DNA of 64,000 nt from an uncultured bacterium (GTDB taxonomy: Bacteria > Verrucomicrobiota > Kiritimatiellia > RFP12 > UBA1067). Of the stretch, positions 1 through 64,000 are shown one piece after another. Location of the stretch: positions 15,105 to 79,104 of the forward strand of contig CACYCL010000142.1 of NCBI GenBank assembly GCA_902772905.1. Direction: 5' to 3'. The translations under genes and the position numbers were made by a program. Every line of letters starts with the position of its first letter. Position 1 is the first letter of the stretch. The notes under the pieces were generated by a model, which did no database searches, had not been told where the DNA came from, and was given only the letters and a program-made list of their open reading frames with translations.

Positions 1-803
1 CCGACAGACGGCACTATGGCGGCGTCGAACTGCATCTCGCCGTCCATCGCAATGCCGGCCTCGGCAAACTTCGGGCGCGCCAGCTCGACCGCCCTCTGCA
101 CCTTCTCCACGAGGTCGCCGGCGGCCGATCCCTTCGTGGAGAAGCTGAGATACGCCACTTTCGGAACTCCTCCGGTGAGGTCGCGGTACGACTGCGCCGT
201 CGCAAGGCCGATGTCTACGAGCTGCTCGGCTGTCGGGTTGGGTATCACGCCGCAGTCGCCGAAAGCGAGAACGGTGTCGCCGGACGGCGTCGGGCGCTTC
301 AAGTCGAGAATGAAGCAGGAACTCGCCGTCTTCACGCCGGGCTGGGTGCCAAGCGTGTGGAACGCGGCGCGCAGCATGTCGCCTGTGGAGGCTATGGACC
401 CGGCTACAAGGCCGTTCACACGACCGAGCTTCACCATCATGCCGCCGAAGTAGATGCGCTTCGCGCGGAGCGTCTTTTCAGCCGCCGCAAGGTCTATGAT
501 CTTCTGCTTCTCGGCGGGCTTCTTCGACTCCTTGGCGTTCCATGCCTCAAGATACGCCTTCTCGAGCTCGGCGTCGCCAGCCGTGTAGTCGATGGTCTTG
601 ATGCCCCGCTCGGCCAGGCTCAGCCTGGCCTTCTCCTCTGCGGCGGCTATCTCGGCGGCGGTGCCGAGAACAACCGGCGTGCATATCCTGCGGTCGACGC
701 ATGCGCACGCTGCCGTTATGACACGCGGATCCTGGCCCTCGGGCAGAACAACCGTTCCGTTCAGCTTGGAGGCCCGTTCAATTATGTTCTTTATGGCGTT
801 CAT
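1..803 (-). CDS. pta: Phosphate acetyltransferase (Pta); C-terminal part runs off the window edge. A possible alternative start lies 11 codons upstream at 836.
   Basis: Minus-strand translation gives MNAIKNIIERASKLNGTVVLPEGQDPRVITAA...SFSTKGSA...FDAAIVPSV, which is typical Pta. It sits immediately downstream of ackA in the same orientation. Confidence 0.85.
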   Translation of the reverse strand, partial: MNAIKNIIERASKLNGTVVLPEGQDPRVITAACACVDRRICTPVVLGTAAEIAAAEEKARLSLAERGIKTIDYTAGDAELEKAYLEAWNAKESKKPAEKQKIIDLAAAEKTLRAKRIYFGGMMVKLGRVNGLVAGSIASTGDMLRAAFHTLGTQPGVKTASSCFILDLKRPTPSGDTVLAFGDCGVIPNPTAEQLVDIGLATAQSYRDLTGGVPKVAYLSFSTKGSAAGDLVEKVQRAVELARPKFAEAGIAMDGEMQFDAAIVPSV

Positions 804-837
804 GGCTTTCTGAATTGAGAATCCCTCATTCTCCATT

Positions 838-1968
838 TTACACTTTGCGGTTCCCCAGAACCCTGACCGTGTCGCGGGCGATCATGAGTTCCTCGTTCGT
901 GGGGATTACGACAACCGGAATCTTCGACCCCTTGGCCGATATGACCTTGACTTCGCCGCGCACCTTGTTCGCCTTCTTGTCGAGCTTTATGCCGAGCGCG
1001 GCGAGGCGCTTTACTATGCGCTCCCTGACCTCGCCGGAGTTCTCGCCGATGCCGCCGGTCATTATGATCGCGTCCGCTCCGCCTACGACGGTGTTGTACG
1101 CGCCGATGTAGAGCGCCGTGCGGTACGCAAGCATCTCAAGCGCAAGCTCGGCCTTCTTCTCCCCCCTGGCCGCCATGGCGCAGATGTCGCGGCAGTCGCT
1201 GGAGCCCGTAAGCGCCAGAAGGCCCGACTTCTTGTTGAGTAGCGTATCCATCTCGGCGGGAGACTTCTTTTCCGTCTCCATGATCGAGAGAACCGCCGCC
1301 GCGTCGATGTCGCCGCAGCGCGTGCCCATCACAAGGCCGGCGAGCGGAGTGAGGCCCATCGTGGTGTCGACGACCCCGCCGTTCCTGATCGCGGCGAGCG
1401 ACGAGCCGTTGCCGAGATGGCAGGTCACGAGATTCACCTTGGCGACAGGCTTCTTGAGGAACTTCGCTGCGGCCTGCGTTATGAACTTGTGAGACGTCCC
1501 GTGGAAACCGTACTTGCGAATGCCGTACTTCTTGTAGTACTTCGGGTCTATCGCGTACATGCCGGCGCAGTCTGGCATTGTGGCGATGTGGAACGCGGTG
1601 TCGAACACGCCGACGTTCGGAACGCCCTTGAAGATGCGCTCGCACGCCTCGACGCCGCCGAGGTTCGCCGGCATATGCAGCGGACCGAACTTGACGAGCT
1701 TCTTCGCCTTGGCCATGTTGGCCTTCGTCATGAGCGCGGAGTCGGTGAAGACCTCGCCGCCGTGCAGAATGCGGTGGCCGATCGCGTCGATGTCCTTGGC
1801 GGCGTCGCCGAGGTCGGCGACCACCTGCGCAAGGGCGGCGGCGTGGTCCTTGGGACCGCCGCAGCCGATGCGCTCCACGAGGCCCTTCGCGAGACGCGTC
1901 TCGGTCTTCATGTCGAAGAGCTGGTACTTCAGCGAACTCGAACCAGAGTTTACTACTAGGATCTTCAT
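838..1968 (-). CDS. ackA: Acetate kinase
   Basis: 376-aa ORF beginning MKILVVNSGSSSLKYQLFDM, with the conserved acetate/propionate kinase motifs (HLGNGSS, MGTRCGDID). A purine-rich RBS precedes the start. Confidence 0.9.
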   Translation of the reverse strand: MKILVVNSGSSSLKYQLFDMKTETRLAKGLVERIGCGGPKDHAAALAQVVADLGDAAKDIDAIGHRILHGGEVFTDSALMTKANMAKAKKLVKFGPLHMPANLGGVEACERIFKGVPNVGVFDTAFHIATMPDCAGMYAIDPKYYKKYGIRKYGFHGTSHKFITQAAAKFLKKPVAKVNLVTCHLGNGSSLAAIRNGGVVDTTMGLTPLAGLVMGTRCGDIDAAAVLSIMETEKKSPAEMDTLLNKKSGLLALTGSSDCRDICAMAARGEKKAELALEMLAYRTALYIGAYNTVVGGADAIIMTGGIGENSGEVRERIVKRLAALGIKLDKKANKVRGEVKVISAKGSKIPVVVIPTNEELMIARDTVRVLGNRKV

Positions 1969-2004
1969 CTTCCTTGCTTCTCCATCTTCTTGTTTCTTCC
2001 TTGA

Positions 2005-5000
2005 TTACTCGATCTCGACCCTGAAGAACCCGCTCTTCGCATCGACGTTCTCCGGGAGCGGAGCGCGTATCTCCGTGCCGTCGGACGTGATCGTGACCGG
2101 CTCTTCGGCGACGAGCTTCCAGTCGGCGGCCAGCGTCTCTGTGCGGTATACCTTCACCGTCACCTTGGCGCCGCTTGCAACCGAGTACAGCGCGGCGACA
2201 GCGGGATCGACCGAGCCGGCCTCCGTCTCGGCGCCGATGCCGAGCACCACTTCGCCGCTGGCGCGGTCTATCGCGAGCGACGTGATGGCCACGGAGTCGT
2301 CGACGACCTTGTCCTCGATGAACAGCGAGCCGGACGCGGTGGTCACCTGCGAAAGCGGAATGCCTGTCATCAGCGACACGGCGTACTTGCCGCCTATCGG
2401 GAGCTGCAGCGGGCTCTCGAAGCCCTGCGCCAGCTGCGTAAGCGTCGCCGTCAGGTTCGTGTTGACGGCTATCAGCTCCGCGTCGCCGACGACGGGTGTG
2501 ATCGCCTCTGCGTCGAAGACATTGCCGTTCTGCTCCGCTTCCCAGACATCCGGGAATCCGTCGCCGTCGGTGTCGCGGTCTTCGATGTAGATGCTGCGCA
2601 TGGCCTCTGCCGCAATCTCCGGCCCGACCGTGACCGCGACAGGATTGAATATCGTCTTCGATCCGCTCACCGCCGCCTGGTCGCGCATGTTCAGGTAGCC
2701 CCAAGACTCCCAGTCGTCAAGCTGCCAGTCGTAGTCGGTGTCGATATAGGCCCTCAGGTAGTACGTTCCCGCCTTGAGGCCGGCTATGCGAACCACCGAA
2801 CCGGCGTCGGCGGCGAGCGCCTCAGCCGTCACGTTCGTGGCAACGGCCTCGGCGACGGGCATGCCCGTGAAGTCGGGCGACTCGAACGCCTGCACGCGGA
2901 TGCGGTTGGCGAGGTTCGCGGCGGGGCCGACATAGCAGACCCTGGCGTCCACCGCGAAGGAGCTCTCGTCTAGCGTGGTCACGTTCAGGCGGAACGTGTT
3001 CCAGCCGGAACCGACGTTGTCCGTCTTGAACTTGGCGTTGTGGGTGTAGACCTGCCACGTGTAGTTCTCAAGGTTCTTGAACACGAGGTGGTCGCCGCTC
3101 GGCGACGGCGCATCGGCGAAGAGCGGAGCCGTCCAGCTGTAGACGCCAGACGAATCGGCCGCCGGCATGCGCTGGTAGCCGGAGTTGTAGACTTCGTTGT
3201 TGCTCGAATCCCTCACGACCACGCGGAAGGCCGTGTACGTCGTGCCATAGGCAGAGGCCCACGCATCCTCGTTGTCGATGCGCCAGCGGAACGTCGGCTG
3301 CGCCACGCGGCAGACGCCGTCGCCGTTGAGCGTCACCGCCGTAGGCGCGGTGTGCCTGATCTCGAAGCGGCGCGTGACGGCAAACGGATGCGCGTAGACC
3401 CTGTGCACGTTGTCCTTGTCGCTGTAGTACTCGATGTCGCCATCGCCAAGGACGACGGCGTACGTCATGTTTGTCACGTCGTCGCCGGCGCTTGCCACGT
3501 CAATGTTGTTGTACACCCCTCTCTCAAGGTTGTCCCAGTCGATGTCGAGCGCTCCGTCGGCGAGGAAGTCGCCCTCGTGGATGAAGCCACGGACATCGCG
3601 GCTGAACGTCTTGTCGAAGATGACCTCGGGGTCGGTGTTGACCTTCCAGACGGGATCGCCGTCAACCGCGAAGCGGACGACCCTGACGCGGGTGCTTGCG
3701 GGAAGCGACGAAACATCCGCCGTGATGAGCTTGTTCGATGGCGACGTCTCGCCGAAGCGAGCGATGCGGTCGCAGGAGTCGACCGTCCAGAGATCCAGAC
3801 GCGGAGCGATCGCGGAAGTATCCGAGAGCTCCATCTCGGCTTTCGTGGAGTTCCAGCCAACGTCAACGTTGTGGAGAACGCCAAACGGAGTGCCGGGCAT
3901 GTAATCAATAGAGGACGACTGCGTTTCATCGCCACCCTCCCTCGACACAACTGCATACGCCATGAAGTGATTCGCCCCCTCCTTGAGCATACCAGCTGTC
4001 GGCACATGGAGCGTCAGATTGCTGACACCACGCTTGACGGCATTGCTCAGAACAAAGACTGCATCCGGCACAAGCATTGCTGGATCATTATAGGCATTGA
4101 CTACGAGTGTCGCCGTCTCGCCTGCCGAAAGCTGGCTGCCATTGTAGTAGACCGTCAAATCAACCTTCGGCATAGGATGCCCACCGTATGCTACGATAGG
4201 TTTATACGCGACAAGAGTATAGCGAATCTTGGTGTCATACGAGCTTCTATATCCTCCACCAGGATTATCTATATCCAAATGCCAGCCGCTATAATTGTTT
4301 AGACTCTCAACACTTGCGATAACAGCCTGATTGGTTGCCATAAAGATGCTACGCTCCGTGCTGTCCATGTCAAACGTAACGGTATACAGATTCGTCTCGG
4401 TACCAACCTGCACCCATGTAGACTCGTCGTCTTTCGAACGCAACTCCGCGAAGTTCGACCACCCATTCTCGTCGCCGTCGCGCTGGGCGTCCCAGACGTT
4501 CGCGTCGATGGCATCGGAGTTCTGCGCGCGCTCCCAGTGGTCTTCCATCTGGTCGTGGTCGGTGAACATCTCGCCGACGTACAGCTTGCCGACCCTGCGG
4601 AAGTAGTCGAGCGTCCGCGTGTCGCTCATGGGGCTCTTCGGGTTCAGCAGCATTCCGAACGGGAAGCACTCGCTGATGATGTACTCGACGTAGTTGCTGA
4701 GTCCGTCGTTGTCCGTGTCCGTCGTGCCGCCCTCGCCGTAGACGCCGTACATGTCGTCCCACCAGTCGGGAGTGCCGCTCTTGTCCTCGTCGGCGGTCTG
4801 CGCGAGGTCGTCGCGATCGAGAACGTCGAGGTCGCCGTCATCGTTCGCAGCCACCACGCGGCCATGCGCCAGGTCGCGGCGGTATGCCTCGCCGGCCGTC
4901 ATCTTGATGCCGGGAACGGACGACGCCACGTCGCGCTTCCAGTACACGATCGTGTCCCACGTGAGCGGCTCGGACTCCGGCGAATAGTTCGCGACGGCGA

Positions 5001-8000
5001 ACTCCTCCCAGATGTCGGGCAGATCGTTGAAGTTCGCGTCGTCCGACGTGATCTCCCAGGATGTCGAGGCTCCCTCTCCGTCCCACATAGTGGAGCAGCT
5101 CTTCGCGTATGCGCCGCCAAGAGGCAGGAGGTCGAAGCCGTCCGTCAGGGCGTTGCGCCCGGTGAAGCGGAACATGTCGAAGCGCGCCGTGCCGGTCTCG
5201 TTCGTCGTGCTGCCGTTTTCGAACTTCGCGACAAGACTGTCAAGCTCGGCCATGAGGTGGTGGCGCATTCCGGGCGCACAATACTCGGTTTTGCGCGTCG
5301 CGTCATTGTAGGAAAGCTGCGTCCAGCGGCTCGCCGGCTCTGCAGTCCGCGCGAAATTGTACGTTCCGTTCGTGCCGCCGCAGGTGTTGTCGCTCCAGAA
5401 GAACGAGTCGAGGGTGGTGCCGTCGAAGCGCGGCAGGTGCGCGATCGTGTTGGGCACCCACTGCACCCACTGGTCGCTGGAGTACACGGAGCCGAAGCCG
5501 TCGAGAATCTTCTTCCACCACGATACGTTCCAGTCCGTCGGGCGGGACAGGACGGCCGCGCCGCGCTCTGGGTTGCCCAGCGCCGCCACCTGGTAGTAGT
5601 CGAAGCCGGCAGGCACCTTGGCCACGACTCCCTCGTCGGCGCCGCCTGGCACCGAGTCGAACGAGAAGTGGTAGCGCAGCTCCGGAACGAGCGAGACTTC
5701 GTCGCCGTCCGCGTCCTTCACGTAGCGGTTGCCGTACTTGCGCCAGTCGGAGTAGAACGAGTTGCGGTTCTCGAGCGCCGCATCGCGCGTGTAGCGCTTG
5801 CGGGCCGTGACGTCGGAGCGTATGTCGGCCGGCGCGCGCGCGCCGTCCCAGATGCGGACTTCGTCGATGTAGCCCTTGAAGAAGTTGTTGTAGTAGTTCC
5901 AGCCAACGGCATTGTTGACGTTGAACGCATCCGCCGCGCCGCCCTCGGCGAGGGTCTTGAGGCTCGCGCCCACGACGATCGTCCTGAGGGCATATTCCCT
6001 GTCGTACCAGTAGTCGCCGGTGGAATGGGCGTATATGAAGTCCGCAGGAGTGGTCGTCCGCCTCAGGACGAGCGCGCTCGTTCCGTATTCTGGCTGACGC
6101 GCCGACTCGACGGGCGCAGCCGCCTCGTATCCGTCAACGAACAGGATGAAGCGGGAGCCGTCAAAGGTCGCGGCGACATGATGCCACGCGCCGGTGTCCA
6201 CGTCGGCCGCGCTGAAGACTTCCACGTACGACCTCGGAAGCGTTCCGTTCGCGTCGTACTTCGCGTACCACTTTCCGTTCTTTATGCCGATCTGGAAGTT
6301 CTTCCTCACGAACTCCTCGTCGCCGGCCTTCGACTCGTCGCACCAGATGGCGCGCTCGACGAACGTCGCGTCGTCGGTGGACTCCGCCTTGACCCAGGCC
6401 TCGACGGTGAACTTCATGAACGTCATCTCGTCAGGCCAGACCTCGGTCGCCACTGGATAGCGCTCGGCGACCTCCGGCGGCGTCTGCAGGGCGGACGGAT
6501 TGCCGGCGCCCTGGAAGTACATCGCCTGGCGACGGTTCGGGGAGTTCGCGTCCTGCGGATCGGAAGAAGCGCGCAGCTTGCCCTCGGCCTCAACTGCATC
6601 GGACATCGCGTCATGGTCGCTGTCGTAGCCTTCGTTCTCCTCGAACGAGAACATCCAGTTCATCTCGCCCTTGCCATAGAGGAACCAGCCCCTGTCCTGG
6701 CTGCACTCCACATAGCGCGGCGGCAGCGGCGGGAGCAGCGACGCGGGCGCCCAGCAGCCGTAGTCGGTGAACGAATAGGTCTGTCCGCCGTATGTGAACT
6801 CGTCGCCTGCGGTCTGCACGAAGATGTCGCGGCCTGGCATGCGGAAGTACATGCGCGTCAGCGAGGCGTCGTAGCTCCTATCGGTCATCCAGAGCGGCGT
6901 CGGGTCGGTGTGAAGCCACGTCTTGGTGCCCATCTTCGACATGATCGCCTCCGTCTGGTTGCGCAAGTCGTCGCCGTCGGGGTCGGCGGTGGCAAGGCCG
7001 TTCAGCCACGGGTAGTACTCGAAGTCGTAGCCGGTGCCGCGAGGCGCCTCGCCGGTCTTGTAGTACGTTCCGTTCTTGGCGCGGAACGTCCAGGCGTTGG
7101 CCTTCGGGTCGTCCGCATTCCAGGCCTCGAAGATCGTGTCGGAGCCGTCGCTGTGCCAGGCGTCGAACACGATGTCGCACGGGCCCTCGTTCTTGAGCGG
7201 CACTCCGCTGGCGCCGAGAAGCGGGTTCATGCCGTGGAAGAGCTCGTAGTAGTCGTCCATGCCGTCGTGGTCGGAGTCGGCCTCGATAGGCGAGCAGCTG
7301 ATGTACTTGTTCGGCCTCGTGACGAACGTTCCGGACTTCTCGGCTTCCTCGGCGAACGGCATCGCCCAGAGGTCGCGCAGGCTCTCGTCGCCTACGCGGT
7401 CCTTGAAGTAGTACCACGCGCCGCCGGCGGAGTGATCGACGTACGCGGGATCCCAGACGTTGTCGATGCGCGAGAAGTACTGGGCGCCGGTCGTCTGGCC
7501 GCTGATGAGGCGCGGGTTGTAGATCGGGCTCGTCTTGTCCACGAGCGTCTTGTACCAGAACTCGCCGTCGCCGCCGTCCTCGGCGTCCGTCGTGATCGTC
7601 TCATCTCCGAAGAGCTCGTTGATGAGCTCGTAGTCGGGCGAGAAGTTGCCGTCGTCGTCCCAGTACGCCTCGTCCGGTATCGAGACCCACGGCGTCAGGA
7701 TGTCGTCGTAGCGCCAGCAGCGCATCGTCCCTGCCATGTACTCCTGCCAGTTCTCAAGGCCGTCGCGGTCGTAGTCGCGGTTGACCTTGCCGAACATCTT
7801 GGCGCCGTCGACGCGGTCGAGAATCGCCGTTCCGATGCGCCCGTCGGCATCGACGCTGCCTGTCACAATCGTCAGAGCGTCCATCACGGTGCCGTCCATG
7901 CCGTCGACAAGGCCCTCAAGCGGGTTGCCGACGGCGCTTCCGTCCACCGTCGCGTATGTGGCATCCTCGCCGGAGTAGACGGAGGAGCCGTTGTACTGCA

Positions 8001-11000
8001 TTTCCCAGCCGTCTGGGATTCCGTCAAGGTCGGTATCTACCGAGAGCGGGTTGAGGCCGCCGCCGGGAATCGAGCAGAGCTTGCCGTCGTCAGCCGGGTT
8101 GCCGTAGATGAAGCCCTTGTTCGTACCACGCTCGCCGTTCGCCCTGGCCTCGTCGCCGTCGCGCACGCCGTCGCCGTCCGTGTCGGCGTTCCACGGGTCG
8201 GTCGGGAAGAACTTGTTGAGCCACTTTGCATGCTCCTCGGGACGCGTGATCGTCGTCGAGTAGTCGGCGTAGTAGAGCACAGTGTCGGTGCCGGCGAACT
8301 CCTGCCACTCGGTCAGGTTGTCGTTGTCGCCAGCCGACGTGTCGTAGCCGGATGTCGACATGTTGTCGGTGTAGCTCGCGTTCTTGGCATACGGCATGAA
8401 CGGGCCGAACGCGCTGAAGTTGCCGTCGGAGAGCGGCCCAGGGAAGCGGAAGTAGTACTTCTCCTCCGCGGCCTTGTACTCCTTCGGGCCGCTCATAACG
8501 TAGAGCTCCCAGCCGTCCGGCACGCCGTCGCCGTCGGTGTCGGCGCCGTTCTCGATGGTCGAGCCGGCCACCACCGTGCGGCCAACGTAGTTGTCGGTGG
8601 TCGTAAGATCCGGCTCGTTGGGGCCGCGCCCGTTGGTCGTGTACTCAGACCACACCTTGGCCCACGTGCGGGTAGGAGACGTGTGAACCTCCATCGACGC
8701 GCCGTTGTTCAGGAAGAACGACATGACGAGGAACTCGTCGTACAGCGTGTACTCGCGTGTGCGGGCGGCAACGCCGGCGTATCCGAACGTCGCACTGAAG
8801 TTGTTCGCCTTTGCCTCTGTAGACTCTCCGTCGTCGGACGACGCGGTCGTGCCCCAGCGGGCGCCAAGCGGGGTGTTGGCATTCCACGCAGTGCGCGGAT
8901 CGAAGCCGAACTCCTGGTAGACGAGGTAGTGCAGGTAGGCGATCGTGTCGTCTTCCTCGGGCAGGTACGCGAGAGCCACGCCCGCCGGCGCGTTCTGGTA
9001 GCGCCCGATCGCCAGGAAGCCGAATCCGCCGACGTTGGCTCTCGCGTTGCCGGTCGTCAGGCCGTCGACGTCGCGTCCATACAGCCAGCCGGCCATGGAT
9101 TCCTCGACCTCTTCGGCGAACGAGACATAGCCGAAGTCGACGGTCGCCGCAGTGTCGGGGGCCTCGTCGAGCACAGTGCCCGCGACGAGACGGGTTGGCA
9201 TCAGGCGCACCAGGTGGTCGCCGTCGGCGTCGGTGAAGCTGCCGGCCGTCCAGGTGTTCTCCGGCGACAGGTCGCCTGCAAGATACACCTTGCCGTTGCG
9301 CTCCGTGTACGCAGGCACGGCGGTCGTCAAGTTGGTCACGCCGCCGACCATGACCACATAGCCCGCGGAGTCGGCTGCGAAGACCATGTTCGTGGGCAGG
9401 TCGCCAGTCGGCATCACATACCACTGGATGCCGTCCGTGTCGCCGTTCGCGTCCACAAGCGCGAACTTGCTGAGCGCCTTGACGTGCTTTGGCGAGGGAA
9501 CCATGTAGTTCTTCTCGTACATGGGCGAGGTGTAGGCCATCGCGTCGCCGTCGTAGTTGCGCATCGCGTCGCATACGCCCGTAGTCGTGTACCTGAGCAG
9601 CGGGTCTGTTCCGGCGATCATGATTTCAAAGCCGTCGGGGAGCCCGTCGCCGTCGGTGTCGAAGTCGAACGGGTTGGTTCCGATCATGAACTCGATGAGA
9701 TCGGGCAGGCCGTCGTTGTCGGTATCCTGCGAAACGGAGAACGCGGCGTTGGCGACAACAGGATCGTATGTGGCCGCAATCTCGGCGGCAGGTATGAAGC
9801 GGCCCTCGCCGGGGTTGCGCGGATCGTATGCGCGGCCTGTCAGGTACTTGTGCACGCCGCCGTCGTTGTAGCCGACGTGCGCGCGGTACCAGATGTAGTA
9901 CTCGTAGCCGTCGGGCAGGCCGTCTTCGTCGGTGTCGGCGAGCGTCGGATCGGTCGGGCGCTCGGGCGACCACTTGGTCCAGTTGCCCTTGTCCTCGGGG
10001 TCGAGTCCGTTCGCGGCGGCGTAGTCGAGCCATGCGAGATACTCGACGGGCATGGAGCCGTCGTAGCCGTCAAGCGTGGACTTCGAATCAGCGCGCGGGT
10101 CGGTGTAGACGCGGTCCGGCAGCACGTTCGCGACGCGGGTGAGGGCGTTGTTGTCGGTCGCGTCGTTGAGAGCATCGCCGTTGCCGCGGATCTCGAGCTT
10201 GGCGTTGAACGGCTTGCCCGTAGTCACCCACGTTCCGGAGAGGCCTGGTATGAGCGTGCCGTATACGGACGTTTCGCCGGACGGCAGATAGTCCTCGTCG
10301 TCGTTGAAGCCGGAGACCTTCGTGAGGTCGCTGCCGGACACCGAGCCGGACTCCGTGTCGACAATGCCGAAGCCATACTTGTTCACGTAGACGTCCGGCA
10401 CGCCGTCAAGGTTGATGTCGCCCATGTTGTCGGAGGCGAGGTATTCGATCGAGAAGATCGCCTCGAGCGTAGTGGTCGCGTAGTTGCCCTTGTCGTCCTG
10501 CTCGGTGGGCAGCGTGGCCGTCTTGCCGGAGTCGGACGCAAGCAGGTACTCAGGCGCGGTCGTCTCGTTGAGGTACGTGAAGCTCGTGGAGCCGCTGTCG
10601 GCGTCCGCCGACTTGATCATCCACGCATAGAGGAAGGAGTCGACGGGATTGCCGTTCCTGTCGCCCGACGCAGAGTAGGCGTACGCCGAATCGGATGCGC
10701 CGAGGTTCGCGCCGCGGCCGTTGAGCGGCGTGTCGCGGTCGAGGTAGTAGCCGACCGTGTAGCCGCCGAAGCCGTCGGGCATGTGCAGCTGCGCGCCGTC
10801 GTCCACGTCGCCGACCTTGTAGCCGTAGCCGTGCACCGTCCACTCGGTCGCAAGCCCGCAGTTGATTATCGACTTGAACCACGACGCCGATATCGCGGAG
10901 CGCGACTCCGCCCAGACGCGTCCGCGCCCGAGGCCCGCCGCGCTGTCGTACTTGGACACGTCGCCGCCGGCCGGGCCGTGCGCGACGATCGTCATCGTCT

Positions 11001-14000
11001 TGGACGCCTCCACGAGGTACTCCCACACAACCGTGGCGGAGCCGCCGTCCGGGTCCTTGATGGTGAGCTTGACGCTCTGCGGGCCGGAATCCTTGAACGT
11101 CGGGATGAAGCCCGCCGCGCCGTCGGCAAGCGCGGCATCGCGGCTCGTGTAGGTCTTCGGGCCCCATCCGCCGCCGCCCTTGAACTCGACGGTTATTCCG
11201 CGCGAGAAGTCGAGGTCCACGTCGTCAAACGCCCAGGTGATGGCCTCGTCGGCAGCGCCGATGGAGGCCGGTATGGCGTTCGTGCTCGGAATCGGGTACA
11301 CGTCGAACTGCTCGTCGAGAAGCGGAGCGTCGTTGTAGACGAGCACGCGTGGCTGCACCACGCCGAGGTAGTACTCGCCGGGATGCTTGCCGCCGGAGTT
11401 CGGAACCACGTGCGTCGTGTCCTCGACCATCGTGGGCGAGATGCTGAAGCCGGAGTTGCGCGTGTCGGCCGTGCCGTCCATCGTCTTCACGTAGATGGTC
11501 TTCGTAGTCGTGCGCGCCGGGAACCTTACGTTGTAGCTGCCGTCGGACTGCAGCACGACGTCTGCCTCCTCCTGAAGCTGGAACGTGCCCGTGCCGCCCG
11601 TCGCGTTCGGAGCGACGACGAGGTTCACCCACATGTCGAACGCGCAGTCGTTGATGTCCAGATCGACCGTTATCGCAGCCTCGCCGCCGAAGTCAAGGCT
11701 GCTCTGCTCGTTGTACGGCGATGTCGTCGTGACCGTGATCGCCGGCTGGTCGATGACGTTCACGTAGAACACGAACTTCGAGCTCCACTTGTTGCCCATG
11801 TCCTTGTCGCGCAGGTCGACAGTGACCGTCCACCTGCCCGCCGTCGGGAAGTCGAACTTGCAGGTGGTCTCGTCGGGGTCGCCCTCGACGATGCCGGTGG
11901 TCGAGGCGGTCGAGGGGTCCGTCGGGCCGTACGTCGCGCCGGTCTCGTCGGTGAACACCCAGCGCATCTGGAACTTGCGGTCGTCGACGGAAACTGGGTT
12001 CTTGTCGAGGTCGCCCGGCTCCTCCACGACCAGCGAGAACTCCTGCTCGATGCCAAGCGGGAACTTCGCGGGCCTCTCGGCCCCGCCGACAGTCGCGCCG
12101 CTCTCGCTGACCTCGTAGAGGCCGAGCGTCACGGAGTCCACGGACGGCACTACGTTGTGCGTGGTGATGACGAGCGTGTTCTTTGCGCGGTATGCGCCAA
12201 CGCGCTTGTCGACGTCGTCGGTCCACGTGTCGGTCGTGAGGAACACAATCGAATAGGAGTACGTGGAGCCCATCTTGCTCGCGTCGCCGTCGAGCATGAC
12301 GAACTTGCAGCCGCTCGAAAGCGACGTGGCGTAGTTCGTGAGCTTGATGCCCTTGCCGCCCGCCGCCGCCTTCCACTTGCAGGATATCGCGGCGGCATCC
12401 GCGTCGGTGTCGCCCAGGATGTACGCGTAGATGTCGCCGAGCGTGTTCTGCTTGTCGAGCGTGATCTTCACCTGAACCTCGTCGCCCTCGTCGAACTCGT
12501 ATTCGCCGCTCGTGGTCTCCACCGTGTAGCCGGCGGGCGTAGTGACCTCAACCTGGAAGTTGTGGTTCGCGCTCTGGTTGCCGCTTACCGGGGAGACGAC
12601 GTACACGACGGACTTGTTCACCCCCGGCTCGTTGTAGATCACGCTCGGCAGCGTGTCGGTCGTGCCGACCTTGTAGAGCACATTGCCCTTGCCGGGCTTG
12701 TAGAGGCCATCGACCTGCGTGAAGGTGGTGTCGGTGTCGGTGTTCTTCTCTATCCAGACCTGGTAGCCGACGTCGCTCTGCATGTCGGCGTAGATGTCGC
12801 TCACTACGATCTGGAGCGTGCGCTCCGCACCGGCGATCGCAGTCGCGTAGTCGGTAGCGTCGAACATCGATTCGATGACCGGGTTCTGGGCGTTGATCGT
12901 GAGCGAGCTCTGGGCCGTGTTCCAGCCGTCGATGCCGCCGTCGGCAGAAGGCTGCGCGGCTGTCGTGTCGTCGGTCGTGACGGCGAACGTGAGCTTCTTC
13001 GTTCCGGTTACGTATTCGTCGCTCCTGAGCGCATAGAGGTATATCTTGCCGTCGGTGAGCGTCACGCCGTCAAGCATGGCGGGCGTGGTCGAGCCGGCCC
13101 TGAACACGAGAACATGGTTCGCCGCCGGGGTCGTGAGAGTCGGGTCGGCGTCCGTAGTGGCCGTGAGGCGGATGTAGTCCCACCAGTTGTTCGGGCACGT
13201 CGTGTCGGTGAACGCGGGGACGATCTCGACCTCGAAGTCGTGGTCGATCGGGTTCTCGGAGAGGCTCACGTTAAGCTCGGTCACGTAGGTCGTGTAGTCG
13301 CTCGTCGCGGTGACGGAGGTCTTGCCGGGCTTGATCGTGACGGAAGCCGGCTGGGGCTCAACGCAGGCGACCTTGCGCGTGAGGTAGTTGGCGAGCCTGG
13401 TGTTCTGCGGGTCGTACGTGAAGTCGGGGAACGCGCTGAGGACTATGTCGGCCTCGCCGCCCTTGGCGACGCCGCGAAGGTTGAACTCGTACTCCTGCTT
13501 GCCGGAGACGATCTTGACCTCGCCGACCTGGCGCGACTCGGTCGCTGTGGCAGAGGTGTGCACGGAGCGCGTGGTGACGTTCTGAACGTCGCGGCCTGCG
13601 ATCAGCTCGACCGCATCCGGGTTGTCGGACCAGACGTAGAGGGTTACGGAGTTTGTCGGCACGCCGGAGACGACGAGCGACGGCACGGAGCCGACGGGCT
13701 GGGCGTCGGTCGGGTGCTCGTGCACCGTGCGCCACAGCGTGGAGGTCTCGTCTTCGCTGTCGAAGTCCACCGTCTGGACGTTGAAGTTGCAGAGGGAGAG
13801 GTCGTAGTCGACGCGGCGGGCGACATAGTCGGGCGAGGAGGCCGAATAGCGCATTGTGCCGTAGACGAAGTTCGCAGAGCGCGTGGCGGCCGAGGAGTCG
13901 GTGGAGTCGTCAATGTCCCACGCGGCGGCGCCGAGCGACGTATCGCGGAAGTTCAGGTAGTACTCGACCGACGGCTCGTAAAGCGAATCGGTGACCATCG

Positions 14001-14421
14001 TCTTGTCCTTGGAGGCGAGGCGTATCGGGAGCGCGAAGTCGCCCGGCTTCACCTTGTACGAGAAGACGAGATCGGTGAATATCGCGGTGCGGGCGTTTAC
14101 CTTCTCAAGATAGGCGAGGGTAAGCTCCCCGTTCACGTAGATGCCTATCGCCGGGCGGTTCGCCACCCAGTCGACGGCCTCAGAGCTCAGGCCAGTGTGG
14201 ACGAGCCGGAACTGGTTGCCCGTGAACTGCGGCTTCATGAGGCGGACCGCGAAGTAGGCGGTTTCGCCGCCGTCAAGCGGCGCGGTGGGCTCCGCCACCA
14301 TCGTGCCGTTCACGTCGCACGGCAGTATCTCGTATATGTCGCCGTTCGCGGCGGCATGTGCGAATGGCGCGGCCAGCGCCAGCGCCGCTGCCGCCACTAT
14401 GTTCTTCATGACTTTCTTCAT
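2005..14421 (-). CDS. Giant secreted protein (about 4139 aa) with at least 12 TSP3-like D-x-D-x-D-G calcium-binding repeats and a LamG (Laminin_G_3 / ConA-like) domain
   Basis: One uninterrupted ORF. I moved the start to the ATG at 14421 (MKKVMKNIVAAAALALAAPFAHAA, a signal peptide) which has GAGGAG 6-11 nt upstream. Repeats such as DTDGDGLPDGWE, DSDHDGMDDYYE and DTDNDGLSNYVEY recur. The LamG signature reads FDGSRFILFVDG...GYIDEVRIWDGARAPADI. Confidence 0.8.
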   Translation of the reverse strand: MKKVMKNIVAAAALALAAPFAHAAANGDIYEILPCDVNGTMVAEPTAPLDGGETAYFAVRLMKPQFTGNQFRLVHTGLSSEAVDWVANRPAIGIYVNGELTLAYLEKVNARTAIFTDLVFSYKVKPGDFALPIRLASKDKTMVTDSLYEPSVEYYLNFRDTSLGAAAWDIDDSTDSSAATRSANFVYGTMRYSASSPDYVARRVDYDLSLCNFNVQTVDFDSEDETSTLWRTVHEHPTDAQPVGSVPSLVVSGVPTNSVTLYVWSDNPDAVELIAGRDVQNVTTRSVHTSATATESRQVGEVKIVSGKQEYEFNLRGVAKGGEADIVLSAFPDFTYDPQNTRLANYLTRKVACVEPQPASVTIKPGKTSVTATSDYTTYVTELNVSLSENPIDHDFEVEIVPAFTDTTCPNNWWDYIRLTATTDADPTLTTPAANHVLVFRAGSTTPAMLDGVTLTDGKIYLYALRSDEYVTGTKKLTFAVTTDDTTAAQPSADGGIDGWNTAQSSLTINAQNPVIESMFDATDYATAIAGAERTLQIVVSDIYADMQSDVGYQVWIEKNTDTDTTFTQVDGLYKPGKGNVLYKVGTTDTLPSVIYNEPGVNKSVVYVVSPVSGNQSANHNFQVEVTTPAGYTVETTSGEYEFDEGDEVQVKITLDKQNTLGDIYAYILGDTDADAAAISCKWKAAAGGKGIKLTNYATSLSSGCKFVMLDGDASKMGSTYSYSIVFLTTDTWTDDVDKRVGAYRAKNTLVITTHNVVPSVDSVTLGLYEVSESGATVGGAERPAKFPLGIEQEFSLVVEEPGDLDKNPVSVDDRKFQMRWVFTDETGATYGPTDPSTASTTGIVEGDPDETTCKFDFPTAGRWTVTVDLRDKDMGNKWSSKFVFYVNVIDQPAITVTTTSPYNEQSSLDFGGEAAITVDLDINDCAFDMWVNLVVAPNATGGTGTFQLQEEADVVLQSDGSYNVRFPARTTTKTIYVKTMDGTADTRNSGFSISPTMVEDTTHVVPNSGGKHPGEYYLGVVQPRVLVYNDAPLLDEQFDVYPIPSTNAIPASIGAADEAITWAFDDVDLDFSRGITVEFKGGGGWGPKTYTSRDAALADGAAGFIPTFKDSGPQSVKLTIKDPDGGSATVVWEYLVEASKTMTIVAHGPAGGDVSKYDSAAGLGRGRVWAESRSAISASWFKSIINCGLATEWTVHGYGYKVGDVDDGAQLHMPDGFGGYTVGYYLDRDTPLNGRGANLGASDSAYAYSASGDRNGNPVDSFLYAWMIKSADADSGSTSFTYLNETTAPEYLLASDSGKTATLPTEQDDKGNYATTTLEAIFSIEYLASDNMGDINLDGVPDVYVNKYGFGIVDTESGSVSGSDLTKVSGFNDDEDYLPSGETSVYGTLIPGLSGTWVTTGKPFNAKLEIRGNGDALNDATDNNALTRVANVLPDRVYTDPRADSKSTLDGYDGSMPVEYLAWLDYAAANGLDPEDKGNWTKWSPERPTDPTLADTDEDGLPDGYEYYIWYRAHVGYNDGGVHKYLTGRAYDPRNPGEGRFIPAAEIAATYDPVVANAAFSVSQDTDNDGLPDLIEFMIGTNPFDFDTDGDGLPDGFEIMIAGTDPLLRYTTTGVCDAMRNYDGDAMAYTSPMYEKNYMVPSPKHVKALSKFALVDANGDTDGIQWYVMPTGDLPTNMVFAADSAGYVVMVGGVTNLTTAVPAYTERNGKVYLAGDLSPENTWTAGSFTDADGDHLVRLMPTRLVAGTVLDEAPDTAATVDFGYVSFAEEVEESMAGWLYGRDVDGLTTGNARANVGGFGFLAIGRYQNAPAGVALAYLPEEDDTIAYLHYLVYQEFGFDPRTAWNANTPLGARWGTTASSDDGESTEAKANNFSATFGYAGVAARTREYTLYDEFLVMSFFLNNGASMEVHTSPTRTWAKVWSEYTTNGRGPNEPDLTTTDNYVGRTVVAGSTIENGADTDGDGVPDGWELYVMSGPKEYKAAEEKYYFRFPGPLSDGNFSAFGPFMPYAKNASYTDNMSTSGYDTSAGDNDNLTEWQEFAGTDTVLYYADYSTTITRPEEHAKWLNKFFPTDPWNADTDGDGVRDGDEARANGERGTNKGFIYGNPADDGKLCSIPGGGLNPLSVDTDLDGIPDGWEMQYNGSSVYSGEDATYATVDGSAVGNPLEGLVDGMDGTVMDALTIVTGSVDADGRIGTAILDRVDGAKMFGKVNRDYDRDGLENWQEYMAGTMRCWRYDDILTPWVSIPDEAYWDDDGNFSPDYELINELFGDETITTDAEDGGDGEFWYKTLVDKTSPIYNPRLISGQTTGAQYFSRIDNVWDPAYVDHSAGGAWYYFKDRVGDESLRDLWAMPFAEEAEKSGTFVTRPNKYISCSPIEADSDHDGMDDYYELFHGMNPLLGASGVPLKNEGPCDIVFDAWHSDGSDTIFEAWNADDPKANAWTFRAKNGTYYKTGEAPRGTGYDFEYYPWLNGLATADPDGDDLRNQTEAIMSKMGTKTWLHTDPTPLWMTDRSYDASLTRMYFRMPGRDIFVQTAGDEFTYGGQTYSFTDYGCWAPASLLPPLPPRYVECSQDRGWFLYGKGEMNWMFSFEENEGYDSDHDAMSDAVEAEGKLRASSDPQDANSPNRRQAMYFQGAGNPSALQTPPEVAERYPVATEVWPDEMTFMKFTVEAWVKAESTDDATFVERAIWCDESKAGDEEFVRKNFQIGIKNGKWYAKYDANGTLPRSYVEVFSAADVDTGAWHHVAATFDGSRFILFVDGYEAAAPVESARQPEYGTSALVLRRTTTPADFIYAHSTGDYWYDREYALRTIVVGASLKTLAEGGAADAFNVNNAVGWNYYNNFFKGYIDEVRIWDGARAPADIRSDVTARKRYTRDAALENRNSFYSDWRKYGNRYVKDADGDEVSLVPELRYHFSFDSVPGGADEGVVAKVPAGFDYYQVAALGNPERGAAVLSRPTDWNVSWWKKILDGFGSVYSSDQWVQWVPNTIAHLPRFDGTTLDSFFWSDNTCGGTNGTYNFARTAEPASRWTQLSYNDATRKTEYCAPGMRHHLMAELDSLVAKFENGSTTNETGTARFDMFRFTGRNALTDGFDLLPLGGAYAKSCSTMWDGEGASTSWEITSDDANFNDLPDIWEEFAVANYSPESEPLTWDTIVYWKRDVASSVPGIKMTAGEAYRRDLAHGRVVAANDDGDLDVLDRDDLAQTADEDKSGTPDWWDDMYGVYGEGGTTDTDNDGLSNYVEYIISECFPFGMLLNPKSPMSDTRTLDYFRRVGKLYVGEMFTDHDQMEDHWERAQNSDAIDANVWDAQRDGDENGWSNFAELRSKDDESTWVQVGTETNLYTVTFDMDSTERSIFMATNQAVIASVESLNNYSGWHLDIDNPGGGYRSSYDTKIRYTLVAYKPIVAYGGHPMPKVDLTVYYNGSQLSAGETATLVVNAYNDPAMLVPDAVFVLSNAVKRGVSNLTLHVPTAGMLKEGANHFMAYAVVSREGGDETQSSSIDYMPGTPFGVLHNVDVGWNSTKAEMELSDTSAIAPRLDLWTVDSCDRIARFGETSPSNKLITADVSSLPASTRVRVVRFAVDGDPVWKVNTDPEVIFDKTFSRDVRGFIHEGDFLADGALDIDWDNLERGVYNNIDVASAGDDVTNMTYAVVLGDGDIEYYSDKDNVHRVYAHPFAVTRRFEIRHTAPTAVTLNGDGVCRVAQPTFRWRIDNEDAWASAYGTTYTAFRVVVRDSSNNEVYNSGYQRMPAADSSGVYSWTAPLFADAPSPSGDHLVFKNLENYTWQVYTHNAKFKTDNVGSGWNTFRLNVTTLDESSFAVDARVCYVGPAANLANRIRVQAFESPDFTGMPVAEAVATNVTAEALAADAGSVVRIAGLKAGTYYLRAYIDTDYDWQLDDWESWGYLNMRDQAAVSGSKTIFNPVAVTVGPEIAAEAMRSIYIEDRDTDGDGFPDVWEAEQNGNVFDAEAITPVVGDAELIAVNTNLTATLTQLAQGFESPLQLPIGGKYAVSLMTGIPLSQVTTASGSLFIEDKVVDDSVAITSLAIDRASGEVVLGIGAETEAGSVDPAVAALYSVASGAKVTVKVYRTETLAADWKLVAEEPVTITSDGTEIRAPLPENVDAKSGFFRVEIE

Positions 14422-14481
14422 GTAGGTTCTCCTCTTAAAGTTCATTCCAAGGTTCTTTGTGGGTTTCACGTTCAATGCTCC

Positions 14482-14910
14482 TTATCTGGCGGACGGCTGG
14501 GCAAGGCGTTCGCGCACCATCGCATTCGCCTTTCTCCTGGCCTCCGTGATCGCCGTGTTCGCGTCTTCGCAGCGCGCGTAAAGCTCTTTCCACTCCGGGT
14601 CCTTCTCAAGCTCCGCCTTGAGCTTCGCCTCGTCCTCCGGCGAAAGCCCCTGCCCGGCGGCGGTCGCGATGCCGAGCGCCTTCTTCTTGGCCTCGATCAT
14701 CTCCTCCATCTTCGCCACCACCGCTCCGCGCGCCCTGGCGAGCTCGCCGCGCTTCGCCGACTGCTCGCCCAGCTCGGCGATGAAGGCCTTGTCCTGCAGC
14801 GCATTGTCCGGCGCGGCGGCTGCGGGTGCCTCCTCCCTGCTGCAGCCGCACGTCGCCACAAGCACCAGGGCGAGGGCGGCTGTCGCGGTTCTGTTCGTCA
14901 TTGCTGTCAT
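14482..14910 (-). CDS. Small lipoprotein, A/E/K-rich with a coiled-coil-like sequence
   Basis: Start MTAMTNRTATAALALVLVATCGCS gives a signal peptide and lipobox-like LVATC|G. A GGAGGAG RBS sits 7 nt upstream of the ATG at 14910. The gene lies between the two giant genes in the same orientation. Confidence 0.6.
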   Translation of the reverse strand: MTAMTNRTATAALALVLVATCGCSREEAPAAAAPDNALQDKAFIAELGEQSAKRGELARARGAVVAKMEEMIEAKKKALGIATAAGQGLSPEDEAKLKAELEKDPEWKELYARCEDANTAITEARRKANAMVRERLAQPSAR

Positions 14911-14927
14911 CTGCACGGCTCCTCCAA

Positions 14928-17900
14928 TCATTCCTCAGGTCTGCACGGGTTGGCTGTCTTCATTATCTCCGCCTCGGTCGGCATGCTGCGGTCGCTGACG
15001 TCCCACTTGAAGAACAGCGACGACGGCCTGCCGTGCGTCTGCGCCCACTCGTACCAGCGCGCGCTGTAGCCGGGCGACTCTGTCGAGAACGGATCAAGTA
15101 TCTCGACCACCGACGTGAAGTCGGCGTCGAACGACGTTGGCGTGAACACGAACCACCTCAGCGGAATCCAGTTGCGCTCCTCGGCGGAGTCGACGGAAAG
15201 CCCGTTCACTCCGAGAAGCCCCTTGACCTTGAACGTGGCGTTCGTCCACAGCAAGTCAGACTCTATCTTCGCGTACTCCCAGGAGTTTTCCAGCAACTCC
15301 ACGCCCTGCAGTATGTAAGGCGCCCAGCCGGGGCCGCCCGCCGCCGTGTTCGTGATCTGCATGTAGACGCGGCTCGTGAGGTCGTTGCTTCCCGACTTCG
15401 GCCTCGGGCTCTCCGAGCCGGACCATCCGGCGCAGAGCCTGATGTCGTGGTCGTTCCACGTCGGGTCGATGTCGAACCAGTACATCTCGGTGAGCGTCAT
15501 GTTTGTCGTGACGGTGCCGTTCGCCTCCGCCTTGTCGGCAAGGCCCAGCTCCGTCGCGTCCTTGTTGTGCCATTCGTTGCCGTACGCGTCGGTTCCGCGC
15601 ACGAGCCAGTTCACGATGGCATTGCGGTAGCGGCTGTCCTCGCCAACGCCATAGCGCTCGGCGAGAGACGAATCGACCTTCGCGGACGCCACGACCGTGA
15701 TGTCGTTCGACGTCGCCGCGCCCACGCTGAGCGTCCATTCGCGGTCGTTGCCGGTCGGCACGGGCGTTGCGTACATTCCGTTCACCGTGACCGTGCCGAT
15801 CTCGTGCCAGCGGCCGGCGCGGTAGGTGATGTTCGTACCCTCCTCGCTTCCCTTGCGGTACACGACGGTCACGGAACCCGCGGTGTTCGTCTCGCTGCCG
15901 AACGACTGCGCAAGGTTGTCGCCCTGGATTATCGAGTATATCATCAGCGCGCCTCCGCGGGCCTTCGGCGGCTCGCCGGTTATCGCCTGGCCTTCGTTCT
16001 TGCGCCCGGGCGTCATCAGCTGCGTGTTGTTCCACTGGATCGCCGCGCTTCCGTTGCCGGCGAACACGCCGACTGACCTCGACCACGCATTGCCGGCGGG
16101 CACGCCGCCTTCGTCCGCGCCGACGTAGATGAAGTCTCCGCCGCGCTCCTGCGCCGAGAGCATCGCCGCCGCGTACTCTGGGTTGAACGACGACACGTAC
16201 GACCATTCGTTCGTTCCAAGCACGACGATCTCGCTCTCCACCACGCCCGACGGCCTCACGAGCTGCACCGCAAGCGGATAGTACGACTGTATCTCGCCGT
16301 TCATCACGCTGTCGGTTGCGTTCGCCACCGTCCACGTTCCGTCCAGCCTGCCGTCGCTCGCGTCCAGCGAGCCCTTCGCGTTCGGCGAGCCTATCACGTG
16401 AAACACCATCTTGGACTCCGCGTCGATGCCCTTCAGCTCAGTCTTCGTCGCCGGAAGCCCGTTCATGCCGAACTCCGCCACGTCGTTGGTGACCACCCCC
16501 GTCAGCCTGACGGGGTCGCTGCCGCTCATCTTCGCGTCGAGGAAGCGGAGCGTCCATCCGGAGAGGCTCGCGTCGGACGGCGCGGCCACCTCCACGAACT
16601 GCAGCGGCTTGTCGGAGTTGTTGTAGTTGTCGTCGTACACGCCGAATACGTTCGCCTCGTTGATCCACGCCCAGCCCGGCGCGACAGTGTCGAGCAGCGT
16701 GTAGGCCGAGAACGAGCCGTTGCCGTACTGGGCGTTGTAGTCGATGGGCCTGTACCACGGCGGGTTCTCCCACTCCGCCGACGACAGCCAGTTCGTCTGC
16801 GGCTGGCCGTTGGCGCGGTAGATGACCTCAAGCATGTACTGCACCGGCATCATCGACTTCTGGGCGGGCATGACGGCTGCGGACGCGCCGAAGTAGCCGG
16901 AGCGGAACACGAGGTTCGAGTCGCTCGCCTCCATCAGCCACGCGTTCTTAGCGTCCGGCAGGTCCCTCCACTTGTCGAAGCCCCACGGCGCCGGCTGCTC
17001 GTACCACCAGAGCCTGACGCGCGCGCTGGAAAGGTCGATCTCGTCGGCCAGCTGCGACGCATACACCTCGCACTGGACGCCCCACTCCTCGCCAACGAGC
17101 GGCTGCTGCGCTGCGGACGGCACGTTCGTAACCGCCGTGGTCTCCTCAAGGCCCGTGCGGAACGCGCCGACGTTGCGGAACGAGACCGACGCCACTATGC
17201 CCTCCATGACCAGCACTTCGTCGATGAGCACCCTCTGCGCCGGGACAAGCGGCTCCTCGTCGGCCATGGGCTCCGTAACGCCGTCCACCCCCGTCACCGC
17301 CAGGCGGAACGCCTTGTACGCGCTGCCCGCAGGGAAGCGCTTCGCGTACGCCTCGTACGTGGTGTTCGTTATGTCCCAGCTCGTGAGCTTCGCCCACATC
17401 GACTCTTCGCTCAGGTCGCCGTAGGTGGCGCCGTACAGCGTGACGCGCGCGGTTCCGGCCTTGGGGTCGTACAGCCTCGCCAGGAAGCTCACCTCGTTTA
17501 CCATGTTCGTCGCGAAAGTAGGCGTCTGCAGAAGCGGATACTTCTTCTTGTACTCGTCTGCCGAGCCGTCGGTGCGTATGTCGTCCACAATCGAGTTGTT
17601 GAGCGCGAACGCAAGGCCGTTCTTGAGCGGATCGCTCGCGTTGTCGTCGATGCTGACCAGCGCGCCGTCGTCCGTCGTGCGGAGGTTCCAGCCCCACCAG
17701 GAATGTGCGTCCAGCACCGGCTCGTCGCGGAACATTACGCCCGTTATCGTAACTTCTCCGAACGCCGTCGGGTCGGTCACGTCCTCTACCGCCGCCACCG
17801 TAGCCGGGTCTACCATGATGCGCATCGCGCCCCTCACGCCGTGCAGGCCGAAGTACACCCTGACCGTGCCGCTCGCGCGCTCTGCCGCGCTCATCGCCGC

Positions 17901-20900
17901 GAAGTTGATGTTCGTGAAAGTCGTCCAGGAGCCCTCCGCCGTCTTTGTGAGCGACTGGAAGCCCGAAAGCGGAACGCCGTTCGTGGCGATCTGCACGAGA
18001 AGCACCGCGTTCGACTGCGCGTTCTCGTACGTGAAGCCAAGCTGGCCGAGGCCGAGGCCCTTGTCGCCGTCGCCCACCATGCGCGGGGAGCGTATCGACG
18101 AGGCAACGTCCGCATACGACCTCTTGGCCGAGAGCAGAACCGCCTTGCCCTTCTCGCCTGCGGAGTTCACCGTCTCGCGAACCCAGCCCTGCGTGAACAC
18201 GATGTTCGTGGGAGAGCCATACACGAGGTCGTCGAACACGCCGAGCTGGTCGCCGTTCTCGTCGTCGTAGCTTTCGCCGCGCCACTGCGTGAACTCGATG
18301 TCGTCAAGCGTAACGTCCACGCGCGCCGTCTTGAAGCCGCCGCCGGCCTGCAGCCTCACGGAGCACGGATCAAGGCTGTATAGCGGAATCGTCGTGGTGG
18401 CGCCCGAGGAGCTGGACGACCCGAAGCCCGAAACCTCCTGCGACTTCAGAAGCGCCCACTTCGTAGTTCCCGCAGGTGCGGTGTACACGTCAACCGTAGT
18501 GGAGGGTGTCTTCGCGTTGATGCCGTAGCTGTTGAAGTCGCCCGTATTCACAGCCTCCATGCGCGACTTGTTTATCGCCCACTTGCCCGCCGCCAGGTCT
18601 TCTCTGCAAAGGACACGCGCCGAGGTCGAGATCGGCGTTATGGTGTATGTTCCCTGCTGGAAGCCGTTCTGCGAAGACGATGCCTGGTACGTAACCGCCG
18701 ATGCGCTGTACGACGGCTGCATGAAACGCGCCGGGCAGTTCGCCGAGAGAAGCCCGTACGTTCCGTACGTAAGGCGCTCTGCGGACGTGTCACGGTACAT
18801 GACCTCGCGGTACGACGCGCTGTTGAAGAAGCTCGACCTCGCAACGGAGTCTCTCGCAACTCCGCCGACTACGCGCGTCTGGCCGTCCACCGACGTATCG
18901 ACCGATATGAAGAGCCGCGCATAGCTGCCGCCCTCGCTCGTGGTGTTGAACATGTTGTTGCCGTTGGAGTGCGTGGCGGTGCCGAGGCGCGTCGGAACTA
19001 TCTCGCCTTGCTCGTCGTCGTACAGCCAGCGGTACAGCGAAAGCCTGAACGTCGTGCCCGGCGAAACAACTCCAGCCGTGTTGATCGATGCGTTTTCCTG
19101 TTCCACCCGAAGCTCATAGCACCCAACCCCAGTCGTGTAGTGCGCAACGAGCGAGAGCGACGCATTGCCGGCGAAGTTCCTCCTGCCGTTTATGTCGAAC
19201 GCCGCAGCCGTCATGAACGTATATGTGCTAAGCGAAGTCGCGTCTGTTCGGAAATAGCTGAAGTCGCCAAACGAAATGTCCTGCGCGATTCGCGCCTTGA
19301 ACGACACCGACTCAAGCCCGCGCGGCGCGCCCGTGAAGTCAACGAGCTGAATGTAGCCCTTGCCCTTGCCCTCCATCTGGAGCGCCATTCCCGTGTTGTT
19401 GTCGCGGTAGAAGCCGTTCACCCACTGTCCGGGGCCAACGTCGAACGCCGTGTTCGGCGATATCGCCGCGCCGAACGGCTGGTACAGCGGCCAGGAACCT
19501 CCGTCCAGCTCCGCCTTTGTCGCGTAGAACGCCTCCTGCCAGTACTGGTTCGTCGGAACAGAGATGTTCCAGCTCTCGAAGTGCGACTCGTGCGTTACTG
19601 CCTCGGCGGTCGTGCCCGACATGTTCACCGAATTCGTGTCGGAGGAAGTTCCAACGAAAATGCCCTTGCCGTCCGTCTTGTTTGCGTCTGTCCAGCCGTT
19701 GAAGTCCTGGTAGTCGGCGTGGACCACCGTGTAGGCGAGCGTGTCGTCCTGAATCTGAACCATTATCTGCCCGCTCTTGGCGTCGCATGGAACGGTATGC
19801 CACGCCCAGCCGTCGTCGTTATCGCTTGCGGCGAGCACACCCGTCGCCGGCAGGTCTCTCGCGTTTTCCGCGAGAGAGTAGCGCACCGTGTTGAGGTCGT
19901 ATTCGGTGTTGCCTGCCTCCTGCCTGTTGTTGCCGGCGATTCGAATGTAGATCCCGCCGTCTATCGCAGTGCGCGTCGGGCAGAAGCCGCGCCAGATGTG
20001 GTTGGCCGAGAGCGACATGTCGTACGCCTTCTCCTCGCCGTCCTCGCTCTCCTTTACATAGAGCGTGAAGCCCTCCCAATCGCTCTCGCCGCGCCTCAGG
20101 CGGAAGAACCAGTCGGTTCCGCCGCTCGGCAGGCTCGTGTAACCCGTAACGGAAATCTGCCTGTTGGTGCTTGCCGTCACCTCTTCGGTGTAGAGCGCGC
20201 TGCCATCGGCGCCATTGAGGTCGAGACCAAGGCCAGAGTAGTCGTAGTACTTGAACGCCGGAACCTGAACTACGTAGTCGTACCAGAACTCGATGTCGCC
20301 AACAACTGCGGGAATGTCGATTGGCTGTATCGAGGTGAACCCGGCCGAGGGGCGAAGGTTTATGGTCTGCCACTCGTTCGTCTGCTGGTTGAGATAGCGC
20401 CAGCGGTAGTTCATCTGCGCCCAGGCAATCGGCATATCAACCGCTACGTGCGCGTTCACGTTGGTGTCAACAAGCGCCTTGGCGCGGGCGTACACCCCTT
20501 TCGCGCCGGCCTTCGGGAACGGTACGCTCATCGCGCCACCCCAGCCGCGCACCTGCCGACCCGTCAGCTTGTTGTTGAACGACCCGTAAGGCTCCAGCGA
20601 CGCCGTCGACTTCGGGTACGAAACGAGAATGTTGTCAACAACTATAAAGCCGTATTCGTCGGCAGTCCACGTCTGGTTTGGAATCTGTGCCGTGCGGACA
20701 ATCCTGAAGCGCACGTTGCCGCCGTTGTCCACGGGAACCGCCACGCGGTAGAAGTTGTCGGCGGTGCCGCCGTTTGTGATCTCAAGCGTCAGCTCCGTGG
20801 CATCCGTCTGGTCTGGCGCAAAAGCCGCAGTGTTGTCGCGCTTGAACGGCTTCATCGCGTATGCGTTGTAGTTGGTGCCGCCGTCAACAGACACTTCAAC

Positions 20901-23615
20901 CCTTATCTTGTAGCATCCGGCATTGGCGTACCTGGTGTCGGCGTTTACAACGTCGAAGTAGATCGTTCCCACGCCGTTCGTGTAAAGGGGCGAGAATATC
21001 ACCGCGCCTTCTACGTTGCGCATAAGCATGGTGCCCTGCTCGGTCAGCCCCGCCGCCGCAGACTCGGCCGATATCGCCTTCGCTGTTGACGAATTAGGTA
21101 GATAGCAACGTACGCTTCCCGGAATACCTCCGGCTAAGTACGTGTTGCCTATGACGACATCTTCCAGCGTCCACAACGCATTGGCATTGCCGCTTGAATC
21201 TGTGGTGTAAAGCACGTGGTTTGCATACGGCTTGACATACGGGAAACTTCCTATGTTTACACTGTGATCCACAGAATGTACCCAGTACGTAGAATGCACT
21301 GAGCTGTCCGTCTGCCAGTACGACTGGTCGGTTACGGAATGGCCGCCGGGGGCGGAGTCGTCGTTCACTAGCAGAACGCGCCCGTTCTGCGTAAGCCCGC
21401 CCGCGTCGCCCGCGAGATCTTCGTAGGTGATGTGGCCAACTATGAAGAAGTCGATGCCGTACTCAAGCGTTTCGTATATACCTTCCGGGTCGTGCGGACC
21501 AAACACCGCGCTGTACGAGCCGCCGGCGGTCGGGATGCCGCTCATTACCGCGCCCGTGTTGAGGTTCGTAACGTAGAGAAGCGCCGATGTGCCTTCTTTG
21601 ACCGCGCCCACGCTCTGAACCGCTCCTATCTCGGAATCGGTTGAATCCCACTTTGTCTTCGTGAGCGACGGGTAGGCCGTCCAGTAGTTCACGCGCTTGC
21701 CGTCGCGAACAACCAGGTCGAAGGTGCAGCTCGGCTGTGCGCCGGAAGGCTCGTCTACGGAGGCGGAGCGGCTTGGCGGCTCCTTGCCGTCGCGAACATA
21801 CCAGAAGAGGCGAATCACCTGCGAGCTGGTTGTCATGGTCGGCAGCTTTACCCAAATGACCGATTCGCCCGAAGTGTTCCAGTAGTCAACCTTGTAGTCG
21901 AGGAGAGTGCCGTCCGCATCGGTTATGGCGAGGTCTTCGCCAGTCTTGCCGGCGCGCGAGTAGAGGAAGCCGACAGGCGCATCCTCGGCAACCTTCAGCG
22001 CGTAGGAGTAGTCGGTGGCGGCGGCAGAAGCGCCCGCTATCGTTATCTCCACGTAGTCGCGGTAGACGTCGCCCGGACCGTTCAGAATCTTGAAGCTCGT
22101 AATTGCCTCGGCGCCGTTGTAGCTGTCGGTAGCCTCGATGTAGGCGCGCAGGTAGTAGGTGCCAACCTCCGTAGGCTTTTCGGCCGCCCACGGCCCAGTG
22201 GCAGATTCGCCATACCAGTACGTAGGCGCAACTGCAATGGAGACGTCGCAGCCCGGATTCGGCGTAGCCTCGTCGGGAGTGCCGTAGATCCAGTTGCGAA
22301 TGGAGAGGTTCGTTATCTTGGGCGTGGCCTTGCTGATCGTGAGCGTAACCGTAACCTCCTCATTGCCGCCCGTGGACCACTCAAAGCCGTCAACGAGCGT
22401 GACCTTGGCCTTGTAGGTTCCGAAATTAGTGCCAGCAACGCTTTCAACCACCTGACCGTATGTAGCCGAACCCTCGGTCAAGTCGGTAATCACATACGCC
22501 GCGTTCGCGGGAACCAACACATGCTCCAAGCCGTCGAAAGCAATCGCCTGAGAGACCGGCTTTGCGATTTCGCCAACGGCTATAACGCTAATTCTGATGT
22601 ACAGAACGCCCTGATAGCCGCTACCACCGCGTGTAGTCGCGCGCGCTGGAAGCGCACCACAGCCGCCGCCGCCACCGCCGTAGAATGTAGCGTCAGTTGC
22701 CGCTACGTTAAGGCCGTAACCGCCGTTGCCGCCGCCACCCTTGCCGCCAGCGATGGGGTCGTGCGACGCAGTGAACGACTTGTCGCAAAAGCCGCCCGCG
22801 CCGCCACCTGCATAGTAGATTTCTTCGCCAGTGATATCGCTTGCGCGACCGTCGCCGCCTACAGGGTTGGTCGTGGAAGCCGCAGCACCTGCAGCGCCTG
22901 CACCGCCGCCGCCGCCGCCGTAAAGACCACGGTTACCAGCACCGCCTGCATAACCCTGACCATTGGTTGCTGCGCCGCCTGGATGACTCTCACTTACCGT
23001 TGTACCTGAACGATAAGCTGAACCGCCGCCTCCGCTGCCACCGTCAAGACCATCGCCTTCACCACCGCCACCGCCTCCGCCGACCGCCGTGATCAGCGCC
23101 GTTTCACCAATGGAAAGCGTTGTGTTGCCGCCAGACGAGCCAGTGTATCGACCACGCGTTGCACTATGCAACTGCGACGACGCTCCACCTGCGCCACCCG
23201 AACCAACAGTAACAGAATACGTGGCAGAATCAAAAACACTAGTCGTCTCTACCATGCCACCTGCGCCGCCACCTGCGCCAGCACCATAATACGTTGTCAT
23301 CGCAGTGGAAAGAGTGCATATGCCTCCTCCGCCACCTCCGCCGCCGACCGCGAGAACTCGAGCCTTGGTCTTCGAGCCTTCGGGAAGCACAAACGAGCCT
23401 TCGCCGGTGAACTTGAGGAGCAGCTCGGTGCCGTTGAGCCACGTTACATCTGCCGCGCCGTAGTACTGAACTTCGCCGCCAGTCACCGTGGCGCTGCCAT
23501 CAAGAGCCTTTGCATCGCGTACGAGCGATGCCATAAGAGAAAGCACGACAAGAGCGCGCGCCCATAGCGCCGCCCCGCTCCTTTTCTCGCGTTTCTGGAA
23601 GCGATTACGCGTCAT
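14928..23615 (-). CDS. Giant secreted glycine-rich protein (about 2895 aa)
   Basis: One uninterrupted ORF. I moved the start to the ATG at 23615 (MTRNRFQKREKRSGAALWARALVVLSLMASLV, signal-peptide-like) with an AAGGGAG RBS. The N-terminal 350 aa carry poly-Gly and GGxGG tracts. The stop is 18 nt from the lipoprotein gene start. Confidence 0.75.
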   Translation of the reverse strand: MTRNRFQKREKRSGAALWARALVVLSLMASLVRDAKALDGSATVTGGEVQYYGAADVTWLNGTELLLKFTGEGSFVLPEGSKTKARVLAVGGGGGGGGICTLSTAMTTYYGAGAGGGAGGMVETTSVFDSATYSVTVGSGGAGGASSQLHSATRGRYTGSSGGNTTLSIGETALITAVGGGGGGGEGDGLDGGSGGGGSAYRSGTTVSESHPGGAATNGQGYAGGAGNRGLYGGGGGGAGAAGAAASTTNPVGGDGRASDITGEEIYYAGGGAGGFCDKSFTASHDPIAGGKGGGGNGGYGLNVAATDATFYGGGGGGCGALPARATTRGGSGYQGVLYIRISVIAVGEIAKPVSQAIAFDGLEHVLVPANAAYVITDLTEGSATYGQVVESVAGTNFGTYKAKVTLVDGFEWSTGGNEEVTVTLTISKATPKITNLSIRNWIYGTPDEATPNPGCDVSIAVAPTYWYGESATGPWAAEKPTEVGTYYLRAYIEATDSYNGAEAITSFKILNGPGDVYRDYVEITIAGASAAATDYSYALKVAEDAPVGFLYSRAGKTGEDLAITDADGTLLDYKVDYWNTSGESVIWVKLPTMTTSSQVIRLFWYVRDGKEPPSRSASVDEPSGAQPSCTFDLVVRDGKRVNYWTAYPSLTKTKWDSTDSEIGAVQSVGAVKEGTSALLYVTNLNTGAVMSGIPTAGGSYSAVFGPHDPEGIYETLEYGIDFFIVGHITYEDLAGDAGGLTQNGRVLLVNDDSAPGGHSVTDQSYWQTDSSVHSTYWVHSVDHSVNIGSFPYVKPYANHVLYTTDSSGNANALWTLEDVVIGNTYLAGGIPGSVRCYLPNSSTAKAISAESAAAGLTEQGTMLMRNVEGAVIFSPLYTNGVGTIYFDVVNADTRYANAGCYKIRVEVSVDGGTNYNAYAMKPFKRDNTAAFAPDQTDATELTLEITNGGTADNFYRVAVPVDNGGNVRFRIVRTAQIPNQTWTADEYGFIVVDNILVSYPKSTASLEPYGSFNNKLTGRQVRGWGGAMSVPFPKAGAKGVYARAKALVDTNVNAHVAVDMPIAWAQMNYRWRYLNQQTNEWQTINLRPSAGFTSIQPIDIPAVVGDIEFWYDYVVQVPAFKYYDYSGLGLDLNGADGSALYTEEVTASTNRQISVTGYTSLPSGGTDWFFRLRRGESDWEGFTLYVKESEDGEEKAYDMSLSANHIWRGFCPTRTAIDGGIYIRIAGNNRQEAGNTEYDLNTVRYSLAENARDLPATGVLAASDNDDGWAWHTVPCDAKSGQIMVQIQDDTLAYTVVHADYQDFNGWTDANKTDGKGIFVGTSSDTNSVNMSGTTAEAVTHESHFESWNISVPTNQYWQEAFYATKAELDGGSWPLYQPFGAAISPNTAFDVGPGQWVNGFYRDNNTGMALQMEGKGKGYIQLVDFTGAPRGLESVSFKARIAQDISFGDFSYFRTDATSLSTYTFMTAAAFDINGRRNFAGNASLSLVAHYTTGVGCYELRVEQENASINTAGVVSPGTTFRLSLYRWLYDDEQGEIVPTRLGTATHSNGNNMFNTTSEGGSYARLFISVDTSVDGQTRVVGGVARDSVARSSFFNSASYREVMYRDTSAERLTYGTYGLLSANCPARFMQPSYSASAVTYQASSSQNGFQQGTYTITPISTSARVLCREDLAAGKWAINKSRMEAVNTGDFNSYGINAKTPSTTVDVYTAPAGTTKWALLKSQEVSGFGSSSSSGATTTIPLYSLDPCSVRLQAGGGFKTARVDVTLDDIEFTQWRGESYDDENGDQLGVFDDLVYGSPTNIVFTQGWVRETVNSAGEKGKAVLLSAKRSYADVASSIRSPRMVGDGDKGLGLGQLGFTYENAQSNAVLLVQIATNGVPLSGFQSLTKTAEGSWTTFTNINFAAMSAAERASGTVRVYFGLHGVRGAMRIMVDPATVAAVEDVTDPTAFGEVTITGVMFRDEPVLDAHSWWGWNLRTTDDGALVSIDDNASDPLKNGLAFALNNSIVDDIRTDGSADEYKKKYPLLQTPTFATNMVNEVSFLARLYDPKAGTARVTLYGATYGDLSEESMWAKLTSWDITNTTYEAYAKRFPAGSAYKAFRLAVTGVDGVTEPMADEEPLVPAQRVLIDEVLVMEGIVASVSFRNVGAFRTGLEETTAVTNVPSAAQQPLVGEEWGVQCEVYASQLADEIDLSSARVRLWWYEQPAPWGFDKWRDLPDAKNAWLMEASDSNLVFRSGYFGASAAVMPAQKSMMPVQYMLEVIYRANGQPQTNWLSSAEWENPPWYRPIDYNAQYGNGSFSAYTLLDTVAPGWAWINEANVFGVYDDNYNNSDKPLQFVEVAAPSDASLSGWTLRFLDAKMSGSDPVRLTGVVTNDVAEFGMNGLPATKTELKGIDAESKMVFHVIGSPNAKGSLDASDGRLDGTWTVANATDSVMNGEIQSYYPLAVQLVRPSGVVESEIVVLGTNEWSYVSSFNPEYAAAMLSAQERGGDFIYVGADEGGVPAGNAWSRSVGVFAGNGSAAIQWNNTQLMTPGRKNEGQAITGEPPKARGGALMIYSIIQGDNLAQSFGSETNTAGSVTVVYRKGSEEGTNITYRAGRWHEIGTVTVNGMYATPVPTGNDREWTLSVGAATSNDITVVASAKVDSSLAERYGVGEDSRYRNAIVNWLVRGTDAYGNEWHNKDATELGLADKAEANGTVTTNMTLTEMYWFDIDPTWNDHDIRLCAGWSGSESPRPKSGSNDLTSRVYMQITNTAAGGPGWAPYILQGVELLENSWEYAKIESDLLWTNATFKVKGLLGVNGLSVDSAEERNWIPLRWFVFTPTSFDADFTSVVEILDPFSTESPGYSARWYEWAQTHGRPSSLFFKWDVSDRSMPTEAEIMKTANPCRPEE

Positions 23616-23671
23616 CCGCTCCCTTCTCAACTTTTCTTTTCGTTCTCTTTTTTCTTCGTTTCATTGCAAGG

Positions 23672-23698
23672 CAAAACGCCCTCTCGCCACACGAGAGG
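23672..23698 (-). promoter_or_regulatory. Leader hairpin followed by a U-tract in the 5' UTR of the giant-protein operon; attenuator or terminator-like
   Basis: Minus-strand RNA reads CCUCUCG-UGUGG-CGAGAGG (7-bp perfect stem) followed by GCGUUUUGCC. It lies between the predicted promoter and the RBS. Confidence 0.35.
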
Positions 23699-23723
23699 AC
23701 ACTTCACCTTTTCTATCGACGCA

Positions 23724-23753
23724 ATTATACCATTTTCTTATTCGCTAGGTCAA
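23724..23753 (-). promoter_or_regulatory. Sigma70-like promoter for the giant-protein operon (TTGACC - 18 nt - extended -10 TGGTATAAT)
   Basis: The reverse complement reads cTTGACCtagcgaataagaaaaTGGTATAATtgcg. It lies about 110 nt upstream of the ATG at 23615. Confidence 0.45.
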
Positions 23754-23822
23754 GCACCAACAATAGCTTAATCATGCGCCGAAGAATGCGCCAAACCCCT
23801 GTAAACATTGGCTGAAATGCAT

Positions 23823-25133
23823 TTACCGCGAGCAGAGCCTCGCGGCGAAATCGTTCAGCGCAAGGCAGTTGCGGCGAAACGCGCGCGCAGCCGCAGAATT
23901 GCGCCGCATCTCAAGGGCGCTTATGGCCGGAGCGTCAGGGCAGCCGCTTAGCAGCACAAGCCGCCCTGCGGCGATCTCGCGGGAGTCTTCGGCCGAAGGG
24001 TCGTAGCGCGGCGGCAACGAATGCGGCAGCAGCTTTACGAACCGCGCGCCAGGCGTTGCCTTGAGGCGGCGCAACGCCTCGCGCTCGCCCGGCGAGATAA
24101 AGCCCGATACTGGCACTCGCCCGCGCTTGGCCTCTTCGACTATTTCGGCTATAGCTGCCTCATGCTCGGCAACGGTCTTCTTCAGCGTTAGCCGAACGTG
24201 AAAGAAAAACGGCGAGCCTAAAACCGTTACGTCGCCGAAGGCGTGGTAGAACCTGGAAAGAACGGGGCTCCGCCCCGAACCCTCGCCAGCCGCCAACGAA
24301 CCGCGCGCTGCGCCCTCGCCAGCCGCGCCAAAGCCCAGCAGCTTCTCGGCTGGTATCGCAACGCGGCGAAAGCGGTCGGGGTGGCGAAGCCGCCAAATCG
24401 CTCGCGCAGGGTTCAGCTTTATGTAGCGCCGCGTTGCCTTGAGCTGCCGCGAATCGAAGGAGAGTTCTATGTAGCAGCTGCGGTCGAAGAACCGCTGAGG
24501 CTCTTTGCGCTCGCGGCCAGCGCGCCAGCCAGCAGTTTCAGCTGCTATGGCCTCGCGCATAAGCTCTGCCATTGTTTCGCGCAGCCCATTCGCCGCCGCG
24601 CCAGCTACTGCGCCAAATTGGGGTTCGGGGCGCGCAACGCTCGCGCCAACCGCCGCGCCAAATTGGGGTTCGGGGCGCGCAACGCTCGCGCCAACCGCCG
24701 CGCCAAATTGGGGTTCGGGGCGCGCAACGTTCGCGCCAACCGCCGCGCCAAATTGGGGTTCGGGGCGCGCAACGCCCGCGCCAACCGCCGCGCCAAATTG
24801 GGGTTCGGGGCGAAGCCCCGTCCGTTCCAAGTACCACTCAACAGCATCCAGCAACCTATGGCTAAGGTAAAGCGGGCTTACGCGGCGGTCGCGCCCATAA
24901 TCAACGATTAAAACAAAATGCAGGTGATCTGGCATTATAACGAAATCTGAAACCCCTACCGCCTTGTTAACTTGGTGCAGCGCCAGCAACGCCGCCTTTA
25001 CAACCTCGCCAACCGCGCTCAGCGCCGGCCTTGCGGTTTCATCGACCAACTTCGAGAGAATCTTAGCCCGCCCTGCAACAGTAAGCGTTACAAAGAAAAA
25101 CTGCCGCCCTGAATGGCTGTAATCAAGCTTCAT
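23823..25133 (-). CDS. IS200/IS605-family (RAYT-like) HuH tyrosine-transposase-like protein carrying an internal 5 x 15-aa tandem repeat and a roughly 200-aa C-terminal extension
   Basis: HuH motif VSDFVIMPDHLHFVLIV. Candidate catalytic Tyr context ATRRYIKLNPARAI, which is RAYT-like. Five ARPEPQFGAAVGA[SNG]V repeats sit between these two motifs. Confidence 0.6.
   Translation of the reverse strand: MKLDYSHSGRQFFFVTLTVAGRAKILSKLVDETARPALSAVGEVVKAALLALHQVNKAVGVSDFVIMPDHLHFVLIVDYGRDRRVSPLYLSHRLLDAVEWYLERTGLRPEPQFGAAVGAGVARPEPQFGAAVGANVARPEPQFGAAVGASVARPEPQFGAAVGASVARPEPQFGAVAGAAANGLRETMAELMREAIAAETAGWRAGRERKEPQRFFDRSCYIELSFDSRQLKATRRYIKLNPARAIWRLRHPDRFRRVAIPAEKLLGFGAAGEGAARGSLAAGEGSGRSPVLSRFYHAFGDVTVLGSPFFFHVRLTLKKTVAEHEAAIAEIVEEAKRGRVPVSGFISPGEREALRRLKATPGARFVKLLPHSLPPRYDPSAEDSREIAAGRLVLLSGCPDAPAISALEMRRNSAAARAFRRNCLALNDFAARLCSR
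24596..24815. repeat. 45-bp tandem repeat, about 4.5 copies, in-frame inside the RAYT-like CDS
   Basis: The unit cgccaaattggggttcggggcgcgcaacgctcgcgccaaccgccg repeats head-to-tail with only 1-2 substitutions per copy. Each unit contains the hairpin GGCGCG-caacgct-CGCGCC. Confidence 0.85.
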
Positions 25134-25214
25134 CTTGCACTTCTCTTTCTCCCATGTGCGCGTGTATTATACTAAATGCGTTTGCACGGAGCAAGGAGCG
25201 TTTACATTCCCTCC

Positions 25215-25372
25215 GCACCCGCGCAGGGAAACCCTTTGTCCCGTGTAGGGAACCCGTTTGCTCCGTGTAGGGAACCCGTTCCCCCCGTGTAGGGAAACCG
25301 TTCCCCCCGTGTAGGGACAACGCCCACCCCGTGCAGGGAGAGCGCCCACCCCGTGCAGGGGAGAGCCCCCGG
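25215..25372. repeat. Array of about 7 degenerate 22-bp tandem direct repeats (REP-like palindromic units) immediately 5' of the RAYT-like gene
   Basis: Units match ccgtgYagggRaMMcgYYcMcc. Examples are ccgtgtagggaacccgttcccc x2, ccgtgtagggaaaccgttcccc and ccgtgcagggagagcgcccacc. Several units form GGGAAC-cc-GTTCCC hairpins. There are no unique spacers. Confidence 0.8.
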
Positions 25373-25380
25373 GGGTGAGA

Positions 25381-25422
25381 AAACGGACAAAACAACGAAG
25401 CCGCAGGGTTTCCCCCGCGGCC
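25381..25422 (-). terminator. Rho-independent terminator of the GLUG-motif protein gene
   Basis: Minus-strand RNA reads GCCGCGGGGGAAACCCUGCGGC, an imperfect 8-bp stem, followed by UUCGUUGUUUUGUCC. It lies about 30 nt after the stop at 25454. Confidence 0.5.
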
Positions 25423-25453
25423 TCGCTGTTTGGCTTATTCGGCCTTGAGCAGC

Positions 25454-28400
25454 TTAGTTAGCGAACGGCGTCGGGCTGAGCTTGACCTCAATGAAGCCCT
25501 GCGTCGTGCCAGGCTTGGTGACCTCAACGCCAGTACCATCGGACACGCCCGTCTGAGCATTGCCGCTGATCGGCAGAGCCGTCGACGGAGTGACCTTGTA
25601 GTACAGGCCAGCAGGAACCGCAACCTTGCCATCGCCAGTGCCATCGAGGAGCTTCACAGCGTCGGTGCTGACCGTCGTCGTGACCTCTTCCTTGATGCCA
25701 GTCAGCGTAACGGTGTACTCTCCAGCTGTTGCGCCAGCTGTCGCCGTGAAGTTGAAGAGCGCCTTGTACTCAGCAGCGTCAGCACCCGAAGCAGCCGGAG
25801 GCGTGACCGTCACAGCCTCGATGGCAGCCGTATCGGACTCCGCCGCAACCGTCACCTCGACCTTGCTTGCACTAGGATCGATCACGGGAACCACCGGAGC
25901 CGCAGCCGTGTAGGTCGTGACCGTGCCAACGGTGGCCGACGTGACTTCCAGCCCCTCATCCGCCGTGATGGCAAACGTCGGGGTGGCCAGAGCCGTGTTG
26001 AACGCAATCGTTCCAGCAGCGGTGAACTTGAACGTTGCCGTCACACCATCAGCCATAACCTTGTAGGTATTGCCAGCCGCGAGCGCGTTGTCAGCCACGA
26101 AGGTGGCGACATTGCCGTCGACCGTCGCGAAGTTCAGGCCAGAGATGTTGGCGAAAGCACCCGCCGGAGCCGCGTCAGCCTGAGCTACAACACCGCCAGA
26201 CACCGTCGCCGACGTGTCATTCTGCATCGCAATGATCGTGCCGACCTTGATCGGATGTGTACCACCATCCGCCGTAGTATCCGTAGACTGGATTGTACCC
26301 GCGTTTCCGCCACCATAGATCGTGATTGCCTTTGATCCATAGCCAACGAGACCACCAGCACCATTGCCGGCATTGTTGCATTTCTTGCAGGTAATCGTGA
26401 TGTCACCATAGTTCCAGCAGTTCGTAAACGCCGCAGCAGCATCCTGCGCAAGACCGACGATACCGCCGATTTTCGGGTTGTCGTTCAGCGAGCAGACGAT
26501 GTTAACGTAGTTCGTGCAGTTCTCGAAGACGTTGCCGCCAGCAGACTTCACCGCAAAGCCGCCGCAAGTGTGCATCGCCGGCTTCGCCGTCGTGCCGATC
26601 GTACCGGTGGCCACGCAGTTCTGGATCTTCGAGTTCTTCATGTTGCCGGCGAAAGCGGAATAACCGTGTTCCGCAGCGGCCGTCTGTTGGATGTCCGTCA
26701 CATTAATTGTGAGATTCGAGATTGTGGAGTCCAACACCTGGTTGAAGAAACCACGATACTTGGCAGCGGTGAACTTCACGTTGCTGATGGTGTGTCCAGC
26801 ACCGTCGAACGTACAATTATTGAGACCAGAGCTACCATTGGTGCCACTTGCAGTACCAATGCCATCCCAGTATCCTAGGCTATCAGCATCAATGTCGGCC
26901 GCCAGCCTGAAGTTCTGGCCGGAGGTTCCAAGCTTGGCAACACCATCCTTGAATTTCACTAGTTCAGCAAGGTCGTCGATCTCATACGCACCGTTGACAG
27001 GCGCGCCGAGGAATGCAGCCCAGGAGTTAGGCGCGTACTGAGCCGTGTAGGTCGCATTGGCGACGGCGGCAACAGGCGTCACATCCCAGCCCGTGAACTC
27101 CCAGCCCTCAACGTTGTAATCAACAGCCGTCGGCACTTGCGGCAAATCGCCCTCTGCAACCGTCTGCGGATATTCAACGTAAGGCATGCCATATTTGAAT
27201 GTAATCGTATAGGTTACGACTGGCTTGTCAATGACCGCACAGAGTCCATCGACGGGCGTCTCGGCGAATACCTTGCCATCGACGAGGCAATCTGGTAGTG
27301 GGATGGCAAAGGCACCACCAGAGATGATTTTGAGCGTACCCTTATAGCTTGCGTCAATATCAATTGGCAACGCTTCGTCGCCCCAGAAGTTGCCGCCCGT
27401 GATTGCGAGCTCGCTGTTCACGGTCTCTTCATCGACGGGGAAGGTCGCTGTCGTCTGGTAGATGGCAGCGCCTGTGCTCGTGCAGTTGATGCCGCCGGTG
27501 CCAACGGAGTTAGTGACGATGAGCTTGAGCGCGCTGTTCGTGATGGCAGCGAACTCAGATGTATTCGTGAGAACGAAACCAGCGAAGTCGAGCGTGACTT
27601 CAGCATTGGCGGAGAACGTCATCGGCTCTTCAAGCGTCAGACCCTTCGCGAGAGTCAGCTTAGCTGCGGACGTGGCATTGTTAATCTTGCCAACCGCATC
27701 CGCGAACGAGGTTACTTCCTCAGCCTCGCCATCACCGATCTTGACGGTCGCAACCGGCTCTTCAAGCTCTTTGTCCGCTGCGAAATCAGGAGCTGTGCTG
27801 GTGAAGACAATGTCGGTGATCGAACCAGTGCCGTCGAAACCGGCCTTGGTGAGCGTCGTCTTGTCGCCACTCTGAATCAGAGACGGGAAGCAGTCGCCTG
27901 CCATCTTATCCAGATAGGCCGCCACCTTTGAAATGGGGTACTGCGACGAGAACGCCGTATCCCACTTCTTAGTGGACGTACCAACCGTAGCCTGGTCGAT
28001 ATAGATTGCGAAGCCAGGAACAACCGTTGTGCTCGTCGTGATGTTCTTTATCGACTTGATGGTGACGCGGTGGAATGCATCAGCGTCAAATCCAGCCGGC
28101 AACGCGCATTCGTATGTAGCCGCTGTCACCTGCACATCTAAACCAGCGGCGTAAGTGAGGCTACCGGCCTTAACCATCAGGTTCGTCGGGCCAGTGCCGT
28201 CCTCGCTCTGCAGCCACATGACGATCTTCGCGTTATCATACGTCTGAGTAGGCGCGTCTTCGCAGACCGTGAACTTCACGAGCGAGTCGAAGTAGATGCC
28301 CGTGTCGATGTCCTGAGCGGTGCCACCTGCGACAACGCTGACATCCAACGGGTTGCCGAACGTGGTCTTGATGTCAAGCGCCTTGGTGGTAGGATCCTCA

Positions 28401-28633
28401 CCAATCTGGCTCGGCACCGTGCACGTACCAATATTCGCCGCATTGACTGTGTATGTATTATTGCTCGCGCCTTCACCGTGCGAGAAATAATTACCGAGCG
28501 CAGTATTGAGGCCGTTGGTGGTTATTACACCCTCCGACAGGTTCTCAAACTGGAGCTTGGTATCGGATTGGAGCGCCGCGAACGCGCCAAGCGCGGCCAC
28601 GGCTCCGACTACTGTTACTAGCAGTTTTTTCAT
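25454..28633 (-). CDS. Secreted surface protein (about 1059 aa) with GLUG-like Gly-rich repeats
   Basis: I moved the start to the ATG at 28633 (MKKLLVTVVGAVAALGAFAA, signal peptide) with an AAGGA RBS. GLUG-like segments include KIGGIVGLAQDAAAAFTNCWNYGDITI and GNGAGGLVGYGSKAITIYGGGNAGTI. Confidence 0.7.
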   Translation of the reverse strand: MKKLLVTVVGAVAALGAFAALQSDTKLQFENLSEGVITTNGLNTALGNYFSHGEGASNNTYTVNAANIGTCTVPSQIGEDPTTKALDIKTTFGNPLDVSVVAGGTAQDIDTGIYFDSLVKFTVCEDAPTQTYDNAKIVMWLQSEDGTGPTNLMVKAGSLTYAAGLDVQVTAATYECALPAGFDADAFHRVTIKSIKNITTSTTVVPGFAIYIDQATVGTSTKKWDTAFSSQYPISKVAAYLDKMAGDCFPSLIQSGDKTTLTKAGFDGTGSITDIVFTSTAPDFAADKELEEPVATVKIGDGEAEEVTSFADAVGKINNATSAAKLTLAKGLTLEEPMTFSANAEVTLDFAGFVLTNTSEFAAITNSALKLIVTNSVGTGGINCTSTGAAIYQTTATFPVDEETVNSELAITGGNFWGDEALPIDIDASYKGTLKIISGGAFAIPLPDCLVDGKVFAETPVDGLCAVIDKPVVTYTITFKYGMPYVEYPQTVAEGDLPQVPTAVDYNVEGWEFTGWDVTPVAAVANATYTAQYAPNSWAAFLGAPVNGAYEIDDLAELVKFKDGVAKLGTSGQNFRLAADIDADSLGYWDGIGTASGTNGSSGLNNCTFDGAGHTISNVKFTAAKYRGFFNQVLDSTISNLTINVTDIQQTAAAEHGYSAFAGNMKNSKIQNCVATGTIGTTAKPAMHTCGGFAVKSAGGNVFENCTNYVNIVCSLNDNPKIGGIVGLAQDAAAAFTNCWNYGDITITCKKCNNAGNGAGGLVGYGSKAITIYGGGNAGTIQSTDTTADGGTHPIKVGTIIAMQNDTSATVSGGVVAQADAAPAGAFANISGLNFATVDGNVATFVADNALAAGNTYKVMADGVTATFKFTAAGTIAFNTALATPTFAITADEGLEVTSATVGTVTTYTAAAPVVPVIDPSASKVEVTVAAESDTAAIEAVTVTPPAASGADAAEYKALFNFTATAGATAGEYTVTLTGIKEEVTTTVSTDAVKLLDGTGDGKVAVPAGLYYKVTPSTALPISGNAQTGVSDGTGVEVTKPGTTQGFIEVKLSPTPFAN

Positions 28634-28696
28634 TGTTTTTTTCCTTTGTTTGTTTACCACAAATTCGTCACCCATTCGGGTGTACACTTCTGCTTA

Positions 28697-28762
28697 CATT
28701 GCGAATTATACCATACACCCGTTCGGGTGACAAGGGGGGATTTGAAAAAAATTGAAAATGGA
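28697..28762. repeat. Pair of inverted 17-bp hairpin-containing elements in the 5' leader of the GLUG gene
   Basis: The two halves are gtcacccattcgggtgt and acacccgttcgggtgac. Each contains a CACCC-NNNN-GGGTG hairpin. They sit 65-130 nt upstream of the ATG at 28633. Confidence 0.4.
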
Positions 28763-28773
28763 GAATGGAGTGT

Positions 28774-28810
28774 AAAACGGCGCCGCCGCCGCAGGCGACT
28801 CCACAATTTT
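28774..28810 (-). terminator. Copy A of a conserved hairpin element (aacggcg..CGCCGCAGGCGACTCCACAATT), terminator-like, 3' of gene 28829..29425
   Basis: A CGCC-GCA-GGCG palindrome is followed on the minus strand by GUUUUAC. It lies 20 nt after the stop at 28829. The sequence is conserved with copies B and C. Confidence 0.45.
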
Positions 28811-28828
28811 CAATTCGCCCTTCTTACT

Positions 28829-29425
28829 CTACCCAACTTTTCCCATCACCCAAAGCATCGCCTTGAGTAATGTGAGCGCGGCAACTAAAATACCTGCAAC
28901 CTTAGCCGAAAAAGTGAGCCAGACATTTATCTTCTCCCTGCGAACTGCAACTGATATCTCTTCGGCGTGAAACAGCAATTTGCCAAGAATGTTGTCCAGT
29001 TCTTCTATCGCCGGGGCAAGAGCATCAAAGGCCACCTCTCGGTCATCTCCGTGTTTTATCTGCGCATCTCGGTGAAGATTTTGCGCGTCACGTATCCTCT
29101 CGAGCCAAGCGGGGTACTCCGGTACAACTTTCCTCACGACCTCTGCGTACCCGAGAAGTTTTTCATGGATATCGCAAAGTGTGCTCAGTTGACAGTCAAG
29201 AACTATGTCACACGAATCAAAATAGGCACGCTTCAAATGTCCAATGGCCTTATGCGCATCCTCTCCACAAAAATCGTTTTTTGCACAAGCCGTAAGAACA
29301 TGGCGAATAGCGTATCGCCACTCATTCAGGACAGGTGACACGAACGTCGTGCTGACCTGTTCAATCAGCTTTATGTTTGCTTCTGTCTTATCAACAAGGG
29401 ACAATGCGGCTTCAGCGGAAGTCAT
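28829..29425 (-). CDS. Hypothetical protein (198 aa) with a C-terminal transmembrane anchor
   Basis: Clean ORF in the lower-GC island. The C-terminus LTFSAKVAGILVAALTLLKAMLWVMGKVG is hydrophobic. I recognised no family. Confidence 0.55.
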   Translation of the reverse strand: MTSAEAALSLVDKTEANIKLIEQVSTTFVSPVLNEWRYAIRHVLTACAKNDFCGEDAHKAIGHLKRAYFDSCDIVLDCQLSTLCDIHEKLLGYAEVVRKVVPEYPAWLERIRDAQNLHRDAQIKHGDDREVAFDALAPAIEELDNILGKLLFHAEEISVAVRREKINVWLTFSAKVAGILVAALTLLKAMLWVMGKVG

Positions 29426-29597
29426 ACGCCAAAACCCTTTGCTTCTGCTTCGCGTACTCTCGCTCGGTCATGATACGCCCAAGCTGAAGCTTAACGTTGC
29501 CACGCGAATAGCGAGCAACGATGCGCTTTTCCTGCGTATCCGAAGCAGTGTCAGGGAGCCTGAAAACCGCACGAAGCCTCAAAATGCTTTGTTCCAT
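29412..29597 (-). CDS. Possible small protein (61 aa) overlapping the start of the membrane-protein gene
   Basis: ATG at 29597 giving MEQSILRLRAVFRLPDTASDTQEKRIVARYSRGNVKLQ.... It overlaps the downstream gene by 14 nt. The call is weak. Confidence 0.25.
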   Translation of the reverse strand: MEQSILRLRAVFRLPDTASDTQEKRIVARYSRGNVKLQLGRIMTEREYAKQKQRVLAYDFR

Positions 29598-29643
29598 GCT
29601 GAATATTATATCATATTGACATTGCGGCTGCAACAAGGGTGGT

Positions 29644-29686
29644 TTTGAAGGGAACGGCGGTGGCGCCGCAGGCGACTCCACAATTA
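29644..29686 (-). terminator. Copy B of the conserved hairpin element, 3' of the truncated ATPase gene
   Basis: The sequence is aacggcggtggcgccgcaggcgactccacaatt, with a double hairpin on the minus strand followed by UUCCCUUCAAAA. It lies 37 nt after the stop at 29723. Confidence 0.45.
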
Positions 29687-29722
29687 TACATTCTTCATTT
29701 TACATTCCCCTCGTCAGGGGGG

Positions 29723-30880
29723 TTAAACGCCAAGCAATTTGCGGAACGGAATGATTGCCGAAAAATACCCGTCAGCCGCAACAACCGGGGACAGAGTTCC
29801 AAAATATACAAGAGACACAAATGCAGACATTCCACAAGGGCGCTTGACCGACGCGACCTTGCCGCTCATCTCGTCAATGATGCTTCTTCCGATTTCTTTC
29901 TTGCGCTTGACTTCAACAAAGCAAAGAGCCTTTCTCGTCTGGATAAGCAAATCGACCTGACATCCCTTTCGTCCACGGGGAGAATTCGACCCTCTGCGCA
30001 AATACGGAGCAGCCGAGGTAATCACAGAGCCTTTCAAATGCAAATGCGGAACAAGCTCATGGTAGTTGTTGACGACCAGGTTTTCAAAGGCAAGTCCCAT
30101 TACGGCATCCATGTTCTCCAGCGCATCAAGGCCGGCGAATTCATATTCGTCGCGATCGATCACGGCCTTGACTGGCTCGATGAACTTCAGATAGAAACGG
30201 CAGTAGTTGTCGCTCATACGATATCTGTTTTCTCGCAGCTCCTCGCCGGTTTCCGGGTTCTTTCCCCTGTCTGACATGACAAGACCAGCTTCTGCCAGAC
30301 GCTCCATGGCATCGCTAACCCTCCCACCCTTCCCGATCTTAAGTTGCCTTGCCACCTCAACCGCTGTGCGAGGACCATCCACAAGACAGCGCAGAACCTT
30401 GGCCGTGAAATCCTGTTGCCTTGTTATGACATCATTAAACATTTCGTCGAAGTCATTCCTCAATACGCCGTCATGGGAAAATGCCATGCGGCGTATGTTT
30501 TCGCCGGCGGAAAGTCTTGGGTTCACTTCTTCCAGATAACGAGGAACACCTCCCGTGACCGACAAAACGTCCACAATTTCCTTAAGGTCGATGCGGTCGA
30601 CTTCGCGTCCCCAGAATTTCACGCACTCCTTAAGCGGCAGTTCGCGGACAACCAGGTCGCATGATCGTCTGCCGACAAATGCTGCACTATCGACAATATT
30701 CTCCTTGATCCAGCTCGAAACGCTTCCGCACAATACAAGTATCAGCCTATCGTGTTTCTTCCACATGTTGTCCCATGCAATCTTGATGGAATCCGCGAAA
30801 AGCTCGTCATAGCGGCCCATCCAAGATATCTCATCCAGCAGAACAACTGTCCACACATCGTCTTTTATTTCATGATCCAA
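29723..30880 (-). pseudogene. 5'-truncated paralog of the DUF234-type AAA ATPase; it lacks the first roughly 100 aa including the Walker A motif
   Basis: The translation begins at the Walker B region (VVLLDEISWM), aligning to residue about 110 of the full-length paralog at 31350..32795. The only available start is TTG and there is no SD. An in-frame stop lies two codons upstream. The break coincides with the 31-bp hairpin repeats. Confidence 0.5.
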
Positions 30881-30958
30881 TCGCTTAAAAGCCGAAAGCC
30901 AGCAGTCCGGAAGCGAAGACTCTGCTTCTGTCGCGTGGAGACATTATACACTATTTGT

Positions 30959-31042
30959 CCCCTATTTTGCAATAGGCAGATTAGGGGATAAAAAAGATGC
31001 CAGGAAAATTTAGCCCCTATTTTGCAATATGCAGATTAGGGG
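30959..31042. repeat. Two copies of a 29-31-bp hairpin element (cccctattttgcaatakgcagattagggg) spaced 55 bp apart
   Basis: Each has a CCCCTA...TAGGGG stem. On the minus strand each carries TTGCAA, and the proximal copy lies 18 nt upstream of TATAAT (gtgTATAATgtc), a promoter-like arrangement. They sit directly upstream of the truncated ATPase fragment. Confidence 0.6.
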
Positions 31043-31080
31043 ATATTATTTGATAGGCTTGAGCACAGGGTTTTCAGACC

Positions 31081-31125
31081 ACGGAAGAGCACTGAAACCG
31101 CCGCTTGGCGGGCACGGAAATGGTT
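31081..31125. repeat. Copy 1 of a 45-bp direct repeat (acggaagaRcactgaaRccgccgcttggcgggcacggaaatggtt)
   Basis: Near-identical to copy 2 at 32921..32965. It contains a CCGCC-gctt-GGCGG hairpin. ORF-track entries 31029..31316 and 32842..33192 share GRALKPPLGGHGNG only because both read through this repeat. Confidence 0.6.
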
Positions 31126-31326
31126 GCGAATGGGAGGCCGCAGGCGCAAAGAAACCCTGTGGCCGCCATATTCCACACAAAACAAAAGTGACGGGAAACA
31201 CTTCTCGTCACTTAAGGCGAGGACAATCCCCCCGCATCCCGATGACTCCAGCCTTACAGCCTTCATCAGTGCGTATTCTACCAAATCTGATGCCAGTAAG
31301 CAAGAGGGGGGGCTGAAAATGCAAAA

Positions 31327-31352
31327 CAGCGGTGTCGCCGCAGGCGACTCTA
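31327..31352 (-). terminator. Copy C of the conserved hairpin element, abutting the stop codon of the full-length ATPase gene
   Basis: A perfect GTCGCC-GCA-GGCGAC hairpin at 31334..31348, followed on the minus strand by ACCGCUGUUUUGCAUUUUC. Confidence 0.45.
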
Positions 31353-32795
31353 CCCAAACAGCTCATCAAGCGAAACTACAGACTGCACACGGCTCGAATA
31401 TTGATTCTGCAAAAGGCCGCTGGTTGTCACAAGTGTAAGATGAAGCGCTTTCTTAATGCCAGTCACGCCGGCGAATGTTGCGGTTTTCCTGTCGAGATCC
31501 TCGTCATACGCCTTGTCTATGGCGAATGCGTTTGCCGAATACTTCATCTCGCAGATGTTGACGACGTTGTCTGCCCTGTCAAGAACAAGATCTATCTGAA
31601 CCCCCTTCGGGTATGTCTCATTGCCCCTGAAAACCCATCCATATGCCTCGACATGCACACTGCCAACGCCCAGCGCCCTGCGAATCTGCGGCAGATGCTG
31701 CAGACACAGCCGCTCGAACGCAAGGCCGCGCCAGACCGCCTGCGCCGGCGATGCTATCGTCACCGACCAGAAATGCTCGTCGGTCGGCGGCGTATCGAGA
31801 AATCTGAAATGAAACAGGGTGAAGTTGTCAATGAGCTGGTAGACAGTGTTCTTCTTCTTGGCTCCGTACGACCGATAGCTTCTTATGAAACCGCTGGCCT
31901 CCAATGTCTCAAGCGTCTCGGAAAGCCTGCCTGTCGCTTCTATGCCCAGCACATCCAGCAACTCGATCCGGCTCATGCCGGCTTTCTTTCTGCCAAGCGC
32001 CTCCACGACGTTCTTGTATGACGATGCATTGCCGAAAAGAGAGGCGTAAAGATCGTTGAACTCTCCTCGCAGGGGCGCGTCGATGGCAAAGCAGATGCGG
32101 TCGAGATTCTGCGCCAGGCTCATTCCACGCGCAAGATAACGCCAGTAGTAAGGAATGCCGCCAAGCGCCATATAACATTCGGCGATGTCCTTTCTGCTCA
32201 TGCTGAGGCCACGTTCTACAGCCAATTCCTCGCACTCTCCGAGAGTAAACGGCTTAAGGTAGATTCGCGCCGTGACGCGATTGTGCAGACCTCCACGATT
32301 GCGGAAAAGGTTCTTGACCATCCAGGCGGCCGCCGAGCCGCAGACAATCAGCATTACATCCTTTCTTGCCGAAGCCCATTCGTTCCAGAAAGCCTGAAGC
32401 GCCGTCAGAAAATCTGACTTGGCAGTGTCCATCCAAGGAAGTTCATCTATGAAAACAACCTTCCGGCGCAGGGAGCTTCTTGAAATGATCTCCCTTAGCG
32501 AAGCAAAGGCGTCGAACCAGTTCTTAGGCACGGCCTTGGCAAGCCCGAATGTCGCCAACGATGACCTGAAATGTGAAAGCTGCTGCCTTTTGGTGGCGTT
32601 TGGCAAACCAGTATGATGAAAAGCGAAACGATCCGCAAATGTTTCGCGCACTAGAAATGTCTTTCCCACGCGTCGACGACCGTAGACGGCAACAAACTCC
32701 GACTCGTTTGAATTGAACAGACGAGTCAATTCAGTTATTTCATTTTTTCGCCCAACCATATCAGGTATTCCTTTTTTGTGGCCGAATGATATCAA
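31350..32795 (-). CDS. AAA+ ATPase of the archaeal-ATPase/DUF234 family (481 aa)
   Basis: Walker A is VAVYGRRRVGKTFLV and Walker B is VVFIDELPWMD; the C-terminus is DUF234-like. A promoter-like TTGACT-17-TATCAT lies upstream on the minus strand. Confidence 0.7.
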   Translation of the reverse strand: MISFGHKKGIPDMVGRKNEITELTRLFNSNESEFVAVYGRRRVGKTFLVRETFADRFAFHHTGLPNATKRQQLSHFRSSLATFGLAKAVPKNWFDAFASLREIISRSSLRRKVVFIDELPWMDTAKSDFLTALQAFWNEWASARKDVMLIVCGSAAAWMVKNLFRNRGGLHNRVTARIYLKPFTLGECEELAVERGLSMSRKDIAECYMALGGIPYYWRYLARGMSLAQNLDRICFAIDAPLRGEFNDLYASLFGNASSYKNVVEALGRKKAGMSRIELLDVLGIEATGRLSETLETLEASGFIRSYRSYGAKKKNTVYQLIDNFTLFHFRFLDTPPTDEHFWSVTIASPAQAVWRGLAFERLCLQHLPQIRRALGVGSVHVEAYGWVFRGNETYPKGVQIDLVLDRADNVVNICEMKYSANAFAIDKAYDEDLDRKTATFAGVTGIKKALHLTLVTTSGLLQNQYSSRVQSVVSLDELFG

Positions 32796-32920
32796 ATTTT
32801 CGTTATTAAGTCAATCGTTCCAATGATGTTTCATCATTTCTGTGCTTTATCACTATTGCAGAACGATATTAAGAACAAAAATCAAAGCTTATCCACCATT
32901 CTTCCTTGTACCAAATCACT

Positions 32921-32965
32921 ACGGAAGAACACTGAAGCCGCCGCTTGGCGGGCACGGAAATGGTT
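32921..32965. repeat. Copy 2 of the 45-bp direct repeat, about 126 nt upstream of the full-length ATPase gene
   Basis: See copy 1. It is followed by atataatga. Confidence 0.6.
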
Positions 32966-33249
32966 ATATAATGACCGCGCGCGCGTATATATTGGCGTCG
33001 ACTTTGCCCTTTGGGCCAAAAAACTCGTCAGAAAGGCCGAAAAATATTCAATGGATTGAAACGCGAAAGTGCAGCCTTGCACTCGCAAAAGTGCATGGTT
33101 GCACTCGGCAACTTGCATCGGATGCACTCGCAAAAGTGCAAGGTAGCACTTCGCGCAGTCAATGGTTGCACTTTCGCGCATCCATCCATTGACTCGAAAA
33201 GCCCCATATTGAGGCCCTCTATCACCCCTTCACATAGGCGAGAGCGGCA

Positions 33250-33579
33250 TGAACGCACTGGGTTCAGTCTGCACCCACTATGTATTGGATAGAAATCTTA
33301 GACGCCTTAAAGCCTAATATCTACTTCGCAATTTAATGTACGATCACATGATATCCTTATTATACCCATACCTAAGTTACTAAGCTGTTCATAACTGTTA
33401 AATAACTGTAGACAATTATCGATACTTTCTTACCAATTAAATATTTGTTCTAATTCTAATTTCATATTAATGTGAAAATAATGATTTTTATACACGTTTA
33501 AGAGTTTTTTATAGATCGTATAATTAATAACTTTTTTCTGTTCACAATATAGTTGATAATTTGATATAATACGTAGCAA
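33250..33579. other. Very AT-rich intergenic region at the gene-orientation switch; candidate oriC / DNA-unwinding element, also holding the mnmG promoter
   Basis: Everything to the left is on the minus strand and mnmG-dnaA-dnaN and onward are on the plus strand. The region is about 330 bp of AT-rich sequence with DnaA-box-like 9-mers (GTTGATAAT at 33552, TTATACACG at 33489). The TTCACA-18-TATAAT promoter at 33541-33570 precedes mnmG. Confidence 0.4.
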
Positions 33580-35505
33580 ATGAGCAACACAGTTTTTTAC
33601 GATTTGATTGTGGTCGGCGGTGGCCATGCTGGAAGTGAAGCGGCTTTGGCGGCTGCACGAATGGGTGTATCTACCCTTCTCATCACCTCGCGCATTGATG
33701 CCATTGCCAGAATGCCCTGCAACCCTTCAATTGGTGGTCTTGCAAAGAGTCATCTGGTATACGAACTTGATGCACTCGGCGGCGAGATGGGAAAGAACGC
33801 CGATGCGACTGCCCTTCAATCAAAGACACTCAACAAAAGCCGCGGACCAGCCGTATGGGCAACTCGCTGTCAATGCGCCAAGGAAGAATACACACGTCGG
33901 ATGCAGTCTGTTGTCCTAAGCCAAGATAACATAACTGCAATCGAAGATGCAGCCATTGATCTCATAGTTGTTGACTCAAACAACAAGTCATCATCAGATA
34001 GCGGACAAACAAACGCACAATGCACAAATGAGAAAACCAGTCAAGCGCACTTTTCTGCAAATGTCAAATCAGCACAGCAGCTGACAAGCAGCATTGAACA
34101 CAACTATAAAGTCATAGGAATAAAGACATCAAACCACGGTGACATTAATTGCAAGGCAGTTGTAATAACTTCCGGTACAGCTCTCAATGGTTGCATATGG
34201 ATAGGAAAAACATCAGAGGAAAGTGCCGGAGATGGACGACCAGCCGTAAATCAACTCTCAACTTGTCTTGCAAGGCTTGGTTTTGATTTAATCCGACTCA
34301 AAACGGGTACACCACCACGACTAAAAGCAGATACGTGTGACTTTTCAAAATGCGTACGTCAGGATGGAGAACTTCCGCCGCCATTGTTCCACGTGGAACA
34401 ATTCAAATACACCTCAGAATTGTTCCACGTGGAACAATTGCCTTATTTTCCATGCTGGCTGACTCACACAACACTAAAAACACATGAAATCATACGTGAA
34501 AACTTGCAAAACTCGGCACTGTATGGCGGTGCAATAGAGGGCGTAGGTGTTCGATACTGTCCATCAATAGAAGACAAGATTGTAAGATTCAAGGATGCAA
34601 CGCAACACCATGTAATGCTTGAACCAGAAGATTCTGCCGGCAAAGTAATCTATCCAAACGGGTTGAGCTGTTCACTGCCTAAAGATATTCAAGAAGAAAT
34701 GGTGCATTCAGTTCCAGGACTGGAATCGGCTGAATTTCTTGCATATGCATACGCAATCGAGTATGATGGAATAGACTCGCGTGAACTAAAGCACAGTCTT
34801 GAGTCAAAGAGATACAGTGGGCTTTTCTTTGCAGGACAGATTAATGGAACTACTGGATACGAAGAAGCCGCAGCTCAAGGAATAATGGCTGGAATAAATG
34901 CGGCATTTTACGTCCGTAAAGAAGAACCTCTTGTGCTAAGCAGACAAGATGCATACATCGGGGTTATGATAGATGATCTTGTGACAAAGGGCACTGATGA
35001 GCCATATCGCATGTTCACCAGCAGGGCAGAACGAAGACTCATCCTAAGACAAGACAATGCACGTTATCGATTGCTGTCTGCCGCCCGTCGAGTGGGCATA
35101 ATTTCAAAGGAAACACTTTATCAGCGAGAAAAAGAAATAGAGATTCTTAACTATTTTGCAAGTCACGATAAAAATGCAAGTTCAAATGCCAACAACAATT
35201 CAATAGCCGCAAATCAAATATATGATGGTCTTACAGACCAGATTAAAAAAGAGATAACAATTATGCGTCATTATGCACCATATATCGATCAGGAGTTAAA
35301 AGCTGCAGAACGCGCAAAAAAAGACGAAGACATAAAGATACCGGCATGGCTGAACTATGACAAGTGCCTTGCAGTGAGATTTGAAAGTCGTGAGAAATTG
35401 AAGCGGCACCGTCCTGAAACCTTGGCGCAAGCTTCAAGAATACCAGGTGTCAATCCAGCGGACATAGCAGTTCTGGCAGTCATAATAAAGAAGGGACACA
35501 TCTAG
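33580..35505 (+). CDS. mnmG: tRNA uridine 5-carboxymethylaminomethyl modification enzyme MnmG (GidA), with a low-complexity insertion
   Basis: [22 protein letters not shown] motif, [24 protein letters not shown] and [11 protein letters not shown]. About 45 aa of S/N/Q-rich insertion and a duplicated LFHVEQ segment are present relative to canonical MnmG. Confidence 0.9.
34383..34439. repeat. Two copies of a perfect 20-22-bp palindrome (AATTGTTCCACGTGGAACAATT) 35 bp apart, in-frame inside mnmG
   Basis: attgttccacgtggaacaat lies at 34383-34402 and aattgttccacgtggaacaatt at 34418-34439. They encode the duplicated LFHVEQ peptides. Confidence 0.8.
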
Positions 35506-35514
35506 TTGTCTAAT

Positions 35515-35539
35515 GTTATCAACATTTTCTGTTGATAAC
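35515..35539. promoter_or_regulatory. Perfect inverted repeat GTTATCAACA-ttttc-TGTTGATAAC (two DnaA-box-like 9-mers) about 100 nt upstream of dnaA; likely a DnaA autoregulatory site
   Basis: TTATCAACA differs from the E. coli DnaA box TTATCCACA at one position. The same TGTTGATA core recurs in the 40344-40445 cluster. An extended -10-like TGGTATATT follows at about 35586. Confidence 0.5.
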
Positions 35540-35637
35540 CTGAATACATAAGTTAATTAGTTTTTTAACATAAGCCGCACATTTTATGGTATATTATTGG
35601 GCGAAACGTCACACTAGACAACAAGATACTTTAAACA

Positions 35638-37035
35638 ATGAACGAATCAGCAGAAAATGCGGCTAGGATGAAGTGGGAAAGGGCAAAGGCCATATACCTC
35701 TCTACGCTGCAATCGGAAGACGAGAAGAGCCAGGTAGAGCGCTATCTGTCGATGATTGTTTCAGTCGAGCAAAAGGGAAGCGCGTTCGTTGTAATCACTT
35801 CGAGTGCATTCTCCGCGGAGTTTTTGAAGGCAAACTATTCAGACAGGCTGAAGAAGTGCCTTGAACTTGTCATGCCTGACGAGAAGGTCGAACTGGAGTT
35901 CAAGTTCAGGGAGATTCCACTGCCTTCGATCATGTCGCATATTGTCGAGCCGAGAAAATCGCAGAAGATATCTACGTTCGTGTCGACAATGCCTCTCAAC
36001 GACGAATACACATTCGACGAATTCGTAAGAGGCCCTTCGAACAGTTTCGCTCTTGCCGCTGCGCAGGCCGTAGTGGCAAATCCAGGCAAGGGAGGCTACA
36101 ATCCTCTTTTCATACATGGCGGAACCGGGCTGGGCAAGACGCACCTGATGCAGGCGATAGGCAACGAGATCAAGCGAAAGGATCCATCTCTTGCTGTTTG
36201 CTACCTCACCGCAGAGGAATACCTGAACGAATACGTCAACTACATGAAGGACAGCAACGTTCCAGGATTCAGGGCGAAGTACAGGTCAGTCGACGTGCTT
36301 CTGCTCGACGACGTGCAGTTCTTCCAGAAGGGCAAGCAGATACAGGAAGAGTTCTTCAACACGTTCAACGCGCTAAAGGACAAGCGAAAGCAGATCGTAA
36401 TGACATCTGACGTGGCTCCGAAGAACCTGCCTGCAATAGAGGAAAGGCTCATATCGCGGTTCGAGGGAGGCATGCTACAGGAAATTGAAACTCCCAGCTA
36501 TGAAACGCGCCTTGCAATTCTGAGGAAGAAGCTCGAAGGTCTCGAAGTCAACGTACCGGACTATGCCCTTGAGTTCATAGCCGACAGGATAAAGAGCCAT
36601 GTGAGGGCAATGGAAGGCGCGCTTGGAAAGGTAAGCGTGTATCTTTCGGCATATCCAGGCTCTACGCTGAGCAACGAAATTCTGGAACACCTGCTTGGAG
36701 ACTTCATACAGAAAGAGCAGATGATGAGGAAGCTCAACATAGAGGAAGTAAAAGTAGCGGTTGCAAAGAAGTACTCCATAACGATGGAACAGATGATGTC
36801 GAAGGAGAGGACACAGTCGGTAGTCACTCCGCGCCAGCTTGCAATGTACATAGCGCGGAAGTTCACCACAAAGAGCCTTCCGGAGATAGCGAAGATGTTC
36901 GACAAGACGCATGCCACCATCATACACGGCGTGAGAAACATAGAAAGGCATCTGGACGTGGAGCCTGAACTAAAGGCGAGCCTTGCAGAGATTCTTGCTG
37001 AATTCGGATACAAGCTCTCTGACAAGATGGACTAG
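35638..37035 (+). CDS. dnaA: Chromosomal replication initiator protein DnaA
   Basis: AAA+ core with LFIHGGTGLGKTHLMQAIGNEI and LLDDVQFF, plus a C-terminal DNA-binding domain (RQLAMYIARKFT...IAKMF..HATIIHGVRNIE). Confidence 0.95.
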   Translation: MNESAENAARMKWERAKAIYLSTLQSEDEKSQVERYLSMIVSVEQKGSAFVVITSSAFSAEFLKANYSDRLKKCLELVMPDEKVELEFKFREIPLPSIMSHIVEPRKSQKISTFVSTMPLNDEYTFDEFVRGPSNSFALAAAQAVVANPGKGGYNPLFIHGGTGLGKTHLMQAIGNEIKRKDPSLAVCYLTAEEYLNEYVNYMKDSNVPGFRAKYRSVDVLLLDDVQFFQKGKQIQEEFFNTFNALKDKRKQIVMTSDVAPKNLPAIEERLISRFEGGMLQEIETPSYETRLAILRKKLEGLEVNVPDYALEFIADRIKSHVRAMEGALGKVSVYLSAYPGSTLSNEILEHLLGDFIQKEQMMRKLNIEEVKVAVAKKYSITMEQMMSKERTQSVVTPRQLAMYIARKFTTKSLPEIAKMFDKTHATIIHGVRNIERHLDVEPELKASLAEILAEFGYKLSDKMD

Positions 37036-37322
37036 AGAAGCTGTTGAGAACTTGATCAGAGAATGGTGAAAAGTGGTGCAGGTTATCGACAGCGGTGCTT
37101 CGAACCGGATGGCTTTGAACATGTCTCAAATGGCAACCAAGAGGAAATCAACAGTTGAACTCATGCAAAACCCCAACAAACACTGGGTCAAAACGACTTG
37201 TCAACATTGTCTACAGTGTATAATACTATAAAAAATACACTTCATCTTAATAACAGTATTTGATACAATTCACAATCAAGGCTGTAGAAGAAGACTGCGG
37301 CCAGCAAACGTAAGGAGACAGC

Positions 37323-38420
37323 ATGATGAAATTCAAGATAGTAAGGTCGAGGTTTCTTGAGGGACTGAAGTCCGTGCAGAACATTGTAGTTGGCAAGGGC
37401 TCTCTGCCAATACTGCAAAATGTTCTCATGGAGGCGAACGGCAAGGAGCTTAGGATGACCACCACTGATCTTGACATATCCATTCGCTCTATATGCGAGT
37501 GCGAAGTCATTGAACAGGGTAACTCAACGCTTCCCGTAAAGCTCCTGTTCAATGCCGTCGCCAAGGTGGCCGAGGGGGAGATAGAGGTTTCGATAGATGC
37601 GCACGAGCGCGCCGAGATCAACGCAGGAAACGCGAAGTTCAAGCTTGCGGGAATGCCGGAGTCGGAGTTTCCGCGCCTCCCTCAGGACGAGGACGCGTTC
37701 GCGTACACCATTCCCCAGACGACGCTCAAGGAAATGCTTCGCAAGGTTTCTTATGCAGCCAGCCAGGACGACACGAGGCGCACTCTGAAGGGCGTTCTCA
37801 TGAGCTTCAAAGACGAAAAGCTCACCATGGTAGCCACCGACGGACGCCGCCTTGCGCTTGTAGAGAACGAGAACGAGTTTCCAAAGGACTCCGAGAGGGA
37901 CATTGTGCTTCCCTCAAAGGCGGTGTCGGAGCTTCAGCGCTCGCTTGGAGGTGAAGGTGATGTCTCGCTTCTCGTGCAGAAGTCTCAGATATGCTTCAAG
38001 CTCGGCGGCATAATAATATACTCCAAGTTGATGGACGACGTCTACCCGAACTACCGCCAGGTCATACCTAGGGAGACAGCCGAGCAGATCGAGGTGGACC
38101 GCCAGCTGCTTCTTGACGCTCTTGACCGCGTGAGCGTAATGACCATAGACGAAGCTCATTCAACGAAGCTCATATTTGAAAGCGGAAAGCTCACCGTTAC
38201 TTCCGCTGCGTCTGACATAGGGGAGGCAAAGGATGTCGTGCCCATCAAGTACGCAGGCGAGAAGATAGAGATAATGTTCAATCCGACCTACGTGATGGAC
38301 GCTCTGAAGGCCATCGACGACGACATGGTTACAATACACATAAACGACGGTCATTCGCCTGCAGTGATAAAGTGCTCGATACCGTTCCTGTATGTGCTGA
38401 TGCCTCTCCGGATAAACTGA
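37323..38420 (+). CDS. dnaN: DNA polymerase III beta sliding clamp
   Basis: 365 aa directly downstream of dnaA, with the typical three-domain beta-clamp sequence (MKFKI.R..L...L..VQNIV......PILQNVL.EA......LRMTTTDLDISI). Confidence 0.95.
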   Translation: MMKFKIVRSRFLEGLKSVQNIVVGKGSLPILQNVLMEANGKELRMTTTDLDISIRSICECEVIEQGNSTLPVKLLFNAVAKVAEGEIEVSIDAHERAEINAGNAKFKLAGMPESEFPRLPQDEDAFAYTIPQTTLKEMLRKVSYAASQDDTRRTLKGVLMSFKDEKLTMVATDGRRLALVENENEFPKDSERDIVLPSKAVSELQRSLGGEGDVSLLVQKSQICFKLGGIIIYSKLMDDVYPNYRQVIPRETAEQIEVDRQLLLDALDRVSVMTIDEAHSTKLIFESGKLTVTSAASDIGEAKDVVPIKYAGEKIEIMFNPTYVMDALKAIDDDMVTIHINDGHSPAVIKCSIPFLYVLMPLRIN

Positions 38421-38464
38421 TTAAAAGACTGCGACTGAGAAGTGAAAAGGTCAAAGGGTATACC

Positions 38465-39709
38465 ATGAAGATCTGGACCGACAAGAACTATCCAATCATC
38501 ATTTCCTGTGCGAAGCAGCTTTCGCGCTGGACAGAGGCAGAAGTAATTGAGATGGGCTACAAGCCCATTGAAGTAACGGAGAACACGGTAGTTGTAAGAG
38601 GTGACATGCGCGATGTCATGAGGCTCAATCTGTGGCTCAGGACTGCACATCGCGTACTTGTTCCCCTGCTTAGGACGACATGCAGAAACATACGCGAGCT
38701 GTACGAGTCTGTCCTGTCGATAGACTGGGAGAACCTTCTTGACGCCGATGGATATTTCTCTGTTTCGTCCATAGTTCACAACTACACCATACGCGACACC
38801 AGGCTTCCCTCGCTTTACACCAAGGACGCCATAGCCGATCGAATGAGGGAGAAATGCCAGCGCAGGCCTGATTCCGGAGGGGCGAACTTCGGAGCGGCGG
38901 TTTTCGTATACTGGGAACGCAACGAAGTAATAATATACCTTGATACATCGGGCGAGCCGCTTTCAAAACGCGGATACCGGCGCATTCCGGGGTCTGCGCC
39001 CCTTCAGGAGACTTTGGCAGCCGCATGCATCATGGCCTTGAGGTGGGATCCGTCTACTCCGTTTGTGTCGCCGATGTGCGGCAGCGGTACGCCTGCGATA
39101 GAAGCAGTAATGATGGCAATGAACAAGGCTCCCGGTTCACTTAAGGGGCATTTCGCGTTTCAGTCCATAAAGGGATATAGCAGGTTCATACCTGGAGAGA
39201 CGTCGTCGCTTGTTTCCTCGCGTCACAGGGCCGGTGCATCGCCGGAGCAGATATGGAAGGAAATGGTGCGTGACGCAAAGTCAAAGGAACGCACCGTCGG
39301 ACTGCCTAAAATAGTTGCGACCGACATTTCGCCGGATGCCATTGAGAACGCCCTCACAAATTCCATCGCCGCAGGTGTTGCGCAGCACATTGAGTTCGCA
39401 GCGTGTGACTTTGGCGACACCAAGGTTCCGGAATCAGAGTCAACGCCGAAAGGAGTAGTGTTCTTCAATCCCGAGTATGGCATACGTCTTGGAGATCCTG
39501 TTGAGCTTGAGCCAATATACGAGCGCATAGGCACATTCATGAATGAAAAGTGCCGCGGCTATACAGGTGGTCTAATAACGGGAAATCCCGATCTTGCCGC
39601 CAAGGTCAATCTCTATTACAAAAACCGCGTTCCTTTCTTCAACGGGCCGATAGACTGCAGGCTCTTTGTATACGAGGGATGCGAACTGAAAGGACAGAAC
39701 GTCAAATGA
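38465..39709 (+). CDS. THUMP-domain class I SAM-dependent RNA methyltransferase (RlmL / RlmKL N-terminal-module-like)
   Basis: The start is the ATG at 38465 (MKIWTDKNYPII) with an AAGGG RBS. SAM-binding motifs include DPMCGSGT and the FFNPEYG catalytic motif. The ORF-track start at 38372 overlaps dnaN and was rejected. Confidence 0.75.
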   Translation: MKIWTDKNYPIIISCAKQLSRWTEAEVIEMGYKPIEVTENTVVVRGDMRDVMRLNLWLRTAHRVLVPLLRTTCRNIRELYESVLSIDWENLLDADGYFSVSSIVHNYTIRDTRLPSLYTKDAIADRMREKCQRRPDSGGANFGAAVFVYWERNEVIIYLDTSGEPLSKRGYRRIPGSAPLQETLAAACIMALRWDPSTPFVSPMCGSGTPAIEAVMMAMNKAPGSLKGHFAFQSIKGYSRFIPGETSSLVSSRHRAGASPEQIWKEMVRDAKSKERTVGLPKIVATDISPDAIENALTNSIAAGVAQHIEFAACDFGDTKVPESESTPKGVVFFNPEYGIRLGDPVELEPIYERIGTFMNEKCRGYTGGLITGNPDLAAKVNLYYKNRVPFFNGPIDCRLFVYEGCELKGQNVK

Positions 39710-40347
39710 ACTTTGAAGAATTTCTGAGGCCGGACGAACCGAATGAGAAGCCCGCAGCGGAAGAGACAGATGAAGAGGAAATTCAGCCTGAGGAGCTAGA
39801 TGTACAAAAGGCAGTCGTTGAGGCCTTGGCGGCCGAGAAGGTAGCCCGTGACGAGGAAATAGGAAAACTCAGGAAGGAAAATGAATTTCTTCACAAGAAA
39901 GTTGCGGAACTCACTGCGAAGAATGAATCGATGACTGCCAGCATAAGCAGCATGAAGAGTTCGCTTGACCAAGTCGGGGACGTGCTGGCCAGAAATTCAG
40001 AAAGCGAAACATCAAGCAAAATAGCGCTCATCGACAGAAACATCGAATGTGAAGACCGCTTTCCAGGCGAGACTCGCGACCATGTGCTTGAGGTGATACG
40101 CGAGGCCAGAGACAGGGACGAAGCCGAGGGAAGATGCCGTCGAGCCCAGCTTCTTGAAAGTGTACTCCTGGCAAACGAGCCCAACGGTACGCTTGCAAAA
40201 CGCCGTGCCGCGCTTGAAAAACTTTTCAATGAAAACGCCAACGTCATAAACGGAACAGTGATAGAAGAGCTTGCAAAGCTTGGAATTTCGCATAAAAAAG
40301 GCGAAGAGTATCTATTGGCATCAGAGATTATCAAGAGGAGTTATTGA
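39708..40347 (+). CDS. Hypothetical acidic coiled-coil protein (213 aa)
   Basis: The ATG at 39708 overlaps the upstream stop (ATGA). The protein is E/K-rich with heptad-like segments. The ORF-track N-terminal extension from 39550 overlaps the previous gene and was rejected. Confidence 0.55.
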
Positions 40348-40445
40348 TAAATATCAACATACATACTAACATATGTTGATATTGCTGTTAATAAGTTTAT
40401 AACTCTGTTGATACTGTTTATAACTTTGCCCTTGCAAGTTGATAA
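40344..40445. promoter_or_regulatory. Cluster of five DnaA-box-like 9-mers in a 100-bp AT-rich intergenic region
   Basis: TTGATAAAT/ATATCAACA form the palindrome ttgataaatatcaa at 40344-40357. TGTTGATAT is at 40375, TGTTGATAC at 40406 and GTTGATAAA at 40437. Confidence 0.45.
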
Positions 40446-40468
40446 AATAAAGTCCATAATACTCACCT

Positions 40469-40954
40469 GTGACGAACCTAGATCCAGAAATCTGCTATCA
40501 GATACGTGAAGCTCGCCGTGCGGCGAAGCTATCACAGATTGTAGTTGCGAACGATATTGGCTGCAAGCAGTCGGCGTTGTCGATGTTTGAGCAGGGAGAC
40601 GGAACAAAGCTTAGCGATGAGTCGATAAAGAAGCTTGCCGATAAATTCGGCATAGACATTTCACAAAAGAAGTCGTCTGTCCAGGCAACACCTGATGGAG
40701 CCGTTGTTGCACAGCGAACGGTATCAGAGAGCAAAGTTGGTTTCTGCCCAAACCCTCGCTGTCCGACGAACCATATATATGAGGTGGAGGGCAGAACCCT
40801 TTATCTTCCTGATCGTGCAGCGGCGGATCCAGTTGGAGGAAAGTTCTGCGCAATGTGCGGTGAAGTGCTTATGAAAGTATGCCCGAACTGTGGAGCGCAC
40901 GTGCACGACGGAGGATTCTGCTCGGTTTGCGGAGAGTCGTACATATCGGTGTAA
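40469..40954 (+). CDS. XRE-family HTH transcriptional regulator with a C-terminal Cys-rich zinc-ribbon
   Basis: HTH region is ICYQIREARRAAKLSQIVVANDIGCKQSALSMFEQG and the C-terminus has CPNPRCP...CAMCG...CPNCG...CSVCG. The GTG start and weak RBS leave the start uncertain. Confidence 0.6.
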   Translation: MTNLDPEICYQIREARRAAKLSQIVVANDIGCKQSALSMFEQGDGTKLSDESIKKLADKFGIDISQKKSSVQATPDGAVVAQRTVSESKVGFCPNPRCPTNHIYEVEGRTLYLPDRAAADPVGGKFCAMCGEVLMKVCPNCGAHVHDGGFCSVCGESYISV

Positions 40955-40990
40955 ACCAGACATAAATACACAACCAAGGAGGAGAAGCTG

Positions 40991-42436
40991 ATGGACAAGG
41001 TAAAAAGATACGCGGTATATCTATTGGTGATTGCCGGTTGCGGCGGGCTTCTCTTCGACTTTGGAGGAACAATAATCGGTCCGGCGCTGCCGTACATAGG
41101 TCCTGTAGAGGACAATCCCGGCAGCCTTGGTCTTTTCACGACCGGGCAGGTGTCGCATCTTTCGAGCGCCGTCGTGATGTGCGCCGCGATTGCCTGTCTT
41201 GCAGCCGGCTGGCTTACCGAAAAGATAGGGCGAAAGTTGATGATGCTCATTTCAGCCGCCATAGCCGCGCTCGCATGCCTTCCGATATGCCTAACGGGCG
41301 GGAACTACGCAATGTTCTTTGTCGGGCGGGCCATGCAGGGCGTGGCCGCCGGCTTTATAGGCGTTGTAGTTCCCATGTACCTCGCCGAATGCCTTGACGC
41401 GGACAGCCGCGGCAAGGGAGCCGGCATGTTCCAGCTTCTTGACTTCATAGGCATAACATTCTGCTCAATAGTTGGCCTGGCGGTAGTGCACTGCATAGGC
41501 GCGGCAGACGACACCACGGTTTCCGCCGCAAAGAAGGCGCTTGCCTGGAAGACTATTTTCTGGTCCAGCGCCGTTCCGGCCATTCTGTTTTTCCTTGGTG
41601 CGCTTGGCCTTAGAGAATCGCCGCGCTGGCTGTATCGCCGTGGTCGGAAAGAAGAGGCGCTTTCCGCGCTCGCGGCGAACAACGGCGAGGCGAAGGCGAA
41701 AGAGATATTGGAAGAGATGATCTCAAGTGACGAGGCAGAAGAAGCCGAGAAGGCCAGGAACGCATCAGCTACTGACACTCTCTTCCAGCGCAAGTACGTT
41801 CTGCCGTTCTGCATCTCCCTTGCAGTGCTGATATGCAATCAGGCGATAGGGTTCAACGCCATTCAGTACTTCTCGATCCCGATGTTCATGAAGGCAGGTC
41901 TTACCCAGTCTACGGCAAACGCGGCGAACTTCGTCGTGTGGCTTGTTCCCATTCCAGTGACAGTTGTTGCTCTGAGCCTTGTGGACAGGAGCGGGCGCAA
42001 GACCCTCCTGAAGCTCGGCACTCTCGGCATGGTTGCCGCGTTGGCAGGTGTTGCAACGGTGTTTCTGCTGCTTGAGAGGGGGGCGATGGCCGGCGGCCTC
42101 TTTGCCGGGTGGATGACTGTTGCCGGAATTGCGCTTTTTGTGGCGTCGTTTTCGATTGGTCCCGGAGTGGTGGTGTGGCTTGCGCTCTCCGAGCTGATGC
42201 CAAGCCGCATACGCGCAAACGGAATGTCGATAGCGCTGTTCGTAAACCAAATGGTTGCCTTTGCGATAGCCGATGCGTTTCTTCCATGGCAGAAGGCCTG
42301 CGGCTACGCAGTCGTGTTCTACTGCCTTGCCGGCTTTGCGTTTCTATACTTCCTGACGGCTGCGTTCCTTCTTCCGGAGACCAAGGGCAAGACGCTTGAG
42401 GAAATCGAGGCCTATTTTGCAGGCAAGCGGCGATGA
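40991..42436 (+). CDS. MFS transporter, sugar-porter family
   Basis: 481 aa with 12 predicted TM segments. Motifs GRKLMML and PETKGKTLEEIE are typical of sugar porters. A GGAGGAG RBS precedes the start. Confidence 0.8.
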   Translation: MDKVKRYAVYLLVIAGCGGLLFDFGGTIIGPALPYIGPVEDNPGSLGLFTTGQVSHLSSAVVMCAAIACLAAGWLTEKIGRKLMMLISAAIAALACLPICLTGGNYAMFFVGRAMQGVAAGFIGVVVPMYLAECLDADSRGKGAGMFQLLDFIGITFCSIVGLAVVHCIGAADDTTVSAAKKALAWKTIFWSSAVPAILFFLGALGLRESPRWLYRRGRKEEALSALAANNGEAKAKEILEEMISSDEAEEAEKARNASATDTLFQRKYVLPFCISLAVLICNQAIGFNAIQYFSIPMFMKAGLTQSTANAANFVVWLVPIPVTVVALSLVDRSGRKTLLKLGTLGMVAALAGVATVFLLLERGAMAGGLFAGWMTVAGIALFVASFSIGPGVVVWLALSELMPSRIRANGMSIALFVNQMVAFAIADAFLPWQKACGYAVVFYCLAGFAFLYFLTAAFLLPETKGKTLEEIEAYFAGKRR

Positions 42437-43656
42437 AGCGCCATCTCATAGGGATAGGCGGAGTCGGCATGAGCGCGCTTGCAACCGCGCTCGTGAGGCT
42501 TGGCGACGAAGTTACCGGCGCTGACCGAACTCTCGGCACTCCGAACATACGTTTTCTCGAGTCGCTCGGCATCAGAGTCTATCCCGACGACGGCAGCGGC
42601 ATCGACGACTCGACGGACGAAGTGGTCGTATCGACGGCAATAGAGGATGACAACCCAGGGCTTCGCCGTGCAAAGGAACTGGGAATACCGGTCGCCCATC
42701 GAGCAGCCGCGCTTGCTCGCGCCCTCTCAGGCCACAAGCTAGTCGCTGTTGCGGGAACGTGCGGGAAGTCGACCGTGACGGCAATGCTCGGTCATGTTCT
42801 CCAAGAATGCGGGCTTGATCCACTGTGCGTTAACGGGGCCAACGTGCCTGGATGGGAGGGGGCAGTGAGATTCGGGCGCGGAGAATACGCCGTTGCAGAG
42901 GTGGACGAATCAGACAAGTCGCTAGTGGCCTTCAAACCGTACGCGGCAATAGTCACCAACGCATCTGCCGACCACTACTCAAAAGAAGAAATGGACGAGG
43001 TCTTCGATGCATTTGTGAAGGAATGCGCTGGACCTGTCGTTGACGGTCGCCTTTCTGGCATCTCCGGCTGCGAGGCAGATACGTCGCTTCCCGGCAGGCA
43101 CAACCGCGAAAACGCGGCGCTTGCGCTCAGGATGGCGCTTGCGCTTGGATGCGACGAGGCGACGGCGCGCGCTGCGCTGCTCTCGTTCCGAGGCGTAGAG
43201 CGGCGGCTCCAGAGAATTGACTCGGCGTGCGCCGGTGCGCCTGCGGTATATGACGACTACGCGCACAACCCCGAGAAGCTTCATGCGATGTGGACGACGC
43301 TTGCCGAGAAATATCCACGTGGCGTATGCGCGGTGTGGCGTCCGCATGGCTACGCGCCTCTGCGCAAGATGAAAGACGCGCTTGCTGATATGTTTGCGGA
43401 GACCGTGCGGCCGCAGGATCGGCTTCTCCTTCTGCCGGTGTACGACGCCGGCGGTACAACGGACAGGACAATAAACTCAGATGCGCTTCTTGCGGCGCTT
43501 TACGAGAGAGGACAAAAGCGGGCCGAGATCGTCGGTAACCTTGACATGGCGTATGAATGGTGCGCTGCCCACAAGGACGGCTATGAGTGCTTTGTGACGT
43601 GCGGAGCCCGTGATCCAGGTCTTCCGGAACTTGCGAAGAGACTGTCCGCAATGTAG
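42433..43656 (+). CDS. Mur ligase family protein (MurC/Mpl-like, 407 aa)
   Basis: N-terminal HLIGIGGVGMSALA is the MurC/Mpl nucleotide-binding fold. The P-loop is AVAGTCGKSTVTAML, and AEVDESD and DYAHNPEKL are also present. It is shorter than canonical MurC. The start overlaps the MFS stop (ATGA). Confidence 0.7.
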   Translation: MKRHLIGIGGVGMSALATALVRLGDEVTGADRTLGTPNIRFLESLGIRVYPDDGSGIDDSTDEVVVSTAIEDDNPGLRRAKELGIPVAHRAAALARALSGHKLVAVAGTCGKSTVTAMLGHVLQECGLDPLCVNGANVPGWEGAVRFGRGEYAVAEVDESDKSLVAFKPYAAIVTNASADHYSKEEMDEVFDAFVKECAGPVVDGRLSGISGCEADTSLPGRHNRENAALALRMALALGCDEATARAALLSFRGVERRLQRIDSACAGAPAVYDDYAHNPEKLHAMWTTLAEKYPRGVCAVWRPHGYAPLRKMKDALADMFAETVRPQDRLLLLPVYDAGGTTDRTINSDALLAALYERGQKRAEIVGNLDMAYEWCAAHKDGYECFVTCGARDPGLPELAKRLSAM

Positions 43657-43660
43657 AGAG

Positions 43661-44767
43661 ATGACTGTTGTACACCTAGTTCCGGCGATGGAGCAGGGCG
43701 GCGTCGAAAGCGTCGTATGCAATTTGAACCGCGCCGTGGCTGCGGCTGGCTGGAAGTCTGTCGTGGTTTCACGCGGAGGCCGGCTGGCGGCGAACATAGA
43801 GGCAGATGGCGGCCGCCACGTTGCGCTTGACCTGAAGTCGAAGAATCCGCTTACCTATTTTCGCCGCGCGCTGAGGCTCAGGCGGCTTCTGCGTTCGCTT
43901 GCAGCGGAGGACGGAGACATCCTTGCATGCGCTCATTCACGAGTTCCGGCATGGCTGTTCTCATGGGCGAACCGCGCGCTTGGCCTGAAGTGGATCACTT
44001 ACGCGCACGGCGCTAACAGCGTGTCGCGCTACTCGGCGGTCATGACCAAGGGGGATTTTGTGGTTGCGCCGTCGAAGTTCCTTGCCGACTTCCTGCTTGA
44101 GAAATATCCCGACAGGCCTTTGACTCCGGCGAGCGCCAGCCTTGCGCGCCGCCTGCGGATCATAAGCCCGAGCGTCGATCTCGTTCGCTTTGACCCAGAT
44201 CGGATCGATGCGAAGTTCGCGGGCGAGAAGCGGCGCGAGTGGGGGGTCGAGCACGGCGAGCGCGTTGAAATGTCGGTTGGGCGCATATCGCCCGTGAAGG
44301 GCTTTGGAAATGTCATACGAGACTTTGCGGAGTCGGGATCTTCCAAGTTCTCGAAGCTTGTGATAGTTGGCGGCGCGGACGCACGGCACGAGTCGCATCT
44401 TGCAGAGCTGCGGGCGCTGGCGCATGAACTTGGCGTAGGCGACCGTGTCGTGTTTGCAGGAGCCCAGGCGAAGATGGCGGAGTGCCTTTCGATAGCCGAT
44501 GAAGTCGTTGTGGGCAACACGGAAAAGCCGGAGTCGTTCGGCCTGTCCGTCGCGGAGGCGCTGGCCATGCGGCGGCCGGTGCGCCTTCTGCGCAGGTTCG
44601 GCGGGGCTGGCGAGATACTTGCGGCAGTCGCCGCGAGCGGCGTTGCCGATTCGCGCGAGGCGGTCCGGTCGCTCTATGGCTTCGAGGCGGTCGCGGCGAA
44701 AACGCTGGCGCTGTACGCTGGCGCGCTGGGCGGCCGGCAAGCGTGCGATGGCAATGTTTTGGTATAA
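43661..44767 (+). CDS. Glycosyltransferase family 4
   Basis: I moved the start to the ATG at 43661 (MTVVHLVPAMEQGGVE, the GT4 N-terminal motif). The C-terminal half has EKPESFGLSVAEALAMRRPV, the GT4 E-x7-E region. Confidence 0.75.
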   Translation: MTVVHLVPAMEQGGVESVVCNLNRAVAAAGWKSVVVSRGGRLAANIEADGGRHVALDLKSKNPLTYFRRALRLRRLLRSLAAEDGDILACAHSRVPAWLFSWANRALGLKWITYAHGANSVSRYSAVMTKGDFVVAPSKFLADFLLEKYPDRPLTPASASLARRLRIISPSVDLVRFDPDRIDAKFAGEKRREWGVEHGERVEMSVGRISPVKGFGNVIRDFAESGSSKFSKLVIVGGADARHESHLAELRALAHELGVGDRVVFAGAQAKMAECLSIADEVVVGNTEKPESFGLSVAEALAMRRPVRLLRRFGGAGEILAAVAASGVADSREAVRSLYGFEAVAAKTLALYAGALGGRQACDGNVLV

Positions 44768-44776
44768 TACGCGGCG

Positions 44777-45940
44777 ATGATTCACTTCAACAGACCATAC
44801 ATGACCGGCAAGGAGACGGAATACATCCGCCAGGCGGTTGTCGGCGGCAAGATATCCGGCAACGGAGAGTTCACGCACAGGTGCCAGGAGTATTTCGAGA
44901 AGCGCTATGGGTTTAGGAAATGCCTGCTTACCACCTCCTGCACGGACGCGCTTGAAATGGCCGCCATGCTTACCGACGTGGGTCCAGGCGACGAGGTGAT
45001 CGTGCCGTCGTACACTTTCGTGTCGAGCGCGCTGGCTTTCGTGCGACAGGGTGCGACCATTGTATTCGCCGACAGCCGCGCCGACCAGCCGAACATCGAC
45101 GAGGCGTCGCTGGAGTCGCTTGTGACGCCGCGCACGAAGGTCATTGTGCCTGTGCACTATGCCGGCGTTGCCTGCGACATGGACGCGATAATGGCCGTTG
45201 CCGGGCGGCATGGCCTGCTTGTCGTGGAGGACGCGGCGCAGTCCATAGACTCGTTCTACGTTTCGCGCGACGGCACCCGCCGCGCACTTGGCTCCATAGG
45301 GCACCTCGCCGCGTTCTCGTTCCACGAAACCAAGAACATAATATCTGGTGAGGGCGGGATGCTCGCAGTGAACGACGAGCGATTTGTCCGCCGCGCCGAG
45401 ATAGTGTGGGAAAAGGGCACCAACCGCGCGGAGTTCTTCAGGGGCGAGGTGAACAAATACGGCTGGGTCGATGTCGGGTCTTCGTTTCTGCCGACCGAGG
45501 TTGTCAGCGCGTTCCTCTGGGCGCAGATCGAGCACCTTGACGAAATACAGGCCGAGCGCAAAAGGCTCTGGGGCGAGTATATGGACTTCTTCTCCGGGGG
45601 CGTAGCCGAACGCTGCGGCCTGAAGCTTCCGTGCGTCCCCGGCTGCGCCACGAACAACGCGCACATGTTCTACGTGCTCTTTCCCGACCTTGCGAGACGT
45701 TCCGCTTTCATTGCCAGGATGCGGGAGCGCGAAGTGCTGACGGTTTTCCACTACCTTCCGCTTCACTCGTCCGCCTTCTATGTCGAGTACGCGAAGGCCC
45801 ATAGACCGTCCGGGCGCGCGCCGACGGACCTGCCGAACTGCGATCGGTATGCGGACACGTTGGTCAGGCTGCCGCTTTACTGCGGGCTGGCCCCGGACCA
45901 GGGCAGAGTCATCGCAGCGGCGAGGGAGTCGCTTTCGTGA
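44777..45940 (+). CDS. wecE: DegT/WecE-family PLP-dependent sugar aminotransferase, closest in pattern to WecE (dTDP-4-amino-4,6-dideoxygalactose transaminase)
   Basis: Near-collinear similarity to E. coli WecE: IHFNRPYMTGKETEYI, PSYTFVSSA, VPVHYAGVACDMD, FSFHETKNIISGEGG, EKGTNRAEFFRGEVNKYGWVDVGSS and HYLPLH. Substrate specificity cannot be asserted from sequence. Confidence 0.75.
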   Translation: MIHFNRPYMTGKETEYIRQAVVGGKISGNGEFTHRCQEYFEKRYGFRKCLLTTSCTDALEMAAMLTDVGPGDEVIVPSYTFVSSALAFVRQGATIVFADSRADQPNIDEASLESLVTPRTKVIVPVHYAGVACDMDAIMAVAGRHGLLVVEDAAQSIDSFYVSRDGTRRALGSIGHLAAFSFHETKNIISGEGGMLAVNDERFVRRAEIVWEKGTNRAEFFRGEVNKYGWVDVGSSFLPTEVVSAFLWAQIEHLDEIQAERKRLWGEYMDFFSGGVAERCGLKLPCVPGCATNNAHMFYVLFPDLARRSAFIARMREREVLTVFHYLPLHSSAFYVEYAKAHRPSGRAPTDLPNCDRYADTLVRLPLYCGLAPDQGRVIAAARESLS

Positions 45941-47898
45941 GGGACGTCGCCTTCAGCTGCGACGACGGCGGAGCCGACTTTCTCCGCACGGCGGTGTGGT
46001 CGCTCCTCGAACACTACGCCGGCGAGGAGCCGCTGAGAGTCAACGTGTTCGAGGGCTTCGGCGGGCACTCCGCCGCGCACAAGGCCGCGCTAGCCGAGGT
46101 GGTCGGGCGTTTCCCGAAGGCGTCGCTCAGGTATCACGACGTAGAGCCATTCCTCAAGCCATACCCCGACATAGTGAAGGGACGCGAGAACTCGCGGTGG
46201 AATGTTTTCACATGGACGCCCGTTTTCACGCCGCAGATAATATCCGACTCCGAGGGGACGGTTGTTCACTTCGACATCGACATGCTCTTCAACGCCGACG
46301 TGTCTCCTCTGTTCGAGATCGACTTCGACGCCGTGGGCGGACTCGTCGCCTGCGTGCACGAATACGACAGGTTCGGCGACAACGCGGGCAAGGTCATTTG
46401 GGAGAGCGGCATACTTCCGCCGGAGGCAGATCGGTACTTCAACACCGGCGTGTTGGTGTTCAACACCGCCGCGTGCCGAGAGGAGCGCACATGGGAGAAG
46501 ATCATAGATTGGTACCGCGCGCACTACGACATAGCCGACCGAATCGAGCAGGACGCATGGAACGCGCTTTACTGGCGGCGCACGGTGGCGCTGCCGGCGA
46601 AGTGGAACTTCCACGACCGCAACATGAAGGGCTACGCGAAGTGGAGTCCCTTCATGAAGTACTGGCTTGGCAACCCGCCGAGAGAGTGCCTTGAGGCCGC
46701 GCTCAATCCGGCGATACTGCATTTCTGGGGACCAAAGAAGCCATGGAAGCCTTCGCATCGCCCGTACCGCGGGCTTTACCACAAGGCGATGCGCGCCGTG
46801 GGCCTAAAGGTGCCGCGCGAGCAGCTGCTTGCGCCGTTCTACAACGCGGCGAACGCGGTCAACCTCTGGCGAATCCGCCGCAGGCTGGACCTCATGACGT
46901 TCAAGGCATCGCCGTTTCGCCCGCTGAAGGCCGTCAAGCACGCGCTGCTCCTGCCGTTCGAGTGGCTTGGCGTCATGCTGGGGGCGTTGGTCCTGTCGAA
47001 CGTTCCGCACAGGTGGATGCTCGCGATATGCGACGCCCTCTCGGCGGTGATGTACGCGTTGGACTGTCGCGGGCGCAGAATATCGCTTGAGAACCTCCGC
47101 ATAATCGAGGGCGTCGCGCCAATGCGCGGCTGGGCCGACAGGTTCGATCCCGACAAGGCGAAGTACGACCCGACGCGGCGCGAGAAGACCGTGATAAAGA
47201 GGTCGTATCGCAACATGGCGCGGACTATAGGGCATGTCTTCTGGACGCTCCGCTCCGCACGGCGGCGCGTGGCGGAGGTTGGCGAACTTGACGCTTCTTC
47301 GCGCGAGATGCTGGAAGGCAATTCGCAGGCAGTCACTGTTTCCGGGCACATCGGGTGCTGGGAGATACTTTCGCAGCTCGCGTTTCTCGCCGGCCACAGG
47401 ATGATGTCTGTAGCGAAGCCGATAGGCACAAGCGGCATGACGCGGCTTCTCATGCGCGCGCGCAGGTCGATCGGACAGGAGATCGTTCCCGCGAAAGGCG
47501 CGTCGAAGCAGCTCCTGGCAGGCGTCAAGGCCGGCAAGTCGCTCGGGCTTCTCGTCGATCAGGCGGTGTCTCCGCTGGACGGCGGCGTGTGGGTCAGGTT
47601 CTTCGGGCGGCCCGTGCCAGTCTCGGCCGCGCCGGCGTTCTTCGCCGCGAAGGCGAAGATGCTCATAGCAATAGCCTGGTCGCATCCGCTCAAGGACGGC
47701 CGCTACCGCTGCGAGCTGGTCGAGACCATTCCCGCCGCAGAGTCGCGCGAGATATGGACCACGACGCAGCGGTGCGCCAGCGCCTTGGAGCGCGTAATCC
47801 GCCGTCACCCGTCATGCTGGGTCCTGAACTACGACTGCTTCGGCTACTCGGTTCTGCCGATGGGGGAGGCGGAGCTTGCCCGCCGCGAACGCCGCTGA
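45937..47898 (+). CDS. Fusion protein with an N-terminal GT8 glycosyltransferase domain and a C-terminal LpxL/HtrB-like lipid A biosynthesis acyltransferase domain
   Basis: GT8 motifs are HFDIDMLF (DxD), YFNTGVLVFN, EQDAWN and HFWGPKKPW. The LpxL-like motifs are SGHIGCWE (H-x4-E) and LVDQAVSPLDGG. The GTG start overlaps the wecE stop. Confidence 0.7.
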   Translation: MRDVAFSCDDGGADFLRTAVWSLLEHYAGEEPLRVNVFEGFGGHSAAHKAALAEVVGRFPKASLRYHDVEPFLKPYPDIVKGRENSRWNVFTWTPVFTPQIISDSEGTVVHFDIDMLFNADVSPLFEIDFDAVGGLVACVHEYDRFGDNAGKVIWESGILPPEADRYFNTGVLVFNTAACREERTWEKIIDWYRAHYDIADRIEQDAWNALYWRRTVALPAKWNFHDRNMKGYAKWSPFMKYWLGNPPRECLEAALNPAILHFWGPKKPWKPSHRPYRGLYHKAMRAVGLKVPREQLLAPFYNAANAVNLWRIRRRLDLMTFKASPFRPLKAVKHALLLPFEWLGVMLGALVLSNVPHRWMLAICDALSAVMYALDCRGRRISLENLRIIEGVAPMRGWADRFDPDKAKYDPTRREKTVIKRSYRNMARTIGHVFWTLRSARRRVAEVGELDASSREMLEGNSQAVTVSGHIGCWEILSQLAFLAGHRMMSVAKPIGTSGMTRLLMRARRSIGQEIVPAKGASKQLLAGVKAGKSLGLLVDQAVSPLDGGVWVRFFGRPVPVSAAPAFFAAKAKMLIAIAWSHPLKDGRYRCELVETIPAAESREIWTTTQRCASALERVIRRHPSCWVLNYDCFGYSVLPMGEAELARRERR

Positions 47899-47900
47899 CC

Positions 47901-47930
47901 TTGCGGACTGCGAGCGATATGTGGTATAAT
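47901..47930 (+). promoter_or_regulatory. Promoter with extended -10 TGGTATAAT (TTGCGG - 18 - TATAAT) upstream of the metalloenzyme gene
   Basis: The sequence is ttgcggactgcgagcgatatgTGGTATAATcgca, immediately upstream of the ATG at 47935. Confidence 0.4.
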
Positions 47931-47934
47931 CGCA

Positions 47935-48798
47935 ATGTTGAAGATCGTCTTTCTATTCATCGACGGCGTTGGAATCGCCGGACAGGCGGCGGACAACCCT
48001 ATAAATGCGGAGGTGTGCCCGACGCTGTGGCGCCTTTTCTCCAGGCACGCCAAGCCCATCGACGCGTGTCTGGGCGTTGACGGCCCGCCGCAGTCCGCGA
48101 CGGGCCAGGCGACGATGTTCACCGGCGTAAACTGCGCAAAGGCGATGGGCAGGCACTGCGAGGGATTTCCCGGCCTCAAGCTGCGCGAGATGGTGCAGCG
48201 CGGCAACCTGTTCCTTTCGCTCCGCGAAGCCGGGTGCAGCGTGCGCTTCGCCGACGCGTATCTTGTGGATTCGGTCGAGGAGCTTTCCGCCCGGCGCTTC
48301 AAGTCGGTCACGACGGTCATGGCGCTCACCACGCCTGACGTAATCTGCACCGCGCAAGACCTGGCCGACGACAGGGCGCTCATGCAGGACCTCACGCGCG
48401 AGACGATACAGGACAGATACCCCGACATTCCGATCGTCGCGCCGCAGCGCGCCGCGGAGCATCTTTTCAAGATGGCGTGCGAGAACGACTTCACGCTGTA
48501 TGAATTCTTCCAGACCGATGTCGCCGGGCACTCGATGGACTACGCGCGCGCATGTGCGGTGCTGAGGGTCTACGACAACTTCCTGGCGGCTCTCGTGCGC
48601 AGCGTGGAGGCGGCGGGCATCACGCTCGTCATGACATCCGACCACGGCAACATAGAGTCGATATCGGAGCGCGGCCACACGCGCAACCCGGTGCCGTTCG
48701 TCGCGTTCGGCCCGAGGGAGCGCGCGCTGCGCGAGCGCGTCAACTCGCTGGTTGACGTGACGCCCGCGATACTGGCCGAGATGGAGACACATGGCTGA
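47935..48798 (+). CDS. Metalloenzyme-superfamily protein (alkaline-phosphatase-like core; iPGM/phosphopentomutase-related)
   Basis: N-terminal IVFLFIDGVGIAG and TSDHGN are metal-ligand motifs of the PF01676-type fold. The protein is 287 aa. Confidence 0.55.
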   Translation: MLKIVFLFIDGVGIAGQAADNPINAEVCPTLWRLFSRHAKPIDACLGVDGPPQSATGQATMFTGVNCAKAMGRHCEGFPGLKLREMVQRGNLFLSLREAGCSVRFADAYLVDSVEELSARRFKSVTTVMALTTPDVICTAQDLADDRALMQDLTRETIQDRYPDIPIVAPQRAAEHLFKMACENDFTLYEFFQTDVAGHSMDYARACAVLRVYDNFLAALVRSVEAAGITLVMTSDHGNIESISERGHTRNPVPFVAFGPRERALRERVNSLVDVTPAILAEMETHG

Positions 48799-48828
48799 AC
48801 TCAAGCAAAACGCAGAATGGAGTGCTGA

Positions 48829-49101
48829 ATGAAGAAAGCGATCATAACAGTTGTCGGCAAGGACACCGTCGGCATAATAGCCAAGACGAGCGCGTACCTC
48901 GCCAAGGCAAACATCAACATACTCGACATCTCGCAGACCGTAGTGCAGGACTACTTCAACATGATGATGATAGTGGACTGCGCGAAGGCGCGCCGTCCGT
49001 TCGAGGACGTCTCCGCCGACCTGGCCGAGCTGGGCCTCTCGCTAGGCCTTAAGATTCGCTGCCAGAAGTCCGAGATCTTCGAACGCATGCACAGGGTCTG
49101 A
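48829..49101 (+). CDS. ACT-domain protein, UPF0237 family
   Basis: 90 aa beginning [38 protein letters not shown]. It is paired with the downstream UPF0210 gene. Confidence 0.7.
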
Positions 49102-49105
49102 GCCA

Positions 49106-50473
49106 ATGATAACAGTTTCCGAAGTCAGCGAGACAAACAAGATGATTCTCGAGGAGAATCTCGACGTGCGCACCATCACGATGGGCGTGTCGCTCCTCGA
49201 CTGCGCCGACTCGTCGGTGAAGAAGACGTGCGACAGCGTCTACGCGAAGCTGCTGAGGCTCGCCGGGAAGCTTGTGAAGACCGGCGACGAGATCGGCCGC
49301 GAGTTCGGCGTGCCCGTGGTCAACAAGCGCATATCGATCACCCCGATGGCCGTTGTCGGCGCGTCGTGCTGCCGCAAGCCGGCGGACTTCGTGCGCCTCG
49401 CAAAGACGCTTGACCGCGCAGCCAAGCGGCTCGGCGTGAACTTCATCGGCGGCTACTCGGCCGTCGTGTCGAAGGGGATGACGCCCGCCGACGAAATGCT
49501 CATACGCTCGATACCGGAGGCGATGGCCACTACCGAGCGCGTCTGCTCATCGGTCAACGTCGGCTCGACGAAGACCGGGATCGACATGGACGCAGTGCGG
49601 CTCATGGGCGAGATCGTAAAGGAGACGGCGGCGAAGACCGCCAAGCGCGACTCCATCGGCTGCGCGAAGCTTGTGGTTCTCTGCAACGCGCCGGACGACA
49701 ACCCGTTCATGGCCGGCGCGTTCCATGGCGTCACCGAGGGCGACGCGGTCATAAACGTCGGCGTGTCCGGCCCGGGGGTCGTGAACCGCGTTCTCGCGAA
49801 CTCATGCCGCGGCGTCCCGTTCGAGGACCTCTGCGAGACCATCAAGCGCACGGCGTTCAAGATAACGCGCGTGGGGCAGCTGGTCGCGCAGGAGGCCGCG
49901 AAGCGGCTGGGCCTGCCGTTCGGCATCGTGGACCTCTCTCTCGCGCCTACGCCCGCCGTCGGCGACTCCGTGGCCGACATACTGAAGGAAATCGGCCTGG
50001 AGCATCCAGGAGCGCCAGGGACCACGGCTGCGCTCGCGCTGCTCAACGACCAGGTGAAGAAGGGCGGCGTGATGGCGTCGTCGTACGTGGGCGGGCTTTC
50101 TGGCGCATTCATCCCGGTGTCGGAGGACCAGGGCATGATCGATGCGGTGGACGCGGGCGCGCTCACGATCGAGAAGCTCGAGGCGATGACGTGCGTGTGC
50201 TCCGTCGGCCTTGACATGATAGCGGTTCCGGGCGACACGCCTGCGAGCTCCATCGCCGGCATCATCGCCGACGAGGCGGCAATCGGCATGGTCAACCAAA
50301 AGACCACGGCGGTTCGAATCATCCCCGTCGCGGGCAAGAAGGTCGGCGACCGCGTAGAGTTCGGCGGGCTTCTCGGCCATGCCCCGGTCATGGGCGTGTC
50401 GAAGTTCTCGTGCGCCGACATGATCGCCCGCGCAGGCCGCATCCCCGCGCCGATACACAGCTTCAGAAACTGA
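49106..50473 (+). CDS. UPF0210 (DUF711) family protein
   Basis: 455 aa beginning ...[15 protein letters not shown]. It forms the conserved UPF0237-UPF0210 gene pair. Confidence 0.7.
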
Positions 50474-50478
50474 CGCAG

Positions 50479-51096
50479 ATGATACGCGTTGCGATAATAG
50501 ACGACCACGTGATCGTGAGGACCGGGCTGAGGTATCTCGTAGAGGCAGATGCCGAGCTGGCGCTTGCCGGCGAGTTCGGCGGCGGCGTCGGCGCGGTCGA
50601 CTTCTACCTTGCCGCGAAGCCGGATGTCACGCTTCTTGACGTTCGCATGCCGGACCGCGGCGGAATCGACGTTCTTCACGACATTCTCGCGGCGGACCCG
50701 GACGCGCGCGTCGTAATGCTCACGACGAGCGACGTAGAGGAGGATGTCTTCCGCGCGATAGAGGATGGCGCGCTCGGCTACGTCATGAAGGAGAGCCCTG
50801 TCGAGACCATCGCGGCCGCGATCCGCACGGCGATGGCTGGCGACGTGTACATGACCGACGACGTGCGGCGCATCTACGCGGCGCGCAAGTCCGCTAAAGG
50901 CCTTTCGGCACGAGAGTGCGAGGTTCTCGCCCGCGCCGGGCGCGGCGAGAACAACCGCGAGATCGCCGCAGCCATGGAGCTGAGCGAGAACACCGTGAAG
51001 ATGTTCATGAAGCGCGCGTTCTTCAAGTTGGGCGCAACTTCCCGCGCCGAGGCCGTTCAGCTGGCCGTTCGCCGCGGCCTGATACCTGCGGAATGA
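50479..51096 (+). CDS. Two-component response regulator, NarL/FixJ (LuxR) family
   Basis: I moved the start to the ATG at 50479 (MIRVAIIDDHVIVRTGL, the REC domain). The C-terminal LuxR HTH is LSARECEVLARAGRGENNREIAAAMELSENTVKMFMKRAFFKLG. The track's N-terminal extension overlaps the UPF0210 gene. Confidence 0.8.
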   Translation: MIRVAIIDDHVIVRTGLRYLVEADAELALAGEFGGGVGAVDFYLAAKPDVTLLDVRMPDRGGIDVLHDILAADPDARVVMLTTSDVEEDVFRAIEDGALGYVMKESPVETIAAAIRTAMAGDVYMTDDVRRIYAARKSAKGLSARECEVLARAGRGENNREIAAAMELSENTVKMFMKRAFFKLGATSRAEAVQLAVRRGLIPAE

Positions 51097-51106
51097 AACA
51101 AGCCGC

Positions 51107-51136
51107 TTGCACCGTTCACCTGCATTGTGGTATAAT
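51107..51136 (+). promoter_or_regulatory. Sigma70 promoter TTGCAC - 18 - extended -10 TGGTATAAT driving the pseudopilin operon
   Basis: The sequence is cTTGCACcgttcacctgcattgTGGTATAATcc, ending 10 nt upstream of the ATG at 51147. Confidence 0.5.
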
Positions 51137-51146
51137 CCACACTGAA

Positions 51147-52331
51147 ATGCGCAAAGCCTTTACACTCGTCGAGATGCTGATCGTCGTGGTGGTGCTCGTC
51201 ACCCTCATGACGATAACGTTCCGTCTCGGCGCAATCAACGAGACAAGTTCGCGGCGCAACACGACAGTCACGCGCCTCCAGAAACTAGAGAACTGCCTTT
51301 CCGGCTACTTCGCCGCGTTCGGCAGCTACCCGCCCGTCGCCCAGCACGGGTCGTACAACTTCTACCTCAGGGTAGACGACCACGGCATACAGAACCTCGA
51401 CGGCGACGAGAACACCAGCATCTTCGGCTGGGACCCCGATGCATTCAGGAGGGGGTCGCGCCCCACCGAGGAGATCGAGGCCTGGAACCAGGTGCAGGCC
51501 GCGTGCCGAGCACAGCCCGTCGGCTGCGCATTCCCGTTCCGCAAGGAGTTCAGCGACTTCGTGACCGCGTGGTCAGACCAGCTGAAGGAAGAGGCGGCCG
51601 ACTCCAAGTCGCTTACCCATGCGCAGAAGTCCATGTTCGCCGCAGGCTTTGACGACGGCATATCGCAGAACATCGGCCGCCACGCGCGATTCAAGGACAA
51701 GACGGACTGGCGCGACGTGCAGCTCTTCAAGTTCGGCTTGATGAGCTTTCTCCTGCCGCGCTACCTCATAATGATGGCCTCCGACGAGTCGCTCTATTCC
51801 GACTACGCGCAGTGGACGGGCAACAACTCGATGCCGTCCGACCCGCTCACGGGGCAGAAATACATTTCATGGCGCAAGGTGTGGGACGACGCGAACAGGG
51901 ACCGCGACACGACCGACTACGCCAGAGTCGCGAACATCCCGTCGCAGGCGGTCTGCGCGCGCTGGATGCCGAATCTGGAGGATTCCGTCTACACGCCGCA
52001 CTCTACGCTGTCGATCTTCGGCGTGGACATCGCGGACAACGAAAGCACCGTCGGCTTCAGCCTTTCGTCGACAGAGGTGCATTCGCCTGGCGGCTACGAC
52101 CAGTCTTCGACGTCTGGCCAGTATGTGCTCGACTTCTGCACGGTTCGCGACGGCTGGTGGGAGGAGTTCTACTACTATTCGCCGCCGCCGTACCAGACGT
52201 ACGTGCTTTGGTCTTCGGGTCCGAACAAGCGCACGTTCCCGCCGTGGATATCGCGCGACAGCCTTGATTCCAAGGCCAACCGGTGCGTCAGCGCCTGGAT
52301 CGAGGATGACATCGTTAACATGAGCCACTGA
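51147..52331 (+). CDS. Pseudopilin-like protein (394 aa) with a prepilin-type N-terminal cleavage/methylation motif
   Basis: Start MRKA|FTLVEMLIVVVVLVTLMTI has a class III signal with Ala at -1, Phe at +1 and Glu at +5. The track's longer ORF from 50916 overlaps the RR gene and was rejected. Confidence 0.65.
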   Translation: MRKAFTLVEMLIVVVVLVTLMTITFRLGAINETSSRRNTTVTRLQKLENCLSGYFAAFGSYPPVAQHGSYNFYLRVDDHGIQNLDGDENTSIFGWDPDAFRRGSRPTEEIEAWNQVQAACRAQPVGCAFPFRKEFSDFVTAWSDQLKEEAADSKSLTHAQKSMFAAGFDDGISQNIGRHARFKDKTDWRDVQLFKFGLMSFLLPRYLIMMASDESLYSDYAQWTGNNSMPSDPLTGQKYISWRKVWDDANRDRDTTDYARVANIPSQAVCARWMPNLEDSVYTPHSTLSIFGVDIADNESTVGFSLSSTEVHSPGGYDQSSTSGQYVLDFCTVRDGWWEEFYYYSPPPYQTYVLWSSGPNKRTFPPWISRDSLDSKANRCVSAWIEDDIVNMSH

Positions 52332-52345
52332 ATGGAGAGTTGAAA

Positions 52346-53023
52346 ATGGTAAATGCAAAGAGCTTTCGTCCGGCTTTCACGCTCATAGAAATGCTGGTTG
52401 TGATCGGCATAATCGCCGTGCTGATAGGCGCCTCCCTCGGCGGCTACTCGTCTATGACGAAGACGGCCGACCGCGCCCGCTGCCAGGAGGTCGTGTCCAA
52501 CGTCGCCACTGCGCTCACGGCGCTCTTCCAGAACGAGGGGTCGTGGCCTAAGCGGCTGGCGGAGAACGGCGCCACCGACGGCAAGCTCGACGAGAACGTC
52601 GCCTACGCGCTTGTCGCAAACGGCCGCAGCTACTTCTCCCTCACGAAGAGCACAGACGGCAGGTCCCTCGGCGGCCACGACAGGTTCGGCATACTCACGC
52701 CGTGGGCGCAGGCCGTCGTCAAGGCGCAGGGCACGGCGGCCAGCAAGGGCTCCAAGGTGGGCACCATGACAGTCGACGACCACATTCTGCACTACGCGCT
52801 CGACCTTGACGGCGACGGCAAGATCCTCGGCGCAAGCGTCGGCGGGCAGTCGGTTGACGTGCGCGCGACGGCCATAGTGTGGTGTGGCGGCAAGGACGGC
52901 GTCATCGACCCGTACCCGTACGCGAACGGCGGAGGCGGCGGCAAGGGTTCGTCGTCGAAGGGCGGCACGCGCAGCGACGACGTGTACAGCTGGACTCCGG
53001 CGCAGACGAGGGACGTGCAGTGA
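52346..53023 (+). CDS. Pseudopilin-like protein (225 aa)
   Basis: MVNAKSFRPA|FTLIEMLVVIGIIAVLIG. A GGAGAG RBS lies 8 nt upstream of the ATG at 52346. Confidence 0.65.
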   Translation: MVNAKSFRPAFTLIEMLVVIGIIAVLIGASLGGYSSMTKTADRARCQEVVSNVATALTALFQNEGSWPKRLAENGATDGKLDENVAYALVANGRSYFSLTKSTDGRSLGGHDRFGILTPWAQAVVKAQGTAASKGSKVGTMTVDDHILHYALDLDGDGKILGASVGGQSVDVRATAIVWCGGKDGVIDPYPYANGGGGGKGSSSKGGTRSDDVYSWTPAQTRDVQ

Positions 53024-53637
53024 AGCGAGGTTTTACCATCGTAGAGCTGATGATGGTGGCAGGGATCATCATCGTGCTAATGGGCGTCGTCACAACGGCG
53101 GCGGCGCAGTCGATTCGCGCCTCGCGCAGCCGTCGCGCCGATGCCCTCTGCAACCTCGTGAAGGCCGGCATGAACGCCTACTATGCGAGGTACGACGAGT
53201 GGCCCGGTTCGATAGGCTCGAGGATTTCGAGCGGTTCGCTCGGCGGCGGCTCCAACAACGAAGGGGCGAGCGGCACCACCGACAACGACAAGTACGTGCT
53301 TTCGGGGAGCGAAGTGCGCAGCTGCGTGAAGGCGCTCGTCGACGAAACGAAGAACGGTTCGCCGGTGATGGACATATCGGGGCTTTTCGTGTCGCGCTTT
53401 CCGGGCGAGATATCTGGATCGGCGAGCGGCGGCAAGGGTTCGTCGTCGGTGCGCGTGGCCAAGGCGACGGGCATGGACTTCATGTCGGCCATACACGGCA
53501 CGCGCACTTCCAAGAAGAAGATGTCTACCTCCGAGATGTACTTCGGCTATCCCGATCCGGAGACTGGCTACTTCCTGAGATTCAAGATGGTCTATTCAAT
53601 TCCCACCGACCAGTTCTCGGTCACTAAGCAGAGGTGA
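53020..53637 (+). CDS. Pseudopilin-like protein (205 aa, GTG start overlapping the upstream stop)
   Basis: (M)KRG|FTIVELMMVAGIIIVLMG. The GTGA overlap indicates translational coupling. Confidence 0.55.
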   Translation: MKRGFTIVELMMVAGIIIVLMGVVTTAAAQSIRASRSRRADALCNLVKAGMNAYYARYDEWPGSIGSRISSGSLGGGSNNEGASGTTDNDKYVLSGSEVRSCVKALVDETKNGSPVMDISGLFVSRFPGEISGSASGGKGSSSVRVAKATGMDFMSAIHGTRTSKKKMSTSEMYFGYPDPETGYFLRFKMVYSIPTDQFSVTKQR

Positions 53638-53639
53638 AG

Positions 53640-54548
53640 ATGAACAGGGCGTTTACACTACTTGAGCTGCTAGTGGTCGTGGGCATCATGGGCCTTCTCG
53701 GCACGGTGTCCGTCGGCGGGTACATGCAGATGCGCCGCGGCATGGAGGAGAAGGGCGTCATACAGGATGTCAACACCCTGATCCGGGCGGCGTACCAGCG
53801 CGCGCAGGTCGACCGGCAGCCTACGGCCGTTGTGTTCTGGAACGAGACGCTTCGCGGCGACAGCGACGTGGACGGGGAGAACATGCTGGTGGTAGGCCAC
53901 GCCGTCGCGATCCGCAGGTCGGGGCGCATAACCGAGGTGAGCTCCAACTTCCTCATCGACGAGTTCGCCGACCTTGCGCTGACGTATCAGACCGACGACG
54001 GCGACGACGGCAGCTCCGGTTCGACCGACGCCGGAATGTACATATATCCGCTTGACAACCTTTCGGACGTGGAGCAGAGCTCCGCGATACGCCGCTCGCT
54101 GGTAGAGACCAAGGTATACGCCCAGGTGCGCACTCCGGTGTACCTGACGGGGCCGAAGTCGGAGAACGTTGCTTCGTCCGCTAGCGGCTCTGGTTCGTCT
54201 GCCGCGACAGGCCAGATTACGGTATATGGCTTCAAGATCAAGAGTTCCAACGGCGTAAGCTGGAAGCCCGGCATGGCGTACGGCATGGAGTTCGCGCATC
54301 TCGTTCTGCCGCACGGGTACTTCTTCGGTTCCAACTACTCCACGTCCACGACCGATCCGATACGGGAAGCTGGCGCGCTGGCCTTCGACGTCGGCAAGAA
54401 CACGGGCAACGGAATGGTGTCTGGCAACCAGGGCGGGCTCATGAGCCGCACGAGCGTGCAGATCACGGCGTTCCGCCTTGGCTCTTCCGGAACGCTGGAG
54501 CCGAAGTCGATTGGAATGTCGGCTGACCCGACGAAAGAGATGAGATGA
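53640..54548 (+). CDS. Pseudopilin-like protein (302 aa)
   Basis: MNRA|FTLLELLVVVGIMGLLG. A GAGGTGA RBS precedes it, and it starts 3 nt after the upstream stop. Confidence 0.65.
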   Translation: MNRAFTLLELLVVVGIMGLLGTVSVGGYMQMRRGMEEKGVIQDVNTLIRAAYQRAQVDRQPTAVVFWNETLRGDSDVDGENMLVVGHAVAIRRSGRITEVSSNFLIDEFADLALTYQTDDGDDGSSGSTDAGMYIYPLDNLSDVEQSSAIRRSLVETKVYAQVRTPVYLTGPKSENVASSASGSGSSAATGQITVYGFKIKSSNGVSWKPGMAYGMEFAHLVLPHGYFFGSNYSTSTTDPIREAGALAFDVGKNTGNGMVSGNQGGLMSRTSVQITAFRLGSSGTLEPKSIGMSADPTKEMR

Positions 54549-55090
54549 TGAAGAAGGCTTTTACATTGATTGAGGTCAACCTCGCCATGCTGATCATGGC
54601 GGGCGGCATACTCTCCATCGTTGGGCTTTACGCATTCGGCTTTCGCGAAAACCGCCACAGCCGGGAGGACGTCGCAGCCACCACGCTAGCCGACAGCGTG
54701 ATATCTCCGCTCGTTATGGCGATCAGCGCGACGAACCTGAAGTGGAGCGTCTTCCGCCAGGAGAGGTTCTTTCCGAGCGAGAGGGCGTGGGGCGACTACG
54801 TGAACAGCAAGGGCGTCGTCACGCAGAATCCCGAAAGCCGCGCCGAGGGAGTGTTCAGCTCCACGATGTCGTGGATAAGCGGCGCCGCGAAGGGTCCGCT
54901 CAACGTAAAGACGGCTTTCCCGTCTGCGGCGCTCAACGGCACGGGCATGAGCTGCGGTCTCGTTGTGCAGCACGACGAAGACTCCGCCGTGGTCAGGATA
55001 TCGTTCAGGGCGACGCGCCTGCCTGGCGAATTGCTGTCCATGCCGCTTTTCTACACCGAGGTCAGGTTCCAGGGCCTGCCGGACGAATAG
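54545..55090 (+). CDS. Minor pseudopilin-like protein (181 aa, GspI-like in size and N-terminus)
   Basis: MMKKA|FTLIEVNLAMLIMAGGILSIVG. The ATGA overlap with the upstream gene suggests coupling. Confidence 0.6.
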   Translation: MMKKAFTLIEVNLAMLIMAGGILSIVGLYAFGFRENRHSREDVAATTLADSVISPLVMAISATNLKWSVFRQERFFPSERAWGDYVNSKGVVTQNPESRAEGVFSSTMSWISGAAKGPLNVKTAFPSAALNGTGMSCGLVVQHDEDSAVVRISFRATRLPGELLSMPLFYTEVRFQGLPDE

Positions 55091-55096
55091 TGTGGA

Positions 55097-55642
55097 ATGC
55101 AAATGCAGAATGCAGAATGGAAGATTGAAGTGAAGAAAGGCTTTACCATAATAGAGTTGCTTGTGGCATCCCTTCTTCTGGGCATGCTCGTGACGATTCT
55201 TACGATGATCTTCAACCAGTCGTCGATAGCCTGGCGCACGGGCGTCGCAGGCGTCGCCGACCTAGACGACATACGCGACAACGTAGCCGAGCTGCGCGAG
55301 GAGGCCGACAATGCGTTCATTGCAAGCCCTGGCGGCAGCTACCAGCTGTTCAGGCACGTAGGCCTGTGGGATTCCCGAGGCAGGCTGCGCGACCGCGCCT
55401 GCGACGCTCCGGGAAGCGAGGTTCAGTCCGAGGGGAGCGGAAAGCTACGCGCGAACATTCTGCGACAGAACCTCTCCGTGTCGGCATCGACCCGGCTTGA
55501 CAGCATTATTCCGTACAACGTCGGCAATGCCGGCAACCCCCGTTCCGTGAAGAACTACTCCGTGAACGTGATGAGCGCCGGTCCCGACAAGACGTTTGAC
55601 ACATGGGACGACATTTGGAGCTGGCCAGATGACTTTGAATAG
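55097..55642 (+). CDS. Minor pseudopilin-like protein (181 aa)
   Basis: ...EVKKG|FTIIELLVASLLLGMLVTILTMIF. Confidence 0.6.
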   Translation: MQMQNAEWKIEVKKGFTIIELLVASLLLGMLVTILTMIFNQSSIAWRTGVAGVADLDDIRDNVAELREEADNAFIASPGGSYQLFRHVGLWDSRGRLRDRACDAPGSEVQSEGSGKLRANILRQNLSVSASTRLDSIIPYNVGNAGNPRSVKNYSVNVMSAGPDKTFDTWDDIWSWPDDFE

Positions 55643-56120
55643 AAGAGGATTCACGCTCGTCGAACTGCTCGTCGTGGTCGGCATGATAGCCGTCCTGATG
55701 GGTGCTATGACTTCGGCCGTGGCGCAGGCGCGCGAGCGCGCCCGCATTCAGAAGGCCACAAACGACGTCAAGGTCATGTCGCAGGCCATTCTCGCCTACG
55801 AGATATGGAACGGCGACGAACTGCCCACGATGGGCTCTCGCGGCAAGGCGGCCGGCGGCGTGGATGCCACGGGCAGCAGCCTCGGGTTCCTCATTGGCAG
55901 GGGCAACGCCGAGGGTGTCGCGGGCGGCAGCGGCAGTTCGCAGCTGCCGGTGCTGCTGATGGCGCAGCTAAGGAGCGGCGGCGCGATTGTCGATCCGTGG
56001 GGTACGCCGTACAAGGTGACAATTGCTGAGTCGAAGGCGAACATCAAGCTCAAGACGGTCACCGGGGCTCTGACTACCGGCTACTGGCTGCCCAACTTCT
56101 ACAGGAACTGGGAGGAGTGA
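55629..56120 (+). CDS. GspG/PulG-like major pseudopilin (163 aa)
   Basis: MTLNRRG|FTLVELLVVVGMIAVLMG, then ...QARERARIQKATNDVKVMSQAILAYEIWNG and C-terminal GTPYKV. This matches the GspG family pattern. The start overlaps the upstream gene by 14 nt. Confidence 0.65.
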   Translation: MTLNRRGFTLVELLVVVGMIAVLMGAMTSAVAQARERARIQKATNDVKVMSQAILAYEIWNGDELPTMGSRGKAAGGVDATGSSLGFLIGRGNAEGVAGGSGSSQLPVLLMAQLRSGGAIVDPWGTPYKVTIAESKANIKLKTVTGALTTGYWLPNFYRNWEE

Positions 56121-56125
56121 CTACG

Positions 56126-59100
56126 ATGAAACGCGGCTCTGCTCTTCTCATAGTTCTCGGCATGTTGTCGTTCATGGTCATCTCGGCCGTGGCGTTCTCG
56201 GCTTTCATGCGCTTCTCGCGACTGCCTTCCAGCTATCTTCGTCGCACGTCCGCATCCCGGCACCTGGTGAAGGCTGCGCTTGCGGAGGCCATAGACATTG
56301 TCGACGCCTCAATCGCCGACAATCCGCATCCGGGAGTTGGCACCGGGGCGATAAGCTACCCGCGCTACTCCGGCGGCAGGGTGATCAACCGCAACTACTG
56401 GCGCAACCACGTCTTCACCGGAACGAACATCCTTGTCTCCGCCGACGAGACCATAGCGACGCTCACGCTTGAGGGGCTTGCGCACCTGCCCCCGGCGCTA
56501 ATAAACGAGGCAAGGTACTACTCGCGCCACTCCACTGCCGGAAGGTGGCACACCTTCGGCTATGACAGCGGGCGATTTGCGTTCTGCGCGGTGGATGTGT
56601 CCGATCACCTCAACGTGAACAAGATTCCAGCCGACATAGGTCGCGGCTCCCTGCCCGAAAACCGCTTCTCGCTCTCGTATGTGTTCGAGAACGACGGTCA
56701 CACGTCTTACACGGTTCAGCCGTCCGCCTGGGACACGTTCATGGAAAACTACGTGTCGTTCGCCAGCGCGAAGGACAACATAGCCACGCCAGCGCAGAAA
56801 GGCAGCTCGGCTTCGTCGTCGTCTGCTTCGGCGTCCAAGCTCCCGCTCGTCTCTATTGCGGACTTGAACCTCGCGGCCAACAGGGATGGCGGCAACTTCC
56901 GCCAGTACTTCCCGTTCGTAGGCTACCTAGAGGGCGGGCAGTCCGACTTTGTCACGAGCCTCACCGGGCCGACCGCCGAAATGCAGAAGCACATGGCGTT
57001 CGTGACCGACGGCTACTTCCCGACGTCTGGCGGCACGGGTGCCGACGACGACTACGATCTTGCCGACGACAAGTACCAGCCGTTCACCGGCGAGAACCTG
57101 AAGGAAAACAACGCAAGGGTGATTCGCGCAATCATCGACAAGTCCACGCCGGGCGCAACGCGCCTTCGCGACTATATCGGGCGTCTTGGCCTTGTGCATC
57201 TCTGGGACTATCTTGACGAGGACAACGTTCCCGTCTCGCTTGCGATTCCATCCGTGGAGCGTACGCCGATGGTCTGCGGCATAAAGCCCACGGTCAGCGG
57301 CTCGTCGATACAGGTCACGATGCGGAAAGAGGACCCGACCGGCAACCAGATCACCGAAGCCGACCTTACGAGCGATGCGTATCCCGGGGCCGAGCCGTCA
57401 AGCATGAGGGTCAAGCCGACGTCTGCGGGTCTGCAGCGCACGGCGAGGTATGTCGAGAAGTATGTCCTTGACAAGACGAAGTTTGTGGCTGGCATTCGCA
57501 GCGGCTCCATCAAGGCAGTTGTCGCCTACCCGTTCCGCCGCGGCAGGGACATAAACGACCCCGACAGCTTCACGCTTGACGGTCATGTCGAGTTCTTCTT
57601 CACCACCGGCAACATGAAGTTCCGCACCGGCGTACAGAGCGACTCCCTGCATCTTGACAGCAGCGCGATACAGGACAAGGCGTACAAGGGCGACGGCGTG
57701 TTCCATCTACCGCTCCAGTCGCAGGGTCTCTCGTTCAGCAATGTAAACGACGAGCAGAGCGCGCTTCAGGAAATCGACTTCATGATAGGCGCCGGCGGTG
57801 CGTCGTCGGACATGATGAATGCCATTGACTCCAACCCGATTCTGACAGTGACCTGGTCGCAGGAGCAGGTGTCGGTAGACCTCAACGAAGGCAACCCGAA
57901 CGCTGCGCCGAACATCGTATGGCAGAACAGCGGCAATTCGCCGACGCGCATAGATGCCGTCTGCGGCTTGCCGCCGCTTGGCGCGGACGGCGTGCCGGAT
58001 GCAACCTTCACGTCCAAGAACGCGCTGCTTGCATATTTGAACGGCGGCGGCGCCAAGCAGGCGCGGCTTGTCATGGCGCTGTGGCTTCGCGTCAAGAACG
58101 GCGACGGCAAGACTGTGGATCTCGTGCCGGCATGCCTTCTCGACGACAAGAACTTCAACAGCATAAACAACTTCCAGTCGATGGGCGCGATCGGCAACAC
58201 GTTTAGTGGCCAGGCGTACCCTGTTATGCGCTTCACCTGCGGCAGCGCGTTCGACTTCTCCGACACGGCTTTCCAGAACATGAACGCCGTCGATGCCACC
58301 GCTGCGCCGGAAGGCATAATGTGCGGCGATCCGCGCTGGAACTGGGCGCCGGAGCACTGGTTTGTTGACGCGAATGTGTCGAAGTCCGGCTGGCTGCAGA
58401 AATGCGGCAAGGGAGTTGGCGTCCGCGACCGCGACATCTTCATGGCGACGAGCGACGCCGGCTACCTGCAGAGCGTATACGAGCTTGCGTTCCTGCCGCG
58501 CCTCGCCGGCGACTTCAGGCTCGACAACGAAATATGGGGTTCGATGGAGTCTCCGGACGACGGGCGCGACAGCTGGGCTACCGATTTCGCCGGTGCGCGG
58601 AATTCCGGGCTTATGTGGACCACTTATCGTCCGTTTGCGCGCAATGGCGTCGCCCGCGACGATTTCGAGCAGATCGGCCTTGTGAACGACGGCGGCGGCA
58701 CGAAGCTGAACCCGTATTCCGACAACGAGAACATATTGATGGCGGCGTTTGCGAACACGCCAATGGACTGGTGGGCGGCATCTGCGAACACCGATACAGG
58801 CGTTAGCACGAGCGAGCGCAAGGCGGCGGCTACGTTCAACAAGAAATACGCCTTCTCGAAGATGAACTCAAATGCTAAGTTCGACTGGGAAGACCTTGAG
58901 CGCGTGGCTGTGGCTTTCAAGGAGCGCATGCAGTCGCAGACGACCGTCAACGGCTGGATGGGAGCGTACAACGAGCTCTGGGCCTTGGACGGCACCGACG
59001 AAAACCGGCTTATGGGAGCTGAGCTTCAGGGCGACACCGACGAGCTTTTCGGAGTTGACCGCAAGTTCCTCTACGGCTACTGGCGCGACTGCTTCGCTGT

Positions 59101-59326
59101 CAAGCAGCAGCTCTTCCTGATCTTCGTGAGGGCCGAGCCCATGATGATGGGCGGCGGGGCGATAGGCCAGACGCCTCCGCAGCTAGGCGCGCGCGCGGTT
59201 GCCCTTGTCTGGCGCAATCCGCATCGTGGCTCGAAGTCGTACTCTGAAGACGGAGAAGGCTCGTCTGGCGCACCTGCCAATGCGCCGCACCAGACCCGCG
59301 TGCTGATGTACAGGCAGTTTGACTAA
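56126..59326 (+). CDS. GspK-like giant minor pseudopilin (about 1066 aa)
   Basis: The N-terminus MKRGSALLIVLGMLSFMVISAVAFSAF resembles GspK (..RG.ALLIVL..L.L...). A GGAGGAG RBS lies 8 nt upstream. It is about three times the length of typical GspK. Confidence 0.55.
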   Translation: MKRGSALLIVLGMLSFMVISAVAFSAFMRFSRLPSSYLRRTSASRHLVKAALAEAIDIVDASIADNPHPGVGTGAISYPRYSGGRVINRNYWRNHVFTGTNILVSADETIATLTLEGLAHLPPALINEARYYSRHSTAGRWHTFGYDSGRFAFCAVDVSDHLNVNKIPADIGRGSLPENRFSLSYVFENDGHTSYTVQPSAWDTFMENYVSFASAKDNIATPAQKGSSASSSSASASKLPLVSIADLNLAANRDGGNFRQYFPFVGYLEGGQSDFVTSLTGPTAEMQKHMAFVTDGYFPTSGGTGADDDYDLADDKYQPFTGENLKENNARVIRAIIDKSTPGATRLRDYIGRLGLVHLWDYLDEDNVPVSLAIPSVERTPMVCGIKPTVSGSSIQVTMRKEDPTGNQITEADLTSDAYPGAEPSSMRVKPTSAGLQRTARYVEKYVLDKTKFVAGIRSGSIKAVVAYPFRRGRDINDPDSFTLDGHVEFFFTTGNMKFRTGVQSDSLHLDSSAIQDKAYKGDGVFHLPLQSQGLSFSNVNDEQSALQEIDFMIGAGGASSDMMNAIDSNPILTVTWSQEQVSVDLNEGNPNAAPNIVWQNSGNSPTRIDAVCGLPPLGADGVPDATFTSKNALLAYLNGGGAKQARLVMALWLRVKNGDGKTVDLVPACLLDDKNFNSINNFQSMGAIGNTFSGQAYPVMRFTCGSAFDFSDTAFQNMNAVDATAAPEGIMCGDPRWNWAPEHWFVDANVSKSGWLQKCGKGVGVRDRDIFMATSDAGYLQSVYELAFLPRLAGDFRLDNEIWGSMESPDDGRDSWATDFAGARNSGLMWTTYRPFARNGVARDDFEQIGLVNDGGGTKLNPYSDNENILMAAFANTPMDWWAASANTDTGVSTSERKAAATFNKKYAFSKMNSNAKFDWEDLERVAVAFKERMQSQTTVNGWMGAYNELWALDGTDENRLMGAELQGDTDELFGVDRKFLYGYWRDCFAVKQQLFLIFVRAEPMMMGGGAIGQTPPQLGARAVALVWRNPHRGSKSYSEDGEGSSGAPANAPHQTRVLMYRQFD

Positions 59327-59343
59327 GGAAGAGGTAGGAAAAA

Positions 59344-60273
59344 ATGAAAAAGGGATTCTCTCTCGTAGAGCTACTCGTCGTCATAGCCATAATAGCCATT
59401 CTCGCCGGTGTGCTGATGTCCACTTTCGGTGGCGGCACCCAGTCGGCGCGCGCCGCGCGCTGTCTCTCGAACATGAAGAACCTTGCGAGCGCGAGCCAGA
59501 CTTATGCGATGAGCTCCTACTATTATCCCCGCGCCGGAAATCTGGTGTACCTGAAGATGAAGGAGGAGTCCGGAAACAGGATCCAGAAGGAGTACAGGGA
59601 GGTTGCAGGCTGGATAAGCTCTAATTCTCAGAACATGTTTCCCTCGACTTCGTACAGCACGCCTGAAGTCATAGGCCTGTACTCAAGCGACAGGGAGGCG
59701 GCCAGCTTCGCCCTCACCAACGGCGTGCTGTGGAAGTATGTCTCTGGCAGCCGCGAGACGTACATCTGCCCTGAACACGCAAAGCAGATGGGCAAGCATG
59801 GCATAACCGTAAACTGGAGTTATCTCATGAACGCCTACTTCGGATGGAACAAGAAGGGGCGCGCCGCATCCAACATCGACAGCGGGCGCATCGAATACGG
59901 GCGTTTGGCAAAGTCCGACAAGACGCTGCTCTTCTCGGAGGTTCCGTTCATGGGCTTCAATTCGTGGGAGCCTTCTGGCTCCGGCGGCTCGACCGACACG
60001 GATGCGATTCTGCAGTACGCTGAAAGCGGTCTCGATTCTGGTGACAAGGGTACGCAGTCCGGCGGCGGTTCGGACGAGGAAATCGGCGTAAACCATAAGA
60101 GCGGCAGGTACTACTCAGCCCATGTGGCTTTCGCTGACGGCCATGTCGAGAAGCTTCGCATGCCCATGAAGGGCAAGAAGCCCGACACATCCGGCCTGGC
60201 CGAAGTGACGAGCTGGCTTTGCGTCGGCTACGACATTTCGTTCGACGGCGGCAGATACAAGCGCGTCAAGTAA
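59344..60273 (+). CDS. Prepilin-type N-terminal methylation protein with a C-terminal H-X9-DG-like motif (DUF1559-like), 309 aa
   Basis: MKKG|FSLVELLVVIAIIAILAG. Near the C-terminus is HKSGRYYSAHVAFADGHVEKL, the DG-containing signature of the PVC-typical family. Confidence 0.65.
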   Translation: MKKGFSLVELLVVIAIIAILAGVLMSTFGGGTQSARAARCLSNMKNLASASQTYAMSSYYYPRAGNLVYLKMKEESGNRIQKEYREVAGWISSNSQNMFPSTSYSTPEVIGLYSSDREAASFALTNGVLWKYVSGSRETYICPEHAKQMGKHGITVNWSYLMNAYFGWNKKGRAASNIDSGRIEYGRLAKSDKTLLFSEVPFMGFNSWEPSGSGGSTDTDAILQYAESGLDSGDKGTQSGGGSDEEIGVNHKSGRYYSAHVAFADGHVEKLRMPMKGKKPDTSGLAEVTSWLCVGYDISFDGGRYKRVK

Positions 60274-60274
60274 G

Positions 60275-61021
60275 ATGTACGCTTCTGCGCCCGCCGCTTG
60301 CCGCGTCATGGGCATAGTGAACGTGACGCCTGATTCGTTTTCGGACGGCGGGCGGTTCTTTTCGTCGGACGATGCCGTGCGGCGCGGACGCGAGATGCTG
60401 GCGGAAGGCGCGGACATCCTCGATATAGGCGGAGAGTCGACGCGTCCTGGGGCCAAGCCGCTTTCATGGAACGAGGAATGGGCGAGGATAGGCCCTGCGG
60501 TCGAGCGGCTTTGCGCCGAGCGGTTCACGATAAGCGTAGACACCTACCATCCCGAAACCGCCGAACGCGCTGTCGCAGCTGGAGCGAAGGTCGTCAACTG
60601 CGTATATGCGGAGCCTGTTCCGGCGATGCTCGAAATCGTGCGCCGCGTCGCTACAGACGTTGAACTTGTAGTTCCCGCGTCGTGCCTGGGCGAAGTCGTC
60701 TCGGCGTCAGACCTTGGGCGCGTATACCTTGACCCGATGATTGGCTTCGGAACGACGCGCGAAGAGGATCTTGCGCTTCTTCGCTCGGTTGGCGAACTCG
60801 CCATGAAGGGCAGGGTGCTGCTTGGCGCGAGCCGCAAGCGCATAGTGCGCGCGCTTGCCGGCGAGAGCGGCACGGACTCGCTTATCGGGGCGGATGTGGC
60901 CATCGCGCTCTGGGCGGCGTCGCATGGCGCGAGCATAGTGCGTGTACACGACGTAAAGGAGGTTGCGCAGGCTCTGCGCGTATGGAGAAGTCTTGAAGGA
61001 AGGTCTCTTGAAAATGAATGA
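60275..61021 (+). CDS. folP: Dihydropteroate synthase
   Basis: GIVNVTPDSFSDGG, DIGGESTRPGA, SVDTY and GASRK motifs are present. Confidence 0.85.
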   Translation: MYASAPAACRVMGIVNVTPDSFSDGGRFFSSDDAVRRGREMLAEGADILDIGGESTRPGAKPLSWNEEWARIGPAVERLCAERFTISVDTYHPETAERAVAAGAKVVNCVYAEPVPAMLEIVRRVATDVELVVPASCLGEVVSASDLGRVYLDPMIGFGTTREEDLALLRSVGELAMKGRVLLGASRKRIVRALAGESGTDSLIGADVAIALWAASHGASIVRVHDVKEVAQALRVWRSLEGRSLENE

Positions 61022-61640
61022 CTTTGGAATGTACCTCGTAATGACGAACCCTGCCGTCGGCTACGTCCGCTGCTGCGAGGCGGCTGTGAGGGCCGGCGTG
61101 AAGATGGTTCAGCTCAGGATGAAGGATGCGCCTCGCGCAGATGTCATTGCCGTCGCGCGCGAACTCCGCAAGATCACGCTTGGCACTGCCACCAGGCTGA
61201 TCGTAAACGACGATCCGGCGGCGGCGGCGGAATCCGAGGCGGACGGAGTGCATGTAGGTCAGACGGACATGCCTGTGGCGGAAGTGCGGCGGCTGTATCC
61301 TTCGCTGGGAATCGTGGGAAAGTCAACGCATTCTCTCGCCCAGGCAATCGCCGCACAGGAAGAGTCGCCGGACTACATAGGCGTTGGACCGGTATGGGCC
61401 ACGCCGACAAAGAAAATACCAGATCCGACACTCGGCGTTGCGAACGCGGCTGAAATGATGCGCGTTTCACGGTGTCCTGCTGTTGCGATAGGGGGCGTGG
61501 TGGACGGTGCGCACGTTGCAGAACTCGCCGCTGTCGGCTTTGCGAACTTCGCCGTCGTTCGCGCCGTGTGCGCCGCGGCCGACCCATACGCGGCGATAGT
61601 CGGCCTTCAGGCCGCCTTCGCCGCGCGGTCCGGCTGTTAG
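61014..61640 (+). CDS. thiE: Thiamine-phosphate synthase
   Basis: I moved the start to the ATG at 61014 (MNDFGMYLVMTNP). Motifs LIVNDD, GVHVGQTD, GKSTHS, DYIGVGPVWATPTK and AIGGV are present. It overlaps folP by 8 nt. Confidence 0.85.
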   Translation: MNDFGMYLVMTNPAVGYVRCCEAAVRAGVKMVQLRMKDAPRADVIAVARELRKITLGTATRLIVNDDPAAAAESEADGVHVGQTDMPVAEVRRLYPSLGIVGKSTHSLAQAIAAQEESPDYIGVGPVWATPTKKIPDPTLGVANAAEMMRVSRCPAVAIGGVVDGAHVAELAAVGFANFAVVRAVCAAADPYAAIVGLQAAFAARSGC

Positions 61641-61641
61641 C

Positions 61642-62877
61642 TCAGCGCTTTAGGAGAACGTCCTTCTCGTACTTGCGCACGGCGGTGAACCAGTCCTCGC
61701 CGGCTGTGACGCCGCAGCGGCGGCAGAACTCGGCCCAGACTTCATCGGCTGGATAGTTCTTGTACTCTTCCTGCAACACGAGCTGCGCTGTGAAGTCGCC
61801 GGCATCCTGGAGCTTCGTGAGGTCCTTCCATGGAACGAGCATCGCCTTGAGAAGCTCTTTCTGCATGTTGCGCATCCCGAGCACCCATGCGGCGACGCGG
61901 TTGATCGACGCATCGAAGTAGTCGAGCGCGACGATGAAGTTTTTCGGTCCCATCTTCACGATTTCCTGAGCGGCTGCGCGGAGGTCGTCGTTTTGGCGGA
62001 TCACGTGGTCGGAGTCCCAGCGGACGGGACGCGAGATGTGGAACGCGACCTTGCCGAACGTCATGAGGAACGAGCTGATCTTGTCCGCCACCGACTCGGT
62101 CAGGTGGAAGTGGCCCATGTCGAGAAGCGCGAGGATCTTGCGGGTCATCGCGTAGCCCATGACGAACTCGTGTGATCCGACGGTGTAGCTTTCGACGCCG
62201 ATGCCGAAGAGCTTGGACTCAAGCGTCGGGACAACGGCCTTCTTGTCGTACTTGGCCTTGAATATCTTGTCGAGCGAGTCAGCCATGCGCTGGCGAGGTC
62301 CGAGACGGTCTGACGGCTCGTCCTTGTAGCCGTCGGGCATCCAGAAGTTGATGGCGCACGGGCTCTTGAGCTCCTTTGCGAAGTACTCGGCGATCTTGAG
62401 GCATTGAATGCCGTGCTTCACCCAGAATGCGCGGACCTTTGGGTCGGGGCTGGAAAGCGTGAGACCGTCGGCGGCCTTGGGGTGCGAAAAGAACGTCGGG
62501 TTGAAGTCGAGCTTTACGCCGGTCTTCTTCGCCCACTTCACCCATGGCTCGAAGTTGGCGGGCGTGAGGCAGTCGCGGTCGGTGACCTTGCCTTCGTGGA
62601 TGCCGTAGCAGGCGTGAAGGTTGACGCGGTGCCTGCCTGGTATGAGCGAAAGGGCGAAGGCGAGGTCGTCCATGAGCTCCTGCGGAGTGCGGGCCTTGCC
62701 GGGATAGTTGCCAGTGGTCGCGATGCCGCCTGACGCGCCGCCGGTCGTTTCGAAGCCGCCGACGTCGTCGCCCTGCCAGCAGTGCAGGGAGATTGCGATC
62801 TTGCCAAGTTCGGCGATTGCTTTTTCTGTGTCTATGCCGATCTTGGCATATTTCTTCTTAGCGTCGTTGTAGCTCAT
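61642..62877 (-). CDS. rhaA: L-rhamnose isomerase
   Basis: I moved the start to the ATG at 62877 (MSYNDAKKKYAKIGIDTEKA) with an AAGGA RBS. It is collinear with E. coli RhaA: LHCWQGDDV, TGNYPGKAR, RPVRWDSDHV and DYFDASINR. Confidence 0.85.
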   Translation of the reverse strand: MSYNDAKKKYAKIGIDTEKAIAELGKIAISLHCWQGDDVGGFETTGGASGGIATTGNYPGKARTPQELMDDLAFALSLIPGRHRVNLHACYGIHEGKVTDRDCLTPANFEPWVKWAKKTGVKLDFNPTFFSHPKAADGLTLSSPDPKVRAFWVKHGIQCLKIAEYFAKELKSPCAINFWMPDGYKDEPSDRLGPRQRMADSLDKIFKAKYDKKAVVPTLESKLFGIGVESYTVGSHEFVMGYAMTRKILALLDMGHFHLTESVADKISSFLMTFGKVAFHISRPVRWDSDHVIRQNDDLRAAAQEIVKMGPKNFIVALDYFDASINRVAAWVLGMRNMQKELLKAMLVPWKDLTKLQDAGDFTAQLVLQEEYKNYPADEVWAEFCRRCGVTAGEDWFTAVRKYEKDVLLKR

Positions 62878-62921
62878 TTGTTTTGTCCTTTCGGGTGAGA
62901 TGGTTTTTGAGGTGGGTTGGA

Positions 62922-63578
62922 TTAGTTGCGCTTGAGCGCGCGCCGCATATACGGCATGTAGGCGGCGGTATACGTGTGCATGCTCCATAGCGTAAGGGCG
63001 ACGAGCACGCCCTCAACTGCGTAGCAGCTCACGAGCCACGGGAAGTTCCACGACTCCGGGAGCATCCTGTGGAAGCAGCAGTAGGTGTAGATCCAGCCGG
63101 CTCCCGGAAACGACAGCGCGGTGCGTACCTTGCCCAGCCACGTTGCCGCTACGTCGGCTCCGTAGAGAGTGCCAACCATGCGCATGAAAGTCACCCACGT
63201 GTCGCGGAGCATGTACAGAATCGTGAAGGCCAGCATGACGAGCGCATGCACGCCCGACTCGCCCTGATGCGCGATCTGCCACGCAATCGCCGGAAAGGCC
63301 ACTATGTAGAACACCTTGTCCATAAGCGGGTCGGCCATTTTGCCGAGCGTGGACACCACGCCCCACTTGCGCGCGAGCTTGCCGTCCCACGCGTCGGTGA
63401 GGCCCGAGAGCAGCATCATGAAGCATGCCGCGCATGCGAGCGCGATGCTCGCGGGCGCCGCTGGTTTGTCGGCGAACATGCACTCCTGCACGACTGCGAG
63501 GCCTAGCCATGCGAATATCAACGGAACGCGCGCGAACGTGAGCGCGTTTACGAATGCGGACTGTGAAGCCTTTGTCAC
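62922..63578 (-). CDS. CDP-alcohol phosphatidyltransferase family protein (PgsA-like)
   Basis: TDAWDGKLARKWGVVSTLGKMADPLMDK matches the D-G-x2-A-R...G-x3-D-x3-D signature. It is a multi-TM protein with a GTG start. Confidence 0.7.
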   Translation of the reverse strand: MTKASQSAFVNALTFARVPLIFAWLGLAVVQECMFADKPAAPASIALACAACFMMLLSGLTDAWDGKLARKWGVVSTLGKMADPLMDKVFYIVAFPAIAWQIAHQGESGVHALVMLAFTILYMLRDTWVTFMRMVGTLYGADVAATWLGKVRTALSFPGAGWIYTYCCFHRMLPESWNFPWLVSCYAVEGVLVALTLWSMHTYTAAYMPYMRRALKRN

Positions 63579-63595
63579 TGGTCGGCGGATGCCGC

Positions 63596-63985
63596 TTACG
63601 AGAGACCCTCGGCAACTACTTCCTGCATGACGCCCAGCGTCTCCTGCAGTTGAACGAGCCGCGCCTTGAGCGACTCAATCTGAAGCTCGGCCTTCTGGTA
63701 GTTGCGCCGCGTTGCGAAGAGCTGCTTGAGAATCTCGCCTGGGTCGAGGTCGAGGTCGGCAAGCTCCATGCCGTCTGGAATCGGCACGAGCACACGCTCG
63801 CCGCATTCGGAACAGTTTATCTGAAGCCCTGCGCCGCGGTAGTCGATAACAAGGTTCTTGCCGCAGTGCGGACAATCGAACACAATGTCGGTGTCGCGTA
63901 TTTCGGCATCGTCAGTGTTCTCCCTTATTTCAACTCCCTCAGCCGCGTCCTGCGCGGATTCCTCGTCAAGAATGTCTTCAGCCAT
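63596..63985 (-). CDS. Acidic zinc-ribbon protein (129 aa)
   Basis: An AAGGAGG RBS lies 8 nt upstream of the ATG at 63985. CPHCG...CSECG form the zinc ribbon and the C-terminal half is coiled-coil-like. Confidence 0.55.
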   Translation of the reverse strand: MAEDILDEESAQDAAEGVEIRENTDDAEIRDTDIVFDCPHCGKNLVIDYRGAGLQINCSECGERVLVPIPDGMELADLDLDPGEILKQLFATRRNYQKAELQIESLKARLVQLQETLGVMQEVVAEGLS

Positions 63986-64000
63986 GGTTGCAACCTCCTT

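Follow-up and report, generated by a model that had tools for sequence, protein, structure and literature searches.

Giant proteins have been described in the Omnitrophota, which are grouped in the PVC supergroup; they measure 10-85 thousand aa and are highly repetitive, with dockerin, TSP3 and HEAT units; many contain transmembrane segments, and they have been read as predation tools, their function being assigned in silico only (West-Roberts et al., bioRxiv 10.1101/2023.11.21.568195). The locus reported here resembles them by description. It belongs to a related lineage, and its two very large products, predicted to be extracellular, carry TSP3 calcium-binding motifs as well as domains linked to attachment or carbohydrates; genes of secretin and pseudopilin type make up a conserved neighbourhood, and function is likewise inferred in silico only. 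However, the giants here have 2.9 and 4.1 thousand aa, are non-repetitive and are paired with a small lipoprotein, and their hosts are gut-associated, presumably fermentative Kiritimatiellae. A first-pass annotation of this DNA had correctly suspected a PVC-type bacterium.

Another related system is found in Akkermansia muciniphila, where Amuc_1098, a secretin, exceeds all other outer-membrane proteins in abundance (Ottman et al. 2016, PMC4960237; 2017, PMC5332112). Here the likeness, to the cluster Amuc_1098-Amuc_1102, concerns neighbouring genes outside the window (the whole 64,000-nt stretch that was analysed), not the giants. To our knowledge, no giants have been described next to that cluster in Akkermansia. 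TSP3 calcium-binding repeats also occur in the Myxococcus surface adhesion proteins MtsD (cell-cell cohesion) and CglD (gliding adhesin), the latter being a lipoprotein-associated adhesin of the motility machine. The match of giant 2 to CglD comprises the TSP3 repeats only (30.7 bits, cut-off 400), and there are neither a VWA domain nor Glt/Agl genes at our locus. Adhesins of the RTX/type I secretion group (LapA, SiiE, MpIBP) are similarly very large, calcium-dependent, rich in beta-sandwiches and furnished with lectin-like ligand-binding modules. In contrast to both giants they have no Sec signal, and their C-terminal RTX/T1SS signal, near-identical repeat arrays and ABC/MFP/TolC neighbours are all missing here. 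In its predicted fold, the core of giant 1 recalls Bacteroides SGBP-B and the tandem CBM22/CBM51 of glycoside hydrolases. There is no sequence similarity to those proteins, however; Sus-like genes and a catalytic domain are absent, and the size is tenfold larger. Kiritimatiellae specialise in glycan degradation.

The features of the locus are as follows.

23724..23753, minus strand: sigma-70-type promoter with a TG extended -10 (TTGACC-18-TG-n-TATAAT; TTGACC and TATAAT 18 nt apart), 11/12 consensus matches
23668..23710, minus strand: strong hairpin opening the ~100-nt 5' leader (MFE -35.6 kcal/mol, z -2.75)
14928..23615, minus strand: giant 1 ORF, 2895 aa, Sec signal peptide, acidic, all-beta, without internal repeats
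22590..23393, minus strand: glycine-rich domain (Pfam Gly_rich_2) of giant 1, aa 75-342 (63.5 bits, cut-off 24.3)
21819..21941, minus strand: weak DUF2341 match in giant 1, aa 559-599 (21.1 bits, slightly below the cut-off of 23.4)
17016..20615, minus strand: conserved core of giant 1, aa 1001-2200, a predicted array of CBM-like jelly-roll domains
14482..14931, minus strand: small lipoprotein ORF, 149 aa from the first ATG, predicted alpha-helical
2005..14421, minus strand: giant 2 ORF, 4138 aa, with AGAGGAG upstream
7243..9936, minus strand: best-conserved region of giant 2, aa 1496-2393, holding 8 of its 10 dispersed TSP3 motifs
6046..6423, minus strand: LamG/concanavalin-A-like lectin domain of giant 2, aa 2667-2792 (Laminin_G_3, 70 bits, cut-off 27.6)
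2992..3978, minus strand: module of ~330 aa in giant 2, aa 3482-3810, also present in tail-fibre-position proteins of Mu-like phages
2008..2289, minus strand: C-terminal beta-sandwich of giant 2, ~95 aa, ending GFFRVEIE (model strands 806-898)
838..1968, minus strand: ackA, acetate kinase (Pfam 7e-131), 36 nt past giant 2
1..836, minus strand: 5' part of pta, phosphate acetyltransferase, 1 nt past ackA and leaving the window
59344..60273, plus strand: pseudopilin-like gene closing a pseudopilin cassette (GspG 4e-8, prepilin N-methyl domain 2e-7)

Giant 1, the lipoprotein, giant 2, ackA and pta lie in this order on the minus strand, near oriC (dnaA at 35.6 kb), and the spacers measure ~17 nt, 60 nt and 36 nt up to ackA. 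The ORFs of the giants and the lipoprotein are genuine and not chance: GC3 (0.79-0.88) stands well apart from the GC content of codon position 2 (0.46-0.50), and there are Pfam matches and full-length homologues. GC3 equals the ackA level in the lipoprotein and giant 2 and is somewhat below it in giant 1 (0.79). The longest giant 1 ORF (14928-23630) begins with TTG; translation probably starts from the ATG at 23615, which has AAGGGAG ahead of it. The first ATG of the lipoprotein overlaps the giant 1 stop codon, and M8 at 14910, with GGAGGAG 9 nt upstream, is the probable start (142 aa).

In the giant 1 leader an A-rich tract and the ribosome-binding site come after the hairpin. Where the window has its promoter, the relative L003 shows TTGACA-17-TATCAT and, in its leader, a hairpin at the same place with a different stem sequence. 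An Rfam search of the hairpin gave no family match; it may serve as an mRNA stabiliser. We found no terminator-like site in the three spacers between giant 1 and ackA, and no sigma-70-like promoter within 300 nt upstream of ackA, either in the window or in four other lineages. The sequence is compatible with transcription running through ackA. The first-pass annotation had proposed a closely spaced three-gene unit behind a strong promoter and free of a recognisable terminator before ackA, and this description holds, its sizes and gaps being correct within 1-2 units.

Both giants have a Sec-type N-terminus as their sole hydrophobic segment, with cleavage predicted after AKA (aa 35-37) in giant 1 and after aa 23 (AHA|A) in giant 2. 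Models for PEP-CTERM, LPXTG and T9SS-CTD found no match in either giant, as had been claimed for them. The Gly_rich_2 domain occurs in 5 of 10 giant 1 family members and is related to phage families (phrog_2295, 2e-35; phrog_754 'minor tail protein', 1e-7; phrog_863 'tail fiber assembly', 3e-5), while DUF2341 is found in six of the ten (best 3e-16). The core belongs to a family of at least 271 homologous protein clusters. Its AF2 model (pLDDT 72, pTM 0.49) retrieved reelin repeats, Vip3A C-terminal domains, tandem CBM22 + CBM51 and SGBP-B with Foldseek. Since the Foldseek matches of the giants are generic ones to multi-domain beta-sandwich proteins, with TM-scores of ~0.1, glycan binding is suggested, not demonstrated.

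Giant 2 is very acidic (617 D+E vs 308 K+R) and also lacks internal repeats. Its TSP3-type calcium motifs (DxDxDGxxDxxE) give a TSP3_bac score of 78.6 bits, or 78.7 for the 4138-aa form, and their Asp and Gly residues make up most invariant columns of the family alignment. Mean identity is 46-58% in the region that holds most of them vs 31-35% in the N-terminal third. The lectin domain, present as Laminin_G_3 in 11 of 13 family members, matches by sequence the LamG domain of pappalysin-2 in the PDB. The ~330-aa module, modelled with a pLDDT of ~85-94, is 38% identical to phage protein P0045 (E 2e-58), and two tandem copies with 47-50% identity are found in phage protein P0033. The C-terminal 900 aa were modelled as a structure similar to chains of MG, FN3 and pilin-like beta-sandwiches. 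An ending SGFFKV is kept in 10 giant 2 homologues and is absent from the giant 1 family; the domain that carries it gave no match to known sorting-signal models.

Pfam searches and structure prediction, which had been recommended for both giants, thus yielded Gly_rich_2, a weak DUF2341, LamG and TSP3 together with CBM-like and Ig/FN3-like folds. This content fits the adhesin half of the earlier label 'adhesin/S-layer-like'; nothing specific was found for the S-layer half. The giants might nevertheless form an S-layer-like or sheath-like coat with the lipoprotein as membrane anchor. The strong promoter, a GC3 near the ackA level and the origin-proximal position suggest abundance, collinear full-length conservation without repeats suits a structural role, and one Foldseek match is the S-layer protein 7ptp. 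However, 7ptp is one of many generic beta-sandwich matches, a search of the giants for SLH or other S-layer anchoring domains found none, and known S-layer proteins are mostly single species of 40-200 kDa. In one assembly of the same species, a 31-bp deletion shifts the reading frame of giant 2, so that giant 2 may be dispensable, or the assembly wrong; such a variant speaks against an essential coat. We consider a coat quite improbable.

The small protein has 25 homologues, in which G29-C30 of the lipobox (consensus L-A-G-C, followed by SRE) and a second cysteine (Cys121) are invariant; the motif ELEKDPEW is a further mark. The copy in the window has an atypical lipobox, T-C-G-C. Its helices show heptad-like spacing of hydrophobic residues, in agreement with the coiled-coil lipoprotein that had been predicted, and it has no match in Pfam, NCBIfam or the PDB. 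Its position between the giants suggests that it may anchor or export them.

The giant-lipoprotein-giant triplet recurs across Kiritimatiellae assemblies from gut and rumen. The first-pass annotation had stated that its proposal would fall if relatives did not keep the lipoprotein between giant genes, and it withstood this check. Both giants align with their orthologues over the full length in single collinear HSPs of 2500-3300 aa (30-70% identity), and Sec signal peptides are kept in both families. Named homologues are annotated only as 'hypothetical', 'DUF2341' or 'LamG domain-containing'. It is conceivable that the three genes and ackA-pta are mere neighbours in a stable origin-proximal order and work independently, with the giants perhaps released as soluble glycan-capturing proteins. 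Indeed, ackA and pta clearly have functions of another kind, and the order varies: the giant downstream of the lipoprotein is giant 2-like in 13 of 15 loci, giant 1-like in L011 and an unrelated protein with PKD domains in L018, and an upstream giant, found in 10 of the 13 loci whose upstream DNA is available, is missing in L011, L018 and L019. However, a giant gene follows the lipoprotein homologue in all 15 loci, even where lipoprotein identity has fallen to ~30%, and the spacers are 0-90 nt long, with ribosome-binding sites and without terminators. Independent neighbours seem highly improbable to us.

Giant 2 adjoins ackA in five lineages, and in all three with enough DNA the order continues giant 2, ackA, pta, SIS/CBS, Amuc_1102, 1101, 1100, 1099, 1098 (secretin). 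The genes past ackA-pta, outside the window, match all five Amuc NCBIfam families in the same order as in Akkermansia, with only Amuc_1099_fam clearing its curated cut-off. In the L009/L013 lineage giant 1 is preceded, only 4 nt away, by a pseudopilin homologue; the L013 gene is 37% identical (E 4e-47) to the product of the pseudopilin-like gene of the window, which may be linked to the giant module. The Amuc_1098-1102-type cluster, the pseudopilin link, the phage-tail modules of both giants and the SGFFKV-ending domain are absent from the first-pass annotation.

These neighbours raise the possibility that the giants belong to an Amuc_1098-1102-type pilus-like machine, as parts or as dedicated cargo, for example as a giant tip or fibre adhesin built onto secretin and pseudopilus or extruded by them, the ~43 kb array being one organelle locus. 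The constant giant 2-to-secretin order, the matches to the five Amuc families, the TSP3 motifs common to giant 2 and the Amuc_1099-like protein and the fusion of a pseudopilin gene to the operon of L009 and L013 argue for it, as does the location of Omnitrophota giant genes next to type II secretion-like loci (bioRxiv 10.1101/2023.11.21.568195). However, the signal peptides of the giants are of the Sec and not the prepilin type, and three housekeeping-type genes (ackA, pta and the sugar-phosphate isomerase-like SIS/CBS gene) separate the giants from the secretin cluster, so the synteny may merely reflect a stable origin-proximal gene order. Akkermansia, moreover, has Amuc-type clusters and no such giants known. 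We regard a single organelle as unlikely.

The gene anatomy, conservation, domain content and predicted folds of the unit are documented above. As to its role, we favour, at about even confidence, a cell-envelope module, conserved in Kiritimatiellae from gut and rumen, that would form a lipoprotein-associated, calcium-stabilised, glycan-binding surface complex, possibly exported through a secretin. The two Sec-exported, non-repetitive giants would be made together with the small alpha-helical lipoprotein from a strong promoter and most likely build a calcium-stabilised glycan-binding structure at the cell surface. Giant 1 would contribute a glycine-rich head akin to phage tail proteins, followed by Ig-like and DUF2341 domains and a long CBM-like jelly-roll array, and giant 2 Ig/FN3-like beads linked by TSP3 calcium-binding loops, a LamG lectin and the conserved C-terminal domain. 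The lipoprotein may tether or chaperone them at the outer membrane, which they could cross via the downstream Amuc_1098-type secretin and pilM-like cluster with the help of pseudopilins. The constant order up to the secretin, the pseudopilin homologue ahead of giant 1 in L009 and L013 and the pseudopilin cassette of the window support this route. Points against the favoured reading are the three genes between giant 2 and the secretin cluster, the atypical lipobox of the window copy, the frameshifted giant 2 and the size of the giants, since proteins of 300-450 kDa would be unusually large type II secretion substrates. The complex would bind host or dietary glycans. What is new in this arrangement is that the array extends beyond ackA-pta to a pilus-like secretin cluster of the type known from Akkermansia (Amuc_1102-1098), that a pseudopilin homologue stands directly ahead of giant 1 in another lineage, and that a 330-aa module of giant 2 recurs at the tail-fibre position of Mu-like phages.

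On the minus strand, the ORF list contains, head to tail, reading frames of 2900, 149 and 4156 codons, followed by one of 376 codons. The likely starts of the first three genes, which encode two very large secreted proteins (giant 1 and giant 2) and a lipoprotein between them, were chosen by ribosome-binding sites. The resulting features are:

23753-23724, minus strand: promoter TTGACC-18-TGnTATAAT, score 11/12
23668-23710, minus strand: strong hairpin at the extreme 5' end of the giant-operon leader (leader about 100 nt)
14928-23615, minus strand: giant 1, 2895 aa
14482-14910, minus strand: lipoprotein, 142 aa, with ribosome-binding site; 14482-14931 (149 aa) if read from the first ATG
2005-14421, minus strand: giant 2, 4138 aa
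838-1968, minus strand: ackA (Pfam 7e-131, TIGR00016 1.6e-131)
from 1 nt past ackA until it leaves the window, minus strand: pta

The spacers between giant 1 and the lipoprotein, the lipoprotein and giant 2, and giant 2 and ackA measure about 17, 60 and 36 nt. The closely spaced three-gene unit described in the first-pass annotation is thus real, with ackA directly after giant 2, and the promoter it placed ahead of the unit was recovered as well. The GC3 of the minus-strand genes is 0.79–0.88, and the coding strand is certain. Antisense to giant 2 and the lipoprotein runs a 3510-codon ORF (4537-15069, plus strand). We rejected it as a gene, since its composition (GC1 0.89, GC3 0.59) mirrors that of giant 2, as expected of a high-GC shadow ORF.

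None of the spacers contains a terminator-like site, in agreement with the earlier claim that no terminator precedes ackA. A simple consensus scan, which non-consensus promoters would escape, found no consensus promoter within 300 nt upstream of ackA in five lineages. Judged from these features, co-transcription is plausible. The closest relative, L003, whose proteins are 70% identical, has a TTGACA-17-TATCAT promoter and, at the equivalent place in the leader (~1205-1245), a hairpin with a different stem sequence. Rfam gave no match in the 5' leader or anywhere in the window, and neither a riboswitch nor another known RNA was found. The leader hairpin may be an mRNA-stabilising or attenuating element. 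In two lineages, L020 (~14170-14208) and L023 (~4343-4381), the spacer between giant 2 and ackA carries a GC-rich hairpin, GCGGGCC-TTCG-GGCCCGC, without a U-tract; the spacer in the window has no counterpart of it.

Upstream of the promoter, positions 23823-33200 (minus strand) have a lower GC3 (0.48–0.67, versus 0.8–0.88 in core genes). This stretch contains unannotated genes of 436 and 1077 aa, two ATPase_2/HTH genes and a second near-consensus promoter at 28733-28705, and it could have been acquired as an island. L003 likewise has the 436-aa gene upstream of giant 1. The region as a whole adjoins gidA, dnaA and dnaN (33580-38420, plus strand), which places the whole locus near the replication origin.

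A search of 5.8 billion proteins returned 25 homologues of the lipoprotein, all metagenomic and none of them named. Scanning one genome per GTDB species gave 11 loci, nearly all from MAGs titled gut or rumen Kiritimatiellae or Kiritimatiellaeota. The named homologues of the giants likewise come from Kiritimatiellae and 'Candidatus Colisoma equi' (phylum Kiritimatiellota). We found no paper mentioning the giant or lipoprotein family in the literature. The synteny check that the first-pass annotation had proposed bore out the arrangement: a giant ORF immediately follows the lipoprotein homologue in 15/15 loci, and a giant also precedes it in 10 of the 13 loci having upstream DNA. By tblastn, both giants are collinear full-length orthologues, with single HSPs of 2500–3300 aa at 56–70% identity in close relatives and 27–37% in distant ones.

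Exceptions occur. The giant downstream of the lipoprotein is giant 1-like in L011 and an unrelated PKD-domain protein in L018; L011, L018 and L019 are without an upstream giant. What stays constant is therefore the pairing of lipoprotein and giant, and the complete triplet is the usual arrangement. It is conceivable that the three genes are mere neighbours and do not form a functional unit; these irregular loci could be read in this way, but given the invariable adjacency of lipoprotein and giant we think this very unlikely.

With aa 1001-2200 of giant 1 as query, an exhaustive HMMER search yielded 271 clusters (50% identity), of which 217 score below 1e-30. Their proteins, with few exceptions, are 2200–7000 aa long and match the entire query; the giant 1 core family is large and sharply bounded. 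For giant 2, the C-terminal 899 aa served as query against the 5.8 billion proteins.

Some further observations concern the integrity and assignment of individual loci. In three more distant lineages (L020 1-14167, L021 1-14491, L024 2-13459), the giant 2 region is called as two genes separated by 20–90 nt, an N-terminal one of ~3000 to >5000 aa and a C-terminal one of ~1400–1500 aa, so giant 2 is not always a single polypeptide. L001 (ERZ914846), a contig of the same organism from another sample, is identical to the window over 12 kb except for a 31-bp deletion (window 7449-7479, L001 ~4520), which shifts the reading frame of giant 2 near aa 2315. Either the strain in that sample has a disrupted giant 2, or the assembly is wrong at this point. 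The loci L014, L016 and L011 lie in bins titled Alistipes onderdonkii, Candidatus Methanomethylophilaceae archaeon and Lentisphaerae; these contigs are probably mis-binned in the public MAGs.

The two giants show no similarity to each other, and neither contains an internal repeat when compared with itself (E<1e-3). We therefore rejected both an origin as paralogues and a repeat-adhesin architecture. Both are acidic. As the first-pass annotation had stated, each has a signal peptide; it is of the Sec type, forms the sole hydrophobic segment and is kept across both families. The domain searches and structure prediction suggested there identified Gly_rich_2 in giant 1 and Laminin_G_3 and TSP3_bac in giant 2, and gave mostly-beta models. 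Gly_rich_2 (PF21722) covers aa 75-342 of giant 1 with 63.5 bits (Pfam gathering threshold 24.3). The same residues match phage protein families in PHROGs (phrog_2295, 2e-35, and others annotated as minor tail protein and tail fibre assembly protein); a tblastn search of phage sequences gave no match for this glycine-rich domain, possibly because of the low-complexity filter. DUF2341 is weak in the window copy of giant 1 and reaches 3e-16 in relatives, being present in 6/10. No family matched the other ~2300 aa. An impression that aa ~2290-2480 resemble a lamin-tail domain was unsupported by a Pfam scan at E<=1.

In giant 2, Laminin_G_3 (LamG, aa 2667-2792) scores 70.2 bits against a threshold of 27.6 and occurs in 11/13 family members, and TSP3_bac scores 78.7 bits against 25 and occurs in all 13. 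Ten DxDxDGxxDxxE (TSP3) motifs are dispersed over the protein, and their Asp and Gly residues account for most of the invariant columns of the family alignment. The protein closes with a C-terminal beta-sandwich ending in SGFFKV/GFFRV; ten homologues share this ending, which the giant 1 family lacks. At the extreme C-terminus (window 2008-2030, minus strand), ...SSGFFKVxxE is kept among the giant 2 homologues P0026-P0046; it matched no known sorting signal. In a PDB sequence search with the giants, the LamG domain was the only match, and Pfam scans of six unannotated segments at E<=1 returned only noise.

AlphaFold2 models computed with the available homologues are nearly all beta for both giant 2 aa 3240-4138 (pLDDT 74.6, pTM 0.68) and giant 1 aa 1001-2200 (pLDDT 72.2, pTM 0.49). 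In Foldseek, the giant 2 tail resembles chains of macroglobulin, FN3 and pilin-type beta-sandwiches, and also FN3-rich phage tail proteins. The giant 1 core resembles arrays of jelly-roll, CBM-like domains: reelin repeats, Vip3A C-terminal domains, tandem CBM22 and CBM51, GH101 accessory domains, botulinum HA3 and Bacteroides SGBP-B. For both models these are generic beta-sandwich arrays with TM-scores of about 0.1, low values that are expected because the models are flexible and multi-domain. The models point to extracellular, probably glycan-binding arrays of domains; they support no narrower assignment.

The best-predicted part of the giant 2 model is a module of ~330 residues (aa 3482-3810, window 2992-3978, minus strand) that is shared with phage proteins. 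It matches the C-terminal half of P0045 in one copy (38% identity, E 2e-58), while P0033 consists of two tandem copies, each 47–50% identical to that of giant 2. Both are encoded on a pair of related contigs of Mu-like phages or prophages with 64–65% GC (L022, 10001-12022, and L025, 9404-11722), where a Mu-type portal, a head protease and a tape-measure-like gene precede them; this is the tail-fibre position. Deposited phage genomes (INPHARED) and IMG/VR contigs gave no match to the module. Together with the phage-tail-like glycine-rich head of giant 1, the module shows that parts have been exchanged between the giants and phage tail proteins. Tail fibres of phages attach to the surface of the host, so the module may have its binding partner in the Kiritimatiellae envelope or in the giants themselves.

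In the lipoprotein family, G-C is invariant in 26 sequences and the consensus, L-A-G-C followed by S-R-E, agrees with the lipobox [LVI][ASTVI][GAS]-C that closes the signal peptide of Lgt/LspA substrates; the window copy reads T-C-G-C, which is atypical at -3 and -2. As position +2 is Ser and not Asp, the protein should be sorted to the outer membrane by E. coli rules. The family has a second invariant Cys and an ELEKDPEW motif. Its long helices, read from the sequence, show hydrophobic residues at 3–4 spacing, which fits a coiled coil or helical bundle; a profile search of the PDB gave only non-significant coiled-coil matches (best E 0.08).

Beyond ackA and pta, the gene array adds a context that the first-pass annotation did not include. 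In L001 it runs on along the same strand with gaps of 0–60 nt, through a SIS/CBS protein and then five genes, which lie outside the window. Their best NCBIfam matches are, in this order, Amuc_1102_rel, Amuc_1101 (PilM-like, 1e-120), Amuc_1100, Amuc_1099 and Amuc_1098 (secretin, 2e-125), although only Amuc_1099_fam exceeds its curated cut-off (86.9 vs 50) and the other four families remain below theirs (419 vs 750, 404 vs 650, 39.7 vs 180 and 23.2 vs 55). In Akkermansia this cluster is regarded as pilus-like, and its secretin is the most abundant outer-membrane protein (PMC4960237). L020 and L023 also show this gene order after giant 2, although their giant 2 has only ~32% identity. Adjacency of giant 2 and ackA was seen in five lineages, with a gap of 1 nt in L024.

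A second linkage lies on the other side of the triplet. In L009 and L013, giant 1 is preceded at a distance of 4 nt by a gene with 37% identity (E 4e-47) to window 59344-60273 (plus strand), a GspG-like gene with a prepilin N-methylation motif that closes a pseudopilin cassette. The truncated L013 gene was recognised by neither Pfam nor NCBIfam, and it is this identity that lets us read it as a pseudopilin. The cassette itself (50916-60273, plus strand) comprises about eight genes, most with prepilin-type N-terminal methylation motifs; its members are GspG/H/K-like and 'Verru_Chthon cassette protein D'-like, plus one 1069-aa protein. Through the secretin cluster and the pseudopilin gene, the giants are thus repeatedly associated with components of a type II secretion or type IV pilus-like apparatus. 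One could take this linkage to mean that the giants are parts of the pilus-like machine themselves, which we regard as rather unlikely.

We compared the giants with the known classes of secreted giant proteins. The C-termini (...NPCRPEE in giant 1, ...GFFRVEIE in giant 2) lack the hydrophobic helix of PEP-CTERM and LPXTG proteins, and neither giant has a Por_Secre_tail-type domain of T9SS cargo in Pfam or NCBIfam. The models for all three signals were without match, as the first-pass annotation had it, and scanning the C-terminal 139 aa of giant 2 at E<=1 brought up RibLong (0.048) and nothing else. RTX and other type I adhesins have no Sec signal and carry C-terminal RTX nonapeptides and long near-identical tandem repeats, whereas the giants have Sec N-termini and no repeats, and Pfam found no RTX match in them or in family members. 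Pfam families of type V secretion (autotransporter beta-barrel, TPS domain) are missing from both giants and 23 family members. Giant 2 scores 30.7 bits with CglD (NF033765), far from the curated cut-off of 400 and through the TSP3 repeats only. The giants thus lack the defining features of RTX adhesins, type V proteins, T9SS cargo, PEP-CTERM proteins and CglD. A polymorphic-toxin or contact-dependent inhibition system was also rejected, because no toxin domain is present and the C-termini do not vary but are conserved. That the giants form an S-layer-like coat we hold to be quite unlikely; no SLH or other anchoring domain was detected by Pfam in the giants or family members.

Both giants possess the Sec/Tat signal peptide expected of type II secretion substrates; beyond this, only their proximity to the secretin cluster and the pseudopilin genes hints that they may be such substrates. 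The closest parallel to the Kiritimatiellae giants is found in the Omnitrophota, a group placed in the PVC supergroup by the paper that describes them, whose giants are encoded beside type II secretion-like loci, are in some cases rich in TSP3/dockerin repeats and have been read as predation tools (bioRxiv 10.1101/2023.11.21.568195). However, the Omnitrophota dockerin-type proteins exceed 30,000 aa and have numerous tandem dockerin/TSP3 repeats, whereas ours measure 2895 and 4138 aa and show dispersed TSP3 motifs without tandem repeats. The shared feature is the type II secretion-like neighbourhood only. The giants would fit a known kind, that of large Sec-dependent surface adhesins with an accessory lipoprotein. 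The unexpected part is their conserved link to the Amuc-type secretin cluster.

All functional statements on this locus are inferred from sequence, and we give the following overall reading about an even chance of being correct. The promoter at 23.75 kb would drive giant 1, the lipoprotein and giant 2, and probably read on into ackA-pta. The three proteins would be exported by Sec, and the lipoprotein would be lipidated and sit in the outer membrane. The giants would fold into long calcium-stiffened beta-sandwich chains with LamG and CBM-like binding sites and serve, at the cell surface, in attachment to glycans or particles. More doubtfully, and judging by gene linkage only, the lipoprotein could tether or chaperone the giants, which could pass through the Amuc_1098-type secretin with pseudopilin help. 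Bolder, and in our estimate unlikely, is the idea that the triplet encodes an unrecognised Kiritimatiellae surface organelle. This would be a giant fibre free of repeats, which the PVC-specific Amuc_1098-type secretin system with its pseudopilins exports and displays and which the dedicated lipoprotein docks. In this picture the ~330-aa module would serve for self-docking or for binding to the cell surface, and Mu-like phages would have copied it into their tail fibres as a means of finding that same surface on their host.

Kiritimatiellae, most of them uncultured, are common in animal guts and the rumen, where they degrade glycans; to our knowledge their cell surface is essentially undescribed. 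The locus defines three uncharacterised protein families, linked in a conserved and probably highly expressed module; the giant 1 core alone comprises at least 271 clusters at 50% identity. Should the giants be no more than ordinary large adhesins, the gain is a useful annotation and little else. The module shares its array with the likely counterpart of the Akkermansia Amuc_1100/PilQ cluster, for which we know of no assigned cargo or fibre. If the giants are the structure served by the secretin, this much-studied PVC gene cluster would gain a testable function, and the Kiritimatiellae would provide a second case, after the Omnitrophota, of giants coupled to type II secretion-like machinery. 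The module shared with phages gives an entry point to phage–host recognition in the phylum.

Follow-up and report, generated by a model that had tools for sequence, protein, structure and literature searches.

What does a 15-residue peptide, repeated in frame, do between the two halves of a nuclease active site? The question is raised by one gene in the 64-kb stretch of DNA analysed here (the window). The initial annotation had described it as a RAYT/IS200-like HuH protein of domesticated or novel architecture, interrupted by five copies of the peptide and extended by a second module. The interruption is as described: the HuH motif IMPDHLHF occupies aa 66-73, the Tyr motif RRYIKLNPARA aa 235-245, and the in-frame array lies between them. 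The proposal of a RAYT-like HuH enzyme, as opposed to an insertion sequence, also stands. What had been missed is the nature of the repeat: it is no protein module, but part of a small DNA element that has been amplified in tandem and is translated with the gene. The features of the locus are collected in Table 1.

Table 1 Features of the gene and its upstream region in the window.
Feature	Coordinates	Strand	Description and evidence
Whole gene	23823..25133	-	RAYT-like HuH/Y1 domain, repeat loop, Tyr module, second loop and DprA-like domain (predicted); ATG start, 436 aa plus stop; ORF list, >690 homologues, AlphaFold2 model
HuH/Y1 core, first half	24813..25133	-	aa 1-107: b1, aA, b2, b3, aB; HuH motif IMPDHLHF at 24915-24938
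Tandem array	24597..24812	-	Four 45-bp units and the start of the terminal complete element; codes for aa 108-179 (RPEPQFGAAVGAxVA repeats), disordered loop; TRF, exact-copy search, pLDDT < 50
Complete hairpin element A	24800..24828	+	GGGGTT-CGGGGC-GAA-GCCCCG-TCCGTTCC: foot, 6-bp stem, 3-nt loop, tail; end of the array
HuH/Y1 core, second half	24336..24596	-	aa 180-266: aC, b4, aD; catalytic Tyr motif RRYIKLNPARA at 24399-24431 (Y237, N241, P242)
Linker 2	24258..24335	-	aa 267-292; length variable in the family, partly disordered; pLDDT < 50 at aa 277-284
Complete hairpin element B	24255..24282	- (gene strand)	GGGTT-CGGGGC-GGA-GCCCCG-TTCTTTCC; end of linker 2; read as GSGRSPVLS
C-terminal domain, predicted DprA/SLOG-type Rossmann	23826..24257	-	aa 293-436; conserved SPFFFHVRLTLKK, VSGFISPGE, YDPSAEDS, AAGRL
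22-bp array	25218..25370	-	Seven units (CCCTRCACGGGG... on the gene strand); directly upstream of the likely promoter of the gene; TRF

Searched at full length, the protein has no match in Pfam, and sequence searches of Pfam, NCBIfam and the PDB returned either nothing or a sub-threshold RAYT match alone, so that structure prediction was needed. The RAYT match, to NCBIfam NF047646 (REP-associated tyrosine transposase), reaches 27 bits against a cut-off of 80; the weak Y1_Tnp matches of relatives score 14-16 bits (Pfam PF01797, cut-off 23 bits). The Y1 relationship put forward earlier was thus missed by Pfam, touched below threshold by NCBIfam and recovered by the AlphaFold2 model, built on a 117-member alignment (pLDDT 82, pTM 0.78). 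In a homologue with a short linker (P0057) the match to NF047646 is uninterrupted, running from before the HuH motif to beyond the Tyr motif.

In the predicted model, the N-terminal domain adopts the Y1-transposase fold of TnpAY1 class 2. Its segment PDHLHF (aa 68-73) has the [ND]H-u-H form of that class on strand b3; H70 and H72 are at least 90% conserved in the 117-member alignment and invariant across this family and its sister family described below. Residues Y237 and N241 do not vary, either among the 117 sequences or in the sister family, and P242 is conserved in at least 90% of the 117. The resulting Y-x3-NP on helix aD is the signature of TnpAY1 class 2, i.e. RAYT/TnpAREP (Quentin et al. 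2018, PMC6006769). The 41 best Foldseek matches are all IS200/IS605 transposases, DprA, ShosA or TnpAREP, with weaker ones after them. Motifs and model together make the N-terminal domain a HuH tyrosine nuclease core of RAYT/TnpAY1 class 2 type, with both H-u-H and Y-x3-N-P intact. The structure is a predicted model, and both domain assignments are sub-threshold by sequence profile.

One residue departs from the class. In RAYTs a W (W[EQ]) is conserved ahead of b4 and has been linked to recognition of the foot. The family studied here replaces it with an invariant F216 (F-[DNE]-R), while the sister family retains W. An FQ variant at the same position also occurs in TnpAY1 subclass 2.1 (PMC6006769).

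The C-terminal extension had been read as a possible degenerate duplicate of the HuH fold, on account of its strand FFFHVRLT (aa 309-316). In a search of the PDB, a profile of the domain built from two subfamilies instead ranks H. pylori DprA at the top (E 0.035). The alignment stays in register for 95 residues, matching FFFHVRLTLKK to the first strand and basic loop of DprA (VAIIGTRRPT) and VSGFISPGE to VSGGALGVD. The model likewise shows a DprA-type Rossmann fold. Given this profile alignment and the predicted fold, the module is assigned as a DprA-type Rossmann (SLOG) domain and not as a second HuH fold. It differs from DprA/Smf in several respects: SAM and winged-helix domains are absent from the model, the domain lies at the C-terminal end of a HuH protein, and its Gly-rich loop has SGFISPGE in place of SGxAxGID. 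Pfam DNA_processg_A is unmatched, and DprA family profiles in Pfam and NCBIfam give no match at E <= 10.

The conserved basic residues R314, K318 and K319 follow strand b1 of the domain and, taken with the fold, suggest that it may bind single-stranded DNA or load RecA. In one relative this domain is joined to the DNA-binding modules OB_YrrC and HhH. A DprA-type domain is not reported for any of the 12 TnpAY1 subclasses described (PMC6006769), and the literature searched holds no description of a HuH-DprA or RAYT-SLOG fusion. Such a fusion, previously undescribed, would point to a direct link between hairpin cleavage and the handling of single-stranded DNA or the loading of RecA.

Alternatively, the SLOG-type domain could bind a nucleotide signal and not single-stranded DNA, regulating the HuH nuclease as in Thoeris ThsA, or it could work like ShosA in Shosta. 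We consider this improbable, with DprA itself as the best sequence-profile match and the OB_YrrC-HhH fusion pointing to DNA. PADLOC models match neither the protein, nor its C-terminal domain, nor its relatives, and no ShosT-like PRTase-type toxin or other conserved effector partner is present in the neighbourhoods inspected. Shosta was also tried as an assignment in its own right and rejected: unlike ShosA, itself of the SLOG superfamily, the protein has neither the PADLOC match nor the adjacent ShosT partner.

We now turn to the repeat. TRF reports 4.5 copies of a 45-bp unit at 24610-24812, which match at 98% and contain no indels (score 392), and a 23-nt core occurs exactly five times where none is expected (100 shuffles). 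The near identity of the units noted earlier is borne out, but the count of five is to be read as 4.5 units of DNA, or four full ARPEPQFGAAVGAxV peptides and a diverged fifth within aa 108-179. Every unit carries the foot GGGTTCGGGG on the + strand. The GC hairpin ascribed to each unit exists as a 6-bp stem (GGCGCG/CGCGCC); its two-unit folding energy, however, is no better than that of composition-matched shuffles (z 0.04 and -0.53). In the model the repeats form a disordered surface loop between helices aB and aC (pLDDT < 50 for aa 115-176, as also for aa 277-284), in line with the linker between HuH and Tyr that the initial annotation had proposed to look for by structure prediction.

The array ends in a complete hairpin element, A, of sequence GGGGTTCGGGGCGAAGCCCCGTCCGTTCC, which the gene reads antisense as ERTGLRPEP. 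A second one, B, is inverted with respect to A, and the pair brackets the Tyr module; together they are the arms of an inverted repeat (I2) of 37 nt, 84% complementary. Both complete elements of the window lie inside the gene, and the pattern of element B is found in 2 copies against 0.1 expected. Element B was also flagged as terminator-like.

The number of units varies between assemblies, a comparison that the initial annotation had called for. Four independent assemblies with 100% identical flanks carry 5 (the window), 4, 3 or 2 units, all of them short-read and open to partial collapse. Over the gene and its upstream region, the three contigs of other samples match the window at 100% apart from their 4, 3 or 2 units. 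A further assembly has 4 units, so two independent assemblies agree on that number. As the array recurs in four independent assemblies with identical flanks, it is not a one-off assembly artefact, the outcome that had been named as fatal to the earlier interpretation.

One may still ask whether the array, or at least its size, is a product of assembly, since four short-read assemblies give four different unit numbers. This is very improbable: the array is present in 5 of 5 observed sequences, and its unit-specific variants GGC, AAC and AGC keep a consistent order in all of them. The longest identical stretch between shifted copies is below 90 nt, shorter than the assembly k of 127-141, and analogous arrays exist in other family members. 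Furthermore, two homologues that are 99% identical (P0006 and P0009) differ by 81 aa in length, the difference being three 42-bp units plus a 117-bp non-tandem insertion with one more complete element. Assembly collapse alone is insufficient to account for such a pair, and element indel turnover must be fast relative to point substitution.

The family itself is large. Homologues were found in more than 690 clusters (90% identity) of 360-440 aa, almost all unnamed; the sources are rumen and gut metagenomes as well as Kiritimatiellia MAGs. Searched exhaustively as a profile, the C-terminal domain gave a superfamily of 1553 representatives at 50% clustering (1074 with E <= 1e-10), nearly all of 300-480 aa with the domain C-terminal. 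Across the family the stretch aligned to the repeat loop (query aa 105-186) is 10 to 82 aa long, and the one containing linker 2 (query aa 262-298) 13-72 aa; at the repeat-loop site, 15 of 117 members carry unrelated tandem peptide repeats.

What the arrays share is a piece of DNA. In a TRF survey of 51 genomic loci, in-gene and flanking arrays have a common DNA core, GGGGTTCGGGG(G)C, and its complement. The 10-mer GGGTTCGGGG occurs 6 times in the window, always within the gene, against 0.2 expected; across loci it is found 1.08 times per kb in family genes, 0.64 times per kb up to 600 bp away from them and 0.02 times per kb farther out. Its in-gene copies are translated in each of the six frames (PEP 15, PNP 3, PRTP 4, GFG 9, GVRG 5, GSG 8). 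With every frame and both orientations in use, the maintained entity is the DNA motif and not the peptide.

The full element consists of a foot GGGTT, a GC hairpin of 5-8 bp and a tail TCCGTTCC, and it characterises the family as a whole. In 66 of 96 unique instances the foot runs directly into a perfect stem of at least 5 bp (5-8 bp), most often CGGGG(G)(C)...(G)(C)CCCCG, with a loop of 3-6 nt and a tail TCCGTTCC or T[AT]TCATTGG. The sixth pair of the stem covaries (GC 20, CG 10); this pair alone is informative in the RNAalifold covariation, which was run on elements preselected for their stem and is partly circular. Elements take either orientation and any reading frame; in an array, [foot + spacer]n leads up to a single complete element. 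All 12 loci with an array inside the gene have periods divisible by 3 there, whereas flanking arrays also occur with periods of 22, 23, 25, 41 and 47 bp, which shows selection for an intact reading frame.

Defining a complete element by structure, as GGGNN and then a perfect stem that starts with CGGGG and has 6 bp or more, we counted 63 in genes, 32 within 600 bp of them and 3 in the 368 kb beyond; 42 of 53 loci have one in the gene or within 600 bp of it. The other 62 kb of the window hold none. Foot, hairpin and TCCGTTCC tail together are roughly 150-fold enriched in and next to family genes, across species. Rare as it is outside the gene neighbourhood, in the window as in the 368 kb of flanks, the element does not behave in this DNA as a dispersed high-copy REP. 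Its bare core is more widespread: a metagenome-wide scan for GGGTTCGGGGCNNNGCCCC gave at least 120 matches, and among those listed, which come from unrelated environments, the gene is on 1 of 120 contigs. The GGGGTTCGGGGC-hairpin core also appears without the gene in unrelated metagenomic repeat families, on contigs of 29-75% GC. It is therefore the tailed version and its association with the gene that are unique to the family, and not the core. Rfam has no family for the gene region or for the widespread hairpin core.

The main rival to an enzyme that acts on this element is a passive linker. In that case the protein would be a RAYT-DprA-like fusion inactive on the repeats, and a slippage-prone GC-rich motif, selfish or structural, would simply be inherited in a tolerant disordered loop, its copy number drifting by replication slippage. 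The disorder and highly variable length of the loop fit this account, as do the 98% identity of the units, which favours slippage, a unit hairpin no more stable than shuffles, and the lack of genome-wide dispersal in the window and flanks. Descent plus slippage alone does not, however, explain the inversions and extragenic copies: elements use both orientations and all six frames, non-coding arrays lie beside the gene, and a 117-bp indel that is not tandem carries a complete element. Moreover, the same 10-mer and hairpin are kept between species whose catalytic domains are only 40-50% identical and the rest of whose loop is unalignable. The sister family has a different palindrome of its own. 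On balance we judge a passive linker unlikely.

This sister family came to light at locus L005, which holds a second, distant paralogue (P0121) with MPEHFH, the canonical W, DYLADNPRR and the same C-terminal domain. It comprises at least 3399 hits, all unnamed. Its palindrome, CTCCGAGC-N4-GCTCGGAG with CACAGAAC, stands in frame at gene termini, and a 24-bp x 7 array adjoins the gene; in L005 an inverted copy also lies just upstream of the gene of the first family. This difference in palindromes fits elements that are specific to their enzyme.

As for genomic context, the RAYT-like gene is chromosomal and sits within host operons. In the window both neighbours are on the same strand and code for very large proteins, one of 2900 aa with a Gly_rich_2 domain and one of 1077 aa without a Pfam match. 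In loci L004 and L005 the family gene overlaps adjacent host genes (giant secreted proteins, cellulases) by 4 nt, and sister-family genes are the last in glycosyltransferase operons. These neighbourhood statements use precomputed gene calls; naive greedy calling in GC-rich loci often chose antisense ORFs. The search for additional gene copies proposed earlier finds none in the window, where the gene is single; MAGs hold 1-4 diverged paralogues each, which within one MAG are 39-50% identical to the query. Plasmid and phage collections contain no homologues.

Such a distribution bears on whether this is an active IS200/IS605-type insertion sequence, whose standard transposase gene happens to carry a repeat. 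A TnpA fold and the JGI name RayT of one homologue speak for it; we nevertheless find it scarcely credible. Copies within a MAG are diverged paralogues, the gene overlaps host genes in operons, no plasmid or phage sequence matches, and the protein is some three times as large as TnpA. No tnpB neighbours the gene in the window or in family neighbourhoods, and the tyrosine motif is that of class 2, Y-x3-NP, where IS200 has Y-x3-Q. None of the traits of known IS200/IS605 TnpA (ISHp608, ISDra2, S. tokodaii) applies here: about 130-150 aa, Y-x3-Q, obligate dimers, multiple copies, subterminal hairpins and often tnpB. Assignment to IS200/IS605 was accordingly rejected, near-identical multicopy elements with subterminal hairpins being absent along with Y-x3-Q and tnpB.

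A closer parallel is found among REP-associated enzymes. REPs with a conserved 5' foot flank tnpAREP genes to form REPtrons, and in subclass 2.4, uniquely, REPs also stand in frame inside tnpAREP, between HuH and Y, in a variable repeat-bearing surface region (Quentin et al., PMC6006769). TnpAREP of E. coli cuts its cognate REP in single-stranded form, and the two co-evolve (PMC8266576). Our family resembles TnpAREP/RAYT class 2 in its HuH and Y-x3-NP catalytic core, its low-copy, chromosomal, diverged paralogues and the foot-hairpin repeats with a conserved 5' foot that flank its genes as in a REPtron. As in subclass 2.4, the insert falls between HuH and Y, here between aB and aC (the b3:aC region), in a variable loop away from the active site. 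It differs in its foot (GGGTT/GGGTG and not GT[AG]G), in the F that replaces the conserved W, and in the 140-aa domain, of predicted DprA-type Rossmann fold, fused to its C-terminus. Its elements are concentrated at the gene, with no dispersal seen in the window and 368 kb of flanks; its scores fall below the NCBIfam and Pfam thresholds; and its hosts are gut Kiritimatiellia.

In-frame palindromic insertions in genes are also known from Rickettsia palindromic elements. REP insertions in genes have been described too (PMC6006769). In both cases, as here, short palindromic DNA is tolerated in surface loops of an ORF whose frame stays intact. Here, unlike there, the insertions are nearly confined to one gene family, which codes for the likely cognate enzyme, and they also form tandem arrays.

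We therefore lean towards a composite reading: a RAYT-class enzyme with a resident REP-like element on which it would act, near TnpAY1 subclass 2.4, with a DprA-like fusion that is new. The association of enzyme and element is positional, and by analogy with TnpAREP it suggests that the one acts on the other. The HuH domain would recognise the folded hairpin and foot on single-stranded DNA, as TnpAREP does with REP, and would cleave and rejoin the element via a 5'-phosphotyrosyl intermediate at Y237. Meanwhile the DprA-like domain would hold the flanking single strand and perhaps recruit RecA. An enzyme acting mostly in cis would lead elements to build up within its own gene and next to it, and these would survive in permissive loops or intergenic DNA only. 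Cleavage and rejoining, or slippage, between neighbouring feet would then alter the number of units, giving the 2-5 copies seen.

A broader proposal is a speculative one, which we regard as doubtful: that of a new HuH/Y1 branch of more than 1500 clusters, mostly in gut PVC bacteria. Its RAYT-type nuclease, in permanent union with a DprA-type ssDNA/RecA-loading module, would act in cis on hairpin elements of its own gene and at adjacent surface-protein or glycan operons. Such an enzyme would be a self-contained, domesticated single-strand recombination device that creates local variation in repeat number or sequence, and not a disperser of REPs.

Be that as it may, the pairing of element and enzyme gene is unusually clean, the element being nearly confined to that gene and its flanks in all six frames. 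Its survival in six frames is strong population-genetic evidence that the DNA element, and not a peptide, is maintained. This bears on the biological role of RAYTs and on the spread of REP-like elements, and the elements provide short, defined substrates for biochemistry. The locus should be of moderate to high interest to specialists of HuH enzymes and bacterial repeats: it belongs to a large family without a Pfam or NCBIfam model in Kiritimatiellia abundant in gut and rumen. For annotation it carries a warning that low-complexity linkers of the 'PEP/PNP/GFG' kind can be translated mobile or structured DNA.

Finally, the 22-bp array upstream of the gene is a possible further part of the RAYT-like system. 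Its hairpin stability is no better than that of shuffles. It occurs nowhere else in the window and is 100% conserved in the three loci L001-L003; other palindromic arrays of 22-23 bp are present elsewhere in these genomes.

Element B, a complete copy of the element lying inside the HuH gene, is intrinsic-terminator-like by score: 6 G-C pairs are followed by TTCTTTCC. This terminator-like site is intragenic and on the sense strand, between the nuclease and DprA-like domains. The core of the hairpin, GGGGTTCGGGGC-NNN-GCCCCG, was found again in several distinct repeat families of unrelated metagenomic contigs without the gene (L059-L178), which span 29-75% GC. In AT-rich contigs the core is followed by a second covarying hairpin (~14 bp). 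A match to these core repeats was sought in Rfam, and no family was found.

Upstream of the HuH gene, whose likely -10 box is at 25166-25171, a tandem array separates this box from the terminator (25390-25431) of the preceding 1077-aa gene. Its units contain GTAG and then small GGAAC/GTTCC palindromes, and they share the 7-mer CCGTTCC with the tail of the element. They occur nowhere else in the window and are unchanged across three other assemblies.

Features of the window and of the compared contigs
Feature	Location	Strand
Giant ORF, 4156 aa, near HuH gene	window 2005-14475	-
Giant ORF, 2900 aa, Gly_rich_2 domain, beside HuH gene	window 14928-23630	-
Element B, terminator-like site	window 24263-24277	-
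Tandem array, seven 22-bp units	window 25218-25370	
38-nt direct repeat pair	window 30953-31045	
48-nt copies	window 31078-31125, 32918-32965	
22-bp palindromic-unit array	window 33048-33192	
HuH-DprA-like paralogues	L005 4055-5305, 8001-9164	
24-bp x 7 hairpin array	L005 5350-5530	
Core examples	L120 2198-2216, 4349-4367, 12869-12887	
Core examples	L167; L071; L070 (both contig ends)	

Beyond the two giant ORFs of the window, family genes at other loci likewise have as neighbours either secreted proteins of very large size (PATR, Laminin_G_3) or cellulases. L005 carries two distant HuH-DprA-like paralogues in one operon; between them lies the gene of a 900-aa Laminin_G_3 protein, with a hairpin array at its 5' end. 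Split or truncated gene copies are present in roughly 8 of 51 genomic loci (L037, L040, L046, L051, L052, L053, L057 and L058). In L040 the frame shifts inside a 24-bp array of that locus, one frame reading QAPEPP and the other SPRTPE. Such copies, and the frame change, could reflect pseudogenisation, sequencing error or switching. The C-terminal domain also occurs in another fusion: in P0381 (536 aa), the HuH domain is replaced by OB_YrrC, an OB fold of RecD2 type, together with a helix-hairpin-helix domain.

The window holds other repeats. Two 48-nt copies, 94% identical, each contain a GCCGCC-GCTT-GGCGGC hairpin, and a 38-nt direct repeat pair is found close to them in intergenic DNA; both kinds of repeat are unrelated to the element. 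A second array of 22-bp palindromic units (TGCACT...AGTGCA), unrelated to the one upstream of the HuH gene, forms a 58-nt inverted repeat within a divergent intergenic region. As similar 22-23-bp palindromic arrays exist in L007, L017, L045 and L056, arrays of this sort may be characteristic of these genomes in general.

Follow-up and report, generated by a model that had tools for sequence, protein, structure and literature searches.

The tandem array upstream of the HUH gene in the window, that is, in the whole 64,000-nt stretch of DNA analysed here, is one copy of a discrete polar intergenic element of gut and rumen Kiritimatiellae. It falls outside what defines a REP/REPtron, an iteron origin, a Tn7 or Mu end and any Rfam family, and it resembles REP/REPtrons and iteron origins in different respects. 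The best explanation, put forward tentatively and at somewhat below an even chance, is that its sequence makes up an iteron- or operator-like, helically phased platform to which a protein would bind on duplex DNA.

The array consists of seven head-to-tail units at 25219–25372, read on the + strand (antisense with respect to the genes on either side). Their starts (25219, 25241, 25263, 25285, 25307, 25329 and 25351) are 22 bp apart in all six intervals, the last unit carries a 1-nt insertion, and TRF returns the same 22-bp period with scores of 97–123. From first to last the units are U1 CCGCGCAGGGAAACCCTTTGTC, U2 CCGTGTAGGGAACCCGTTTGCT, U3 CCGTGTAGGGAACCCGTTCCCC, U4 CCGTGTAGGGAAACCGTTCCCC, U5 CCGTGTAGGGACAACGCCCACC, U6 CCGTGCAGGGAGAGCGCCCACC and U7 CCGTGCAGGGGAGAGCCCCCGG. 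Positions 1–11 form a conserved asymmetric core, CCGYGYAGGGA, and the other 11 bp are a spacer that is variable in sequence and fixed in length. The core CCGTGYAGGGRA, searched with at most one mismatch, has seven matches in the array and one elsewhere in the 64 kb, against a chance expectation of 0.95, and none of 100 shuffles reached eight matches. The initial annotation had reported seven tandem 22-bp units 80–240 nt upstream of the HUH gene, and this is confirmed: the period is exact, and the array lies 86–239 nt upstream of the ATG at 25133 of the minus-strand gene 23823–25133. A second, looser 22-bp array occurs in the window at 33062–33150.

The array is set between the intrinsic terminator of the upstream gene and a TATAAT box, in a region of 62% G+C. 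The upstream gene (25454–28687, minus strand) is co-directional with the HUH gene and encodes a protein of 1077 aa, for which a family match was sought and none found. Its stop codon and, just past it, an intrinsic-terminator-like hairpin with a T-rich tail (25390–25431, minus strand) precede the distal end of the array, so that the hairpin separates the 1077-aa gene from the units. On the other side, sequence and homologues point to a putative sigma-70-type promoter of the HUH gene (25166–25194, minus strand), with a −10 box TATAAT at 25171–25166, a weak −35-like TTGCTC at 25194–25189 and a spacer of 17 bp; a consensus promoter scanner made no call at 25166–25194, and in homologues of the HUH gene the corresponding place is occupied by a conserved TGGTATAAT. 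Relative to the transcription start that this promoter would set, the array would span about −60 to −213. With the terminator ahead of it on the side of the 1077-aa gene and the TATAAT box past its other end, the array is probably not transcribed here. At its promoter-proximal boundary (25207–25230), TTCCCTCCGC (25207–25216) is an inverted copy of the unit-1 core GCGCAGGGAA (25221–25230), complementary at nine of ten positions across a 4-bp spacer. This inverted core is the sole consistent palindrome or hairpin of the array element.

The units themselves had been described as palindromic, REP-like hairpins, and this description does not survive closer analysis. Conservation was measured on 42 units of the array family from nine loci: positions 1–11 hold 1.25–2.0 bits each and positions 12–22 mostly less than 1 bit. 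The palindrome GGGAAC-CC-GTTCCC is perfect in only two of the seven window units (units 3 and 4), and at least five of its six stem pairs are kept in only 8 of the 42 units family-wide. A formal pair count on 33 distinct units gave 58% paired cells versus 55.5% in shuffles, stem registers slid by +1 or +2 pair equally well as or better than the proposed register, and the register that pairs arms across unit junctions gave only a marginal signal. Hairpin covariation, sought both within units and across junctions, was absent or at best marginal. When the array was folded as single-stranded DNA and as RNA, on either strand, it showed no excess stability over dinucleotide shuffles (z −1.1 to −2.2), and folding of the L060 module and of the window array on both strands gave nothing significant besides the terminator and the boundary inverted repeat. 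The palindrome GGGAACNNGTTCCC, sought across the window and 41 loci, was confined to the array. Thus, the units are not each an imperfect palindrome with a stable stem-loop, as REP units are. Of the tetranucleotides that mark one end of REP palindromes, GT[AG]G or CGTC, the former is present directly before the G-rich arm, at unit positions 5–8 (G in 40, T in 33, A in 39 and G in 41 of the 42 units), a match to REPs that could be coincidence.

Two further statements about the layout of the array fared differently. The organisation is indeed tandem rather than BIME-like, since the head-to-tail, strictly phased layout is unlike that of a BIME or REPIN. The progressive decay of the 3' units was misread: units 5 and 6 are conserved variants, U5 being identical in L060, and because the same order of unit types is found at other loci, the supposed decay is conserved heterogeneity.

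These other loci come from an exact-pattern scan of JGI metagenome contigs, which returned 14 loci, nine of them with arrays of the same unit family; two of the nine (L048 and L055) are the same place, leaving eight distinct contexts. The window holds one array of this unit, and the family occurs at nine further metagenome loci, which may or may not belong to one genome. BLAST of the window against L051 and L060 shows that the array alone is shared (with L051, 106 bp at 92% identity; with L060, 165 bp at 84%) and that the flanks are unrelated. The element is ~110–165 bp long. Across loci its order is the boundary TTCCCTsCGCAC, then units ending in ..CCCTTTGTC, ..GTTTGCT, ..GTTCCCC, ..ACAACGCCCACC and ..AGAGCGCCCACC. 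Adjacent core-to-core intervals are exactly 22 bp in 26 of 26 cases across seven loci, with diverged spacers, and this constancy despite poorly conserved spacers points to length or phase being constrained, and not to a duplication of recent date. Furthermore, because spacers and unit order are conserved across non-orthologous sites, the whole element appears to be copied between loci, which makes it likely that a mobile or relic component is also involved.

The polarity of the array is constant, and wherever flanking genes are readable it runs between co-directional genes. The distal units often lie 0–14 nt past the upstream stop codon (L060, ..VKVPIK*; L047, L048 and L055, ..GPNFFGA*); for several of the metagenome arrays there is no obvious promoter after that stop, so that they are probably transcribed there. 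The boundary faces the downstream gene, often with G/T-rich and then C/A-rich simple repeats in between, and the distance from the array to the next gene start differs among loci. The downstream gene differs too: it is the HUH gene in the window, an HU-like gene in L048, a truncated copy of that same HU-like gene together with an ABC ATPase in L060, and a small lipoprotein gene followed by serS in L051. One small lipoprotein gene has the array upstream in L051 and downstream in L060. Neighbours in several array loci resemble mobile-element genes (small phage-like ORFs, the HU-like gene and its truncated copy, an Rpn-type nuclease), and no regulator gene common to the array contexts was found. 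The array had no BLAST match among 72,556 plasmids and 50,697 phages, pattern scans of IMG/VR for the 22-bp unit were equally empty, and neither an inverted core cluster nor a second inverted end was found in the 64-kb window. Single core sites elsewhere in the window number 14 versus ~18 expected by chance (a hand estimate), a roughly chance number that gives no sign of a regulon.

Arrays with other cores and a similar geometry exist in related genomes. L010 has seven units of 22 bp, GAACGCGTTC, between divergent promoters and beside tRNA genes; L018 has seven units of 23 bp, GAGGGTATACCC, between the HUH stop codon and the TGGTATAAT box, ~60 bp upstream of the box; and L033 has seven units of 23 bp, ATGCGCATCA. 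All three have variable spacers and a core whose conservation is perfect or almost so. In 13 IMG/VR stretches, two to three phased copies of the ATGCGCATCA type (TGATGCGCATCA type) also lie between structural genes of phages. Sister arrays with this geometry stand in the promoter region of a tRNA operon and, less regularly, at the probable chromosomal origin. By our own estimate, the density of such arrays near HUH genes is not above that in the rest of the window.

The array and the HUH gene had been taken for a self-contained module, and this link is not borne out by the homologues. The whole 320-bp spacer is identical in four strains of the same species (the window, L034, L042 and L043), in which the copy number of the 22-bp array is unchanged and that of a 45-bp repeat inside the gene changes. 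The array is absent from the next relatives of the HUH gene, at 75% (L044-46) and 66% identity (L035-41), which have a PIN toxin gene or an AT-rich spacer in its place; no core cluster occurs at 33 genome loci that encode more distant homologues, and altogether the array is absent from all of more than 35 HUH-homologue loci from other species or lineages. Conversely, no HUH homologue was found in the nine array-bearing metagenome loci, on contigs that are short (1–5 kb). A REPtron has cognate REPs, usually inverted, on both sides of its gene and across homologues, and the present array is one-sided and missing from the homologues. Tandem arrays of other kinds do occur in the flanks of HUH homologues from other lineages (L004, L005, L009, L014 and L035). 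A search of ±4 kb around the HUH gene in other genomes revealed no association with oriC or dnaA.

The HUH gene (23823–25133, minus strand) encodes a protein of 436 aa with an N-terminal HUH/Y1 domain, a disordered repeat linker and a C-terminal DprA-like Rossmann domain. The HUH/Y1 domain has the motifs MPDHLH and YIKLNP, with the linker between the HUH and Tyr motifs, and D69, H70, H72, Y237, I238 and N241 are invariant in 29 homologues. By the signatures of Quentin et al. 2018 (PMC6006769), the YIKLNP Y-motif is of class 2 (TnpA-REP-like). An AlphaFold model (pLDDT 76) has three parts: Foldseek matches the N-domain to the ISDra2, IS608 and IS200 transposases and to the E. coli RAYT 4er8 (2xm3, 2vjv, 2f4f and 4er8; TM-score on target ~0.5, rmsd ~2 Å over 96 residues), the C-domain matches the ssDNA-binding domains of DprA (4ljk, 5mll), and a disordered linker (residues 115–178) lies between the HUH core and the Tyr helix. 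The NCBIfam model NF047646 REP_Tyr_transpos covers residues 11–78 only (E 3e-6, 27 bits versus a cutoff of 80), and a Pfam search that included Y1_Tnp gave no match. Hence the proposal that the gene is RAYT-like stands as to fold and motifs, namely the HUH motif, the catalytic Tyr in YIxxNP and the IS200/IS605 TnpA fold, and fails at the curated RAYT/Y1_Tnp family threshold. As modelled, the protein is a genuine Y1 nuclease of the IS200/IS605/RAYT fold joined to a DprA-like domain, and no report of an HUH-DprA-like fusion was found in the literature. It has at least 690 homologues of ~390 aa, almost all unannotated and almost all from gut or rumen Kiritimatiellae, and most genomes carry one copy of the gene (two of the 33 loci come from a single genome). 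PADLOC and PHROGs searches with the HUH protein and its neighbours gave no matches, and a PDB sequence search with the HUH family profile gave nothing meaningful.

The gene family has a repeat of its own. Its motif is ACGGGGGC-loop-GCCCCCG[A/C]ACCCC, with the hairpin ACGGGGGC..GCCCCCGMACCCC, and its density is 1.66/kb in the homologous genes and 1.07/kb in their ±300-bp flanks versus 0.05/kb elsewhere in the loci, an enrichment of ~30-fold in and around the HUH gene. In 21 of 33 loci a copy in gene orientation (~+300 to +415 nt, counted from the gene start) and an inverted downstream copy (mostly +390 to +630, up to +884 nt) bracket the hypervariable linker. All three reading frames are used across the motif (15, 7 and 1 loci), which shows conservation at the DNA rather than the peptide level. 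The sense copy in the window gene, CGGACGGGGCTTCGCCCCGAACCCC (24800–24824, minus strand), is a different repeat from the 22-bp unit. An in-frame 45-bp repeat of 4.5 copies (24610–24812, minus strand) encodes RPEPQFGAAVGASVA, with GCCCCGAACCCC in each copy, and varies from ~1.5 to 4.5 copies among the four otherwise near-identical strains. The initial annotation had assigned this intragenic repeat to the same module as the array, and it belongs instead to the G/C hairpin motif of the gene. Intragenic REPs and variable insertions between HuH and Y are known for other TnpA-Y1 subclasses (PMC3733652, PMC6006769), and no description of a conserved inverted motif pair inside an enzyme's own gene was found in the literature. 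More surprising than the array itself is this HUH-DprA gene, whose coding sequence contains both a conserved pair of inverted hairpins and an in-frame repeat that is hypervariable.

REPs and BIMEs with their RAYT (TnpA-REP) genes are said to make up REPtrons, as reportedly described by Nunvar in 2010 and Ton-Hoang in 2012. Such elements and their RAYT genes are covered by Di Nocera 2013 (PMC3733652) and Quentin 2018 (PMC6006769). If the array belonged to a system of this type, its units would be single-strand hairpins bound and cleaved by the adjacent HUH/Y1 enzyme, which would produce the array or act on it, and the element would spread non-autonomously. As in REPtrons, the units are short and G+C-rich, most have GTAG before the G-rich arm, and they stand next to a single-copy Y1 HUH gene with the class-2 Y-motif and fold (PMC6006769); like REPs, the array family is dispersed intergenically, just past stop codons and with an orientation bias (PMC3733652). 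Two of the units form a perfect 14-nt palindrome, but most are incapable of a hairpin, which is unconserved, without covariation and without excess stability on folding. A further point in favour of the REP/RAYT reading is that, in other lineages, DNA next to HUH homologues is a hot spot for other tandem arrays. Against this reading, the unit is missing from the more than 35 homologue loci, and the nine array loci, on their short contigs, lack the gene. In our reading, the sense-strand core CCCTGCAC and the start ACGGGG loosely resemble the gene motif CCCCGCAC / ACGGGG; the gene family has its own, different hairpin motif with the 30-fold enrichment described above. The exact 22-bp head-to-tail phase contrasts with the alternating or inverted order of REPs in a BIME or REPIN, the array is one-sided, and the protein, which has a DprA-like domain, stays at 27 bits where the RAYT model asks for 80. 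Taken together, a REP/RAYT origin of the array is unlikely. Very doubtful is the proposal that the array, the gene hairpin motif and the HUH-DprA protein form an ssDNA editing module that would nick xxAC|GGGG-type sites, with the arrays as its dispersed products or landing pads. The enzyme would then generate or remodel tandem arrays in its own flanks and linker, and this activity would account for the 45-bp repeat varying from ~1.5 to 4.5 copies. Were this true, the arrays would make up, in the PVC superphylum, a new type of REP system that is not palindromic.

At their ends, Tn7 and Mu carry multiple 22-bp sites for transposase binding, and the array resembles these ends in its contiguous 22-bp direct repeats, its sharp boundary and the recurrence of the same block in different contexts. 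The array could accordingly be a selfish or relic mobile cassette, a terminal protein-binding region or its remnant, copied between genes and with no dedicated host function here. Ordered units and boundary recur in unrelated contexts that share nothing else, one end is sharp, mobile-element-like neighbours occur in several loci, and the array is upstream of the small lipoprotein gene in L051 and downstream of it in L060. Unlike Tn7 and Mu, however, the array has no second inverted end in 64 kb, no DDE transposase (or any associated transposase) and no conserved interior; core and phase are under evident purifying constraint, the four strains show no change in copy number, unlike the intragenic repeat, and viral contigs, plasmids and phages gave no matches. 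A mobile cassette as the whole explanation is thus quite unlikely. Alternatively, the array could be a transcribed RNA element. It would be either a stabiliser or processor of the upstream mRNA in 3'-UTRs and between cistrons, a role that REPs have in E. coli operons, or an antisense small RNA that would sponge a CsrA-like protein through its repeated AGGGA. RNA hairpins need no fixed 22-nt spacing, significant structure is missing on either strand, and Rfam scans of the region, the whole window and the nine array loci gave chance-level matches only (E ≥0.8), none at the gathering score. In the window a sense-strand terminator precedes the array, and the antisense strand has no conserved promoter in the other loci. 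These points make an RNA element very unlikely, even with the array 0–14 nt past the stop codon in L060, L047, L048 and L055, its polarity constant relative to flanking genes wherever readable, seven regularly spaced A-N-GGA motifs on the + strand and a hairpin after the array. In theta plasmids such as those with the R6K gamma origin and pPS10, iteron arrays stand together with an inverted-repeat operator at the rep promoter. The plasmid origin of Chlamydia has four 22-bp repeats (PMC3601068). Iterons in general are phased direct repeats of ~17–22 bp, of which the array has seven at 22 bp, with a conserved part, a fixed phase and a partial inverted copy facing the gene start. It also lies ~8 kb from a probable oriC that is itself beside mnmG and dnaA. 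True replication iterons, serving either an integrated replicon as its origin or the nearby chromosomal origin as an accessory site, are still extremely improbable: unlike plasmid iterons, the array has no adjacent AT-rich unwinding element, no DnaA boxes within 2 kb and no initiator, the neighbouring HUH/DprA-like protein not being of the iteron type, and it is chromosomal, in many contexts, with nothing similar in the 72,556 plasmids.

Several narrower candidates were tried and rejected. ECF-type (GGAAC-N16/17-CGT) or sigma-54 promoters inside the units have unsuitable spacing; an integron attC site would require R/L boxes, which are absent; ops/JUMPstart is on the wrong strand and a poor match; and a Tn7/Mu-type end would need a second inverted end, which is missing from the 64-kb window. 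A CsrA-sponge small RNA on the + strand has no conserved promoter before it, and the L060 array runs into the coding region.

Phased arrays of operators or upstream activating sequences are a further class of known systems, with lambda OR1-3 and the box arrays of OmpR and PhoB as examples. The array is like these in its core with variable spacer, its period of two helical turns and its position upstream of promoters, and unlike them in its asymmetric core, its unusually many copies (seven) and the copying of the whole array, spacers included, between loci. In the duplex-binding platform favoured here, the phased cores, two helical turns (22 bp) apart, would be occupied on one face of the helix by a sequence-specific protein that may bind cooperatively; the inverted boundary would offer it a dimer-type site. 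Placed between terminator and −10 box, the platform could modulate the HUH promoter or shield it from the upstream gene. We infer that a protein binds, that duplex DNA is its target and that transcription is affected. These steps are suggested by the strict helical phase, kept by spacers of fixed length and free sequence, by the information residing in a contiguous asymmetric 11-mer rather than in a dyad, by the failure of both strands to show surplus single-strand structure as either DNA or RNA, and by an array that is probably untranscribed in the window. The inverted core beside the promoter, as in iteron-plus-operator layouts, counts for the platform, as do the arrays of the same geometry with other cores in related genomes, which have the layout of operator arrays, and the preservation of order, boundary and polarity in unrelated contexts (at most 92% identity over 106 bp). 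On the other side of the balance stand the arrays that are probably transcribed in several metagenome loci, the varying distance from array to gene, the lack of a shared regulator gene and the roughly chance number of single core sites in the window. The copying of the whole element, which means mobility, likewise counts against the platform, as a pure regulatory-site model has no explanation for it.

For the Kiritimatiellae these results narrow the REP/RAYT question. For the HUH-DprA protein, a domesticated Y1 transposase, the candidate substrate is the G/C hairpin in its own coding sequence and not the 22-bp array. If the duplex-binding platform is real, gut Kiritimatiellae would use an undescribed, copyable regulatory cassette that can be inserted between genes, with up to seven strictly phased sites and a built-in inverted end. 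Naming the protein that binds the array would open promoter and chromosome architecture in a phylum almost without genetics.

The gene lying next to the target array (seven head-to-tail 22-bp units, 25219-25372) is encoded on the minus strand at 23823-25133, and its 436-aa product consists of an IS200/IS605/RAYT-fold Y1 nuclease domain fused to a DprA-like Rossmann ssDNA-binding domain. The protein, hereafter HUH-DprA, gave no matches in Pfam, PADLOC or PHROG; it has at least 690 homologues, and every one of them that could be assigned belongs to Kiritimatiellae of the gut or rumen.

Two giant genes lie downstream of the HUH-DprA gene, encoding proteins of 2900 aa (14928-23630) and 4156 aa (2005-14475). 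The 2900-aa protein, the only one of the two scanned against Pfam, contains a Gly_rich_2 domain, and its gene is the conserved downstream neighbor of the HUH-DprA gene in the close clade of homologue loci (L035-L041). In some genomes, toxin-antitoxin modules (RelB/PIN, DUF4160/DUF2442) are inserted between the HUH-DprA gene and the gene for the 2900-aa protein. At L035, an ATPase_2/DUF234 gene similar to the ATPase_2 genes of the window is located downstream of the HUH-DprA gene.

The HUH and Tyr motifs are separated by a hypervariable linker, whose coding DNA in the window contains a 45-bp in-frame repeat, RPEPQFGAAVGASVA, at 24610-24812. The copy number of this repeat ranges from about 1.5 to 4.5 across four otherwise near-identical strains of one species (the window, L034, L042 and L043), giving proteins of 391, 406, 421 and 436 aa, whereas the 22-bp array upstream of the gene does not vary among these four. 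In other lineages the linker repeats measure 18-45 bp, mostly a multiple of 3, and CCCCGAACCCC is present in nearly all of them.

The DNA motif ACGGGGGC-loop-GCCCCCG[A/C]ACCCC is enriched about 30-fold inside and within 300 bp of HUH-DprA genes. It occurs next to the linker repeat in the window (24800-24824) and also within the HUH homologues of L001-L041, and it is read in three different frames, which indicates that this hairpin motif is conserved as DNA. In 21 of 33 loci the hypervariable linker is bracketed by sense and inverted copies of the motif, an arrangement resembling a REPIN-like pair situated within the very gene that encodes the enzyme.

Arrays of similar geometry were found in related genomes, at L010 (8493-8647), L018 (1835-1995) and L033 (3252-3412). 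These three are unrelated arrays, and each has exactly seven copies with a constant period of 22 or 23 bp, in which palindromic cores of 10-12 bp (GAACGCGTTC, GAGGGTATACCC and ATGCGCATCA, respectively) are perfectly or almost perfectly conserved and the spacers are variable. Shorter runs of two to three TGATGCGCATCA palindromes with a 23-bp period are present between structural genes, upstream of the gene for a 1668-1890-aa protein, in several large viral contigs of IMG/VR (L061-L073) whose G+C content ranges from 39 to 59%. These viral palindromes resemble an operator or late-promoter array of a phage, one akin to the array of L033.

A second tandem array is present in the window itself, at 33062-33150, with about four copies of CGCAAAAGTGCAnnnnTGCACT, a period of 22-23 bp and an AGTGCA/TGCACT dyad; its sequence is unrelated to that of the target array. 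It is located in the spacer of a putative chromosomal origin and adjoins an AT-rich stretch (33290-33580) directly upstream of mnmG/gidA (33580-35505, plus strand), which is followed by dnaA (35638-37035, plus strand). The long ORFs are all on the minus strand from 2005 to 32795 and all on the plus strand from 33580 onward, and the cumulative GC skew reaches its minimum at about 33 kb. The probable origin is 32795-33580, together with 33580-37035. The stretch across it (28000-42000) has a G+C content of 43-52%, versus about 62% elsewhere. Two ATPase_2 genes lie in this stretch, one at 29723-30880, whose product additionally matches a winged-helix model weakly, and the other at 31350-32795.

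Two of the metagenome array loci, L048 and L060, share the upstream array, a simple-repeat hairpin and the opening 24 codons of an HU-like gene (MTVKFITVKGPDRLARAPFYLGIP; in sense orientation, about 640-720 in L048 and about 2520-2600 in L060), and diverge past codon 24. The divergence point appears to be a recombination junction that lies shortly after the array element, and what L060 retains of the HU-like gene appears to be a truncated piece joined to unrelated DNA. In L060, L049, L051, L048, L052 and L035, the interval from the array boundary or the hairpin motif to the start codon of the following gene holds long imperfect inverted repeats, made of G/T-rich simple units (GGTTGAAA, GTTGGTA) and then C/A-rich ones (CNAAAC, CCAAC). 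These simple-unit inverted repeats are a further intergenic feature that recurs in these genomes.

Follow-up and report, generated by a model that had tools for sequence, protein, structure and literature searches.

The parS site is the DNA "centromere" that is gripped by ParB in the segregation of bacterial chromosomes. In other bacteria, the nucleation of ParB on parS, the CTP-dependent sliding of the ParB clamps, the segregation by ParA and the loading of SMC have all been established, and one of the parS sites of B. subtilis lies within the spo0J open reading frame (ORF). Chromosome segregation in PVC bacteria is, to our knowledge, essentially unstudied. The chromosomal sites follow a general consensus, TGTTNCACGTGNAACA (PMC4368675, PMC7022226). 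Several of the sites in P. aeruginosa are intragenic and have been mutated silently in order to spare the ORFs (PMC4368675), and multi-site arrays have been described in Myxococcus xanthus (22 sites), as well as in Streptomyces and Caulobacter, with the copy number depending on the lineage (PMC7022226).

The DNA analyzed here (the window) is a stretch of 64 kb from a Verrucomicrobiota-like, unclassified bacterium with 71% identity to UBA3783. Within its mnmG gene, the segment 34383-34439, which reads cATTGTTCCACGTGGAACAATtcaaatacacctcagAATTGTTCCACGTGGAACAATTg, contains two perfect palindromes, one of 20 bp (34383-34402) and one of 22 bp (34418-34439). According to the palindrome scan, the entire window contains no perfect palindromes of at least 20 bp besides these two, and block-shuffled sequences give a mean of 0.17. 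The two copies have 21 bp in common as a direct repeat with a period of 36 bp (34383-34403 and 34419-34439), and both are translated in the same frame of mnmG, so that the peptide LFHVEQ is encoded twice. The palindrome scan and the ORF thereby bear out the preliminary description of this DNA, which had reported two perfect palindromes of 20-22 bp in frame in mnmG together with the duplicated peptide; the distance of 35 bp given there is approximately right for the repeat period, while the gap between the palindromes themselves amounts to 15 bp.

The two palindromes have the same 16-bp core, TGTTCCACGTGGAACA, which has exactly two exact matches in the window, and a search of the window for further copies, allowing for up to three mismatches to the 16-mer, returned none. 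The core is letter-for-letter identical to the experimentally studied parS2 and parS3 sites of P. aeruginosa and to the P. putida parS consensus, and both copies also fit the general chromosomal consensus (PMC4368675, PMC7022226). We consider it very probable that the ParABS partition system of this chromosome has its origin-proximal parS sites in these two palindromes; since ParB itself was not found in the window, we infer its presence and its binding to these sites. The host gene and the elements within it are as follows.

33580..35505, plus strand: mnmG (gidA), the host gene; intact ORF of 641 aa, with Pfam matches to GIDA (2.9e-144) and SAM_GIDA_C (3.4e-22).
34360..34446, plus strand: variable loop that hosts both putative parS sites; encodes MnmG residues 261-289, which lie between two conserved motifs, PPPxF and CWLTHT.
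34385..34400, no strand assigned: parS-1 (probable), TGTTCCACGTGGAACA; extends to the 20-bp palindrome 34383-34402 and reads (L)FHVE(Q), residues 269-274; exact match, palindrome scan.
34421..34436, no strand assigned: parS-2 (probable), the same 16-mer 36 bp downstream; extends to the 22-bp palindrome 34418-34439 and reads (L)FHVE(Q), residues 281-286; exact match, palindrome scan.

The pair is located 1.2 kb upstream of dnaA, in a region with the gene order mnmG-dnaA-dnaN. The minimum of the cumulative G-C skew falls at position 34514, about 100 bp from the parS sites, and the coding strand switches here from mostly minus upstream of mnmG to plus downstream. Downstream of mnmG, the following features were found.

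35506..35637, no strand assigned: mnmG-dnaA spacer, candidate part of oriC; 132 bp, AT-rich (G+C 0.30), with DnaA-box-like 9-mers by consensus match.
35638..37035, plus strand: dnaA; Pfam Bac_DnaA (3e-62) and Bac_DnaA_C (5.8e-23).
37323..38420, plus strand: dnaN; all three Pfam DNA_pol3_beta domains matched.

In the mnmG-dnaA spacer, the DnaA-box-like 9-mers TTATCAACA form an inverted pair (35516-35524 on the plus strand and 35530-35538 on the minus strand), which by consensus match are candidate elements of oriC. The gene order, the skew minimum, the strand switch and this spacer place the palindromes at the replication origin of the chromosome, the location to be expected of parS sites. A single DnaA-box-like TTATCGACA at 37083-37091, in the dnaA-dnaN spacer, is another candidate oriC element by the same kind of match. 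We also observed that within 33000-42000 the mnmG-dnaA-dnaN-rlmL block has a G+C content of 0.43-0.52 (0.44 in mnmG) versus 0.60-0.65 in the flanking DNA, and that in most relatives the G+C content of mnmG is likewise below the average of the locus (0.48 vs 0.59 in L083, 0.51 vs 0.58 in L001); the composition of the origin region and codon usage linked to expression are both possibilities as the cause of this low-G+C block.

The identity of the host protein as MnmG is also evident from matches to MnmG entries in the PDB at E~1e-156 (2.5e-156 for 2ZXH), and the best Foldseek matches of its AlphaFold2 model are GidA/MnmG structures, with TM scores of 0.73-0.79. The parS sites align to a variable segment of Aquifex MnmG (2ZXH) located between the PPPxFSF and CW[IL]T[HY]T motifs; this segment comprises 28 aa here and 27 aa in the Aquifex protein, i.e. 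there is no net insertion. The modeling of the loop, which had been suggested in the preliminary description, gave pLDDT values below 50 at residues 261-275 and 277-289 and no secondary structure over 261-289, and the loop that hosts parS, a surface loop of variable length, is predicted to be a disordered coil. Because of this predicted disorder, the duplicated LFHVEQ would be tolerated, and we propose that the repeat is a passive by-product of the translation of a DNA signal. The S/N/Q-rich insertion pointed out earlier as lying further upstream is also real: this low-complexity segment at residues ~133-173 (33973-34098) has no counterpart in Aquifex MnmG, exhibits pLDDT values below 50 at residues 137-172, and varies freely in length among relatives, in which the whole segment spans 39-91 aa. 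No conserved or hidden DNA words were found in this insertion among the relatives. Since it is as disordered as the parS loop and devoid of such words, it can serve as a negative control for that loop.

Comparison with the 120 closest MnmG proteins (65-98% identity) revealed the motif P[LM]FH[VM]E[QH] at the same place in all 120, with FHVE in 118 cases and with FHME, which corresponds to a parS site with one mismatch, in the other 2. The parS 16-mer can be translated as FHVE[QH], CSTWN or VPRGT depending on the frame, and each of the three readings occurs. In 118 of the 120 proteins, the loop contains at least one perfect peptide encoded by parS (one to seven copies each), and 112 of them carry two to seven copies; altogether there are 271 perfect parS-derived peptides, including 214 instances of FHVE[QH], 18 of CSTWN and 39 of VPRGT. 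In these 120 relatives, the residues that adjoin the peptides also agree with those predicted from the DNA word, as listed below.

Residue before FHVE: predicted codon NTG (L/M/V), 216/216.
Residue after FHVE: predicted codon CAN (H/Q), 214/216.
Residue after CSTWN: predicted codon ANN (N/K/T seen), 18/18.
Residue before VPRGT: predicted codon compatible with NNT, 39/39.

At the DNA level, 15 PVC loci (320 kb in total) contain 41 parS sites; 40 of these are located in the mnmG loop, and the exception is found 52 bp upstream of the gene. Each of the 16 positions carries 1.5-2.0 bits of information over these 41 sites, compared to at most 1.1 bits in the flanks, and no synonymous codon variation was found among the copies. 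The mnmG gene of the window and that of a 98%-identical relative (L085) differ by 35 nucleotides, none of which falls in the 32 nt of parS, while three fall in the 20 nt of spacer and junction, one of them disrupting the 20-bp palindrome. Based on these differences, only the 16-bp core is constrained, and its extension to 20 and 22 bp is local to this genome. The comparisons indicate that selection acts on the parS DNA word and not on the peptide, with the DNA being conserved independently of the reading frame. The preliminary description had considered that orthologs might share the peptide in the absence of palindromic DNA, which would make the palindromes a coincidence of codon choice; the opposite was found, as the palindromic DNA is kept in other frames, where it encodes different peptides, and no relative was seen to retain LFHVEQ with synonymous, non-palindromic codons.

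A genome scan collected mnmG loci from at least 80 species among the matches listed, mostly with distant MnmG genes. Among these matches, parS is found inside mnmG in all seven PVC loci (a Verrucomicrobiota MAG, Pontiella sulfatireligans, a second Verrucomicrobia MAG, a Victivallales MAG, UBA3783, a Verrucomicrobiales MAG and an Akkermansia MAG), and the syntenic metagenomic relative L001 raises the count to 8/8. The offset within mnmG is ~660-900 nt in six of the seven; in the Akkermansia MAG, parS is located instead at 1570 nt of mnmG, and the loop keeps the relic FRMEQ. On the other hand, parS occurs inside mnmG in none of the 73 non-PVC loci among the matches listed, which represent Firmicutes, Nitrospinota, Bacteroidota, Elusimicrobiota, Cloacimonadota and Ignavibacteria; in many of these, a parS site lies a few kb from mnmG, adjoining soj/spo0J.

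The alignment of MnmG orthologs, proposed earlier as a way to evaluate the duplicated peptide, was extended to 360 relatives from three PVC lineages, almost all of which have the site at the orthologous position (118/120, 115/120 and 113/120, respectively). In the Pontiellaceae-type MnmG, at least one perfect copy is present in 115 of the 120 proteins, 71 of which have two copies, and the rest exhibit one-mismatch forms such as FHMEH. In the Verrucomicrobiales-type MnmG, xFHVEQ directly precedes [LM]PCWITYT in 113/120, and 85 of these 113 are perfect. As judged from the sequences compared, the mnmG-loop parS is common to Verrucomicrobiota, Kiritimatiellota and Lentisphaerota, in which the identity of MnmG falls to 44-46%.

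Among the relatives, the number of sites within the loop varies, owing to tandem duplication. In L082 (10731-10862), a 58-bp unit is repeated three times, and since 58 is not a multiple of three, its perfect parS copies are read in three frames (1, 2 and 0). In L084 there are two copies at a distance of 28 bp, read in frames 1 and 2; L023 (10899-11423) has four copies in an MnmG of 820 aa; and L083 (10821-11442) has seven perfect copies, with spacings that alternate between ~84-87 and 120 bp, in an MnmG of 864 aa. Overall, the copies are spaced at anywhere from 28 to 377 bp, without any fixed phase, and the expansion of the loop takes MnmG from ~580 to 864 aa. The loops of several relatives (P0004, P0005, P0007-P0009, P0012-P0014 and P0016) display repeated NHVEHVEH and PTCSTCPTW between the full sites, which, on the evidence of the protein sequences alone, look like translated parS half-sites or partial copies (CACGTGGAACACGTGGAA; TGTTCCACGTGCCC...).

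Neither parA nor parB was detected in the 64-kb window or in the 10 kb beyond its left end, as represented by the relative L089, and in the PVC relatives motif scans and tblastn searches with Spo0J/Soj queries likewise detected neither gene in the 10 kb to each side of mnmG. As a positive control, the same tblastn query found Spo0J in 32 of the 73 non-PVC loci listed, and worked in Firmicutes. For Akkermansia muciniphila, which belongs to Verrucomicrobiota, ParABS homologues have been reported (PMC10197239). As ParA and ParB were not found near mnmG in the PVC loci, the centromere sites of these bacteria appear to be uncoupled from the parAB genes.

As regards the other neighbors of mnmG, the genes downstream (dnaA, dnaN, rlmL and a gene with HTH_3 and DZR domains) are conserved among the relatives. 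The DNA directly upstream (29723-32795, minus strand) is non-syntenic with L001, L082, L083 and L084; it encodes two AAA/ATPase_2-type genes here, and DUF3800, PIN and FitA-like toxin-antitoxin genes or DUF711/ACT genes in the relatives. Further to the left, the window contains two giant ORFs on the minus strand (2005-14475, 4156 aa, and 14928-23630, 2900 aa), whose counterparts in the relatives have Pfam matches to TSP3_bac, Laminin_G_3 or Gly_rich_2. In L089 (11133-20994), the region beyond the left end of the window contains ackA (838-1968 in the window), pta and a SIS-domain gene, and then a cluster of Amuc_1102, PilM/FtsA-like, Amuc_1100-like and secretin genes. This cluster resembles the Amuc_1100 pilus-like locus of Akkermansia and is consistent with an organism of the Verrucomicrobiota type.

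The preliminary description had suggested, as one possible origin of the repeat, a palindromic, MITE-like mobile element that was inserted in frame in mnmG and tolerated. To give the two copies, such an element would then have been duplicated. With its palindromic ends and its direct repeat of 21 bp, the segment superficially resembles a miniature element, and the variable number of copies in the loops of relatives, attributable to tandem duplication, would also be in line with such an origin. However, we consider this scenario extremely improbable, as the window contains no dispersed copies at up to three mismatches, all but one of the 41 sites across 320 kb and 15 PVC loci reside in the mnmG loop, the orthologous position is kept in three PVC lineages at 44-46% protein identity, the loop is practically as long as in Aquifex (28 vs 27 aa), and conservation is confined to the 16 bp of parS, with unconserved flanks and without a target-site duplication. 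A functional role of the peptide itself, with LFHVEQ as a binding or regulatory motif of MnmG and the palindrome as an incidental choice of codons, has on its side that FHVE[QH] is the commonest reading among the parS-derived peptides of the close relatives (214/271) and that there is an overlap of the first copy with the ancestral PxF(S)F motif. We nonetheless give it almost no credence: the second copy is replaced in relatives by CSTWN or VPRGT, i.e. by the same DNA in other frames, the codons are identical in every copy over 41 sites, and the region is predicted to be disordered, with the equally disordered S/N/Q insertion showing no conserved words.

It could also be envisaged that the palindromes are an operator pair for another dimeric protein, such as a transcription factor that recognizes CACGTG or a ParB-like paralogue, which regulates mnmG and dnaA, or, as a variant of this idea, that a hairpin in the mRNA is the selected feature. 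ParB was not found nearby, which leaves room for a different protein, and in one report ParB is described as a repressor of promoters adjoining parS in P. aeruginosa (PMC5521831). In the mRNA of 34383-34439, moreover, copy 1 would pair with copy 2, because the copies are identical palindromes, and would form a stem of 22 perfect base pairs closed by a loop of 12 nt (-38.2 kcal/mol, z = -11.5). Yet the match to the chromosomal parS of distant phyla extends over all 16 positions, beyond the CACGTG core that the preliminary description had compared to a common arrangement of transcription factor sites, and the spacing of copies in the relatives (28-377 bp, without a fixed phase) is unlike that of an operator pair. 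An RNA structure, in turn, would tolerate compensatory changes, of which none occurs, and the Rfam scan revealed no known RNA families in 32.5-37.5 kb. We therefore regard regulation by another protein, or selection for the hairpin, as improbable. The earlier suggestion of an operator pair for a dimeric regulator was thus right insofar as the palindromes would be a pair of binding sites for a dimeric protein, but the protein would be ParB and the sites parS rather than a transcriptional operator. The hairpin was rejected as the selected feature, since a stem of this kind follows from the identity of the two palindromes. A transcript with two parS copies, whichever they are, would contain a duplex of at least 16 bp, and the very stable hairpin of the window may have an additional effect at the RNA level, for instance on the translation of mnmG or the stability of its mRNA.

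If the palindromes are parS sites, then by analogy to the systems characterized elsewhere a CTP-bound ParB dimer would recognize each 16-bp palindrome and close as a clamp. Such clamps would slide onto the adjoining mnmG, oriC, dnaA and dnaN to build the partition complex, which would be moved by ParA and on which SMC would be loaded.

The identification of the palindromes as probable parS sites adds to the annotation of the window the putative centromere of the chromosome and also, if dnaA and the minimum of the skew are taken into account, the origin of replication. It would also explain the odd variation in the length of MnmG in the PVC phyla, in which the enzyme seems to accept up to ~280 extra residues to carry more parS copies. 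The locus offers a clean example of a cis-acting DNA signal that apparently overrides selection at the protein level, with the same 16 nt kept in any frame. For practical purposes, FHVE[QH], CSTWN and VPRGT in the MnmG loop may serve to locate the origin and the centromere in genomes and MAGs of PVC bacteria, and a first ParB ChIP-seq or Hi-C experiment on such bacteria could be aimed precisely at the mnmG loop. It is tempting to speculate further that Verrucomicrobiota, Kiritimatiellota and Lentisphaerota have kept an origin-proximal centromere in one disordered loop of MnmG, perhaps since their common ancestor and perhaps as their sole such site, with one to at least seven copies generated by tandem duplication in any frame, and that this placement has a function instead of being a frozen accident; taken as a whole, we consider this proposal rather unlikely. 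If the placement were functional, transcription through parS, the RNA duplexes of at least 16 bp or the ParB clamps could couple the expression of mnmG and dnaA to the assembly of the partition complex.

Since intragenic parS sites are well known, the element in the window belongs to a known type, and the pattern in the mnmG loops of PVC bacteria does not imply a new mechanism. We found no description in the searchable literature of parS linked to mnmG/gidA, to the PVC phyla or to the peptides FHVEQ, CSTWN and VPRGT, although the supplementary tables of Livny et al. 2007 may list such sites. A PVC-wide cluster of one to seven parS copies in a single loop of MnmG, in any frame, appears to be undescribed in that literature. 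The closest counterparts are parS2 and parS3 of P. aeruginosa and the P. putida consensus, in which the 16-mer TGTTCCACGTGGAACA is identical and the sites are also origin-proximal. However, the Pseudomonas sites are spread across several kb and different genes, whereas here the two copies are 36 bp apart in one loop of one enzyme, and the PVC window also differs from Pseudomonas in that no parAB was found near parS. The parS of the B. subtilis type (TGTTNCACGTGAAACA), found near or within soj-spo0J of Firmicutes, follows the same consensus and likewise occupies a conserved spot near genes of the origin region; in the Firmicutes loci compared here, the sites lie ~2.6 and 5.3 kb downstream of the start of mnmG, adjoining soj/spo0J. 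There, however, the sites are hosted by the partition operon itself, whereas the PVC sites appear to be uncoupled from parAB and reside in mnmG beside dnaA. Finally, the arrays of Myxococcus, Streptomyces and Caulobacter resemble the PVC loop in comprising multiple origin-proximal copies, the number of which varies with the lineage, but they span many kb, with many genes or intergenic regions, while the PVC relatives pack up to seven perfect copies into one translated loop.
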